Source of the DNA: Candidatus Woesearchaeota archaeon
GTDB taxonomy: Archaea; Nanobdellota; Nanobdellia; Woesearchaeales; ARS49
Reading direction: 5' to 3'
DNA length: 44,975 bases
Assembly: GCA_016203395.1 (NCBI GenBank)
Contig: JACQMV010000008.1
Location: 1-44,975 of the forward strand
Positions 1-44,975 of the stretch are shown piece by piece (the stretch's first letter is position 1; each line of letters begins with the position of its first letter). The notes below the pieces were generated by a model. The model did no database searches. It was not told the origin of the DNA and saw only the letters and a list, made by a program, of their open reading frames with translations. A program made the translations under genes and the position numbers.

Positions 1-325
1 ATCTCAATTTAACAAGATTATGCAATATCGAATTACGCTGCCTTTGGTGGTTTTTCGCAATTGTATCTATATCTAGGTTGCTCTTATATTCTTTTTCTAA
101 CTGAGACAGTTCACTATCAGTCCATGGAGTACTATGTTTTCCAGGAACATCAGGATAATCTGCAAATCCAATTATACCTGCCCTAATCAGCCTATGTACT
201 ATTGCGTCCTGTTCTCTCTTTAGTTCTTGTGAAATAACATTAATCGATTTCCCTTGAAAGAATAATCTTCTCAACATTTCTTCTTCACGAAATGACCATT
301 TTTGACCTGTTCGGCTGTATCTCAT
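1..325 (-). CDS. Myb/SANT-like HTH repeat protein (3' end runs off the window)
   Basis: Manual translation MRYSRTGQKWSFREEEMLRRLFFQGKSINVISQELKREQDAIVHRL...STPWTDSELSQLEKEYKSNLDIDTIAKNHQRQRNSILHNL shows two W-[ST]-x-x-E HTH-like repeats. Not in the ORF track because no stop codon lies in the window. Confidence 0.6.
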   Translation of the reverse strand, partial: MRYSRTGQKWSFREEEMLRRLFFQGKSINVISQELKREQDAIVHRLIRAGIIGFADYPDVPGKHSTPWTDSELSQLEKEYKSNLDIDTIAKNHQRQRNSILHNLVKLR

Positions 326-334
326 AGTTTCATC

Positions 335-502
335 TCATTTAAAGTATTCCTTTTCTTTTAGGTTTTTAGGTTTAATATCAATACTAAAATGTTTAATCAT
401 CGCTTTTATAGCATCCTGTTTTGTTTTAAGTCTATTCACTAGCTTATAAACATCAACAATCTTGTCTTCTTCCTCGGATAAGTCCATTTGAATTTTAACC
501 AT
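335..502 (-). CDS. Small antitoxin-like protein (DUF2683-like), 55 aa
   Basis: Manual translation MVKIQMDLSEEEDKIVDVYKLVNRLKTKQDAIKAMIKHF...; LKTKxxAI motif shared with the 13472 protein. Confidence 0.6.
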   Translation of the reverse strand: MVKIQMDLSEEEDKIVDVYKLVNRLKTKQDAIKAMIKHFSIDIKPKNLKEKEYFK

Positions 503-700
503 ATATATCTTCACAATACATAGTAATACATGGACATATGTAAATCTTTCTATTTTGATTGAATTAGGTCATTAGAACGGAACTCTCCCTAACGACTTAA
601 CTAAACGACTAACTGGACGAAATGTCCCCTCAATTTTTGTTCTTGAAGTATCGCTTTGCTCACTTGATAGAATTCTCTCTTTCTCGACTCTGCGGACGCA

Positions 701-1062
701 GTTTTATCCCGCAGCCCTTGCTAAAAATACGCTAAACAAATGACATATTTGCCCTACAGTCCTTGTGCTCTGACTGTGAACTTTAATGTGCTCAACTGTT
801 TATTTGTCTTGAGCAATACCATTTGTTGCAGCCGGTTGCAAGCACAGTGCAAGCACATGGTAAGGGCTTGGTGTGACAACAAAACAAGACACTTCCAAAT
901 CATGAGTCAAGCCACAAGGGCTGCGGAAACGTAGTATCATCTTACACTCTTATTTTTTTGAGAGTGCTGTAGGAAAATAACAACACTTTCTCTGAGAAGT
1001 ATCAGCAGTGTGGGGGTAACGAAACATTTGTAGCGCATTATTAGTTTTTGTTTGTTGGCAGA
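701..1062 (-). repeat. Family A modular repeat, copy A1 (core 757-923)
   Basis: Reverse complement aligns with 40960-41257. Core ends CAGTCCTTGTGCTCTGACT / AGTCAAGCCACAAGGGCTG are imperfect inverted repeats; central near-palindrome TTGCAGCCGGTTGCAA at 826-841. Confidence 0.9.
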
Positions 1063-1103
1063 TTCTGACTCTAATTTATATACCTGTGAGCATTATTGAG
1101 TGC

Positions 1104-1691
1104 ATGAAGCTTTCAGAGCTTGTTGAGCAGATTAAAAGGTTGCCTCCTGAAAAGAGAGTTGAAGCATTAAAACAATTACGTATTTTCCTGAAAAAGAGAG
1201 AAGAACAAACAAAGCAGGGTGAAGAAGCTGCTATAGACCTTCTTGAGGAAGCTGAACTCGAGCAAGCTGCTATTGAGAAGATAACTGTTCCTCAGCAGAA
1301 AAAGGTTGATTTAGAGGAGTTATTCAAAGAAAAAAAGGATTCTGAACAGATAGAGAGAAAGATTAATATTGAACGTGAAGAGGAAGTGAAAAGGTTTGCT
1401 GAGCGAACTACTCAGGAGAATTTTTTGCGCGCGCAGGAATTACGTCGTGAACAAACTCCCAGTTATGAGCAAAAGCGCGAGCTTTATGATATTGCTGCTG
1501 GTGAAGAACTTAAAAGAATTCGCGGCTACGAGGATAATGAGCAATCACGCAAGCAGCTTGAAAAGATGGAAGAAGGAAATATGCGAAAATATGCCAGAAC
1601 TATTGCTGAAGAGGTTCTTGAGCATGACCATAAGTATGCGAGATCTCAGTCAGAGGAAATCACAGGACAAAATAAAGCGTATAGAGGATAA
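1104..1691 (+). CDS. Hypothetical E/K/R-rich coiled-coil protein
   Basis: Long ORF with the T-ending codon style of other + strand genes; ATG at 1104 preferred over GTG at 1086. Confidence 0.75.
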   Translation: MKLSELVEQIKRLPPEKRVEALKQLRIFLKKREEQTKQGEEAAIDLLEEAELEQAAIEKITVPQQKKVDLEELFKEKKDSEQIERKINIEREEEVKRFAERTTQENFLRAQELRREQTPSYEQKRELYDIAAGEELKRIRGYEDNEQSRKQLEKMEEGNMRKYARTIAEEVLEHDHKYARSQSEEITGQNKAYRG

Positions 1692-1761
1692 TGTTAAACA
1701 CTTCAGGTAGAAACAACACATAAAACACATACTCCTTATTTATATATGTAGGGATATTATT

Positions 1762-3810
1762 ATGATTATGACCTACGAACCTCGTAGTGCAATGGATCGC
1801 GGCTATATTCCTGTTGCAGATATTTCTCCAAAGGACGCTCTTGAAAAGCCGATTCTTTCTTTTAATCAGATAGGACAAACTGTTGTTGAAACAGATCAGA
1901 TGACAGGCAGGAATATTTTGCAGAATGTTCAGGCAGCTATCAGGGGTGGTGCTGGCACTATTCAGCTGGTTATGATGACTTCAAGAAAGCAGCCGCTTGG
2001 TGGTGGTGCTAAAGCAATTGGTAAAGATCTTCAGCAGGCATTGCGTGAAGTTGCTCTTGCTAACCAAGTTAATATTACTGGTTTGGAATTGCCTACTGGT
2101 GCTACTAATAATCTTTCTGGTTGGGATCCTCAGGGTAGGAGGATTGACAAGCAGGCACAGAATGAGAGTATTAAAGAGGTTCATGATGCTATTCAGTTTG
2201 CTGCTTCTTTAGGAGGGGGTGAAGTTGATCTTGTCAGTTTTGAATTTCCTCGTGCATTGTATGAACAGGACTGGAATAAAAAGAGTTTTGGGAAGAAAGT
2301 TGTTGAGGTTGGTGGCGAAAGGAAGGTTAAGGAACGGAAAATGTTTGAAATTCCTGATGAGGATGTTCATGAAGAATTGCGTTTTGTTGATGCAGAAACA
2401 GGTAGTGTGAGTGCATTGTCAAGGCGACGTCTTCCTAATCCTTTTTTTGATGAAAAGCTAAGAAAGCTTTCTGAGGAAGGCAAATCTTATGAGTCATTGT
2501 CTGGCGAGGAAAAACTTATTTTTGATAGGGAAAGATACATTTCTTGGGATGATTATTTGAAAAGGTTTACTAATAGCAATGAATTCAGGGAAAAGTTTCC
2601 TGAGGGTATGGACAAAGCAGACCAGATTAAGGTCAGGGCTGTTGCCTTTGAAAAGATTGGTCAGGAGATTTTTAAGAGAGAAATTTCTAGTGCTAATGCT
2701 CAGATTGCTCGTACGCAGGATTTTATGGAGAATGACGAAACAAGAAGGACTCAGACAAAAGCAGAGATAGAAATGCTTGAAAATAAGAATCGCGCTGTTG
2801 AACTTTTCAGGCAGCAGGAAGGCATGCTTCGTCAGGCAGGTATGTCTGAGCGGGAGATTGAGTTTCGCAGGCGACAGGCAGAACGTGTTCAGAACATGCC
2901 TGAAACAGAAGCAAGAGAAGCGCTTGCTGATGCTAAGCAAAAAGATGCAGTGTTTGCAGAAAGGATTGGTTCTTATGCTAATGAGATTGAGGAGCAAAGA
3001 AGGGCTAAGGCAGAGTATGAGCGCAGGAAGAAAAATTTAAAGTATTTTGAGGATTTTGCGCGTGAGCAATCAGTTGATGGTTACAAGCAAGCAGGTATTA
3101 TTGCTTGGCAAGAATCTAAAATTCATGCTAAGGACTTGAAAAAGCCGTTGGAGATTGGTCCTGAAATTGGCTGGCCTCAGTATTATGGAGGTCATCCTCA
3201 GGAATTTATTGATTTGATTGATAAGGCAAGGCATAAAATGTCTGCAGAGCTCCAGAAAAGTCATGGTTTGTCTGAGAATGATGCTGAAGAAGCTGCGAAA
3301 AAGCATATTAAGGGGATTTTTGATACAGGTCATTTGGGTATGTGGCTGGAGTATTTCAGACCTGAACTTCCGTGGGATGAGCGTGTTAAGGAATTCAAAA
3401 AATGGTATATGGAGCAGGTGAAAAAGATTTCTGATGGTGACTATGTTTCTGGGATTCAGGCAGTTGATTCTGCTACAGGAGCGCATGCTCACCTTCCTCC
3501 CGGTCAGGGCATTCTTCCTGTTGTTGAAGCAGTTAAGGAGTTTAAAAAAAATGGTTTTGATGGTTTTGTTGTGAGTGAGGGTCATGAAGAAGAAAAGCTT
3601 GGCCAAGGACGTATCTTGTGGAAGGCGTGGCAGGCGTTTGATCCTAAGTTGAAAACTGCTTCCTATCTTCCTTCTGTGGCTTGGAGCTCAGTGCATAATT
3701 CTTACATGGGCAGATTATACAGTCCGAGATACATGGTTAGTTCTACTGCGCCTATTTTTGGAGAATACCGTCCTTGGGCAGGTGGAGACAACCCGATTCC
3801 GTTTGAGTAA
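1762..3810 (+). CDS. Xylose isomerase/AP endonuclease 2-like TIM-barrel protein with a large coiled-coil insertion
   Basis: C-terminal motifs FDTGH, HAHLPPGQG, VSEGHE; N-terminal SIKEVHDAIQFAASLGG; charged helical central region. Confidence 0.7.
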   Translation: MIMTYEPRSAMDRGYIPVADISPKDALEKPILSFNQIGQTVVETDQMTGRNILQNVQAAIRGGAGTIQLVMMTSRKQPLGGGAKAIGKDLQQALREVALANQVNITGLELPTGATNNLSGWDPQGRRIDKQAQNESIKEVHDAIQFAASLGGGEVDLVSFEFPRALYEQDWNKKSFGKKVVEVGGERKVKERKMFEIPDEDVHEELRFVDAETGSVSALSRRRLPNPFFDEKLRKLSEEGKSYESLSGEEKLIFDRERYISWDDYLKRFTNSNEFREKFPEGMDKADQIKVRAVAFEKIGQEIFKREISSANAQIARTQDFMENDETRRTQTKAEIEMLENKNRAVELFRQQEGMLRQAGMSEREIEFRRRQAERVQNMPETEAREALADAKQKDAVFAERIGSYANEIEEQRRAKAEYERRKKNLKYFEDFAREQSVDGYKQAGIIAWQESKIHAKDLKKPLEIGPEIGWPQYYGGHPQEFIDLIDKARHKMSAELQKSHGLSENDAEEAAKKHIKGIFDTGHLGMWLEYFRPELPWDERVKEFKKWYMEQVKKISDGDYVSGIQAVDSATGAHAHLPPGQGILPVVEAVKEFKKNGFDGFVVSEGHEEEKLGQGRILWKAWQAFDPKLKTASYLPSVAWSSVHNSYMGRLYSPRYMVSSTAPIFGEYRPWAGGDNPIPFE

Positions 3811-3857
3811 GAAATGCGTTGAATATTTGCGTATTTGACTGTTCTTTAGAGCATGAA

Positions 3858-3900
3858 CTGCTGGAAAAGAATTATGAAACAGTTGCTTATTATTAGCAGT
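3858..3900 (-). repeat. Isolated single module of family A
   Basis: Reverse complement ACTGCTAATAATAAGCAACTGTTTCATAATTCTTTTCCAGCAG matches 40925-40968; lies between convergent genes. Confidence 0.75.
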
Positions 3901-3919
3901 TTTGGGGAGAAATGAATAG

Positions 3920-4330
3920 TTATTCTGCAACTTTTATTTCATTCACATTAAAGAATCGTTTTATTACTGCTTCATTATGTCGTAGTGTGCTTGCGCTTTT
4001 TCCTATCAGCATTCCTCTTGTTTTGTAGTCTGGTGCTTTGAGGATTACTTTTCCGTTTTCTTCAGAAATTTCTGATATCGGGTATGGGGCAAAAACATTT
4101 TTTATGAATTGTTTGATGTCTGCATTCCATTGCACTATTTTTATTCGTTTTTTCATTATTCTTTCAATTCTTTTTGCGTTTTCGCCTTTCGCTCCTATTG
4201 CTTGTTCTATTCCGTTGTGTACTATTATTGTCAGCCATTCTTCTTGTTGTATGCAGTCTTTTATTTCTGCTCTGGTCTGTTTTTCTAAAAGGCGGATTAA
4301 TCGTAGGTCGTCTTCATTTAAAATTCTCAT
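3920..4330 (-). CDS. nusA: Archaeal NusA (two KH domains)
   Basis: AIGAKGENAK and LIGKSAS KH loops; canonical position after rpl30e. Confidence 0.9.
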   Translation of the reverse strand: MRILNEDDLRLIRLLEKQTRAEIKDCIQQEEWLTIIVHNGIEQAIGAKGENAKRIERIMKKRIKIVQWNADIKQFIKNVFAPYPISEISEENGKVILKAPDYKTRGMLIGKSASTLRHNEAVIKRFFNVNEIKVAE

Positions 4331-4578
4331 ATTATTCCTATTACGTTGATGTTGAAGGGTTTTTTGCAGATTTCTGCAAGTATTTGGCTGTTTTCTTCAA
4401 GTTCTGTTACTGGTACGTTTAAGAGTTTTGTGTAGTGGAATATTTTTTTCTTTGTTGTTTCGTTTATGTTTTTGCTTATGAGCACTTCTTTTACCTGTTC
4501 TTTGGCAATTGCTTTAAGCACTCTTTGTTCTCCAATGATGGCTTTCTTCTGTTCTATCAGTTTTTTTATGTCAATCAT
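4327..4578 (-). CDS. rpl30e: Ribosomal protein L30e (short form)
   Basis: IIGEQRVLKAI...LAEICKKPFNI resembles the L7Ae/L30e family; lies between rpoA2 and nusA. Confidence 0.8.
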   Translation of the reverse strand: MIDIKKLIEQKKAIIGEQRVLKAIAKEQVKEVLISKNINETTKKKIFHYTKLLNVPVTELEENSQILAEICKKPFNINVIGII

Positions 4579-5683
4579 TTTTCACCTTTAGTTTTGGTAG
4601 TCCTGTTCCTACAGGTATTAGTTGGTTGAGCATTACGTTTTCTACTACACTGTTGAGGGAGTCTATTTCTCCTACCAGTGTTGCGTTTATCAGGTGTTTT
4701 AGTGGTGTTTCAAAGCTCGCTCTTGCCAGGACAGAGCTTTTTTCACTTACTACTCCGTATCTTGTTATGCCTTTGACTTCTCCGCTTACTGTCATCGTAT
4801 CTGCTACGAGGAGTATATGTCTTATGTCTATGTTCAGTCCTTGTGCTTCTACTACCCGCATTACTTCGTTTATGATTGCTTGTCTTGCTGCTTCTATTCC
4901 GAAGGTTTTGCTTATTTCGTATATGTCGTTTGTTGTTGTTCGTTCAGTGTCAACAAACTCTAGTTCTAGCACTTTTTTGAGGTTGCTTCCTGCAGTTATT
5001 ATTAGGAATTCTCCGTTTCTTTCTACTGTGAGCACTTGGCGTATCCCTTTTATTCCTTTTACCGGGACATCGTGTATGTTTTCTTTGAGTGCGTATAGTG
5101 CGCTTAGATCTTGATTGTCTTTTAGTTTTGCTTCTATCATGTTGTTTTCTGTTGTTATTTTTGCTTTTGTTAATTTTTCTGCTGCTTTTCCTACCTGCGA
5201 TATTGTTATTTTGAGGTTTTTCATTTTTTGTTCGTTTAGTATTATTTGGATTTTCATGTCTGCTATGTTGAGTGAGTATTCTTTGGCTATGTCTCCTATT
5301 GTTGTTTGTTTTAATTCCATTGCTAATTCTTTTACGTTCTTTCCTGTGCTGTATGGGTGTTTCAGGAATATTTCCATCATTGGTGTTGTTATTTCTTTTC
5401 TTCCGTCAAGGATTTCTATTAATCTTGGCAGTCCCATTGTTACGTTCATTTCAGCCACTCCTGCAAAGTGGAATGTGTCTAGTGTCATTTGTGTGCCTTG
5501 TTCTCCTATGCTTTCTGCGCATATTAGTCCAACTGCTTCTCCAGGATCTACTTTTGCGCTTTCGTATTCTTCTACTGTTTTTTTTGCTGCTTTTTTAAGT
5601 TTTGATTGTGGTGCGTTTTCAAGTAGCTCTTTTATTAGGTAGGCGTTCAGTTTTTCCTCGTATTCTTTTATTTCTTCTTTCAT
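4571..5683 (-). CDS. rpoA2: RNA polymerase subunit A'' (Rpo1C)
   Basis: PGEAVG...SIGEQGTQMTLDTFHFAGV, LARASFET, IPVGTG. Confidence 0.97.
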   Translation of the reverse strand: MKEEIKEYEEKLNAYLIKELLENAPQSKLKKAAKKTVEEYESAKVDPGEAVGLICAESIGEQGTQMTLDTFHFAGVAEMNVTMGLPRLIEILDGRKEITTPMMEIFLKHPYSTGKNVKELAMELKQTTIGDIAKEYSLNIADMKIQIILNEQKMKNLKITISQVGKAAEKLTKAKITTENNMIEAKLKDNQDLSALYALKENIHDVPVKGIKGIRQVLTVERNGEFLIITAGSNLKKVLELEFVDTERTTTNDIYEISKTFGIEAARQAIINEVMRVVEAQGLNIDIRHILLVADTMTVSGEVKGITRYGVVSEKSSVLARASFETPLKHLINATLVGEIDSLNSVVENVMLNQLIPVGTGLPKLKVKND

Positions 5684-8310
5684 AGTTGTTTTATTATCCT
5701 CTTTACGTCTATTGTTCCTTGTTCGCTTTTGCTTACGTCAATGCAGTCTTCGCCGTACATGAATTGTATTACTCTTCCGTTTGCGTCTCTTACTGTTCCA
5801 TCATATTCTACTCTTAGGTCTTGCATTGCGTTTGCCAGTCGTCTGTATAAGTAGCCGGATTTTGGTGTTCTTAGTGCTGTGTCCATTAAGCTGTCTCTTC
5901 CTGTTATTGAGTGGAAGAAGAATTCTGTCGGGCTTAGTCCTATTTTGAAGTTTGATCTTACAAATCCTCTTGCTTCTGGTCGTAAGTCTCCTCTTTTGAA
6001 GCAGCTTAGTGTTCTTCCGTGGTATCCTTTATCTATTCTTTTTCCTCTTAGTGCTTGTTGTCCTACGCATGCTGCCATTTGTACTATGTTGAGTATGTTT
6101 CCTCTTGCTCCTGAGCTTATTATGCTTGTGCTGTTGAGTCCTTCTTTGAAGTGTTCTTTTATTGTGCTTCCGCAACTGTTTCTTGCTTTGTTCAGTATTT
6201 CAAGTATTCTTAATTCTAGTGTTTCTTCTACGGTTCTTCCCGGGAATGCTTCAAGGTTTCCTTGTTCGTATTGTTGGATTAGCGTGTTGACTTCTTCTTC
6301 TGCCTTGCTTAGTAACAAGTGCATCTTTTCTTCTGCTGGTTTTGGAAGGTCTATGTCTGAGATTGGTGCGCTTATGCCTGTGTATAGCAGGGTTTCTATT
6401 CCGAGTTTGAATATGCTGTGCAGTAATTCTATTGTTTTCTGGCTTCCGTATTGTTTTTGCAGTGCTCTTATCATTGCTCCTGCTCCTTCTCCTCCTATGC
6501 TTTTTTGGTCTATATTGCCTTTTATGAGTTTGCCGTTTTCTACTATTACTTCGTCTCCGTTTTTGCTTTTTCCGTGGAATGTGAAATCTTCAGGTAGTAG
6601 TGCGCTGAATACTTCTTTGCCTGTTATTGTTTTTTTGTTTGGAACTTTTGTGAAGTCAAATATTCCTGTGCTACATAATAGTTCTACTGCGTGGTTTCTT
6701 TCCATCTCTAAGAATTTTGTTAAAACATAATTTCCTGATATTCCATCGTGTATGCAACCAATCGCGCTTCCTCCATATCCCGGGCTTATAAGCTGTGTTT
6801 GAACTTCAAGAAGTAATTCTGCTTCTGCTCTGGCTTCTTCTGTTTGTGGGATGTGGAGGTTCATTTCGTCTCCGTCAAAGTCTGCATTGTATGGTGCGCA
6901 TACTGCCGGGTTTAATCTTAGCGTTCTTCCCGGAAGTGCTTTTACTTTGTGGCACATCATGCTCATTCTGTGCAAGCTTGGCTGTCTGTTGAATACTGCT
7001 ATGTCTCCGTCTATCAAGTGTCTTTCTACAATGTAGCCGGGTTGCATTTCTTCTAGTATCGCTTCTTTTGTTTCCTCTGTTATTTTCTTTTTCTTTCCAT
7101 CAGGTCTTATTAAGTAGTTTGCTCCGGGGTATTTGGTCGGCCCGTTTTGAACGAATTTTTTTAGGTATTCTCTGTTCCATTCGTTTATTGTTTCTGGTAT
7201 TGTGAGTTTTATTGCTACGATTATTGGTACTCCAACTTCATCTATCGCGAGCATAGTATCTGGGCTTATTACTGTTCTTGCGCAGAAGTTTGTTCTTTTT
7301 CCTGCAAGATTATGCCTTATTCGTCCTTCTTTGCTTTTTATTCTTTCGCTGATTGTTTTTAGTGGTTGTCCTGACCTGTGTCTTGCTGGCGGTAGTTGTG
7401 CTACTTCATTATCAAAAAAGGTTGTTACGTGGTATTGCAATAAGTCCCATAGGTCTTCTATGATTATTTCTGGTGCGCCTGCGTTTATGTTTTCAAACAA
7501 TCGTTGGTTTATTCTTACAATGTCTCCTAATTTGTGTGTAAGATCGTCTTCGCTTCTTTCTCCTGTTTCAAGTGTGATGCTTGGTCGCACTGTGACTGGG
7601 GGTATTGGTAGCACGGTTAGTATCATCCATTCTGGTCTTGCTGCAGCAGGGTTTAGTCCGAATAGCCAGCAGTCATCGTCAGGTATTTTTTCTAGGCGGC
7701 TTCTGGCTTCTATTGGGGTTATTCTTCTTTCTCCGCTCATGAATGTTGTTGGTTTTTCTAGTGTTACTTTTTCCTGTTTTGAGCCGCAGTGTGGGCATTT
7801 GTTTACTGTCCGCATTGCTGCTACAACATCTTTTACTCCGTCTCTTCTTGCTTCTACGCCTTCTTCTATCTCTATTTTGTCTAATTGGCTTTTTGCTTTT
7901 TTTATTTTATCCTCAGGTATAAGCACTCTTCCGCAGTCTTTGCACGTGCATTGTAGCATTGTATGTATTACTTTTATGAAGCTGATGTGCATTACTGGTC
8001 TTGCAAGTTCTATGTATCCGAAGTGTCCTATGCATTCTTTCAGTTTTGAGCCGCAGGTTTTGCATCTTAGCCCGGGATCAATTACTCCTAATCTTACGTC
8101 CATTAGTCCGCCGTCAACAGGATAGCCCTCTTTGTCATAAAGTTCAGGTGTGACTATTTTGCTTCGCGCCATTTTCTTTATCATTTTTGGGCTCAGTATG
8201 CCAAAGACTATGCTTCCTACTTTTTTGTGGACGTATCTTGTGCTTGCTTCAAACTTTTCTCTGCTTTGTTTTTCTTCTATTGCTTTTTGTTCAGGGGTTT
8301 TTTGTTCCAT
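5680..8310 (-). CDS. rpoA1: RNA polymerase subunit A' (Rpo1N)
   Basis: Catalytic YNADFDGDEMN, NRQPSLH, zinc-site CKTC...CIGHFG. Confidence 0.98.
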   Translation of the reverse strand: MEQKTPEQKAIEEKQSREKFEASTRYVHKKVGSIVFGILSPKMIKKMARSKIVTPELYDKEGYPVDGGLMDVRLGVIDPGLRCKTCGSKLKECIGHFGYIELARPVMHISFIKVIHTMLQCTCKDCGRVLIPEDKIKKAKSQLDKIEIEEGVEARRDGVKDVVAAMRTVNKCPHCGSKQEKVTLEKPTTFMSGERRITPIEARSRLEKIPDDDCWLFGLNPAAARPEWMILTVLPIPPVTVRPSITLETGERSEDDLTHKLGDIVRINQRLFENINAGAPEIIIEDLWDLLQYHVTTFFDNEVAQLPPARHRSGQPLKTISERIKSKEGRIRHNLAGKRTNFCARTVISPDTMLAIDEVGVPIIVAIKLTIPETINEWNREYLKKFVQNGPTKYPGANYLIRPDGKKKKITEETKEAILEEMQPGYIVERHLIDGDIAVFNRQPSLHRMSMMCHKVKALPGRTLRLNPAVCAPYNADFDGDEMNLHIPQTEEARAEAELLLEVQTQLISPGYGGSAIGCIHDGISGNYVLTKFLEMERNHAVELLCSTGIFDFTKVPNKKTITGKEVFSALLPEDFTFHGKSKNGDEVIVENGKLIKGNIDQKSIGGEGAGAMIRALQKQYGSQKTIELLHSIFKLGIETLLYTGISAPISDIDLPKPAEEKMHLLLSKAEEEVNTLIQQYEQGNLEAFPGRTVEETLELRILEILNKARNSCGSTIKEHFKEGLNSTSIISSGARGNILNIVQMAACVGQQALRGKRIDKGYHGRTLSCFKRGDLRPEARGFVRSNFKIGLSPTEFFFHSITGRDSLMDTALRTPKSGYLYRRLANAMQDLRVEYDGTVRDANGRVIQFMYGEDCIDVSKSEQGTIDVKRIIKQL

Positions 8311-8311
8311 T

Positions 8312-10114
8312 TTAGTATTTGTTCACTAGTTTGAGCCGGGGATACACTCCTAAGCTTTTGAATTCGTCTAATATGAGTTTGAATGCATAGCTCATTTCAA
8401 CGTCGTTGATTTCTGCTGTTTCGCCGCATGTTGGGCACGTGCTTTTTTCTTTGAATGCATCGTATATTGCTATTACTCCACATTCTTCGCATACCGGCAC
8501 TACTGTTTTGTCTGAATCAAATCTTTCTTTCAAAAGCAATGCACTGCCGTGGGCTACGAATGTGTCTTTTTCCATCTCTCCTAATCTGAGTCCACCTTCT
8601 TTTGCTCTGCCTTCTGTTGGTTGTCTTGTAAGTAATTGTATTGGTCCTCTTGCTCTTGAGTGGATTTTGTTTGCTACCATGTGTTTTAGCTTTAGGTAAT
8701 ACATGTTTCCTACGAATATTCTGGCTTGCATTCTTCTTCCGGTTAATCCGTCATACATTGTTTCTGTGCCGTTTTCTGCAAAACCGAGTTCTAATAGTTC
8801 TTTTCTTATTTTTTCTTCTGGTTCGCAATCAAATATTGTTGCATCAACGTATCTTCCTGATATAGCGCCTACTTTTGCTCCTATGCTTTCTAAGAGGTGG
8901 GATACAGTCATTCTGCTTGGTATGCTGTGTGGGCTAAAGATTATGTCTGGGATTATTCCTGATGCAGTGAATGGCATGTCTTGTTCTGGCACTATGAGCC
9001 CTACAACTCCTTTTTGTCCGTGTCTTGAAACAAATTTGTCTCCAATTTCAGGAATTCTTTGGTCTCTTATTCTGACTTGCACTGTTTTGTTTCCTTCTTC
9101 GTTTTCGCTTATTAAGACAAAGTCTATTATGCCTTCTTCTCCGTGCTTGAGTGATACGCTGCTTTCTCTTTTTATATTGCTTGCGAGACTGTATTCTTCA
9201 AGGGATGACAGGAATCTTGGCGGGCTTACTTTTCCTATGACTACGTCTTCTTCTTTTACTTTTGCTTCTACAAATACTACTCCGTCGTTTTCAAGTAGTC
9301 GGTAGTCTTTTTCGCTTTTGTATCCTTTTACTTCTTTGTCAGGTATGCTTACTTTATCCATTAAGCCACCGCTGTATCTTAATTCTTCTACTATTACTGG
9401 TCGGAAATAAGTGCTTCTTCCTAGTCCTCTGTCAAGACTGCCTTTATTGAGTATGATTGCATCTTCTATGTTATATCCTTTATAGCTCATTATTGCAACA
9501 ATAACGTTTTGTCCTGCCGGGTGTTTGTCAAATTCTGATAAATCGTGCGCTATTGTTCTGACTATTGGGCTTTGTGGGTAATGCAGTAAGTTTACGTCCA
9601 TGTCCATTCTTACTGGGAAGTTTGCTGCGTAAAACCCTATGCTTTGTTTTTGGTTTTTTGCTCCAATGCTTAATCTTGCTCCTTGTGTGTAATTTCCATA
9701 AGGAACTAATGCAGTGACAAGCCCGAGCATTGTGAGTGGCGTGATTTCAAGGTGAGTGTGTTCGGGTGTTAGTTCTTTTTCATCAAATGCTACCAGCATG
9801 TTTTCTTCTTCAGCAGCATCCAGTAATTCTATAACTCCTTGTTTTATCATGTCTGTCCATGTTATTTCGTTTTTTTGTAATTGTTTTATGTGTTTGTCTG
9901 TGAGTAATGCCATTCCATCTCTGACTATTATCAATGGGCGTCTTACTCTGCCTTTGTCACTTTCTATTAGCACTTGATTCATTTCATGGTTGTAGTATAC
10001 ATTTACGTTTTGGCTTAATACGCCTTTTCTTCTTTCTTCTCTGACTTGTTTGGCAAATGCTTCTCCATTCTGTACTTCCCCAAAGTAGAGTCCGTTTAGG
10101 TATACATCAACCAT
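8312..10114 (-). CDS. rpoB1: RNA polymerase subunit B' (Rpo2C)
   Basis: GYNIEDA, GDKFVSRHGQKG, GGLRLGEME, C-terminal zinc ribbon. Confidence 0.97.
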   Translation of the reverse strand: MVDVYLNGLYFGEVQNGEAFAKQVREERRKGVLSQNVNVYYNHEMNQVLIESDKGRVRRPLIIVRDGMALLTDKHIKQLQKNEITWTDMIKQGVIELLDAAEEENMLVAFDEKELTPEHTHLEITPLTMLGLVTALVPYGNYTQGARLSIGAKNQKQSIGFYAANFPVRMDMDVNLLHYPQSPIVRTIAHDLSEFDKHPAGQNVIVAIMSYKGYNIEDAIILNKGSLDRGLGRSTYFRPVIVEELRYSGGLMDKVSIPDKEVKGYKSEKDYRLLENDGVVFVEAKVKEEDVVIGKVSPPRFLSSLEEYSLASNIKRESSVSLKHGEEGIIDFVLISENEEGNKTVQVRIRDQRIPEIGDKFVSRHGQKGVVGLIVPEQDMPFTASGIIPDIIFSPHSIPSRMTVSHLLESIGAKVGAISGRYVDATIFDCEPEEKIRKELLELGFAENGTETMYDGLTGRRMQARIFVGNMYYLKLKHMVANKIHSRARGPIQLLTRQPTEGRAKEGGLRLGEMEKDTFVAHGSALLLKERFDSDKTVVPVCEECGVIAIYDAFKEKSTCPTCGETAEINDVEMSYAFKLILDEFKSLGVYPRLKLVNKY

Positions 10115-11585
10115 TGGTCACTCCGAGATTTTTTATTATTTTTCGTACTTCGTTTATGTTAGATACTTCGCTTGTGCTTGCAAGTAATGCCAGGTTTTTT
10201 CTTAAGCCGATGTTTGTTCCTTCTGGTGTTTCTGAAGGGCATAATCTTCCAAGATGTGTTGAGTGTAGTTCTCTTGCTTCAAAATTTTCTTGGCTTGCGG
10301 ATAATGGAGACACTATTCGCTGGATGTGGCTTAAAACATTCAGATGATTTAGTCGTTGTATTCTTTGGCTGATTCCTTTTCTTCCGCCGACCCAATTGCC
10401 TGTTGCCATTGCACTGTACACTCTGCTTGTTAATAGTTTCTCTCTTATTATGACTTTTATGCTTGGGAATTTTCCTCTTTTTACTATTCTTTGGAAATTA
10501 TAAAGCATGTCATTGATGAATACTTTAAGGTTCATTCTGAAAAGGTCTGCAAGAAGGTCTCCTGACATTTTTATTCTTTTGTTTATATAATGGTCTTTGT
10601 CATCTGTCGTTATTCTTCCTTCGGCGCATTCTATGAATTTTCTTAGGTACTTGCATAGGTTGATAGCTTTTGCTAACCGGTCTTCTTTTTTCGTTCCAAC
10701 GTGTGGCAGAAGGTATCTGTCTAACAAGTCGTTCATCCTTTCCAGTCGGACATCTTTTGCTTGTGTTATTCCTATTTTTTTTGCTACATAGTCCATTGCC
10801 TGTTCTGCGTCTTTTATGCTAGCGTATTCAAATAGGTTTATGATTAGCTTGTCATAGTGTTTTTCTTTGCATACATTTTTTACTATTACTTCATCGCTCG
10901 TCATTCCGAGGGCTTTAATTATTGGGATTATTGGTACTCTTGTTACTCTTGTGAATGAAAGGTTGAACATTCCGTCCTTGAGGCATTCTATTGTATGCGG
11001 TATTTTGTAAGGACCTTGTTCAGAGAACAGTTTTCCTGTGAATTCTGATTGTCCTTTTGTTTTCTCTACGAGGAATTTATTGGGCGCAAGATCTTCTATT
11101 GATACGAGCACCCTTTCTGTTCCATTCACTATGAAGTATCCGCCTATATCATAAGGATCTTCGCCTTTTTCTATTAGTTCTTCTTTTGATAATCCTGATA
11201 ACCGGCAGTATTTGCTTTTTAGCATTATTGGTAAGCTGCCTATTTGTGTTTGGAATGTTTCTCTTTGAATCTCGTTTACGTGGCTGCTTATTTCTATGAA
11301 TATTGGTGCTGCGTAGGATAATTGTCTCAGTCGTGCTTCTTGTGGGTATATTGGTCTTTTGCTTCCGTCTGCTTCGGTTATTTCTGGTTTTGTCACCCAT
11401 ACTTTGTCTATTTTTATTTTGAATGATTCTACATTTGTTGGTATGATTGTTGGTAAGATTTCCTTGTTTTCTTCAAAAATAGCAGGAAGCTCTTTTTCAA
11501 CGAATGTGTTAAAGCTTTCTGTATCACTTTTTACAAAGCTGTTCTCCTGAAAGTATTTCGTTATCAATAGGTTTGCTGCTTTCAT
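10107..11585 (-). CDS. rpoB2: RNA polymerase subunit B'' (Rpo2N)
   Basis: PQEARLRQLSYAAP, GGYFIVNGTERV, CPSETPEGTNIGL. Confidence 0.97.
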   Translation of the reverse strand: MKAANLLITKYFQENSFVKSDTESFNTFVEKELPAIFEENKEILPTIIPTNVESFKIKIDKVWVTKPEITEADGSKRPIYPQEARLRQLSYAAPIFIEISSHVNEIQRETFQTQIGSLPIMLKSKYCRLSGLSKEELIEKGEDPYDIGGYFIVNGTERVLVSIEDLAPNKFLVEKTKGQSEFTGKLFSEQGPYKIPHTIECLKDGMFNLSFTRVTRVPIIPIIKALGMTSDEVIVKNVCKEKHYDKLIINLFEYASIKDAEQAMDYVAKKIGITQAKDVRLERMNDLLDRYLLPHVGTKKEDRLAKAINLCKYLRKFIECAEGRITTDDKDHYINKRIKMSGDLLADLFRMNLKVFINDMLYNFQRIVKRGKFPSIKVIIREKLLTSRVYSAMATGNWVGGRKGISQRIQRLNHLNVLSHIQRIVSPLSASQENFEARELHSTHLGRLCPSETPEGTNIGLRKNLALLASTSEVSNINEVRKIIKNLGVTNG

Positions 11586-11809
11586 GCGTTCACGACTCTT
11601 CTGTAAAACATGCTTTCCAGTGCTGTCGGGCTTGTTCTGGTTACTTTCACAACATCTCCTTCTTTTGCATCTAATTTCTGAATTGCCGGATCATTCATGA
11701 ATATTCTTGGAAGGTCTTTTGTGTCTATATTGTATTTCTCAAGTAGTTCTTTCTTCTCTTTCTCACTCAGCTTCGTATGCTTCGGCACTAATGCATGTTT
11801 GTTGTCCAT
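11582..11809 (-). CDS. rpoH: RNA polymerase subunit H (Rpo5)
   Basis: HALVPKH, LPRIFMNDP, RTSPTA...YRRVV. Confidence 0.96.
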   Translation of the reverse strand: MDNKHALVPKHTKLSEKEKKELLEKYNIDTKDLPRIFMNDPAIQKLDAKEGDVVKVTRTSPTALESMFYRRVVNA

Positions 11810-11823
11810 TTTGTGTGTAAATG

Positions 11824-11911
11824 CGGGGCGGACGGGATTTTCGTCTTTTGTTTCGAACCCGCAACCATCGGATTAAAAGTCCGATGCTCTACCAGGTTGA
11901 GCTACCGCCCC
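11824..11911 (-). tRNA. tRNA-Lys(UUU) with a 14-nt intron at position 59/60 (11838-11851)
   Basis: Acceptor stem GGGGCGG/CCGCCCC; anticodon arm TCGGA-CTTTTAA-TCCGA; T arm GCGGG-TTCGAA[ACAAAAGACGAAAA]T-CCCGT. CCA is not encoded. Confidence 0.93.
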
Positions 11912-12002
11912 ACTGCCACTCATACCTTTAACAGGCAGCGAATGACAATGAACAGGGTATACGGCACTCATGGCTTGAAACTATTATAATCCTAGTATTC
12001 CC

Positions 12003-12019
12003 TTTATAAACCTTACGGA
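12003..12019 (-). promoter_or_regulatory. Putative BRE/TATA for the tRNA-Lys-rpo transcript
   Basis: Minus strand reads CCGTAAGGTTTATAAAG, similar to the GAAAGGTTT(A/T)-type elements upstream of the TA operons. Confidence 0.45.
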
Positions 12020-12109
12020 AAACCGGGCTTAAAAGTCAAAAAAGCAAATCAGGTAAGTAAGCTCACACTAATAGTCATGTGCGAAAAACCTCCGGCATTT
12101 GCTAGTCCA

Positions 12110-12200
12110 TGTCAAGATGCTGCAGGCAGATGTATGGCTCTTGCTAATTAACAAGAGTGACTTGCGTTAAGCTCACAGTCAGAGCACTAAATCCACAGGG
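12110..12200 (+). repeat. Degenerate family A fragment (A2)
   Basis: TTGCGTTAAGCTCACAGTCAGAGCAC matches TTGCGTTAGAGCTAACAGTCAGAGCGC of copies A4/A6; boundaries approximate. Confidence 0.6.
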
Positions 12201-12230
12201 CGAAACAATTAACACATTATTTGGATTATT

Positions 12231-12324
12231 CTATAGCGGAAGAAGTTAATAATCATATAAAAATAATAAATTCTTCCTCATATAGCAAACGAAACATATG
12301 CGAAAATTTACTTCGTTTGCTATA
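12231..12324 (+). repeat. Family B two-hairpin repeat, copy B1 (similarity to B4 extends to ~12362)
   Basis: CTATAGCGGAAGAAGTTA...TAAATTCTTCC-TCA-TATAGCAAACGAAA...TTCGTTTGCTATA; similar copies at 24571, 35562 and 39742. Confidence 0.92.
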
Positions 12325-12579
12325 TTTCGTATTAAGGACGAGCAGTTTCTGAGCATGTTCAATCCCAAGAAATACAATGCATTTCTGGGCACAGGAATTG
12401 TGCCGCAATTCCTTGTGAATCGCTCATCCAACGTTAGCAGGCGACTATTGACAAATCGCGCACTAACGCGGAGATTTAAACCTTGCGCGATTTCGTAATC
12501 CCTAGTAAAATCACTATCGCGTTCATAACTTGCCCTAAGGCACTTGCAGAATAAAACTAAATACGTACTGAAATAGCGG

Positions 12580-12831
12580 TTACTTATAGATATTCTTTCT
12601 ATGCCCGACTTTTAAGATTTGTATTATACCTTGTTCAATGGAAAAAATAATCCTGTAATCTCCGACTCTTAGTCTGAAATCCTCGCATCCTTTTAGTTTT
12701 TTTATGTCTTTGGAAAAGATGCTTTCAGATAATTCATCAATTTTTTTAAGAATTCTTCGCGAGATGATTGGTTCAAGTTTGTTTAGCGAATCATGCGCCT
12801 TTTCGTCCCAGAGAACCTTAAAGGCAGTCAT
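12580..12831 (-). CDS. RelE/ParE family toxin
   Basis: KKLKG...FRLRVGDYRIIF...ILKVGHRKNIY, typical of RelE. Confidence 0.9.
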   Translation of the reverse strand: MTAFKVLWDEKAHDSLNKLEPIISRRILKKIDELSESIFSKDIKKLKGCEDFRLRVGDYRIIFSIEQGIIQILKVGHRKNIYK

Positions 12832-12952
12832 TCCACCGGCGTCCTCACTATCGGTTCGTCCACCAGCTCTATTCGGCAGTCAAGAACCGCAATGCAGCAT
12901 CGTGGTTGAATTATAATGCTTTCGTCTATTGACGGGGGATTATTGACTGGCA

Positions 12953-13171
12953 TTACACTCCCGCCATTTTTTTGACTTCCTCATGAGTTACGAATTTTCC
13001 AGCTCTTATCCTCTTTCTTGCTTCTTCTATTTCGGTTTTTGTTTTTTCATTTAACTCTAAGTCATCTTCTATCATTCTTTCAATTATGTCATTATATGTT
13101 TCTCTTTCCATCATCTTCATTCTATCTAAAACCGATTTAGTATTGTCTGAAATCTGTATTGTCGTAGGCAT
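12953..13171 (-). CDS. RHH-type antitoxin
   Basis: TTIQIS...ETYNDIIERMI and GKFVTHEEVKK tail; upstream of a RelE-like toxin. Confidence 0.8.
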   Translation of the reverse strand: MPTTIQISDNTKSVLDRMKMMERETYNDIIERMIEDDLELNEKTKTEIEEARKRIRAGKFVTHEEVKKMAGV

Positions 13172-13471
13172 CTTATAACTCCTTATAACTAATCATAGAC
13201 ACCCATATTATTAAAACCTTTCGGTTTTGCGTACGTATTTAGTGTTATTGTACTTGTCTAATAGCGCGATTTTGACAAGAGAAAGTTATGTTCCCCGCAG
13301 ATAAACGTCGCGTTAAAATCACGTCAATGATACGTACTTATACGTAGAATCACTTTCACAGCCCTGGCTCACCCTCAATAACATTCATCAGCAGACTTAA
13401 TACGTACTCTGCCCGAAAGGTTTATATACTTTAAATATATATGATATTTATACCGAGTATATAAAAGCAAA

Positions 13472-13735
13472 ATGATACAAGCAATGATAGAGATTCCAAA
13501 CGAGGCAAACCAGATTTTAAACATAATCAAAGCCAGATATAACCTAAAAACCAAAAGCGAAGCTATTGCAAAAATAGTTATGGAATGCGGCGCCAACATC
13601 ATAGAACCGGAGTTGAGACCGGAGTATTTACAAAAGCTAAGAAAAATTGAAGAAGAAGGATATGGCGAAACTCTTAATTCTATCGAACAATTAAGGAAAA
13701 AGATAGAAAAGAGACAAAATGCCAGGAAAATATAA
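13472..13735 (+). CDS. DUF2683-like antitoxin
   Basis: MIQAMIEI...ILNIIKARYNLKTKSEAI...EPELRPEY; overlaps the toxin start; BRE/TATA GAAAGGTTTATATA at ~13415. Confidence 0.8.
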   Translation: MIQAMIEIPNEANQILNIIKARYNLKTKSEAIAKIVMECGANIIEPELRPEYLQKLRKIEEEGYGETLNSIEQLRKKIEKRQNARKI

Positions 13736-13994
13736 GACAAGCAAGGAATTTGACAGGATTCTTACCAAACTTCAAAAGAAAGACAAGCAGCTTTATGAAA
13801 ATCTTTTAAGCAAAATGACTGAAGTCCTGAACAATTCTGATATTGAGCATTACAAAAATTTAAGATACGATATGAAAGACTTCAAGAGGGTTCATATAGG
13901 GCATTTTGTTCTCGTCTTTAGATTCGACAAAATAAACGACACAATTTTCTTTTCGGATTTCGGTCATCACGACAACATTTACGGGAAATGCTGA
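13719..13994 (+). CDS. RelE/YafQ-like toxin
   Basis: HYKNLRYDM...RVHIGHFVLVF...DFGHHDNIY. Confidence 0.85.
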   Translation: MPGKYKTSKEFDRILTKLQKKDKQLYENLLSKMTEVLNNSDIEHYKNLRYDMKDFKRVHIGHFVLVFRFDKINDTIFFSDFGHHDNIYGKC

Positions 13995-14265
13995 GAAAAT
14001 CCTGTTTCACTGTTTCCGCAACTGTTCTCTAAGGGCTTGATATAATCGTCCAAATTGTTCAAATACTTTTCAATACTCTCTATTCTCTCCAATTTTTTGG
14101 CAGAAGGGTTCTTATCCTGTTTCGCATCCTCAAGCTTCTTGCGCAACTCACTAACATAACCCTGCATCTTGGATAACTGCTTTTGCACTTGAGAAATATC
14201 ACAAATCCATTTTTTTGCAGCTCCTGCTTATAATTATTAAAAGGAGAGTTATTATTTTCCCTCAT
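13979..14265 (-). pseudogene. Small coiled-coil gene, possibly frameshifted at an A7 run
   Basis: ORFs 14080-14265 and 13979-14188 join into one frame (…KQELQKKWICDISQVQKQLSK…) if one A is added to the run at 14210-14216. Confidence 0.35.
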
Positions 14266-14550
14266 CTAAAAAAGAGTAAGAGTGCAAGATGAGAATATCT
14301 TTCCACGCCATTGTGGCTTGATGAGTAGGTTGAAGGTATTTTGTTTTGTTGTCACACCAAGTCCTTACAATGCGCTCGCAACATGCTGCAACAAATTGTA
14401 TTGCTCAAGACAAATAAACAGTTGAGCACATTAAAGTTCACAATCAGAGCACAAGAACTGCTGATAAGTTATAACCTCATTTAAGGTAAGAATTAGCAAT
14501 GACTGCAAGACAAATGCAGAATCAGTTAAGGTATGCTCTGGCAGGAGCAA
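14266..14550 (+). repeat. Family A copy A3 (core ~14304-14460)
   Basis: GCCATTGTGGCTTGATGAGTA...TCAGAGCACAAGAACTG, followed by modules also found in A6/A7. Confidence 0.9.
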
Positions 14551-14641
14551 GTTTTGCTATAGTGGAAGACGTGAATAATTTGATAAATGTTCGTTGTTAT
14601 AGGTTCACAAAGCTTAAATAAAAAAGGGGTTTTTTGTTGTT

Positions 14642-15559
14642 ATGCTTGATGCTATTCGTTCGTGGCCATTGCAGATTAAGAATGCGTTTTCTGTTTCGCT
14701 TAAGATTTCTGGCAGTCCTCTGGTTATTGCTGGTGTAGGTGGTTCTGGAATTGCAGGAGACATTATTGTCAGTGCTGTTGATAAGCTTCCGGTATTTGTT
14801 CATAAGAGTTATGGTCTTCCTGGCTGGATAAACAGTAACACGCTTGTTTTTGTTGTTTCGTATTCTGGAGATAGTGAGGAAGCAATTAGTTCTTATAAGC
14901 AGGCAAAAATGAAGAATTGCATGCTTGTGGTTTTTGCTTCTGGTGGTAAGTTAGAGCTGATGGCAATGAATGACTCTGTTGCGTTTGTTCGTTTGCCAAA
15001 AGGGCTTTCATCAAGAACTGCACTTCCGTCTATTCTTTTCAGCATGCTTTCAGTTCTTCAGTATAATAAGATAGTTGATGTTGCGCAGGATGTGAAAACG
15101 CTTTTTTCAGTTTTGCAGAGCAATGAATGGGAATTGAAAGCAAAGGAGATTGCTGATTGGCTAAAAGGAATCCCTGTCGTATATTCTGGCTCTTTGCTTG
15201 CTGGTGCTGCTTTGAGATGGCAGCATTCTTTTAATGAAAATGCAAAAATGTTCTGCCATTATAATACGGTTCCTGAAATGACGCATAACGAAATACAGGC
15301 ACTTTCCAAAGATAGTTATATAATTCTTCTCAGGACGAAAGAAGAGGAAGGTATTAAGAAACGGTTGGATTTTGTTAAGAATTTGGCAAAAGGTTCGCGC
15401 ATTCCTCTTGTTGAGATTCACATAAATGGCAGTCATTTAGTGAGTTTATGCACTGTTTTGTATCTTGGTGATTTAGTTGGTTTTTTTGTTGCAAAAGCAA
15501 AAAATATTAATCCTCTTGATTCTTCAGTTATTCAGGAGTTGAAAAAGGCGTTAAGATGA
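14642..15559 (+). CDS. Bifunctional phosphoglucose/phosphomannose isomerase (SIS domains)
   Basis: GVGGSGIAG, SYSGDSEE, FNENAK, PEMTHNE. Confidence 0.88.
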   Translation: MLDAIRSWPLQIKNAFSVSLKISGSPLVIAGVGGSGIAGDIIVSAVDKLPVFVHKSYGLPGWINSNTLVFVVSYSGDSEEAISSYKQAKMKNCMLVVFASGGKLELMAMNDSVAFVRLPKGLSSRTALPSILFSMLSVLQYNKIVDVAQDVKTLFSVLQSNEWELKAKEIADWLKGIPVVYSGSLLAGAALRWQHSFNENAKMFCHYNTVPEMTHNEIQALSKDSYIILLRTKEEEGIKKRLDFVKNLAKGSRIPLVEIHINGSHLVSLCTVLYLGDLVGFFVAKAKNINPLDSSVIQELKKALR

Positions 15560-16353
15560 ACGAGCTTATTCATTTTGTGGAAAGTGCGGTTGGTTTTGAG
15601 CTTAATGACAAACTAAAGCTTATCCTTTTTTCTTTATCCTGTAAAAAGGCGTGTTATTGCCAGTTAAGGATTAGTGCGGATAATCTTGATGAAAAACACC
15701 ATTTTGAAAAGCATCTTAAATTGCTTGGTTTTCCTTTTATTGTTTCAAAACCAAAACCGTATGAAGAAATAGTTAAGGTGAAAAAGCACTGGCTTGTTAT
15801 GGACATTAAAGGGATTTGGTATGGCTATGATGTTTTTCAGGATGATGGCGCAAAAAGGGCTTTTTTGAGGTATAAGCAGTTGCTGAAAAAAGGGCGGATT
15901 TCTTTAGCAGATCGTATTGGCGGAGGGCTTTACGGTTATCCTGTTTGTTGTACGAAAGCGTTTATTCATGGTAAGGCGGTTTTTTCTCCAAAAACAGCTT
16001 TTGTTGTTCATGGGCTATGTTCAGTGAATTGTCCTGCTTCCAAAAAGCAGAACCAAAAGAATATTTCTCTAATAAGAAAAAATGCTCCCGGATTTTACAG
16101 GGAATTTTCTAAACACCTTGTTGTTAATGCAGAGGTGGTTGTGGTTGAGAAGCTTCCTGAGAATGATTATGTTGCTTGCCTGAAAAGGATTAATGGAAAA
16201 TACGTATTGTTTCCTCTTGATGTTCGTCTTTATCCTGTTGGAACTGTACTTAAAGGTGTGTTAAGGACTAGATACAATCATGCTTCTTTTCGTCCTGAAC
16301 GGGCGTTTTTGCGCAGGATTCTTATAACCCGGCATTTGAGAGGTAGAATATGA
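15556..16353 (+). CDS. Hypothetical protein with a Cys/His cluster (DUF483-like GYPxCC)
   Basis: LYGYPVCC...HGLCSVNCPAS; ATGA-coupled to both neighbours. Confidence 0.65.
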   Translation: MNELIHFVESAVGFELNDKLKLILFSLSCKKACYCQLRISADNLDEKHHFEKHLKLLGFPFIVSKPKPYEEIVKVKKHWLVMDIKGIWYGYDVFQDDGAKRAFLRYKQLLKKGRISLADRIGGGLYGYPVCCTKAFIHGKAVFSPKTAFVVHGLCSVNCPASKKQNQKNISLIRKNAPGFYREFSKHLVVNAEVVVVEKLPENDYVACLKRINGKYVLFPLDVRLYPVGTVLKGVLRTRYNHASFRPERAFLRRILITRHLRGRI

Positions 16354-17036
16354 AGCTCGTGTTTGATGCAGGTCCGATTATTAGTCTGACTACAAATAAT
16401 CTTTTGTGGATTTTGCGGGATTTGAAAAAGCTGTTTGATGGTGATTTTTGCATTACTAAAGGAGTGCGTTATGAGCTTGTTGAAAAGCCATTGCTTACAA
16501 AGAAATTCAAGTTTGAAGCATTTCAGGTTGAAAAGCTCATTGAAGAAAGAGTTCTCAATGTGGAAACTCCTGATGTTTTATTCAGCCAGAATCTGGCAAA
16601 TATTGCGAACTCTTGTTTTTTTGCTCAGGGACATCCATTGAAGATTGTGCAGAATGGAGAAATGGAGACTCTTGCTTTTGCATTGAGAACTAACAAAATT
16701 GCTGTTGTTGACGAACGGATTACTCCTATGCTTGTTGAGGATCCTGAGCGTCTTGTCAAAATTCTTGAGAACAGGTTTCATTTTAGGATTTTTGCTGACA
16801 AAAAGGTATTGCAGCAGTTGCGTGGCTTGCTTTCAAGTCTTAAAATAATCCGGAGTGTTGAGCTTGTTGCCGTTGCTTTTGAAAAAGGAATTCTTGATGG
16901 CTATATTGTTGGCTTGCCTCACGCGAAAGAAGAGCTTCTTGATTCATTGCTGTGGGGTGTTAAGCTTCAGGGCTGTTCTGTTTCCGAGGAGGAAATAAAG
17001 AACATTGAATCTCGCGTTCTGAGTCAACACAAATAA
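16350..17036 (+). CDS. PIN-like domain protein
   Basis: LVFDAGPIISL, V.YELV, QNGEMETL, VVDER acidic PIN pattern. Confidence 0.7.
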   Translation: MKLVFDAGPIISLTTNNLLWILRDLKKLFDGDFCITKGVRYELVEKPLLTKKFKFEAFQVEKLIEERVLNVETPDVLFSQNLANIANSCFFAQGHPLKIVQNGEMETLAFALRTNKIAVVDERITPMLVEDPERLVKILENRFHFRIFADKKVLQQLRGLLSSLKIIRSVELVAVAFEKGILDGYIVGLPHAKEELLDSLLWGVKLQGCSVSEEEIKNIESRVLSQHK

Positions 17037-17049
17037 GCACTTGATTAAA

Positions 17050-17430
17050 AGACTGCACATTTCTTTCCGTGCTCTGCTAAAAATACTCTGATTATGTGAG
17101 TTAATATTTGCCTTGTAACAACTGCTAATACTGATTAAGGGGAATGTTGTTATTTTTCCACAGCCGCTAATAATAATCTTAGGGTATGGGGCTTATGCAA
17201 ATATTTTTTCGCAGCTCTGGTGGCTTGACTAGTGATTTGAATGCTTCTTGTCTTGTCGTTATACTTAGCCCTTACCTTTTGCTTGCACTGTGTTTGCAAT
17301 CATTTGCAACAGATTGCAACAAATGGTATTGCTCATGACAAATAATACACCGCATTGCGTTAGAGCTAACAGTCAGAGCGCATGACCTGTTGATAAATTG
17401 TGACCTCATTTAAGATACGAATTAGAAGGT
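17050..17430 (+). repeat. Family A copy A4 (core 17212-17389)
   Basis: Several CTGCTAA...TATTT modules precede a core running CAGCTCTGGTGGCTTGACT...AGTCAGAGCGCATGACCTG. Confidence 0.88.
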
Positions 17431-17526
17431 CTGTTTTAGTAATAGCCAGTATTTCTTAATGTAGCAGTTTCATTCTATATGTTGTTTTTAATAAAAGCTT
17501 ATAGCCAAAAAGGCAGTAGGGATTGC

Positions 17527-19542
17527 ATGCTTATTCGCCGCCTCAAGCTTAAGAATATTAGAAGTTATGTTGACTCAGAGCTTATTTTTCCTAGAAACTA
17601 TGTTTTGCTTTCTGGCGATATTGGAAGCGGTAAATCCACTGCTTTGCTTGCTATTGAATTTGCTTTGTTCGGCCTTCTTAAGGGAGAATTGACAGGTAGC
17701 GCTTTGCTTAGAAATGGCCGCCATCGTGGCGAGGTTGAGCTTGAATTTGAGATTGATCAGGAAATTGTTGTAATAAAGCGTGTGCTTAAGAGAGGTGAGA
17801 ATAGTGTTGCTCAGGAAGCGGGTGTTTTGGTTGTTAACGGGCACATGCAGGAATTCACTGCTCAGGAGCTTAAAGCAAGAATTTTTGAGCTTTTTGGCTA
17901 TCCTAAGAGCATGATTTCTAAAGGGAAACTGGTTTATCGTTATACTGTGTACACGCCTCAGGAGCACATGAAGCAGATTATTAATGAGGGTGCTGAAGAG
18001 CGTTTGAATGTTATTCGCCAGCTTTTTGACATTGATCGTTTTAAACGGATAAAGGATAATGTTTCTCTTGTAATGCGTAGTTTAAGAGAGCGGTGTCGTG
18101 AATTATTAGGCAGTATTTCTGATTTAGATGAAAAAAGGGCTTTGCTTAAGCGCCACACACAGGAATTATTAGGTCTTTCTGAATCTCTTGGTCCTGTTGA
18201 AATTAAGTTAAAAGAACTGCAGAACGATCTTGTTTTGTCTAAGAAGAAATTATTTTTTTTGGAGGGGCAGGCAGCAAGGGTTTTAGCTGCAAAAACTTCT
18301 TTTAGTATATTAGAAAATGCAGTTATTGGCATTAAGCAGAATTTGGCGCGTTTGATTTCTGAAAAGAATAATTTGTGTGATGAGGTCGCAAAACTAAGAC
18401 AGGGAGGTATTGAGATAGATGGTTCTCAACTTCTTGCTAAAAAGTCAGAGTTTTATAAGCTCCAAGAGAAGATATTTGCAGTTTCAAAAGATCTTGGCGA
18501 GAAAGAATCAATAAAAAAGATAAGTTTTGAAACCAAAAGCAAGATTATGTTTCTTGAACAATGTCCGTTATGCCGTCAGAATGTTAGTATAGAACACAAG
18601 CAATGTATTGGGAAGGAGTGCGATGAAAAAATAAAGGTCGCGAATGAGTCCTTTCGTGTTCTTTCTGAAGAGCAGAATTTATTGAAAGAACAGTTTGTTC
18701 TTTTGCGTTCTGAAATAGAGCGTTTTTCAGAACTGGTTAGTGCGCAGGAGTTGCTTAAGGATCGTGTTGAACGTGCTGAATCAAGAAAAGTATCCTGTGA
18801 AAAAGAAATTTCGTTGTTGGAAGTGCAGTTGGATGATACTGTAAAAAAGATATCCTCTTTTAAGGATATCATGACTCAGCAGGTGGATGTTGAAAGTGAA
18901 AGAAAAAAGCATGAAGATCTTGTTTCCAAACAAAATGAGCAGGCAGTGCAAGCAGCTAATATCCGCGCAAGAAAAGAAATGATTACTTCTATTAGGAATA
19001 TGCTTGATGCAGAAGTTGTTAAAAAGGAGAATTCAAAGGCGCTGTTTGATCGGCTGAATTCAAAGATTGGCTGGTTTGAGAATGAATTTTTGGAGGTTGT
19101 TGAGATTGTTGAGAAAAATATACTTGCAAGGGTTCATTCGCAATTTTCAGAACTCTTTTGTAAATGGTTTTGCATGCTTGTTGATGATCTTGAAGTGCGT
19201 CTTGATGAGGAGTTTACACCAGTTGTTATTCAGAACGGGTACGAAACTGCTCTTGACTGCTTATCAGGCGGAGAGAAAACTGCTTGCGCTTTGGCTTACC
19301 GCCTTGCATTGAACAGAGTTGTAAATGATGCATTAAGCACGATCAGGACTAAAGAGGTTCTTATTCTTGATGAACCAACTGATGGCTTCAGTAATGAACA
19401 ACTTGAGCGTCTTGGAGAGCTTTTGGCAGAGCTTGATTCTGGACAGGTTATAATAGTTAGTCATGAAGCACACATGGAAGCATTTGTTGACTCAGTAATT
19501 CGGTTAAAAAAAGACGAGCATGTCACAAGCATTGCTTATTAG
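17527..19542 (+). CDS. rad50: Rad50/SbcC-like SMC ATPase
   Basis: Walker A GDIGSGKS, Q-loop TPQE, zinc hook CPLC, signature LSGGE, Walker B ILDEPT, VSH. Confidence 0.8.
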   Translation: MLIRRLKLKNIRSYVDSELIFPRNYVLLSGDIGSGKSTALLAIEFALFGLLKGELTGSALLRNGRHRGEVELEFEIDQEIVVIKRVLKRGENSVAQEAGVLVVNGHMQEFTAQELKARIFELFGYPKSMISKGKLVYRYTVYTPQEHMKQIINEGAEERLNVIRQLFDIDRFKRIKDNVSLVMRSLRERCRELLGSISDLDEKRALLKRHTQELLGLSESLGPVEIKLKELQNDLVLSKKKLFFLEGQAARVLAAKTSFSILENAVIGIKQNLARLISEKNNLCDEVAKLRQGGIEIDGSQLLAKKSEFYKLQEKIFAVSKDLGEKESIKKISFETKSKIMFLEQCPLCRQNVSIEHKQCIGKECDEKIKVANESFRVLSEEQNLLKEQFVLLRSEIERFSELVSAQELLKDRVERAESRKVSCEKEISLLEVQLDDTVKKISSFKDIMTQQVDVESERKKHEDLVSKQNEQAVQAANIRARKEMITSIRNMLDAEVVKKENSKALFDRLNSKIGWFENEFLEVVEIVEKNILARVHSQFSELFCKWFCMLVDDLEVRLDEEFTPVVIQNGYETALDCLSGGEKTACALAYRLALNRVVNDALSTIRTKEVLILDEPTDGFSNEQLERLGELLAELDSGQVIIVSHEAHMEAFVDSVIRLKKDEHVTSIAY

Positions 19543-19602
19543 TTCTTACTCAGTCGTGGCATAAGCGATACTTTTATAAACATGTATGCTTGCATCGTGG
19601 CT

Positions 19603-21003
19603 ATGAGGATTACTGCTGCTGTTTTGATTATTTTGTGCGCTTCTTTGGTATTGGCAGGAGAGCAGGCATTTACTTTTGATGCTTCGCCAAGTGAAGTAAA
19701 AATCAGGTTTAATGAAACTGCTGTTTTTAAAACAACCATAACGCACATTAGCAAGGATACAGAAACATTTGAGTTGTTTTCTAATGATGTTTTGTGGGAT
19801 TTGCGAACTTCTGAAGCATTGGTAATCCCTCCAAAGGGTGTTTCTGTTGATGTTTTTCTCAAGCCATTGTTTGCAAAGCCGGGAGTGTATGGCGTTACTT
19901 TGATTCTTAAGAGATCCAAAACAGGTGAAATGAAGCGGCATACTTTGAATGTTGAAGTGTCTTCTGATGTTGCTCAGCAGTATCTTCCTGCTGTGAGAGG
20001 CACGGCATATATTGACAAGTATGTGCGTCCTGACAGGGCAGTTGAGATTACTGTTGATTTAGAAAGCCAGAATAGTGCAGTTATTCCTAAGCTGGTTATT
20101 AAAGCAAGAAGTGCGACAATAAATGCAGACTATGAAACTTCTTTGTTGGCTTTTGAAAAAAAGACAGTCAGGTTTACTGTGCAATTGGACGGTAAAACCT
20201 TGCCTCAGGATGATATTCTTCGCACAACAATTATTGCTTTTGATGAAGAAGGTAAGAGTTATAATTTTGAATCTCCTGCTATAGATTTTCAGATTGTTGA
20301 GTATGGTGATGTGGTTAAGGATTATTCTAATGTCAAACGTTTTCTGAAAAGTCAGCTGAATTTTGTTATTACGAATGATGGCAATGTTCCGAAAGTTTTT
20401 AGGCATGATGAATTCATTGGCTATCCTGCGCTTTGGTTTACTACAAGTTCTCCTTTAGGTATTAAGGAACGTGGTCGTATTTATTGGGATATTGCTTTGA
20501 ATGTTGGTGAATCAAGAGAGTTTATTGTCGTGACTAATTATTGGGGCGGCTTTCTCGTTTTGTTGATTGCCGTTTTGATTATTATCTCTTATTACATCTT
20601 CAGAAGTCCTGTTGTTCTTAAGAAAACATCCAGAATTGTGAGCACAAGGGAAGGAGGTATCAGTGAGCTAAAAATTCTTATTTGTGCTCATAACAGAAGC
20701 AGGCGTGCTGTAAAAAACATTCGTATTATTGATCTTGTTCCGAGAATTGCAGAGTATCTGAAGCAGGTTGATCCGGGGAGTATTGAGCCGTTTTCTATTG
20801 TTACTCATGAACAGAAAGGTTCAATAATCAAGTGGCGTGTTCATTGTCTTGAACCGGGTGAAGAACGTATTATTGTGTACAGAATTAGGGCGAAATTCGC
20901 AATTATTGGAGGAGTTCGTCTTCCTATTGCTTCTTCAAGATTTGAATCCTCTATAGGGAATGAACGCACTATCAACAGCAATTCTCCAGTTATCTCATTA
21001 TGA
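19603..21003 (+). CDS. Membrane-anchored surface protein with Ig-like domains
   Basis: Signal peptide MRITAAVLIILCASLVLA, beta-rich domains (ITNDGNV), internal transmembrane helix, C-terminal DUF11-like domain. Confidence 0.7.
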   Translation: MRITAAVLIILCASLVLAGEQAFTFDASPSEVKIRFNETAVFKTTITHISKDTETFELFSNDVLWDLRTSEALVIPPKGVSVDVFLKPLFAKPGVYGVTLILKRSKTGEMKRHTLNVEVSSDVAQQYLPAVRGTAYIDKYVRPDRAVEITVDLESQNSAVIPKLVIKARSATINADYETSLLAFEKKTVRFTVQLDGKTLPQDDILRTTIIAFDEEGKSYNFESPAIDFQIVEYGDVVKDYSNVKRFLKSQLNFVITNDGNVPKVFRHDEFIGYPALWFTTSSPLGIKERGRIYWDIALNVGESREFIVVTNYWGGFLVLLIAVLIIISYYIFRSPVVLKKTSRIVSTREGGISELKILICAHNRSRRAVKNIRIIDLVPRIAEYLKQVDPGSIEPFSIVTHEQKGSIIKWRVHCLEPGEERIIVYRIRAKFAIIGGVRLPIASSRFESSIGNERTINSNSPVISL

Positions 21004-21016
21004 AAAAGCTAGTTTT

Positions 21017-21126
21017 GCAATAACAACATCCTCTTTAATCAGTATTAGCAGTTGTTGCAAGCACAGGGTAAGGGGCATGTCAAACGACAAGACAGGGTGC
21101 TCAACTTTTGATTATTAGTGACTGTG
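21017..21126 (-). repeat. Partial family A copy A5
   Basis: Reverse complement contains TGTCTTGTCGTT...CCCTTACC...TGCTTGCAACAACTGCTAATACTGATTAAAGAGGATGTTGTTATT (compare 17118-17155). Confidence 0.8.
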
Positions 21127-21213
21127 TAAGATCTTGAGATAGGGTAATCAAAACATAATTACTTGGTTACGAAAGTGCAAACATTTTTATAAGAGAAACC
21201 GTGCAGTCAGTTT

Positions 21214-21888
21214 ATGAAGCTGCCTTTATTTCTTGTCAATTTTAAGGCATACCCGCAAGCAACAGGCAAAAATGCAGTTTTGTTAGCAAAAAAATGCCAG
21301 CGTGTTGCCAAAAAACTGAACATTTCTATTATTCCATGTGTTCAGGCAGCAGATATATCTTTAGTTGCGCACAAAGTTTCTATTCCAGTATTTGCCCAGC
21401 ATGTTGATACTGCCCCCGGAGCACACACTGGCAATATTGTATTAACCAGCGTTATTTCAGCAGGCGCAAAAGGAACCTTGCTTAATCATGCGGAAAGAAC
21501 ACTTTCTTTTTCAACAATAAAACAAACTGTTGCTGAATGCAAAAAAATCAGGTTCCCTGTTGTGGTGTGTGCTTCAACGCCTAAGGAAGCAAAAAGAATG
21601 GCATCTTTAAAACCATTTGCTGTTGCTATTGAGCCACCTGAACTAATTGGCACAGGAATTAGCGTAAGCCGGGCAAATCCGGGGATAATAAAAAAAAGTG
21701 TGGCTTTAAAAGTTCCTGTGTTGTGCGGCGCAGGAATCTCTTCAAAAGAAGATGTTGCTAAAGCGTTAGAATTAGGAGCAAAAGGTGTTCTTGTTGCTTC
21801 TGCCGTCGTCCTGTCCGGGCATCAGGAAAAAACGATATACTTGCTTGGTTTAGGAATAAAGAATTATTCCTGCTTAACTTCTATTTGA
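21214..21888 (+). CDS. tpiA: Triosephosphate isomerase (archaeal type)
   Basis: VNFKAY, NHAE, AIEPPELIG, CGAGI, GVLVAS. Confidence 0.95.
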   Translation: MKLPLFLVNFKAYPQATGKNAVLLAKKCQRVAKKLNISIIPCVQAADISLVAHKVSIPVFAQHVDTAPGAHTGNIVLTSVISAGAKGTLLNHAERTLSFSTIKQTVAECKKIRFPVVVCASTPKEAKRMASLKPFAVAIEPPELIGTGISVSRANPGIIKKSVALKVPVLCGAGISSKEDVAKALELGAKGVLVASAVVLSGHQEKTIYLLGLGIKNYSCLTSI

Positions 21889-22454
21889 AGAACTCTGTCT
21901 CCATAAACAGGTGTTGATGGTGTACAGTCAATTGATTCTACAAGCCCTGTTGATGATAAAGTAACACACACGTTAAAGTAATAAGTTCCTTTTTCAACAT
22001 CATGAGGAGCTTTCAGGTATATTTTTGTGTTTGTGTTTTGATTAATATCAATACTGAGTATTTGCGCTGCAAGATTCTCTGTCCATGCTCTATGCAGCTG
22101 ATTTATTTTTGCAGGACTGGTTACTGACAACAACTGATTGTTTATTAAAGCATCATCCAGTTGTACTGTTATCTGAAAATCCTGTTTTGCAGAAAGAACA
22201 TTTCGTACGCCTATACCGAAGAAATGCTTCTGCCCTTTTTTCAGTGTTGTAGTTGAGTAAGGCATTGCTACAAGCGAGCCCTCTTCTGCAATTAAACGCT
22301 CAATCTCTGCCTCAGTCTTTTCCTGCAGCTGCTTTTCAATATCTTTTGCACCTGTAAATACGTTTCTGAGAAAAATAAGCGACAAACCAAATATCAAAAT
22401 CGTTATGATTAGAATAACTGCCATCGTGATACTAATCTCCACACCTTTTCGCAT
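21864..22454 (-). CDS. Type IV pilin-like protein
   Basis: Class III-like signal MRKG|VEISITMAVILIITILIFG; C-terminal Cys pair. Confidence 0.7.
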   Translation of the reverse strand: MRKGVEISITMAVILIITILIFGLSLIFLRNVFTGAKDIEKQLQEKTEAEIERLIAEEGSLVAMPYSTTTLKKGQKHFFGIGVRNVLSAKQDFQITVQLDDALINNQLLSVTSPAKINQLHRAWTENLAAQILSIDINQNTNTKIYLKAPHDVEKGTYYFNVCVTLSSTGLVESIDCTPSTPVYGDRVLQIEVKQE

Positions 22455-22502
22455 ATCTTCTGGTCGCAATTCGTATTATTTAATAGTTTCTAGTCCACAA
22501 TA

Positions 22503-22970
22503 CTGCTAACGACAATGAAGGAACACTCATAGGGCATGTAGCGTATGCAAATATTTCCCCGCAGCTGCTAATATCTATCAAAGACTGTGTTGTTATTTTC
22601 CGCAGCCCTTGTGGCTTGACTCATGATTCGGTTTCTTGTTTTGTTGTCATACTCAGCCCTTACCATGTGCTTTTAACTGCTAATATCTATCAAAGAATGT
22701 GTTGTTATTTCCTAGCAGCCATTGTGGCTTGATGAGTAGTTTGAAGGTATTTTGTTTTGTTGTCACACCAAGCCCTTACCTTTTGTTTGCGTTGTGTTTG
22801 CAACCGGCTGCAACAAAGGGCATTGCTCATGACAAGCAATACACCGAATTGCGTTAGAGCTAACAGTCAGAGCGCATGACCTGTTGATAAATTGTGATCT
22901 GATTTAAGATAAGAATTAGCAAGGGCTGTGGAAAAAATGCAAAATCAGTGAGGGTATGCTCTGGCAGGGG
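22503..22970 (+). repeat. Family A copy A6 with an internal tandem duplication (core 22716-22883)
   Basis: CTGCTAATATCTATCAAAGA...GCAGCC.TTGTGGCTTGA...GCCCTTACC occurs at 22565 and 22677. Confidence 0.92.
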
Positions 22971-23023
22971 AAACATAGGTCTATCTGTTCATACTATAAA
23001 ATAGCTGCAGATTATTGTTTTGC

Positions 23024-23251
23024 CTATCTCAGGTGCTCAAATTCTTTTATGACAATCCACGAAAATAGTGCTAATGTTATTGCTCCTGCAACAAGGTAGG
23101 GTACTGATGCTTTGAAGCTGTCGGTTATGCTTACATAAAGTCCCCAGCCCATGAATGCAGTGCCTATCCATAAGAACTTATCTAGCACCATTGACATTAT
23201 TCTGAATTCTTCGTGTTCTGTCAGCACTCTTTTTCTTAGTCGCTTTGCCAT
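23024..23251 (-). CDS. Small membrane protein with two transmembrane helices
   Basis: 75 aa with two hydrophobic segments; starts 2 nt after the pilin stop. Confidence 0.75.
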   Translation of the reverse strand: MAKRLRKRVLTEHEEFRIMSMVLDKFLWIGTAFMGWGLYVSITDSFKASVPYLVAGAITLALFSWIVIKEFEHLR

Positions 23252-23253
23252 TT

Positions 23254-23838
23254 TTATTCCACCGTTATAAAGAAGGGAATTGATGCGTATGTTGCGTAGG
23301 TAGCGCTAGCACAATCTCCCGCTGTTGTTACAGCAGTTTCTTTAGCAACATCTAACTTCATCTGGAATGTGGTTTTGCCTAAACTAGATGGAACTTGTAG
23401 TTTTGTAGGTATAACCGTCACATCATTTCCTTCAACTTGTATAGTGCTAAACAATCTTGAAAACCAAGGTTCTATCGCACCGTCGCCGCCTACAATAGTA
23501 CTAGGGCATGGTGTTACTATATCTGTGCTTTGTATGCAGTTGATTTGTATTTGAAAGCATTTTGATGCTGAATCACTATTTGAAATTCCTAGATTTAAGT
23601 CAAGTGGTTTTCCTTGTTTTACTTTAATGTCTTTTCCTGCGTCAAAACCAGCACTGATTCCTTCGCTTGCAAATGTTTCTTTAAGCGTATCTTTGACCTT
23701 TTCTAATTGCCCACTTAGCAGTGTTGTTCCTGCCCCAAATAAGCTTTTGATAAAGAATATCGCAAATCCTAATACTGTTATTGCTATTATTAAAACAACT
23801 ATTGCTGTTATTGATAGTTCTAAAGCGCCTTTTTTCAT
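23254..23838 (-). CDS. Type IV pilin-like protein
   Basis: MKKGA|LELSITAIVVLIIAITVLG class III-like signal; paralogous to 21864-22454. Confidence 0.75.
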   Translation of the reverse strand: MKKGALELSITAIVVLIIAITVLGFAIFFIKSLFGAGTTLLSGQLEKVKDTLKETFASEGISAGFDAGKDIKVKQGKPLDLNLGISNSDSASKCFQIQINCIQSTDIVTPCPSTIVGGDGAIEPWFSRLFSTIQVEGNDVTVIPTKLQVPSSLGKTTFQMKLDVAKETAVTTAGDCASATYATYASIPFFITVE

Positions 23839-23934
23839 ATCACACCTCTTTTTAGTTATTTCAAGAACACTCATTTATATAACTTTCTGTTTTCTGACCA
23901 TTAGGTTCTTATATTGTAAAGTTTTTTTAGTTAT

Positions 23935-24543
23935 ATGGGTATAGAAAGATTTTGGGTGGTTGATGATACTGACAGACCGTTGATGACTGCTAACTGGGAT
24001 ACGATTCATAATAAGCATGCGCCATTACGCCACAGGGCTGTTGCAGTGCTGATGTATAAAACTCCTGAAAAACAAGAGCTGCTCATTTCCCGGCGTGGTG
24101 AAAAAGTCAAGTATGGTCAAGGAAAATGGCAAGCTTCTGCTGCAGGTCATGTTTCTCACCCGTTTACCTATCCTGAAGCAGCTAAGGCAGAAACATTAGA
24201 AGAACTATTTTACAACAATGTTCTTCCTGATATTAAGTTTGACTGGGTAGGCAGGGTTATTCATTCAAGTAGGACTGAGAATCTTGAGATTGTTGGTGTT
24301 TTTGAAGTGGTTTATAATGGCTCTGTGTTTTTGAACCATGATGAATCTGCTGAGGTTAGATGGAAACAGTATTCTGAGCTAAATGCAGAAATTATAGATG
24401 CTCAGCCGTGCGCTAATATGTATACTAAGACATTCGTGAATGTCATGCTTGCATATTCCAGATGGCGTGATGGAGACAATAAAGCAATACTTCCTCCTTT
24501 TAGCGAACCTGTGCTTGATGATAAACCTCCTCTAACATTTTGA
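23935..24543 (+). CDS. NUDIX-fold protein (type 1 IPP isomerase-like)
   Basis: LRHRAVAV, ASAAGHV, AAKAETLEEL, ENLEI; lacks the catalytic Cys of IDI-1. Confidence 0.7.
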   Translation: MGIERFWVVDDTDRPLMTANWDTIHNKHAPLRHRAVAVLMYKTPEKQELLISRRGEKVKYGQGKWQASAAGHVSHPFTYPEAAKAETLEELFYNNVLPDIKFDWVGRVIHSSRTENLEIVGVFEVVYNGSVFLNHDESAEVRWKQYSELNAEIIDAQPCANMYTKTFVNVMLAYSRWRDGDNKAILPPFSEPVLDDKPPLTF

Positions 24544-24570
24544 AGTAAGACCGTCTGATAATAAGTAATT

Positions 24571-24664
24571 TATGGCAAACGAAATAAATTTTCGCATATG
24601 TTTCGTTTGCTATATGAGGAAGAATTTACTATTTTTATACGATTATTAAATTCTTCCGCGATAG
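24571..24664 (-). repeat. Family B copy B2
   Basis: Reverse complement of B1/B4; ends ~26 nt from the 3' end of tRNA-Val. Confidence 0.92.
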
Positions 24665-24690
24665 TCATTCACTAACGCTCAATCTGTCTA

Positions 24691-24763
24691 TGGGCCCGGC
24701 CAGGTTCGAACTGGCGACCTCATCCACGTCAAGGATGCGTCATGACCACTAGACCACGGGCCC
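24691..24763 (-). tRNA. tRNA-Val(GAC)
   Basis: Acceptor stem GGGCCCG/CGGGCCC; anticodon arm CATCC-TTGACGT-GGATG; T arm GCCAG-TTCGAAC-CTGGC; no intron. Confidence 0.95.
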
Positions 24764-24818
24764 TTGACAGCACCCTATCATGCGCAGGTTTATAAGGATA
24801 ATTATTCCTTGGCTGCTT

Positions 24819-25103
24819 ATGAGACCATTACTGGTTAGTGGTTTGTGTGTAATTCTCGGTTGTGTTTCTCCTTCCCAAAAGAAGAGTTCTTTTACTGATT
24901 TTGTTGATTATAATAAGGATGGTAAGATGGACAGAAGAACTACGTTTGTTGAAGAAAATAAATACCTTTTGCTTCCTAAAGATGCCCGGCTTCGTGGCAG
25001 CTCTTCAGAAAGGCGTAATGTTGTCAGTAAGTATATTGAAATAATGCAGGATGATGGCAGCTATGCTCCTCAGATGCTTATATCTATTGATATTGCAGAT
25101 TAG
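24819..25103 (+). CDS. Hypothetical lipoprotein-like protein
   Basis: MRPLLVSGLCVILGC lipobox-like N-terminus; DYNKDGKMD (DxDxDG-like loop); TATA at ~24790. Confidence 0.55.
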   Translation: MRPLLVSGLCVILGCVSPSQKKSSFTDFVDYNKDGKMDRRTTFVEENKYLLLPKDARLRGSSSERRNVVSKYIEIMQDDGSYAPQMLISIDIAD

Positions 25104-25113
25104 AGTGTGCATT

Positions 25114-25770
25114 TCAAGCATTTTTTATTAGCTGTTTGATTGCGTTGTATCCTGCTGTGAGGTGTTTTTCTCTTACTATAATTGTTAGTTCCGTGAATGT
25201 TGACACGAGTTCTACTATTGGTATTGATTCCCATGCTAATGTTCTTGTTGCCATGAACAAAAGCCCGACTTCGTTTATTGCTGTTGGTGGCAGTTTGATT
25301 GTTATTGATGTCAATCCTTCAATCTCGCTAAGTATCTTTTCTCCTTTAAGTGTGCTGAAGAACTGTTTTTTGTATCTTTTGTTTGAGATTATTGTTGCCT
25401 GGTGCACTCCCTGTGTTATTGTGAGGAAGTCGCCTTGATCAAAATTAACCTTATCATATAATGACTTCAGTATTTTGAATAGAGTGGATGATTTAAGTAA
25501 GGTTATTTCAAATAATTCTGATTGCAGCACTATGTCTGTGTCTTTGTCAAATCTTATTTTATCTGTAAAGCCAGTTTGTAGTTTTTCGCTTAGCCGCCTT
25601 AATGCCATTGTTATTGCTTGGTTTTTTGCGGTTTTACCTGTCTCTTGTTCAATTTCTTTTTTCATTAGTTCTGCTAAGTTTGCGTAATTGATTACTGCTT
25701 TTGAGAGCCCTTCTTGCAGGAATGGTCTTCTTCTTACAATCTCCTCAACAGCTCTTGCAATGCTTGCCAT
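25114..25770 (-). CDS. ACT-domain protein with an N-terminal helical (possible HTH) domain
   Basis: INYANLA...AITMALRR, IVELVSTFTELTIIV. Confidence 0.75.
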   Translation of the reverse strand: MASIARAVEEIVRRRPFLQEGLSKAVINYANLAELMKKEIEQETGKTAKNQAITMALRRLSEKLQTGFTDKIRFDKDTDIVLQSELFEITLLKSSTLFKILKSLYDKVNFDQGDFLTITQGVHQATIISNKRYKKQFFSTLKGEKILSEIEGLTSITIKLPPTAINEVGLLFMATRTLAWESIPIVELVSTFTELTIIVREKHLTAGYNAIKQLIKNA

Positions 25771-25789
25771 AACTTTTTAACAGCATTTT

Positions 25790-25805
25790 TGTTATTATAA
25801 TAACA
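25790..25805. promoter_or_regulatory. Perfect 16-bp palindrome in the divergent promoter region
   Basis: TGTTATTATAATAACA is its own reverse complement and contains a TATA-like core. Confidence 0.5.
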
Positions 25806-25840
25806 TCATGTTAATATTCCTTTCGGTTTTTGTTATTGCT

Positions 25841-26968
25841 ATGCAAACACACAGTTGGGAACGGATGGACAGATGCTGTCTTGTTGGGCGACAGGAGCAT
25901 CATGTTATAGAAAGTGCTATCAGAAATACGCAGTATGGTGATATTGTTTTTGAGGAATTGCGTCCTTTTCTTGAAAAGGAGCATTGTTCTATTAGTGCAG
26001 TTGTTAATGGATGCCTTCAGGCATTATCTTTCTTTACTTATGACATAGAAAGAAACAGTAGGGTGAAACCAACCAGTGAGCTTATTGCTTTTGCTGCAAC
26101 AAGGCAGTCAGCATTTGATCTTGTGGGCTATTGGAAAACACATTTCAGCCCGGTTAATGGCTGCCAGAGATTATGCAATATTCGCGTGGCTCTGGATGAC
26201 ATCTGTGGCAGTAGGTTTATTGCAGAGGCGTTGAACGCTCATGGCTTCAGGGTTGAGGCAGTTCTTCCTGATTATTTTAAGATTGGAGAACATTCTTTTT
26301 CTGTTGCAGAATATGCCTTTAATACTTCTGAACGGGATGCAGTGTTTCCTGAAAGAGATGCTTTGCTTCCAAAGATCATGAATGATGTTTTTCTGAACTC
26401 TGATGTTGTGGCTTACCCGAATGCATGGCTTAATAGCATGTGCAAAAAGCTATCTGGGGCTTTTGAGCTTAGAAGAGCAGTGTTGAATGATTCAGCCATG
26501 ATTGTTGAGTTGTTATCTCATGTTTTTCCCATTTATGGAACATGTAATCTTGCTGAAGCAATCCCTGTGATGCTGAGCAACAATAGCTCTGTTGCGCCTA
26601 TTGTTTATGTTAGTGCAGATAGAACATCAGGAAGAGTTGTTGGAACTTGTACTGTTGAGAAGTATCCTTTTGCGACAGCAGAACTTACTGATGTTGCGGT
26701 TCATCCTGACTTTAATGGTAATGGATTGGGAACTGCTTTGTGTTATCTTGCTTTGTGTGAAGCCAGATGTCATGGTGTTTTGCATTATTATTGTGATGAC
26801 GTTCCTGATTCACCTATGAATAAAGTAGCAAAGCGTTTAGGTGCTTCTCTTTGCGGGATTCATCGTTGCCATGTGAGAATCAGCACTCGCAATCTTCGTG
26901 ATGCTCTTGGCAGGGACGATGCCTATGTTGATTTAGTAGTGTGTTCTGGCTCAACGGAGTTTGTATGA
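25841..26968 (+). CDS. GNAT acetyltransferase, resembling beta-lysine N-acetyltransferase (AblB/YodP-like)
   Basis: AELTDVAVHPDFNGNGLG, MNKVAKRLG, N-terminal EAVLPDYF; start codon uncertain (25808 or 25841). Confidence 0.65.
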   Translation: MQTHSWERMDRCCLVGRQEHHVIESAIRNTQYGDIVFEELRPFLEKEHCSISAVVNGCLQALSFFTYDIERNSRVKPTSELIAFAATRQSAFDLVGYWKTHFSPVNGCQRLCNIRVALDDICGSRFIAEALNAHGFRVEAVLPDYFKIGEHSFSVAEYAFNTSERDAVFPERDALLPKIMNDVFLNSDVVAYPNAWLNSMCKKLSGAFELRRAVLNDSAMIVELLSHVFPIYGTCNLAEAIPVMLSNNSSVAPIVYVSADRTSGRVVGTCTVEKYPFATAELTDVAVHPDFNGNGLGTALCYLALCEARCHGVLHYYCDDVPDSPMNKVAKRLGASLCGIHRCHVRISTRNLRDALGRDDAYVDLVVCSGSTEFV

Positions 26969-27627
26969 ATACCGTTGTCACAGGTGCTGGTTCATTGTTC
27001 GGGTTTGCATTACATCCTTTTTTTGTTTTTGATTTCAGTGCTTCAAATGAGGATACTAAAAACATGAATCTTAGTGATGCTAATGTTTTTGATAGTCATG
27101 TAAAATCTATGATTAAAAAGAATAATGCCGTTGTTGGTATTGGCAAGTATGCTGAAGACAGGGTTATTTATCAAAGAAGTGCATTATTCGGAAATGAAAG
27201 AACAATTCATTTAGGTGTTGATATCATTCTTCCTGCTGGAACAGCAGTGCATTCGCCTTTTGATGGCGTTGTTCACAGTTTTGATGATAATAAGGGTTTT
27301 GGCGACTATGGCCCAACAATCATTCTTCAGCACGAGATTGATGGTTTTGTTTTTTTCACTCTTTATGGACACCTTAGCAGGGAGTCACTCATCAGTATTG
27401 CAGAAGGGCAAAGAATTGTTAAAAGTCAGATAATAGGAGAGATTGGCTCTAAAGAGATTAATGGACAGTGGTTTGAGCATCTTCATTTTCAGATAATTCT
27501 TGACATGCTCAACAAAAAAGGAGATTTTCCAGGAGTTTGCTGCAAAGATGAAAAGGATAAATGGTTGCGCCTCTGTCCTGATCCGACACAAATACTTAAA
27601 ATCCCACAGCTTTATAAAACACTTTAA
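26965..27627 (+). CDS. Peptidase M23 family protein
   Basis: Zinc motifs HLGVD and HLHFQ, LYGHL; no signal peptide; ATGA overlap with the GNAT gene. Confidence 0.85.
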   Translation: MNTVVTGAGSLFGFALHPFFVFDFSASNEDTKNMNLSDANVFDSHVKSMIKKNNAVVGIGKYAEDRVIYQRSALFGNERTIHLGVDIILPAGTAVHSPFDGVVHSFDDNKGFGDYGPTIILQHEIDGFVFFTLYGHLSRESLISIAEGQRIVKSQIIGEIGSKEINGQWFEHLHFQIILDMLNKKGDFPGVCCKDEKDKWLRLCPDPTQILKIPQLYKTL

Positions 27628-27639
27628 GTTTGTGAAGTT

Positions 27640-28611
27640 ATGCGAATACTTGTTACTGGTGCAGCAGGGTTTCTTGGCACAAACCTTTGTCTGCGATTAA
27701 TTAAAGAAGGGCACAAGGTTATCGGGGTTGATAATTTTCAGACAGGCCGGCTTGATAACATCACAATGCTTAAGGAAGCCAGCAAAAAGGACCCTATTGC
27801 TTTTTTCAATGTTGATATTACGCAAGCATTTGATTACAATAGAGAATACAATGGAAAGCTGGATTGGATTTTTCATCTTGCCTGTCCTGCTTCACCGCCA
27901 CATTATCAAAAGGATATGCGGAATACTGTTCTTGTTAATGTTCTTGGAACAGATAACGCAATACAGATGGCGAAAGCGCACAATGCAAGAATACTTCTAG
28001 CATCAACATCAGAGGTGTATGGTGATCCTTTGGAGCACCCTCAAAAAGAAACGTACTGGGGGCGCCGTAATCCTTTCGGTCCAAGATCCTGCTACGATGA
28101 AGGGAAAGCAGCAGCCGAGGCATTAATGTTTGCTGCAATTAACCAAGCAGGTGTGAAAGGTAGGATTGCAAGAATTTTCAACACCTATGGCCCGTTTATG
28201 GATGCTAATGACGGTCGTGTTGTTTCTAATTTTATTGTAAAATCATTAAAAAACGATTCTTTGGAAGTTTATGGCGATGGTTCTCAAACTAGAAGTATCT
28301 GTTTTGTTGATGATATGATTGACGGCCTGATTAAATTAATGGAATCAGATGTTCAGGAGCCAGTGAATCTTGGTAATCCTGATGAAAAAACAGTTCTGGA
28401 GCTTGCGAGAATAATACTCAAATTAACTCGCTCTTCTTCTGCAATAATTCATAAGCCATTGCCTATTGATGATCCGAAACAAAGGTGTCCGGATATTTCA
28501 AAAGCAAAAAAACTTCTAAACTGGCAGTCAAAAGTAAGCATTGAAGAAGGTATCAAAAAAACAATTCCGTATTTCAGGAAAGTATTAGAATTATCAGCAG
28601 GTAATGTATGA
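27640..28611 (+). CDS. UDP-glucuronate decarboxylase family SDR
   Basis: GAAGFLG, HLACPASP, STSEVYGDP, YDEGK, RIFNTYGP. Confidence 0.9.
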   Translation: MRILVTGAAGFLGTNLCLRLIKEGHKVIGVDNFQTGRLDNITMLKEASKKDPIAFFNVDITQAFDYNREYNGKLDWIFHLACPASPPHYQKDMRNTVLVNVLGTDNAIQMAKAHNARILLASTSEVYGDPLEHPQKETYWGRRNPFGPRSCYDEGKAAAEALMFAAINQAGVKGRIARIFNTYGPFMDANDGRVVSNFIVKSLKNDSLEVYGDGSQTRSICFVDDMIDGLIKLMESDVQEPVNLGNPDEKTVLELARIILKLTRSSSAIIHKPLPIDDPKQRCPDISKAKKLLNWQSKVSIEEGIKKTIPYFRKVLELSAGNV

Positions 28612-29099
28612 GCTTCTACGTTATTATTCGCGGACCGTTGGGGTGTGGAAAAACAACAGTATCAAAAATTCTTTGTAGGGTATTAAACGCCGAATACGTT
28701 TCGTTTGATAATGTTCTTGAGGACAACGGGTTGGATAAAGAGAATTATGCGTTTACTGCTGAGGATTTTATTAAAGCAAACGCGATTGTACTAGATTCTG
28801 CTCAAAAGTGGCTGAATGAAAACAAGATAGTTGTTTTTGATGGATGTTTTTATTTTAAAGAGCAAATAAAACATCTTGAGGAAAATCTTTCTGGCAAGGG
28901 GTATACATTCACATTGAAATGTTCGCTAAATACATGCATAAAAAGAGATAGCAGTAGAGCAAAAGTTTATGGTGAGCAGGCAGCAAAAGAAGTTTACCTG
29001 CTTGTTTCAAAATTTGATTATGGGATCATCATTAATACCGAAGACAAAACTGAAAAAGCAGCTGCTAACGAAATACTATCGCATCTCCCGGAAAGATAA
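28608..29099 (+). CDS. P-loop kinase (AAA_33-like)
   Basis: GPLGCGKTT, VVFDG, CIKRDSSR. Confidence 0.8.
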   Translation: MSFYVIIRGPLGCGKTTVSKILCRVLNAEYVSFDNVLEDNGLDKENYAFTAEDFIKANAIVLDSAQKWLNENKIVVFDGCFYFKEQIKHLEENLSGKGYTFTLKCSLNTCIKRDSSRAKVYGEQAAKEVYLLVSKFDYGIIINTEDKTEKAAANEILSHLPER

Positions 29100-29159
29100 T
29101 CCGCGTCTATAAGCATTATCGTGATGGTCAAAAGCTGGAAAGTTAACAGTTATTCTTAT

Positions 29160-29975
29160 TCAAGCCATAACGGGCTCGGCAGTATGCTGTGAGTCCATCA
29201 TTTCTGCAAGAGTGAATCTTTTTGTGTTTAAACGCCAGACTTTAAGCGCATATCCCAAGCTTTTTTTCGGTTCTGGATGGATGACAAAATATTTAGCGTT
29301 TTCGTTCCATAAGCACACTCTGTTTCTGCCTGCTGTTTTGGCTAATTGCATGTTGTAATCTGCTCTCTGCGCTGCTGACTCGTATGGTTCTGCACGTTCT
29401 TTTTCCCATTTCGTTAGCCCTATAGAGATTGTTATCTCTTCGTGTGGGCTCGTTTTTATGCTTTCAGTGGCTATGAGTAATCTACACCTGTTCGCTGCAG
29501 ATAGTGCAGAATAATCGTGTTCTGTTGCAAGTATCAGCTCCATTTCTTCTCCGTGCAGATGGTATGCTTTTCTAAATTTCTTGTCGCCTACTTCTTTAAG
29601 CCGGTCTGTTTCTCTTATAGATTTTGCTAACGTGCTTACTGTAAGCCGAAGAACATTATCGCCAACCTTTTCTCCGTATATTTTGTTGAATCTGCCGAAA
29701 TAATCTATGTCTATTTTAGCAACGTAAACGCTGTTTTCTCCATTTAGCCGTCTGTTGCCTATTTTTGACAAAGATAGTCTGTTAACATCATCATCTCTCA
29801 CAGTTGAGTTATTGTGTCCACTTACAGGGTTTGTTGTTGCCAGTGTTTGTAAGTGCTCCACAACTTCTATCACTCCTTGAAGTCCTGTAGCTTTAGGATT
29901 GTGAGCCCATAATTGCTTCAGGTATTCAACAGCGTTGCGGTATTTTCCCGAGTCATAGAGCTTACTCTTTGCCAT
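29160..29975 (-). CDS. GGDEF-domain protein with variant signature HGEEM
   Basis: DIDYFGRFNKIYGEKVGDNVL, LHGEEM, ITISIGL, ADYNMQLAKTAGRNRV. Confidence 0.85.
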   Translation of the reverse strand: MAKSKLYDSGKYRNAVEYLKQLWAHNPKATGLQGVIEVVEHLQTLATTNPVSGHNNSTVRDDDVNRLSLSKIGNRRLNGENSVYVAKIDIDYFGRFNKIYGEKVGDNVLRLTVSTLAKSIRETDRLKEVGDKKFRKAYHLHGEEMELILATEHDYSALSAANRCRLLIATESIKTSPHEEITISIGLTKWEKERAEPYESAAQRADYNMQLAKTAGRNRVCLWNENAKYFVIHPEPKKSLGYALKVWRLNTKRFTLAEMMDSQHTAEPVMA

Positions 29976-30085
29976 TAGTATAATAAGTACTGGTTTAATT
30001 ATAAAGATGTGCAAAACTGGCGAGTTTTCTTTATTTGAATCATTCTAATGGCTTATTACTTACCAAAACAGATAAAAAAAGAAAG

Positions 30086-30112
30086 GTTACCATTATTGGT
30101 AACATTTATATA
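30086..30112 (+). promoter_or_regulatory. Operator-like palindrome next to the suf operon TATA box
   Basis: GTTACCA-TTAT-TGGTAAC (30086-30103), then TTTATATA (30105-30112); start codon at 30135. Confidence 0.65.
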
Positions 30113-30134
30113 ACTCATCTTACTTTATAGTTGT

Positions 30135-30629
30135 ATGGGTGTTCGTGAGCTTGCTTTTGAGTGCATTTCTAGTTCGGAGCATGGTGTTACTTTGCAGGAA
30201 GTCTGCTCTTTTCTTGCTCTTGAGCGTCATACTGTTGCAAAGTATTTGGATGTTTTGCGCTCGCAGGGTTTGATTAATTTTAAGCAGGCTGGCATGTCTA
30301 AGCTTTGGTTTGCTACTAAGCACCCATTTATTGAGGTTTTGAAAAATGAGGATATTTCTGATGGCATTAAGTCAATTGCTGATTCTGTTGGCCGTGTTGC
30401 TATTGTTAATAAGGATTACAAGGTTGAATGGTCTAATTCAGGGATAAAGGAAGCGCAGTGTTTTGAGGCGTTGGCTCATAGTAAGGAGAGGTGTCAGAAT
30501 TGTCCTGCAAGCCGGACTTTTAAGACAGGAAAAGTGCATGAAGCAAATATTGGTGAAACGCTTGTGATTACTCGTCCTTTGAAGGATAATAAGGGAAATG
30601 TTGTTGGGATTGTTGAGATAAGAAAATGA
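30135..30629 (+). CDS. HTH plus Cys-containing PAS-like transcription regulator
   Basis: TLQEVC...RHTVAKYLDVL winged HTH; IVNKDYKVEWSN...CFEAL...CQNCP...PLKDNKGNVVGIVE PAS/PAC pattern. Confidence 0.75.
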   Translation: MGVRELAFECISSSEHGVTLQEVCSFLALERHTVAKYLDVLRSQGLINFKQAGMSKLWFATKHPFIEVLKNEDISDGIKSIADSVGRVAIVNKDYKVEWSNSGIKEAQCFEALAHSKERCQNCPASRTFKTGKVHEANIGETLVITRPLKDNKGNVVGIVEIRK

Positions 30630-30931
30630 TTGCTATAACACAAAATGCTGAAAAGATAATTCGCTCGCAAGCAAAAAGCGGCGAGGGTTTAAGGATTAAA
30701 GTAGTTGCAGGTGGCTGCGCTGCTTACATGTATGAACTTGGTTTTAGCAAACCATTAGAAGGTGATTCTATTATTCAGCAAGGAGCCGCTCTTGTTATTG
30801 TTGATAAGGATTCTATTAGTTTTCTTAAGGGTTCTGTAGTTGATTATCGTAGTGGATTGCAGAATAATGGTTTTGTTGTCAGAAATCCTAATGTCAAACG
30901 CAGTTGTTCCTGCGGGCATAGTGTAGCATGA
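30626..30931 (+). CDS. sufA: A-type Fe-S carrier (IscA/SufA/HesB)
   Basis: GGCAAY, NPNVKRSCSCG. Confidence 0.88.
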   Translation: MIAITQNAEKIIRSQAKSGEGLRIKVVAGGCAAYMYELGFSKPLEGDSIIQQGAALVIVDKDSISFLKGSVVDYRSGLQNNGFVVRNPNVKRSCSCGHSVA

Positions 30932-32316
30932 GCAAGATAGATCGTTCGGCATATGATGATCCTGTTTTGAGTAAAATAGTTTTTAAGCTACCAGATGGTT
31001 TGACAGAAGATGCTGTTCGCCTTATTTCTAAGGACAAGAATGAGCCAGAGTGGATGTTGCACCATCGTTTACATTGTTTTAAGTTGTTTGAGCAATTGAA
31101 AATGCCTGATTGGGGTCCGGATCTTGAAAAGCTTGACTTGTCTAAAATAAGTTTTTTTGCAAAACCTGATTCTGTTTCTAACGCGACCAGTTGGGATGCT
31201 GTTCCAAAGGAGATTAAGCTGACGTTTGAAAGGTTAGGTATTCCTGAAGCAGAAAGAAAATCATTAGCAGGTGTTGGTGCGCAGTATGAGTCTCAGGTTG
31301 TTTATCATAAACTGCAGGAAGACTTAGAAAATAAAGGGGTTATTTTTCTTGATATGGATGTTGCTTTGCAGAAATATCCTGAGCTGGTAAAGCAGTATTT
31401 TATGAAATGCGTGCCTCCTTCTTTGCATAAGTTTGCTGCGTTGCATGGTGCTGTTTGGAGTGGTGGCACCTTTCTCTACGTCCCTGCAAACGTCATCATT
31501 GACAAACCATTGCAGGCATATTTTAGAATGAATGCAAAAAAAATGGGGCAGTTTGAACACACTTTGATTGTTGTTGAAGAAAACGCACAGGTTCATTACA
31601 TGGAGGGCTGTTCTGCCCCTCAATATGAGCAAGCAAGTCTTCATGCTGGGTGTGTTGAGGTTTTTGTTAAAAAGAACGCGAGAACAAGATATAGTAGTGT
31701 TGAGAACTGGAGTAAGAATACGTTTAATCTTAATACAAAGCGGGCTTTGGTTGATGAGAATGCATTAATGGAGTGGATTAATGGAAACATGGGTTCTGGT
31801 GTTACAATGCTTTATCCTTGCACTGTTTTGAAAGGAAAGAATAGTTCTGCAAATTGTTTGGGTATTGCCTTTGCTGGTAAAGGTCAGAATCAGGATACTG
31901 GGATGAAAGTATATCATCTTGCTTCTAATACAACGAGTATTATTAAAAGCAAGAGCATTTCAAAGAATGGCGGGATAACAACTTATCGCGGTCTTGTAAA
32001 GATCGCTAAAGGTGCGTTTAATTCTAAGGTGAATGTTCAGTGTGATGCGTTGATGGCAGATAATTCTAGTGAATCAAATACTATTCCATATATTGAGGTT
32101 CTTGAGCCGCATTCTACAACAACTCATGAAGCAACTGTTGGAAAGATTGGTGATGACCAGATTTTTTATCTTATGAGTCGTGGCTTATCAGAAGAACAGG
32201 CAGCGCAGATGATTGTCTCTGGTTTTGTTGAGCCAGTTATTAAGCAGCTTCCTGTTGAATATGCTATTGAGCTTAATCGTCTTATAGAGCTTGAGATGGA
32301 GGGTTCGCTAGGATGA
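30928..32316 (+). CDS. sufB: Fe-S cluster assembly protein SufB
   Basis: GQFEHTLI, YMEGCSAP, HEATVGKI, FYLMSRG. Confidence 0.96.
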   Translation: MSKIDRSAYDDPVLSKIVFKLPDGLTEDAVRLISKDKNEPEWMLHHRLHCFKLFEQLKMPDWGPDLEKLDLSKISFFAKPDSVSNATSWDAVPKEIKLTFERLGIPEAERKSLAGVGAQYESQVVYHKLQEDLENKGVIFLDMDVALQKYPELVKQYFMKCVPPSLHKFAALHGAVWSGGTFLYVPANVIIDKPLQAYFRMNAKKMGQFEHTLIVVEENAQVHYMEGCSAPQYEQASLHAGCVEVFVKKNARTRYSSVENWSKNTFNLNTKRALVDENALMEWINGNMGSGVTMLYPCTVLKGKNSSANCLGIAFAGKGQNQDTGMKVYHLASNTTSIIKSKSISKNGGITTYRGLVKIAKGAFNSKVNVQCDALMADNSSESNTIPYIEVLEPHSTTTHEATVGKIGDDQIFYLMSRGLSEEQAAQMIVSGFVEPVIKQLPVEYAIELNRLIELEMEGSLG

Positions 32317-33326
32317 GTTCGCAGGAATTAGCAAAGAAAAAGGCAGTTGAGGATTCTAAAGTGCTGCCAATGCCTGAATTTAAGTATGGCATAACTGTGC
32401 GTCTTAATGCTGATGAAAAGGCATTTTGTGTTCCTTCTCATGAAGAGGTTGATACAATTCCTTTTGGGATTAATATGGCGTTAAGTAAAGAGTCCTCGTT
32501 TATTCTTGAGTATGATGATAAATTGTCTGCTTTGCATGCAGGATTGCTTGGAAAGAGCATTTTTATTCATATTCCTGAGGGGTTTGTTTCAAAAACTCCT
32601 GTCATTATTTCAAATAATATTACAAAGAACGCGTGTATTGATGCAATTCGTGTTGTTGTTGAGCCAAATGCTGATGTTATTCTTATTGAAAAAAATGATT
32701 TTTGTAATGTTCGTTTTTCAAGAGTGAATATTGAAGTTAAGCATAATTCTAAGCTCACGTATGCTAGTTCTTATAGCAATAAAGTGTTATGGGTTAGAAA
32801 GAATGCTGTTGTTGGCGATAATGCTTCTCTTCAGTGGTGTGAGTGTGTAAAAAGCACTCATCTTGCTTATTCCAGAACGTTCAGTAAGCTTGATGGCAGG
32901 AATTCGTCTGTTGATAATACGTCTGTGTTTTCTGGCTGTTCTGGCCAGTTTGACATAGGTGTTACAAACGAGCACGTTGGTAGTTTTTCAAAAAGCAATC
33001 TTCTTTCTAAGGGCGTGCTTGATGGAACAGCAAAAGGGATTGCTCAAGGCACGATAATTGTGGGAGAACATGCCTTCAAAAGCGACAGTTATCAGAAAGA
33101 GGACTTGCTTTTATTAGGCGATAATTCAGAAGGGGACTCAATTCCCCAGTTGTTTATTCATAATCATGATGTTCGTTGCACGCATGGGGCGAGCGTATCA
33201 AGTATTGACGAGAATCAGCTATTCTATTTGTCTAGCAGAGGCATTTCGTTTGAGGATGCTAAGAATTTACTTGTTGACGGGTTTCTTGCGCACGCAGTTA
33301 AGAAAATGCCTAAGGAGGCGTTATGA
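32313..33326 (+). CDS. sufD: Fe-S cluster assembly protein SufD
   Basis: PQLFIHNHDVRCTHGASV, FYLSSRG. Confidence 0.88.
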   Translation: MSSQELAKKKAVEDSKVLPMPEFKYGITVRLNADEKAFCVPSHEEVDTIPFGINMALSKESSFILEYDDKLSALHAGLLGKSIFIHIPEGFVSKTPVIISNNITKNACIDAIRVVVEPNADVILIEKNDFCNVRFSRVNIEVKHNSKLTYASSYSNKVLWVRKNAVVGDNASLQWCECVKSTHLAYSRTFSKLDGRNSSVDNTSVFSGCSGQFDIGVTNEHVGSFSKSNLLSKGVLDGTAKGIAQGTIIVGEHAFKSDSYQKEDLLLLGDNSEGDSIPQLFIHNHDVRCTHGASVSSIDENQLFYLSSRGISFEDAKNLLVDGFLAHAVKKMPKEAL

Positions 33327-34471
33327 GCGATTTTCCAATTCTAAAGGATATTGTTTATCTTGATAATGCTTCAACAACGCAAAAGCCATTAGTAGTGATT
33401 GAGGCAGTTAAGCAGTATTATGAAAAGTATAATGCTAACATTCATCGTGGTGTTTACAGTTTAAGTGAACATTCTACTTTATTATTTGAGAATGCTAGGA
33501 AGGCGGTTTCTGAATTCGTAAATGCAGAATGTGTTGTTTTCACAAAGAGTGCTACTGAGGGCTTGAATCTTGTTGCAAAAGGGCTTCCGTTAATAAAAGG
33601 TGATGAAGTTATTCTTACAGACATGGAGCATCATTCAAATATTCTGCCATGGCAGCAGGTTGCAAAAGAAAAAGGCATTATTTTGAAGTTTGCTCGTGTT
33701 AAGAATTTTTCTCTTGACGTGGATCATTTAGTATCTTTGTTTTCTCCTAAAACAAAGGTTGTGAGCATATGTCATGTTTCTAATGTTCTTGGTTGTGAGA
33801 ATCCGATTAAAGAGATAAGTAGAATTGCGCATTCCAATAATGCTTTGATTGTTATTGATGCGAGTCAGAGCGTTCCTCATATGACTATTGACGTAAAGGA
33901 ATTAGGTGCTGATTTTTTGGTGTTTTCAGGTCATAAAATGCTTGCGCCTATGGGTGTTGGGGTTTTGTGTGGAAAGAAGAAATGTTTGGAAATGCTTTCT
34001 CCTCTTGTTTCAGGTGGCGGCGGTATAAAGAATGTTGAGCAGCACGATTTCTCGCTTAATGATGTTCCTGACCGGCTTGAGGCAGGCACTCCTAATGTCG
34101 CGTCTGTTGTGGGACTTGCAGCAGCAATTGAGTATCTTAAAGGTATTGGCATGGAGAAGGTAACGCATCAGGTAAACTGGCTTACTGATTATGCTTTGAA
34201 GAAACTCAGTTCTAACAGGAGTATTGTTGTTTTTGGCGGCAGCAATGGCGTTATTAGTTTTGGTGTTGATGGCGTGCATTCTCATGATGTTTGCTCTATT
34301 CTTGATCAGAAGAATATTTGTGTAAGAGGAGGACATCATTGTGCTATGCTTTTGATGAAACAACTGGGCATTAAGGACTGTGTTAGAGCTTCATTTTATT
34401 TTTACAATACAAAAGATGATGTTGACAAGCTTGCTGATTCGCTCTCGCTTGTGAAGGAGGTTTTAGCATGA
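33323..34471 (+). CDS. sufS: Cysteine desulfurase, group II
   Basis: YLDNASTTQKP, EHHSN, SGHKM, RGGHHCA. Confidence 0.94.
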   Translation: MSDFPILKDIVYLDNASTTQKPLVVIEAVKQYYEKYNANIHRGVYSLSEHSTLLFENARKAVSEFVNAECVVFTKSATEGLNLVAKGLPLIKGDEVILTDMEHHSNILPWQQVAKEKGIILKFARVKNFSLDVDHLVSLFSPKTKVVSICHVSNVLGCENPIKEISRIAHSNNALIVIDASQSVPHMTIDVKELGADFLVFSGHKMLAPMGVGVLCGKKKCLEMLSPLVSGGGGIKNVEQHDFSLNDVPDRLEAGTPNVASVVGLAAAIEYLKGIGMEKVTHQVNWLTDYALKKLSSNRSIVVFGGSNGVISFGVDGVHSHDVCSILDQKNICVRGGHHCAMLLMKQLGIKDCVRASFYFYNTKDDVDKLADSLSLVKEVLA

Positions 34472-34845
34472 ACATGTATCAGGAGAATATTCTTGAGCAT
34501 TCCAGGAATCCTAGTAATTATGGTGTTCTTGACAAATTCACTCATTCAGTATTTGATAGCAATCCTTTATGCGGTGATGAAGTGAGTATCCAATTGCTTG
34601 TTGATAGTGGCATTATCAAAAAGGTTGCTTTTTCTTCTGTAGGTTGTGTTATTTCAAGAGCGGGCTCTAGCATTATTACTGAATTTGTTATTGGTAAATC
34701 TGTTGATGACATAAAAAAGATGTCAAAAGAGGATATGCTCGGCATTCTTAATGTTGAATTAAGTGCTTCGCGTATAAAATGCGCCCTCCTCGGATTTGTA
34801 GCGCTGAAGAAATCTTTATGGGGTGTTAGTGATGTTGCAGATTAA
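34468..34845 (+). CDS. sufU: SufU/NifU-like protein
   Basis: NPLCGD, GCVIS, RIKCA. Confidence 0.9.
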   Translation: MNMYQENILEHSRNPSNYGVLDKFTHSVFDSNPLCGDEVSIQLLVDSGIIKKVAFSSVGCVISRAGSSIITEFVIGKSVDDIKKMSKEDMLGILNVELSASRIKCALLGFVALKKSLWGVSDVAD

Positions 34846-35545
34846 GAATCTTTCAGTTTTAGTTGGTGAAAAGCAGATTTTGAATGATATTTGTTTAGAT
34901 GTTCCTGAAGGAAAGATTACAGTTCTCATGGGCCCTAATGGTTCTGGAAAGAGCACGTTAGCAAATGTAATAATGGGTAATCCCTGCTATTCTGTTCGTA
35001 GTGGAAGTATTCTTATGGATAATGAAGAAGTGCGTTTGTTAAGTCCTTCAGAGCGAGCAAAAAAGGGGATTTTTCTTTCATTTCAGAATCCTGTAGAAAT
35101 CCCGGGTGTTTCATTGACTAATGTTTTACGAACAGCATTTATTGCAGTAAAGGGGAAGATTAGTGTTTTTGAGTTTTCAAAGATTCTTAAAGAGAAAATG
35201 TGCCTGCTTGGCATTGATGAGAGCTTTGCTTCCCGTTCATTGAACGAGGGTTTTTCAGGTGGAGAAAAAAAGAAGGCAGAAATGTTGCAGCTCGCAGTAT
35301 TGCAGCCAAAGATCGCTCTTCTTGATGAAACAGACTCTGGTGCAGATACTGATGTGCTTAGAGTGTTTGGTAAACATATTAACCTCATGAAGCAGCAAGG
35401 CATGGGTGCTTTGATAATAACGCATTATGACAGAATGTTAGACATTGTGAAGCCGGATTTTGTGCACGTGATGAAGGATGGCAGGATTGTGGAGAGCGGT
35501 TCTGAGGAATTGGCAATAAAAGTCTCTGAACATGGCTACTTATAA
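34832..35545 (+). CDS. sufC: Fe-S assembly ATPase SufC
   Basis: GPNGSGKS, FQNPVEIPGV, FSGGEKK, LDETDSG. Confidence 0.95.
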   Translation: MLQIKNLSVLVGEKQILNDICLDVPEGKITVLMGPNGSGKSTLANVIMGNPCYSVRSGSILMDNEEVRLLSPSERAKKGIFLSFQNPVEIPGVSLTNVLRTAFIAVKGKISVFEFSKILKEKMCLLGIDESFASRSLNEGFSGGEKKKAEMLQLAVLQPKIALLDETDSGADTDVLRVFGKHINLMKQQGMGALIITHYDRMLDIVKPDFVHVMKDGRIVESGSEELAIKVSEHGYL

Positions 35546-35561
35546 GATTGCTTTTCAGAAT

Positions 35562-35655
35562 TATAGCAAACAAAGTAAATTTTCGCATATGTTTCGTTCG
35601 GTATATGAGGAAGAATTTACTATTTTTATATGATTATTAATGTCAGCCGCTATAG
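35562..35655 (-). repeat. Family B copy B3
   Basis: TATAGCAAACAAAG...CCGCTATAG; begins 16 nt after the sufC stop. Confidence 0.9.
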
Positions 35656-35818
35656 CATGAAAGAAATACTCTCTTTATAATCAATTTAGAGCGACTAAAA
35701 AACTACTTCGTTAAGATGCTGTGAAGAACTAAACAAGAGATACCTGTTCATCTCTTTCGAGCAGGACATCCAGAACATCTGGCATACTGTCAAAAGTTGC
35801 ACGGTTCTGTGCTTTCCA

Positions 35819-36064
35819 TTAAGCACCAGCCCAAGATAATTGTAAGCCAAACACTTGCATGTAATATTCAGGAGCTGCACTTATAACAACATATTTTGAG
35901 CACTTGCCATCGTGTTCCTCTTTAACCTGAATTGAATGCATTTTTGCAGACGCCATGCTTTGCAGTGAACGCACTGCTGAGCGTACGTCAACACCATTTT
36001 TGAAGTAAACTACGACTTCCGGATTACCCATAAGTTCAGGAAATACTAGACGTATATAAACCAT
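35819..36064 (-). CDS. Hypothetical small protein
   Basis: ORF evidence only; start uncertain. Confidence 0.4.
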   Translation of the reverse strand: MVYIRLVFPELMGNPEVVVYFKNGVDVRSAVRSLQSMASAKMHSIQVKEEHDGKCSKYVVISAAPEYYMQVFGLQLSWAGA

Positions 36065-36146
36065 TGCTATTATAGTAGGCAATAAAACGAGTTTCTTTGT
36101 CGTAATCCTATAATCGGAGATTCACAACACACGTGCGCTAACTGCA

Positions 36147-36890
36147 CTATAAACACTTTTTCGCAACCTTCCACATTTCTTCAAAAAAATTCTTATAAGA
36201 TTCATAAACATCTTTTGATATTGTTTCTATGGCAATTAACCTGTCAGTATAAAGAAAGTTTACAATCCTATAGTCATATATCAAAACAAAAGAATTAGTC
36301 CTCATATCACTAAACCTAAGATCCATGTATTTGAAATCCTTTACAACATTTTTAACTTCTCTCTCAACATCTTTATTGAAAATGATTTTAACTTTTATTC
36401 CCTGTTTGTCTCTTTGTTTATGAAAACTCGTTAGCATAAAATTAACATTTTCATTTGTTTTATCTCCAATCTGCCTTGCACCAAAAACATAGTAAGTGTC
36501 TCTTCTTTTCATCACTCTTAATAATCTATCATAAATTCCTTTAAATCCCTTAAATCCCTCGTAAACATTCGTTTGGATTCTTTCTTCATTTTCTCTTTGA
36601 GATGCTTTTAATTCAGGCAAAACTGATTCTAACTGCTTTTTCCTGTTATCCAATAACTGCACTAATTGTTCTGGTGGTGCTGCCTGAAAGTGTTTTTTGT
36701 TAGCAGCAATTACATAACTGACTAAGCCCTTTTTAATAAGATTATCCAAACAATAGTATAATGCTGAAACTTGTATCCCTGTTTCCGTAATAAGTTTCCA
36801 TGAGGTGGTTTTACCTAATTTCAAGAGGGCCAAATATACTTTTACCTCGTTCTTTGACAGTCCTATTTCTTCCAGGATTTTCTGGCTCAT
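36147..36890 (-). CDS. TrmB-family HTH transcriptional regulator
   Basis: LEEIGLSKNEVKVYLALL...LIKKGLVSY...YEGFKG, PLD-like C-terminal domain. Confidence 0.88.
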   Translation of the reverse strand: MSQKILEEIGLSKNEVKVYLALLKLGKTTSWKLITETGIQVSALYYCLDNLIKKGLVSYVIAANKKHFQAAPPEQLVQLLDNRKKQLESVLPELKASQRENEERIQTNVYEGFKGFKGIYDRLLRVMKRRDTYYVFGARQIGDKTNENVNFMLTSFHKQRDKQGIKVKIIFNKDVEREVKNVVKDFKYMDLRFSDMRTNSFVLIYDYRIVNFLYTDRLIAIETISKDVYESYKNFFEEMWKVAKKCL

Positions 36891-36974
36891 AAATCAGAGA
36901 CGCCAAGACAGTATATAAAACTTACTATTAATTAGAAGTAAGAAGATTAATATTGTGCTCTAAATTAATTAACA

Positions 36975-37880
36975 ATGATTAAAATGGCAGACGAAATATG
37001 CGATGAAAAGTTCACACGCGAACATGGAAGATTGACTTTTATAGAATTAACCCTGACAGAAAGGACTAAAGAAAAATGCGCCGGGAAAGAACTTAATCAA
37101 GAAACTATAGAAACAATTACAGTAGGACCCTGGAAAAGAGATTACGTGTGCTCAACCAGAAAGAACCCTCCAACAACTGATAATTGCACGAGATTTCCTC
37201 AGCCCTATGAATGGACAATAAAACAAACTAGAAACGACAATGGAAAAGTTGTTGATGTCAAGGAAAAGATTGACGGGGCATTACATGGCATTTCACCTTT
37301 TGGCGTGTACGATCCCAGATTATTTGGAACAATGATAGAACCACACCCGGAATTACTTCTCGACTTATGTTACGAGCAATCATGTGGAGTAGAAGCCAGA
37401 ATTGGTATTTGGACTTTAAAGAATTTGGATAACATAGCAAGATTACTAAACAAAGGTTCTGACAAAGTCACAAATGAAGATTTGAAAATGCTTGATTTAA
37501 GAATGGGAATTTATGGTGCTAAAGAAGCATTAGCATCTCCATACAATGCGGTTTTTGTTTCACCCACCACAGTAATGCGATTATGCAACGACCCCTTATT
37601 GTTTACTGTTAGAGATTATCTTGAACTTATGAAAATCAATCTTAATGTGTTAGTGGGGAAGGATTTAGAAAATGGAAACTGGAACAACCTGATGATATTT
37701 CGCCAGAGTGATAGAACTATTGAAATTGCTTTAGAAAGAATTATAATTAATTTGAGTATTGGAAAAACTCATTTGGAAGGGTTTGCATCAGCGGCTATAG
37801 AATTAGGGTATGAAGAAACAGCAAAATACGCATCTGATTTAGTAACTGAATACAACAGCGCCATTGAAAATCTGGCATGA
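36975..37880 (+). CDS. Hypothetical protein
   Basis: 301-aa ORF divergent from the TrmB-like gene; no motif recognised. Confidence 0.7.
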   Translation: MIKMADEICDEKFTREHGRLTFIELTLTERTKEKCAGKELNQETIETITVGPWKRDYVCSTRKNPPTTDNCTRFPQPYEWTIKQTRNDNGKVVDVKEKIDGALHGISPFGVYDPRLFGTMIEPHPELLLDLCYEQSCGVEARIGIWTLKNLDNIARLLNKGSDKVTNEDLKMLDLRMGIYGAKEALASPYNAVFVSPTTVMRLCNDPLLFTVRDYLELMKINLNVLVGKDLENGNWNNLMIFRQSDRTIEIALERIIINLSIGKTHLEGFASAAIELGYEETAKYASDLVTEYNSAIENLA

Positions 37881-37926
37881 CAATGCACCTAAGATAGGGT
37901 TGTGAGCCATTCTTTGCAAAACTCAC

Positions 37927-38667
37927 TTAATACTCATCAAGCTTTGACTGGGATTTAGAGTATTCTGCAAGATATTTTGGAGGAATAACACTCACGAATG
38001 AATATCCCCAATCCTCAAGCATCTTTTTTGCATTATCAGTAATCCTCGGGGCTGCAAGAATCCCCCGTACATTTTTTAGACCTTTAGCATCCATAATCCT
38101 TTCAACATACCTTCTTAACTGCGTGACTGCAGCAAGATCAGCACAATATCGCTTGCATTCAACAACTGTCAAAATATCCTCTTTGTCAGTGCCAAGCACG
38201 TCAATAAATCCGTAAGCAGTCTGTTCTTCCTGAGAAACTGGCTTAAAACCATCTTCAATAATTTCCGGAGCCTTATAAATCATGTTAGCCATGTCTGCTT
38301 CGTTGCCCTGCAAAACAATTTTCTGGGAATCATTCAACTTATGACTGTTGAAAAAGTAAACCTTCTTCATTATAATTGTGAGAAATTCCTTCTGAACAAG
38401 ATTTTCGCACTTCAAGAACAAAAAACCATCCTCTACAAAAGAAGAATGAATTGTTCCCGATTTCATATAATTCACAGGAGCATTGCCCTGCGGCTGATGA
38501 ACAAGCAGACTATAATCTTCTTTTAGTATAATAAGTCGGTCTCCATCCCCAAGATAGCTTTCAGCCCTTCCAGAATACTTTATCTCGCACTTTGCAGCAA
38601 GAACCACGATCTCTCTTCTTGCGACAGCGTCTTTAAGCAATGAACAAACTTCTTCTTTTTTCCACAT
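37927..38667 (-). CDS. nucS: Endonuclease NucS/EndoMS
   Basis: YSGRAES.L..GDR, PVNY, IDVLG...VVECK, QLRRY; ATG at 38667 lies just after the deaminase stop. Confidence 0.9.
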   Translation of the reverse strand: MWKKEEVCSLLKDAVARREIVVLAAKCEIKYSGRAESYLGDGDRLIILKEDYSLLVHQPQGNAPVNYMKSGTIHSSFVEDGFLFLKCENLVQKEFLTIIMKKVYFFNSHKLNDSQKIVLQGNEADMANMIYKAPEIIEDGFKPVSQEEQTAYGFIDVLGTDKEDILTVVECKRYCADLAAVTQLRRYVERIMDAKGLKNVRGILAAPRITDNAKKMLEDWGYSFVSVIPPKYLAEYSKSQSKLDEY

Positions 38668-38668
38668 T

Positions 38669-39661
38669 TTACAATTCCTTAATTTTCCTAAGCACAACTC
38701 CTGCTTCTGAAAAAAGAGCAATGGAGGTATCATCCATTGCATACTCTTCAGTATAAACCACTTCCTTTATTCCTGCCTGAATTATCATTTTAGTGCACCA
38801 CAAACACGGCAAAAAACTCGTGTAAATAATGCTGGCTTCTGCCCTATCCCTACCTGCTTCTATTATTGCGTTTTCTTCTCCGTGAAGACACAAACATTCT
38901 CCTAGTTTAACACCTGCAGGAACATTACCACCACATCTTGCGCAGCCACCATCACTACAATTCCTAGTGCCTCTTGGTGTCCCATTATAGCCAGTTGCAA
39001 TTATCCTCCTGTTTTTTACTATTACAGCACCAACCTTTCTTGACATACAATTACTCCTTTGAGCAGCAAGTTTAGCGAGATTCATAAAATACGAGTCCCA
39101 CGAAGGCCTTATTTTTTCTTTATCAACAAGCAGGTCTACTTTTTTTTGCAACTCCTCAATCACTCCATCGTTAATTATCAACTCGTTAGCCATAGCCATA
39201 CATTCACGAATTCTCTGGTTTTCCCCCTTGCCAAATAACTCTTTTTGATCTCTCTCCAGAAAGGCATCCATTGTCTGAGGATCATTCTCCCTATTTCTTG
39301 ATTTTGCCCTCTCAAATCGCAATTGGACAGGTGCATCAACAGCAACGAGATAAAACAAAGGGCTTTTTCTCAAAACACTGACTTCTTCAGGATGACGTAT
39401 GCTATCAACAACATAATTAACCCTCCAGCATGATTTTATCTTTTCAATAATTATCTGCGAAATTGCCCCACAACCCTTTTCCCTGCGAAGATTGTTAGCA
39501 AAAACGATAAGATTGTCTCTGGTAACTTCTATGCCTTTCTCTCTAAGCATATTGCGCAGCTCATCACTATGCGAATAACTCTGAAAGCCGTATTTTTCCT
39601 TCAAATAATCAACAATCACCTGCTTTCCACAGCAGTAAGGACCTGTTAAGCCAATAATCAT
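38669..39661 (-). CDS. P-loop kinase fused to a deoxycytidylate deaminase
   Basis: N-terminal IGLTGPYCCGKQ, DSIRHPEE; C-terminal RPSWDSYFM, GYNG, HGEENA, PCLWC. Confidence 0.9.
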   Translation of the reverse strand: MIIGLTGPYCCGKQVIVDYLKEKYGFQSYSHSDELRNMLREKGIEVTRDNLIVFANNLRREKGCGAISQIIIEKIKSCWRVNYVVDSIRHPEEVSVLRKSPLFYLVAVDAPVQLRFERAKSRNRENDPQTMDAFLERDQKELFGKGENQRIRECMAMANELIINDGVIEELQKKVDLLVDKEKIRPSWDSYFMNLAKLAAQRSNCMSRKVGAVIVKNRRIIATGYNGTPRGTRNCSDGGCARCGGNVPAGVKLGECLCLHGEENAIIEAGRDRAEASIIYTSFLPCLWCTKMIIQAGIKEVVYTEEYAMDDTSIALFSEAGVVLRKIKEL

Positions 39662-39741
39662 GGGCTAAAACTAGTATCGGCATATAAAAACATAATTGTA
39701 CTATAATCAATATATACGAGTATGACTCATTTGAGAACAAA

Positions 39742-39836
39742 TTATAGCGGAAGAATTTAATAATCATATAAAAATAGTAAATTCTTCCTTATATAGCAAA
39801 CGAAACATATGCGAAAATTTACTTCATTTGCTATAG
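39742..39836 (+). repeat. Family B copy B4 (extension shared with B1 to ~39872)
   Basis: TTATAGCGGAAGAATTTA...TAAATTCTTCC...TATAGCAAACGAAA...TTTGCTATAG. Confidence 0.92.
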
Positions 39837-39961
39837 TTCGTATTAAGGAAGAGCAGTTTCTGAGCATGCTCAACAACCGCGTATATGATTCTTTAAATAG
39901 CGGTTTTTGACAAGACGCAACTATTTTTATCCTATTATTTGCGTCTTCCACTATATAGTTC

Positions 39962-40264
39962 CTATTTGTATTCTCTCCAAGTGTGCTTGCATTGTTCGCA
40001 TTTGAAGAATCTTGTTTCAGGTTCGTCTCCTGCTCTTGTTTGTTTTGTCCACCAGTATGCGTGTGGGTGGTGGCATTTTGAGCATTCTGCTTCTGTCAGA
40101 GGTAAGCTTTCTTGTTCTTTTATAGCTCCTTCTTTCTTTTCAACATCTGGCTTTAGTACAGTGTGTATTATTGCTTTGTCTTTGCTGGTGTATCCGCAGC
40201 TGCATGCCATTACCTTTTTGTCAAACTTTGGCAGCAGTATTGAACCGCATTTTGGGCAGAACAT
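39962..40264 (-). CDS. tfs: Transcription factor S
   Basis: Two zinc ribbons with the QTRAGDEP acidic hairpin. Confidence 0.93.
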   Translation of the reverse strand: MFCPKCGSILLPKFDKKVMACSCGYTSKDKAIIHTVLKPDVEKKEGAIKEQESLPLTEAECSKCHHPHAYWWTKQTRAGDEPETRFFKCEQCKHTWREYK

Positions 40265-40270
40265 TTTTTT

Positions 40271-40879
40271 TTAGCAGGTTTGTGCTTTGCACACCTCCGA
40301 ATTGGTGAATAAACATATCCCCTTTATTAATCCTACTTTTAGCCAGCCGGCAAAAGGCACTCTTAATAGTGCTTTTCCAACTACTTGTTCTTTTGATGCT
40401 CTGTCCATTAATGGGTCTGGAGCATTGTTTCCATCGCCTTTTGTTATGAATTCGTCGTTTTTGGCTATTACTCGGTGTATGATTGGCTGTGAGGTGTATT
40501 TTGAGAAGAATACGATAACGTCTCCTGTTTTTGCGTTTTTAGGGCTTCCAAGCACCATTAAATCGCCTTTCCAGAATCCTCTTTTGAATGGGAATCTCAG
40601 AAAGTCCTGTTTTGTGATGTTGTATGAACTGTAGAAGTCTTCTTGTGTTCCTTTTATTGATGGGGATTGCCACCATTTTTCAAAACCTGCTTCATGGTCC
40701 ATGCTGCAGGATACTACTGCAACTATAGGGTATTGTGTTCCGAGCACGAATCCGAGCACAGGATAAACAAGGTATTTTATTATAATGAATGCTACCAGCA
40801 AGTGAACTACTGTTCCGAAAAAACTGTCATCTTCAAATGCGAGTTTGTACAACCAGTGCTCTTTCACTTTTTTAAGCAT
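40271..40879 (-). CDS. Signal peptidase I (Sec11-like)
   Basis: VVSCSM, GDVIVF, IIHRV, TKGDGN. Confidence 0.88.
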   Translation of the reverse strand: MLKKVKEHWLYKLAFEDDSFFGTVVHLLVAFIIIKYLVYPVLGFVLGTQYPIVAVVSCSMDHEAGFEKWWQSPSIKGTQEDFYSSYNITKQDFLRFPFKRGFWKGDLMVLGSPKNAKTGDVIVFFSKYTSQPIIHRVIAKNDEFITKGDGNNAPDPLMDRASKEQVVGKALLRVPFAGWLKVGLIKGICLFTNSEVCKAQTC

Positions 40880-40920
40880 GAATCCCTTTGTTTTTGTTTG
40901 TTTTTAAGCTTTGCGCAGTC

Positions 40921-41285
40921 CCAATCTGCTAATAATAATCAACTGTCTTGTAATTCTTTTCCCACAGCCACTAATACTTACCAAAGAAGGCGTTGTTATT
41001 TTTCCACAGCCCTCCATAAAAAGGATAAGAATGTAAGATGATACTACAGTTCTGCAGCCCTTGTGGCTTGATGAGTAATTTGAAGGTATTTTGTTTTGTT
41101 GTCACACCAAGCCATTACCATGTGTTTGCAACAGGTTGCAACAAATTGTCTTGCTCAAGGCAAATAAACAGTTGATTACATTAAAGTTCCCAGTCAGAGC
41201 ACAAGGACTGTAGGGCAAATATGTCATTTGTTTAGCGCGTTTTTAGCAATGGCTGCTGATAAGTTATAACTTCATTTAAGACAAA
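40921..41285 (+). repeat. Family A copy A7 (core 41055-41210)
   Basis: CAGCCCTTGTGGCTTGA...TCAGAGCACAAGGACTG with three modules on the left and two on the right. Confidence 0.92.
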
Positions 41286-41330
41286 TTTACTTAACTGGCG
41301 TATTTTTAGCGCAAAAGAATTGAATTGTGC

Positions 41331-44300
41331 TTACACGAGTTCTCCCGGCGTGAATGATTGCTCAGCAGTTGTTTCTGTACCTGTTGTAGCTCCCGGCGTA
41401 AGTTCTGTTTCTTCTGTCTGCAGTGTTTGTGCAGGGCCAGTGTATTTTGTTATTGTTGTGCATAGCTGGTTTACTTCTTCTCCGTCTTGTTTTCTTATTC
41501 CTGTTGAAAACACTAAGCATACTTTTTCGTAGTTTCTTGCGCTGAATTTTTTGAGTGCGCCTGTTGCTATTGCTTGTGCGCCTTCTCCCGTGTTGAGTTT
41601 TGTGTCTAATGGATACCATGGCACAGGTATTTGGTCTGCTTCTTCGTTTGTTGGATAAAAGTATACGTTGAAGCTTAGTTCGTTTGATAGTCCGTTTGTT
41701 ACTCCGTATTCTACTTTGTAGAGTGTTTTTACAATGCCGGTTCCATCTTCCTGTGGTTCTATGAATGGTTGTCCTCTTGAAGCAGACAGGTGTGCTATGC
41801 TTCTTGCTTCTCCTTGTGGTGTTGTTGTTGCAAGTATGTCTTTTCCTTCTATTGCATCATTTGGCATGTCGCATAGTTCGCTTTTGAAGCATGCTTGTAT
41901 TCCTGCGAATGCGCAGAACTTATCTGCCATATGATTTCTCCAGTCTGTCATTTTTTTGTCGCTGAAAAATAAAGTTCCTATCTGTCCTATTCCTCTGTAT
42001 GACTCAAATGTTCTCAGGAATTTACCTGCTTGCAGTCCTCTTCCTCCGAATTTTCCAAATTCTTTGTCTCCCTGCTTTTTTAGTGCGCCTAGCTCTTGTC
42101 CAAGGGTTCTTTCAACCCACACTCCTGTTGCTTTTTGTCCTTTTTGGATTATTGCTTCTTGTGCTGCAAAAAGTGCTTCGCCTGATAAAGGTGCCGAGAT
42201 TATTGTATTAGCAGCTATTTTTCTGAATACTTGTTGTCCGTTTTCTTCTGTAACAACAATCATTTCTTCGTCAGTTTGTATTATGTTTGCTATTTTGTTG
42301 TCTTGCACAAATATGCTTCTGTCTTGTGATATTTGTAGTGCGAGTTTTCCGTCGTAATTGCTTATTTTTGCAGTCGGATTCCTTTTTATTTCATTAATTA
42401 CTTCCTGCACGAGTGCATCTGTTGTTTCTTTGTCTTGTGTATTCAGTCCTGTTGCAGTTAATAATTTAGTTACTTCCTCTTTCAGTGAAGTATCTGCATT
42501 TCTTAACTCAGTAATTTTGTTTTTTTCTGAAGAGCCTCCCAGTTCTTCTTCCGTCATTTCTCTTGCTTTTTTCTGTTGTTCTGCACTACCTACCCCTTCT
42601 TCAGCAGTAGTGACTGCTCGTATTTTAGTAGTAAGCAGTGTATTGGCTTCATCTATCGCGGTTGTAAGAGCAATATTTGCTTGTGTGATTTGGTTTTGTT
42701 GTTTTCCGACACTATTTTTTACATGAGTTAATTGTGTATTTGCTTGTTCTTGTTCGCTTGTAGCAACAAGGGCGTATTCAGTTATAAGTAGCCGTTCAGT
42801 TTCAAGCTGTTCTTTTGCGTTTGTATAACTTTCTCTTGTTGCTGGATTGAGTGTTATGTCTTTTCTGTTGAGTTCAAAATCTAAAGCGTCTATTTGTGCG
42901 GTTATGCTTTCAAGGTCTGCGTAAGCTTTTTGATGGTTTTGTGTTGCTTCTTGTGTTATCTGTTCTGCAAGTTTTTGCTTTTCTTCAAGTATTTGTTTTT
43001 CATTCTCCGCGAGTTTAGCAGTATTTACAGCATCCAAAAGCGAATTAGTTTTTGGCGAGGACTTTTCAGCAAGCAATGTATTTCTTTTCTTTAGAAGCTC
43101 TTGTATTCTCGTGCTTGGGGCTTTGTTTATTGTTTCAGCGTTTGTCATTTTATTTAAATCAAGTGTGTTTAGGTTGCTCAGAAATTCTTGTGTTTTGATT
43201 GGTTGTAGTGGTGTTGCTGTTGCTAATTTGTCAAATGGCAGCTCAGCAGCAGGTGGTATTTTAGGAGTGCTTGGAGGGGTTGCTCCTGTCATTCCCGTAC
43301 TGTGTTTTGTGCTTTGTGTTGTTTTCTCAAGTTCTGCCAATCTTTCAGTAGCAGCACCTAATTCTTTAACTGCGATACTATAGTCATATTGTAAATCTTG
43401 TAAATAAGGATCTTCTTGTTCAACATTTTTCTTGTAATATTCTATTTGAGAGGATAACATATCTGCTTTTATTTGTGCCGCTTCTTTTTCTTGTCTTGCT
43501 ATGTCTGTTTCTATCTGTGCATATGTGCGGGTTTTTTCAGGTTCAGAAGTAGCGGGCTGGGGAGGGATCATTCCGCTTGCTGCCATTCCTGGTTCTGGTG
43601 GCGTTGCACTGCTGGTAGTGCTTGTTTCATAAGGGATTATTCTCCCTTGGGAATCACGAGTGTATGTTTTTCCATAATTCTCTCCTTCTAATGCTATGAA
43701 CTTACCCTCTCCTATTGATTTGTATTTGATTCCGTTGTATTCTACTTCAGTAGATTCGCTGCTTACTACTTTCACAGGCCCTCTTAATCCGCCACCTCCG
43801 CTCATTCCTGTTCCTGTTGGTTGTGGCGATGGCGGGGTAGCTTGCGTGTCCTCACTAGTGTCTGCTTGGGGTAAGTTTTCGCTGGCAGCCATGCCTGGAG
43901 GAGGTGGCTTTAATGGATCAGGTGTAGAAATAAAATCGTTTGGATTGTAGTCAGTATCATAATATTCTCCTGTGTGTATGTCTATATCCTTTGGTATTAT
44001 TTCTTCTTGTGTTTGTGGAGTTTGTTGTGGTGTATCAAATGTTTGGGTTATATCGTGTGTGATGTCTGGTTCTAAGGTTTTTTCTTGTTTTATCATAGGT
44101 GGGAATTCGTTTGGTGCCATTTCTATCATTTCACCGTTATCAATTACATAAGGTGTTCCAGAACTATCGCCAAAAAGGTAATACGTACCATCTCCTGTTG
44201 CGGTGTAGTCGTATCCGTCATAATTAACACTAATAAGGTCATCATAATATTCGTCACCTAATCTTGGCTGTCCTGTTATACTAAATCCTGCGCTTTGTTG

Positions 44301-44975
44301 TTCTTTTGTTGGTGTTTGTGTTGTTCCTGCAATGAATGTTGTGTCATCTTCTTGAGTAGCATACCAGTCTCTTGGTCTGTTATCATCAATGTTTTCAGTT
44401 GGTATTTGGTTTTGAGCAAGTTTCGTTGCTTCTGTGCTTCTTTCTTGGCTTGCTACGTCTTCAGGGCTCATGTAGGGTGCTGTGTTTTTGTCTATTTTTG
44501 TTTGTAAATCAGTTGCTTGCTGGCGTAAGTTGGCTGCTCGTGCTGTTTCTTGGTTTATTTGTTGGATGAGTTGTTCTTGTTGTTTTAGTAATTCTTTGTC
44601 TTTATTATTAGCGCTTATTTGTATTTGTATATCTTCTAGTTGATTTTGAAATGTTGTGATTCTGGCTTCTGCAGTTGCTGCTGCTGTTTGGTACACTTTT
44701 ACTTGTGTTTCAGGTGGTGGTGTTTGCGGGTTTTGAATTGTGATGGTTTCAGGTGTTGTTGTGGTTTTTGGTGCTTCTTTACCCGTGACAAATTGCGGTG
44801 GTATATCTTGTGTTGATTTTTCAATTGTGACTGGTGAGGGGGTGATTTTTAATGGGTTTCGTTTTTCCTGAGTTGGTTCATACGTATCATAACTGTCTCT
44901 GATGTCAGTAATCGTGGGGTCTCCTGTTGAGAGTATTCCGTTGCCCATTGCTTGGGCTATTGGAAGTATTAGGAG
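41331..44975 (-). CDS. Large secreted T/P/Q/E-rich protein (5' end outside the window)
   Basis: The frame stays open to the window edge, reading LLILPIAQA-MGNG, which looks like a signal peptide end. Low-complexity linkers, coiled coils and a Cys-containing C-terminal domain follow. Confidence 0.8.
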   Translation of the reverse strand, partial: LLILPIAQAMGNGILSTGDPTITDIRDSYDTYEPTQEKRNPLKITPSPVTIEKSTQDIPPQFVTGKEAPKTTTTPETITIQNPQTPPPETQVKVYQTAAATAEARITTFQNQLEDIQIQISANNKDKELLKQQEQLIQQINQETARAANLRQQATDLQTKIDKNTAPYMSPEDVASQERSTEATKLAQNQIPTENIDDNRPRDWYATQEDDTTFIAGTTQTPTKEQQSAGFSITGQPRLGDEYYDDLISVNYDGYDYTATGDGTYYLFGDSSGTPYVIDNGEMIEMAPNEFPPMIKQEKTLEPDITHDITQTFDTPQQTPQTQEEIIPKDIDIHTGEYYDTDYNPNDFISTPDPLKPPPPGMAASENLPQADTSEDTQATPPSPQPTGTGMSGGGGLRGPVKVVSSESTEVEYNGIKYKSIGEGKFIALEGENYGKTYTRDSQGRIIPYETSTTSSATPPEPGMAASGMIPPQPATSEPEKTRTYAQIETDIARQEKEAAQIKADMLSSQIEYYKKNVEQEDPYLQDLQYDYSIAVKELGAATERLAELEKTTQSTKHSTGMTGATPPSTPKIPPAAELPFDKLATATPLQPIKTQEFLSNLNTLDLNKMTNAETINKAPSTRIQELLKKRNTLLAEKSSPKTNSLLDAVNTAKLAENEKQILEEKQKLAEQITQEATQNHQKAYADLESITAQIDALDFELNRKDITLNPATRESYTNAKEQLETERLLITEYALVATSEQEQANTQLTHVKNSVGKQQNQITQANIALTTAIDEANTLLTTKIRAVTTAEEGVGSAEQQKKAREMTEEELGGSSEKNKITELRNADTSLKEEVTKLLTATGLNTQDKETTDALVQEVINEIKRNPTAKISNYDGKLALQISQDRSIFVQDNKIANIIQTDEEMIVVTEENGQQVFRKIAANTIISAPLSGEALFAAQEAIIQKGQKATGVWVERTLGQELGALKKQGDKEFGKFGGRGLQAGKFLRTFESYRGIGQIGTLFFSDKKMTDWRNHMADKFCAFAGIQACFKSELCDMPNDAIEGKDILATTTPQGEARSIAHLSASRGQPFIEPQEDGTGIVKTLYKVEYGVTNGLSNELSFNVYFYPTNEEADQIPVPWYPLDTKLNTGEGAQAIATGALKKFSARNYEKVCLVFSTGIRKQDGEEVNQLCTTITKYTGPAQTLQTEETELTPGATTGTETTAEQSFTPGELV

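What the first reader, a model, noticed from the sequence alone, without database searches (positions are those of the whole stretch)
701..41285. Family A: dense, modular intergenic repeat with an inverted-repeat-bounded core and shuffled cassettes
Seen: related sequence at about 8 loci (701, 3858, ~12110, 14266, 17050, 21017, 22503, 40921), filling many of the larger intergenic gaps. It occurs in both orientations and between divergent, convergent and tandem genes. Full copies have a ~155-180 bp core bounded by imperfect inverted repeats (CAGYCCTTGTGnnnTGA) with a central TTGCA-n-TGCAA near-palindrome. The core is flanked by a variable number and order of 40-60 nt modules joined at a recurring junction (roughly TATTTTCCnCAGC[CnT]TGCTAA), and these junctions mostly point in opposite directions on the two arms. 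No transposase, integrase or cas gene is in the window. Inference: a non-autonomous MITE/BOX-like element that grows by adding modules, an array of binding sites for a chromosome-organising protein, or a structured RNA family. I do not recognise it as a described element.
Basis: partly seen in the sequence, partly recalled or inferred. Interest (0 to 1): 0.85.

Follow-up and report, generated by a model that had tools for sequence, protein, structure and literature searches.

The report
Mirror-symmetric mosaic intergenic repeat, small archaeon
A small-genome archaeon carries about 160 copies of a non-coding, mirror-symmetric repeat that fills its longer gaps between genes; it looks like selfish foldback DNA of a new family, not an RNA gene or an assembly error.

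Summary
The repeat is real. All 8 window loci belong to one family. That family has 160 annotated loci, 78 with a full core, in the 0.88 Mb genome. This is 4.1% of the assembly, and 38 of 120 contig ends lie in it.

The core is a ~180-nt imperfect palindrome made of an L arm and an R arm. The flanking ~45-nt modules are not shuffled. They keep a polar order, c/d-a-b-L|R-A-B-F, and the two sides mirror each other (L~R, a~A, c~B). Only the copy number of modules varies.

Copies are diverged (nearest-neighbour identity 85%). They are mosaics of short blocks with no linkage beyond ~40 nt.

I found no Rfam match, no consensus RNA fold and no covariation between arms. I also found no target-site duplications, no IS with matching ends and no copies in 40 + 400 related genomes.

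Best reading (0.55): a lineage-specific, non-autonomous foldback/MITE- or BOX-like selfish element. It was later reshaped by deletion or duplication at conserved GCWGC junctions and by short-tract gene conversion. How it moved is inferred, not shown.

The parts
703..1016 (-). Full composite copy, modules a b LR B (core 753-929)
   Evidence: Core model hit at 929-753, 165.8 bits. Module string. Bounds from self-BLAST coverage.
3858..3898 (-). Solitary d-type module between convergent genes
   Evidence: Inverted match to 40920-40967 (I11). Module hit.
12110..12191 (+). Solitary R arm (core model positions 92-172). A family B copy follows at 12231-12324 and is not part of family A.
14224..14545 (+). 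Full composite copy, a b LR A F (core 14300-14465)
   Evidence: Independent run assemblies carry its outer modules joined to the unique flanks (records 5, 6, 14, 23).
17074..17434 (+). Full composite copy, e a (c-like) LR A (core 17203-17393), lying between tandem genes
   Evidence: The orthologous gene pair in relative G006 is 34 nt apart, against 442 nt here.
21019..21094 (-). Fragment: an a module plus part of an L arm
   Evidence: I12, I20.
22522..22968 (+). Composite copy with a duplicated left arm, c a L (a-like) LR A F (solo L 22597-22672, core 22707-22888)
40927..41293 (+). Full composite copy, d a b LR B A (core 41051-41214)

Best explanation
Family A is a lineage-specific, non-coding, selfish interspersed repeat of a small-genome (DPANN-type) archaeon.

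The ancestral unit was one long imperfect palindrome (a foldback) of roughly 430-550 nt. Its order was c/d - a - b - L | R - A - B - F. The right side is the diverged mirror image of the left, and b and F are arm-specific extras.

A cut- or copy-and-paste process seeded copies at 160 or more intergenic sites. The enzyme responsible is not found in the assembled 88.6% of the genome. This step is inferred.

Since then the copies have changed in place in two ways:
- Modules are lost or tandemly duplicated at the short conserved junctions (..CAGC|.. on the left, ..|GCTG.. on the right). The mechanism is inferred; the pattern is shown.
- Copies exchange short tracts by ectopic gene conversion, so each copy is now a mosaic of ~10-20-nt variant blocks. 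The pattern is shown; the mechanism is inferred.

The copies persist only where they do not disrupt genes or promoters. The family probably acts as DNA, not as a folded RNA.
For: Abundance and dispersal:
- 165 core places, 78 of them full length, and 160 annotated loci.
- 36,022 nt, or 4.07% of the assembly, and 38 of 120 contig ends.

Non-coding and tolerated positions only:
- Mean overlap with called genes is 1.8%, and 3 of 160 loci are overlapped by more than 30%.
- 0 of 293 intergenic gaps of 100 nt or less hold it, against 81 of 137 gaps over 300 nt.
- It stays about 40 nt or more away from start codons (two called starts overlap a locus), leaving room for the TTTATAAA-type promoter seen about 30 nt upstream of tRNAs.

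One ancestral foldback rather than cassettes:
- Mirror scores against shuffles: L vs rc(R) 59 vs 18.8, a vs rc(A) 32 vs 14.9, c vs rc(B) 27 vs 13.4, each reached by 0 of 500 shuffles.
- Polar order and no module on the wrong side in 78 of 78 loci.

Defined polarity: the best strand beats the other by a mean of 41.6 bits in 78 of 78 full cores.

Mosaic evolution:
- 65 biallelic columns, with r2 0.32 at 1-5 nt and 0.02 beyond 40 nt.
- 2017 of 2080 column pairs show all four combinations.
- Module content is unrelated to a tree built from core-only columns.

Insertion, and restriction to this lineage:
- The gene pair flanking the 17074 copy is 34 nt apart in G006 and 442 nt apart here.
- No copy in 40 relatives. 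Among 400 genomes of the order there are only two marginal 24- and 37-nt hits.
- Of 35 loci from pattern scans of three public collections, only L015 matches the core model. L015 is a 99.9%-identical 786-nt fragment.

Not an assembly chimera: contigs assembled separately from four runs carry the outer modules joined to unique flanks with 0 differences.

Not RNA.
Against: - No target-site duplication or sharp common terminus was seen at 72 internal composite copies. The ends are ragged and fade into degenerate modules.
- No IS with matching ends was found. Eight transposase or recombinase families gave nothing in the own genome.
- The two IS-like genes that were found have unrelated or only marginally similar inverted repeats.
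- No presence/absence polymorphism was seen in four runs, but those were contigs of one population from one study.
- No near-identical copy pairs exist (maximum 91.8%), so recent movement is not shown. Short-read assembly would, however, collapse or break such pairs.
- Some 10-12-nt blocks are near-invariant although mean pairwise identity is 72%.
- The left side faces gene starts 52 times against 24 stops (p 0.002), while the right side faces starts 35 times against 37 stops.

The last two points could instead mean a host function.
Confidence: 0.55

Rival explanations
1. Host-function DNA. The arrays are binding platforms for a DNA-binding protein, acting as nucleoid organisation, transcription-unit boundary or terminator/insulator elements. 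The conserved blocks (for example the TTGCAAC-type words spaced about 11 nt apart at the centre, and the module ends) would be the binding sites. Any selfish origin would be secondary.
For: - Near-invariant 10-12-nt blocks persist although mean pairwise identity is 72%.
- 81 of 137 intergenic gaps over 300 nt hold a copy.
- Orientation is biased: the left side faces gene starts 52 vs 24. In tandem contexts the element lies opposite to the genes 26 times and the same way 10 times (p 0.011).
- T5+ runs are twice as frequent on the element's + strand (1.23 vs 0.67 per locus). Oligo-T is the archaeal termination signal (general knowledge).
Against: - Not found in any of the 40 relatives, nor convincingly in 400 genomes of the order. 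Any function would therefore be new to this lineage.
- Module number and composition vary freely between loci.
- Conserved ends are also expected for any element that must be recognised in order to be copied.
- The orientation bias can arise from selection against terminator-like T runs inside operons.
- No candidate protein was identified.
Confidence: 0.2
2. Transposase-independent spread. The palindromic repeat multiplies and moves only through recombination and repair, for example hairpin-induced breaks repaired from ectopic copies, as proposed for palindromic repeats of some organelle genomes.
For: - No partner transposase, no target-site duplications and ragged ends.
- Pervasive mosaicism of short blocks.
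- Module content is uncoupled from the core tree.
- Organelle precedent: PMC2670323, seen only as a search listing and the start of its abstract.
Against: - Gene conversion reshuffles existing copies, but it does not by itself explain how 160 new, unrelated intergenic sites were seeded.
- The assembly is 88.6% complete, and multi-copy IS genes are often not assembled, so a partner may simply be missing.
Confidence: 0.15
3. A family of structured non-coding RNAs, either long hairpin transcripts or small RNAs made from the modules.
For: - Each core can fold into a long hairpin (consensus -64.6 kcal/mol).
- The + strand folds better in 61 of 78 copies, and G-U exceeds A-C by 715 to 347 at the predicted pairs.
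- There is one weak sub-threshold match of an A module to a C/D-box family (RF01125, 17.4 bits against a gathering score of 50, E 0.16).
Against: - The consensus fold of 78 copies is -3.2 on + and 0.0 on -, and modules give none.
- Pairing is 4400 cells against 4378 +/- 10 in shuffles, with a shuffle maximum of 4408.
- The L-arm and R-arm variant blocks that should pair are unlinked.
- No Rfam family reaches its threshold.
- The element lies in either orientation relative to its neighbours.
Confidence: 0.07
4. Assembly artefact. The module strings would be chimeras made by a short-read assembler.
For: - 38 of 120 contig ends lie in the repeat.
- Per-run contigs break inside the cores.
- One foreign MAG contig (L015) changes partner at a copy.
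Against: - Outer modules are contiguous with unique flanking genes, with 0 differences, in contigs built separately from four runs.
- 160 loci follow one grammar.
- Copies differ from each other by about 15% or more, enough for unambiguous assembly of most of each copy.
Confidence: 0.03

Closest known systems
   Same: An intergenic, non-coding mosaic of named modules with complementary outer modules. The number of the middle module varies. There are on the order of a hundred copies or more per genome and no transposase of its own.
   Different: BOX is bacterial and has three module types (A, B, C). Family A has at least ten module types arranged as two mirror-image arrays around a 180-nt palindromic core, and it lies in an archaeon. 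Sequence relatedness was not tested.
REP / BIME / REPIN elements with their RAYT (Y1) transposase (recalled)
   Same: Mosaic intergenic arrays in which two inverted units form the basic doublet. Density is high and the position is strictly extragenic.
   Different: REP units are 20-40-nt hairpins with a conserved tetranucleotide and are tied to a Y1 (PF01797) gene. Here the units are 45-90 nt with no conserved hairpin or covariation. They lie in direct order within each arm. No PF01797 match was found in the genome.
Prokaryotic MITEs (for example Correia/NEMIS and ERIC, recalled; bulk census in PMC11602168, passages read)
   Same: Small, non-coding and intergenic, with inverted ends, many diverged copies and a taxon-specific distribution. 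The census reports 'a Woesearchaea genome' at 105 MITEs per Mb, among the densest archaea.
   Different: No target-site duplications and no related IS. The whole element, not only its tips, is a palindrome built of module arrays.
Eukaryotic Foldback transposons such as Drosophila FB (recalled)
   Same: Long inverted arms made of subrepeats whose number differs between copies. Most copies have no coding capacity.
   Different: These belong to a different domain of life and are much larger. Their subrepeats are tandem copies of one unit, not an ordered series of different modules. No relationship is claimed; the likeness is architectural only.
Selfish palindromic repeats of Volvox organelle genomes (PMC2670323; only the search listing and the start of its abstract were seen)
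   Same: Palindromic repeats that inflate the intergenic DNA of a small genome, with no known transposase.
   Different: Those are short, simple palindromes in organelles. Family A is a long modular element in a free chromosome.

Membership tests
MITE (non-autonomous class II element) | Small (50-800 bp) non-coding sequence in many dispersed copies | tested here: met
   160 loci. The median composite is 332 nt, range 134-559. Mean overlap with called genes is 1.8%.
MITE (non-autonomous class II element) | Terminal inverted repeats | tested here: met
   The core ends are inverted. The whole left side mirrors the right. The outermost tips are ragged, however.
MITE (non-autonomous class II element) | Target-site duplications flanking each copy | tested here: not met
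   No shared direct repeat was seen when I read the ends of 72 internal composite copies. The boundaries are fuzzy, so short duplications could be hidden.
MITE (non-autonomous class II element) | An autonomous IS with the same termini | tested here: not met
   Ten Pfam transposase/recombinase families were searched in the 88.6%-complete genome and eight gave no hit. The IS630-type element at C57:6712-7735 and the weak DDE ORF at C44 have other inverted repeats. Similarity of the IS630 right end to family A is marginal (13-25 of 300 shuffles reach it) and the left end shows none.
MITE (non-autonomous class II element) | Insertion polymorphism or empty sites | tested here: inconclusive
   One family-level empty site: 34 nt in G006 against 442 nt here. 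No contig skips a copy in four runs of one population.
REP/BIME/REPIN | Short hairpin units with a conserved tetranucleotide, kept by compensatory change | tested here: not met
   There is no consensus hairpin in modules a, b, c, A, B, F or G on either strand, and no stacked covarying pairs.
REP/BIME/REPIN | A cognate RAYT (Y1 transposase, PF01797) gene | tested here: not met
   No match in the own genome, while the control genomes respond. The assembly is 88.6% complete.
BOX-type mosaic element | Ordered modules with complementary outer modules and a variable number of inner modules | tested here: met
   Polar order and variable copy number; mirror symmetry. This is a likeness of design. Sequence membership was not testable because no BOX sequence was at hand.
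Structured RNA family (Rfam) | A match to a curated covariance model at its gathering score | tested here: not met
   The whole window gives only a tRNA at 24691-24763. For the element alone the best match is RF01125 at 17.4 bits against a gathering score of 50.
Structured RNA family (Rfam) | A conserved secondary structure supported by covariation | tested here: not met
   Consensus fold -3.2 / 0.0. Pairing equals the shuffles. The arm blocks are unlinked.
CRISPR array | Identical direct repeats separated by unique spacers, with cas genes | tested here: not met
   The stretches between junctions are themselves repeated at dozens of loci: a 115 hits, A 88, B 62. The arrays are mirrored. No cas family was found among 45 window ORFs.

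The most novel reading that the evidence does not exclude
A long modular palindrome has colonised, and keeps remodelling, the intergenic DNA of a genome-reduced archaeon without any transposase. It would do so purely through hairpin- or break-induced recombination and short-tract gene conversion between copies. The roughly 160 copies would then behave as a freely recombining population inside one chromosome. The host may also have co-opted the copies as oriented punctuation between transcription units.
Probability: 0.15. Interest if true: 0.7.

Novelty: new variant of a known kind. Interest (0 to 1): 0.5.

Why it matters
DPANN-type archaea are seen as streamlined genomes with little room for selfish DNA. 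Here one repeat family takes at least 4% of the assembly and breaks it at 38 of 120 contig ends. This matters for binning and for closing such genomes.

The family offers a clean natural case of a foldback element with ordered module arrays. About 80 full copies are in linkage equilibrium, which makes ectopic gene conversion in an uncultured archaeon measurable from sequence alone.

If a host function or a transposase-free way of spreading were shown, it would be the first such mosaic element described in detail in archaea, as far as my three literature searches reach.

Tried and rejected
RNA family. Rfam at gathering scores over the window gave only a tRNA. A permissive scan of one copy gave one sub-threshold C/D-box hit, which I treat as chance. 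RNAalifold on 78 cores and on seven module alignments gave no structure.

Module content against core phylogeny. A first tree appeared to link neighbouring modules to the core tree. That alignment still held 14 + 12 nt of the neighbouring modules. With core-only columns the link vanished, so I dropped the claim. One search had failed on a naming slip.

Promoter hypothesis. tRNA upstream regions show a TTTATAAA-type box about 30 nt upstream. By eye, the module consensus sequences lack it. The B-module end (ATTTTTAGCA) is only a near-match. No PWM scan was made.

IS630 link. The right end of the single IS630-type element aligns with the R-arm/B-module junction, but 13-25 of 300 shuffles score as well and the left end does not align. 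I keep it as a weak lead only.

Expression. No RNA holder was listed for the window.

Empty sites in reads. The contigs of four DNA runs (one study) break inside cores and none skips a copy. The joints listed are cross-mappings between copies.

Public collections.
- Of 8 genome contigs, 26 metagenome contigs and 1 viral contigs pattern hits, only L015 is a true copy.
- The genome that holds L015 (G041) has that single copy at a contig start. I take this as a probable chimera.
- Plasmid and phage collections gave no match.

Literature. Three searches found no description of this family. Supplementary Table S2 of PMC11602168 may name the Woesearchaeal genome and its MITEs, but I did not see it.

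Full report
**The organism.** The window is contig C50 of a 884,032-nt assembly in 60 contigs, rated 88.6% complete. It encodes archaeal RNA polymerase subunits H, B'', B', A' and A''. It also encodes NusA, L7Ae/L30e, a SUF system, TFS and NucS. Genomes of the same family are 0.7-1.8 Mb, so this is a small-genome, DPANN-type archaeon. The only near-identical public fragment lies in a MAG titled Candidatus Woesearchaeota archaeon (L015).

**The observation in the window.** Repeat finding, alignment and profile searches confirm related sequence at all eight loci named.
- Five loci carry a full core: 753-929(-), 14300-14465, 17203-17393, 22707-22888 and 41051-41214.
- 22597-22672 is an extra left arm.
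- 12110-12191 is a lone right arm.
- 3858-3898 and 21019-21094 are solitary modules or fragments.
- None of the 45 window ORFs scanned matches a transposase, integrase or cas family.

**Census in the genome.**
- BLAST of the eight loci against the genome gives 1034 matches at 173 places. This includes a second family carried along by the 12110 query.
- An iterated nhmmer profile of the core (181 positions) finds 165 non-overlapping places. Of these, 78 are full length and 87 are partial, and many partials are exact halves (positions 1-87 or 91-180).
- With profiles for ten module types I annotated 160 loci totalling 36,022 nt, or 4.07% of the assembly.
- 38 of 120 contig ends lie within 60 nt of a locus.
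- Self-BLAST puts 4.8% of the assembly in repeats with three or more copies.
- The most frequent 12-mers of the genome all belong to this family.

**Anatomy.**
- The core hits its own profile on both strands, so it is an imperfect palindrome. One strand always wins, by a mean of 41.6 bits and a minimum of 15.4, in 78 of 78 full cores. L and R are therefore distinct arms and the element has a polarity.
- The flanks are built of ~45-nt modules. On the left, modules end in ..TTTYCCNCAGC. On the right, they begin with CTG.. and end in ..TTAGCARGG.
- GCWGC is 2.7-fold enriched inside the family: 5.8 per kb against 2.15 per kb outside.
- Module order is polar, not shuffled: a->b 25 against 1, c->a 6 against 2, A->B 21 against 5, A->F 9 against 0.
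- In 78 of 78 core-bearing loci no left-type module lies on the right or the reverse. Only 2 of 491 tokens are flipped.
- The two sides are mirror images, module by module. L vs reverse-complemented R scores 59 (shuffle mean 18.8). a vs rc(A) scores 32 (14.9). c vs rc(B) scores 27 (13.4). Each value was reached by 0 of 500 shuffles. Modules b and F have no counterpart.
- The simplest source is one long foldback, c/d-a-b-L|R-A-B-F. Copies derive from it by loss and tandem duplication of modules or half-cores, for example 'L a LR', 'LR R' and 'A A A A'.
- The median composite is 332 nt and the maximum is 559 nt.

**Not a folded RNA.**
- No Rfam family reaches its threshold. The best permissive hit is 17.4 bits against a gathering score of 50.
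- The consensus sequence folds into a long hairpin on either strand (-64.6 and -63.7 kcal/mol).
- Across 78 copies the predicted pairs are no better kept than in column shuffles: 4400 paired cells against 4378 +/- 10, with a shuffle maximum of 4408.
- RNAalifold gives -3.2 on one strand and 0.0 on the other, and nothing for seven module alignments.
- A modest strand asymmetry remains: G-U 715 against A-C 347, and the + strand is more stable in 61 of 78 copies.

**Copies are mosaics.**
- Mean pairwise identity of full cores is 72%. Nearest-neighbour identity has a median of 85% and a maximum of 91.8%.
- Much of the variation is two-state. Among 65 biallelic columns, linkage is strong within blocks of ~10-20 nt (r2 0.32 at 1-5 nt) and absent beyond 40 nt (r2 0.02).
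- 2017 of 2080 column pairs show all four combinations.
- The L-arm block and the R-arm block that face each other in the hairpin are unlinked.
- Module content is unrelated to a tree built from core-only columns. An apparent link was caused by module bases left in the alignment.
- I read this as frequent short-tract exchange between copies. That mechanism is inferred.

**Context.**
- Loci are intergenic. Mean overlap with my ORF-based gene calls is 1.8%, and 3 of 160 loci are overlapped by more than 30%.
- They occur in every context: 58 tandem, 31 divergent and 25 convergent of 114 loci. Among all 819 gene pairs the split is 536, 137 and 146.
- They avoid short gaps. They are in 0 of 293 gaps of 100 nt or less, 11 of 92 gaps of 101-200 nt, 21 of 62 of 201-300 nt, 34 of 63 of 301-500 nt and 47 of 74 longer gaps.
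- The left side faces gene starts 52 times and stops 24 times (binomial p 0.002). The right side faces starts 35 times and stops 37 times.
- In tandem contexts the element is opposite to the genes 26 times and the same way 10 times.
- Copies keep about 40 nt or more from start codons (two called starts overlap a locus). This fits an intact native promoter, because tRNA genes show a TTTATAAA-type box about 30 nt upstream.
- T5+ runs are 1.23 per locus on the + strand against 0.67 on the - strand. Selection against terminator-like runs inside operons could therefore explain the bias. This explanation is inferred.

**Mobility.**
- At 72 internal composite copies the ends are ragged and fade into degenerate modules. 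I saw no common target-site duplication.
- In the own genome, PF07282, PF01797, PF00665, PF00589, PF00239, PF12762, PF00872 and PF01548 give no match, while the control genomes respond.
- A weak DDE_Tnp_1 ORF (C44, 20.9 bits against a cut-off of 23) has unrelated 20-nt inverted repeats.
- A single IS630-type element (C57:6712-7735, DDE_3 91.5 bits, 26-nt inverted repeats, TA on both sides) resembles family A only marginally.
- Four DNA runs of one study hold the window. Their separately built contigs carry the outer modules joined to unique flanks with no differences, which argues against chimeras. They break inside cores and none skips a copy.
- Family relatives are distant (43% protein identity or less). 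In G006 the orthologues of the genes flanking the 17074 copy are 34 nt apart, against 442 nt here. In G017 another gene lies between them.
- The element was not found in 40 relatives. Among 400 genomes of the order there are only two marginal hits of 24 and 37 nt, and only two candidates per genome were scored.
- Plasmid and phage collections give nothing.

**Literature.** Three full-text searches found no description of this family. A MITE-Tracker census of 8220 archaeal genomes states that 'a Woesearchaea genome' has 105 MITEs per Mb, among the highest in archaea (PMC11602168; passages read; supplement not seen). That genome may or may not be this one.

**Reading.**
- Shown: abundance, intergenic position, polarity, mirror symmetry, fixed module order with variable number, mosaicism, absence of RNA-type covariation and restriction to this lineage among the genomes searched.
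- Inferred: that the family spread by transposition-like insertion catalysed in trans; that junction homology drives module loss and gain; that gene conversion makes the mosaics.

I put 0.55 on a selfish foldback/MITE- or BOX-like element. I put 0.20 on a primary host DNA function, 0.15 on transposase-free spread, 0.07 on an RNA family and 0.03 on an artefact. It is a new sequence family and an unusual architecture for a prokaryote, but it belongs to a known general kind.

Noticed in passing
window 12231-12324(+), 24571-24664(-), 35561-35655(-), 39742-39836(+), 39912-39955 (partial); 37 loci genome-wide: There is a second interspersed repeat, family B. It is ~96 nt long, has termini CTATAGCGG...GCTATAG and contains two internal hairpins. 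Two copies (C28:3539-3636 and C55:2388-2484) have different stem sequences in both hairpins yet keep full complementarity, so they form a compensated subfamily. This suggests a structural constraint. The C55 copy sits inside a family A element, which is evidence that family B inserts.
   Followed up: partly
G000 C57:6712-7735 (L048 1426-2449): A single IS630-type insertion sequence of 1024 nt. It has 26-nt inverted repeats and TA on both sides. The transposase is split into 171-aa and 168-aa ORFs (DDE_3, 91.5 bits).
   Followed up: partly
L015 19-804 = G000 C45:4737-5522: A contig of another MAG (G041, titled Candidatus Woesearchaeota archaeon) shares 786 nt at 99.87% with this genome. The shared stretch holds tRNA-His plus a family A copy. 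The rest of that contig is unrelated, and G041 has no other copy. This could be a chimeric join or an exchange at the repeat.
   Followed up: partly
window 29160-30014(-): An ORF with a GGDEF (diguanylate cyclase-type) domain lies in an archaeal genome (PF00990, 68.7 bits). As far as I recall, this domain is rare in archaea.
   Followed up: no
window 13472-13994(+) and 12953-13171(-): A ParE-like toxin ORF (13719-13994) lies next to a DUF2683 ORF (13472-13735). A VapB/DUF7557-like small ORF is nearby.
   Followed up: no
window 41331-44975(-): An ORF of more than 1205 aa runs off the window end and has no Pfam or NCBIfam match. ORFs 19582-21003 (473 aa) and 1086-1691 are likewise unmatched.
   Followed up: no
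window 26941-27627(+): A Peptidase_M23 ORF (63 bits), a bacterial-type cell-wall hydrolase domain, is present in this small archaeal genome.
   Followed up: no
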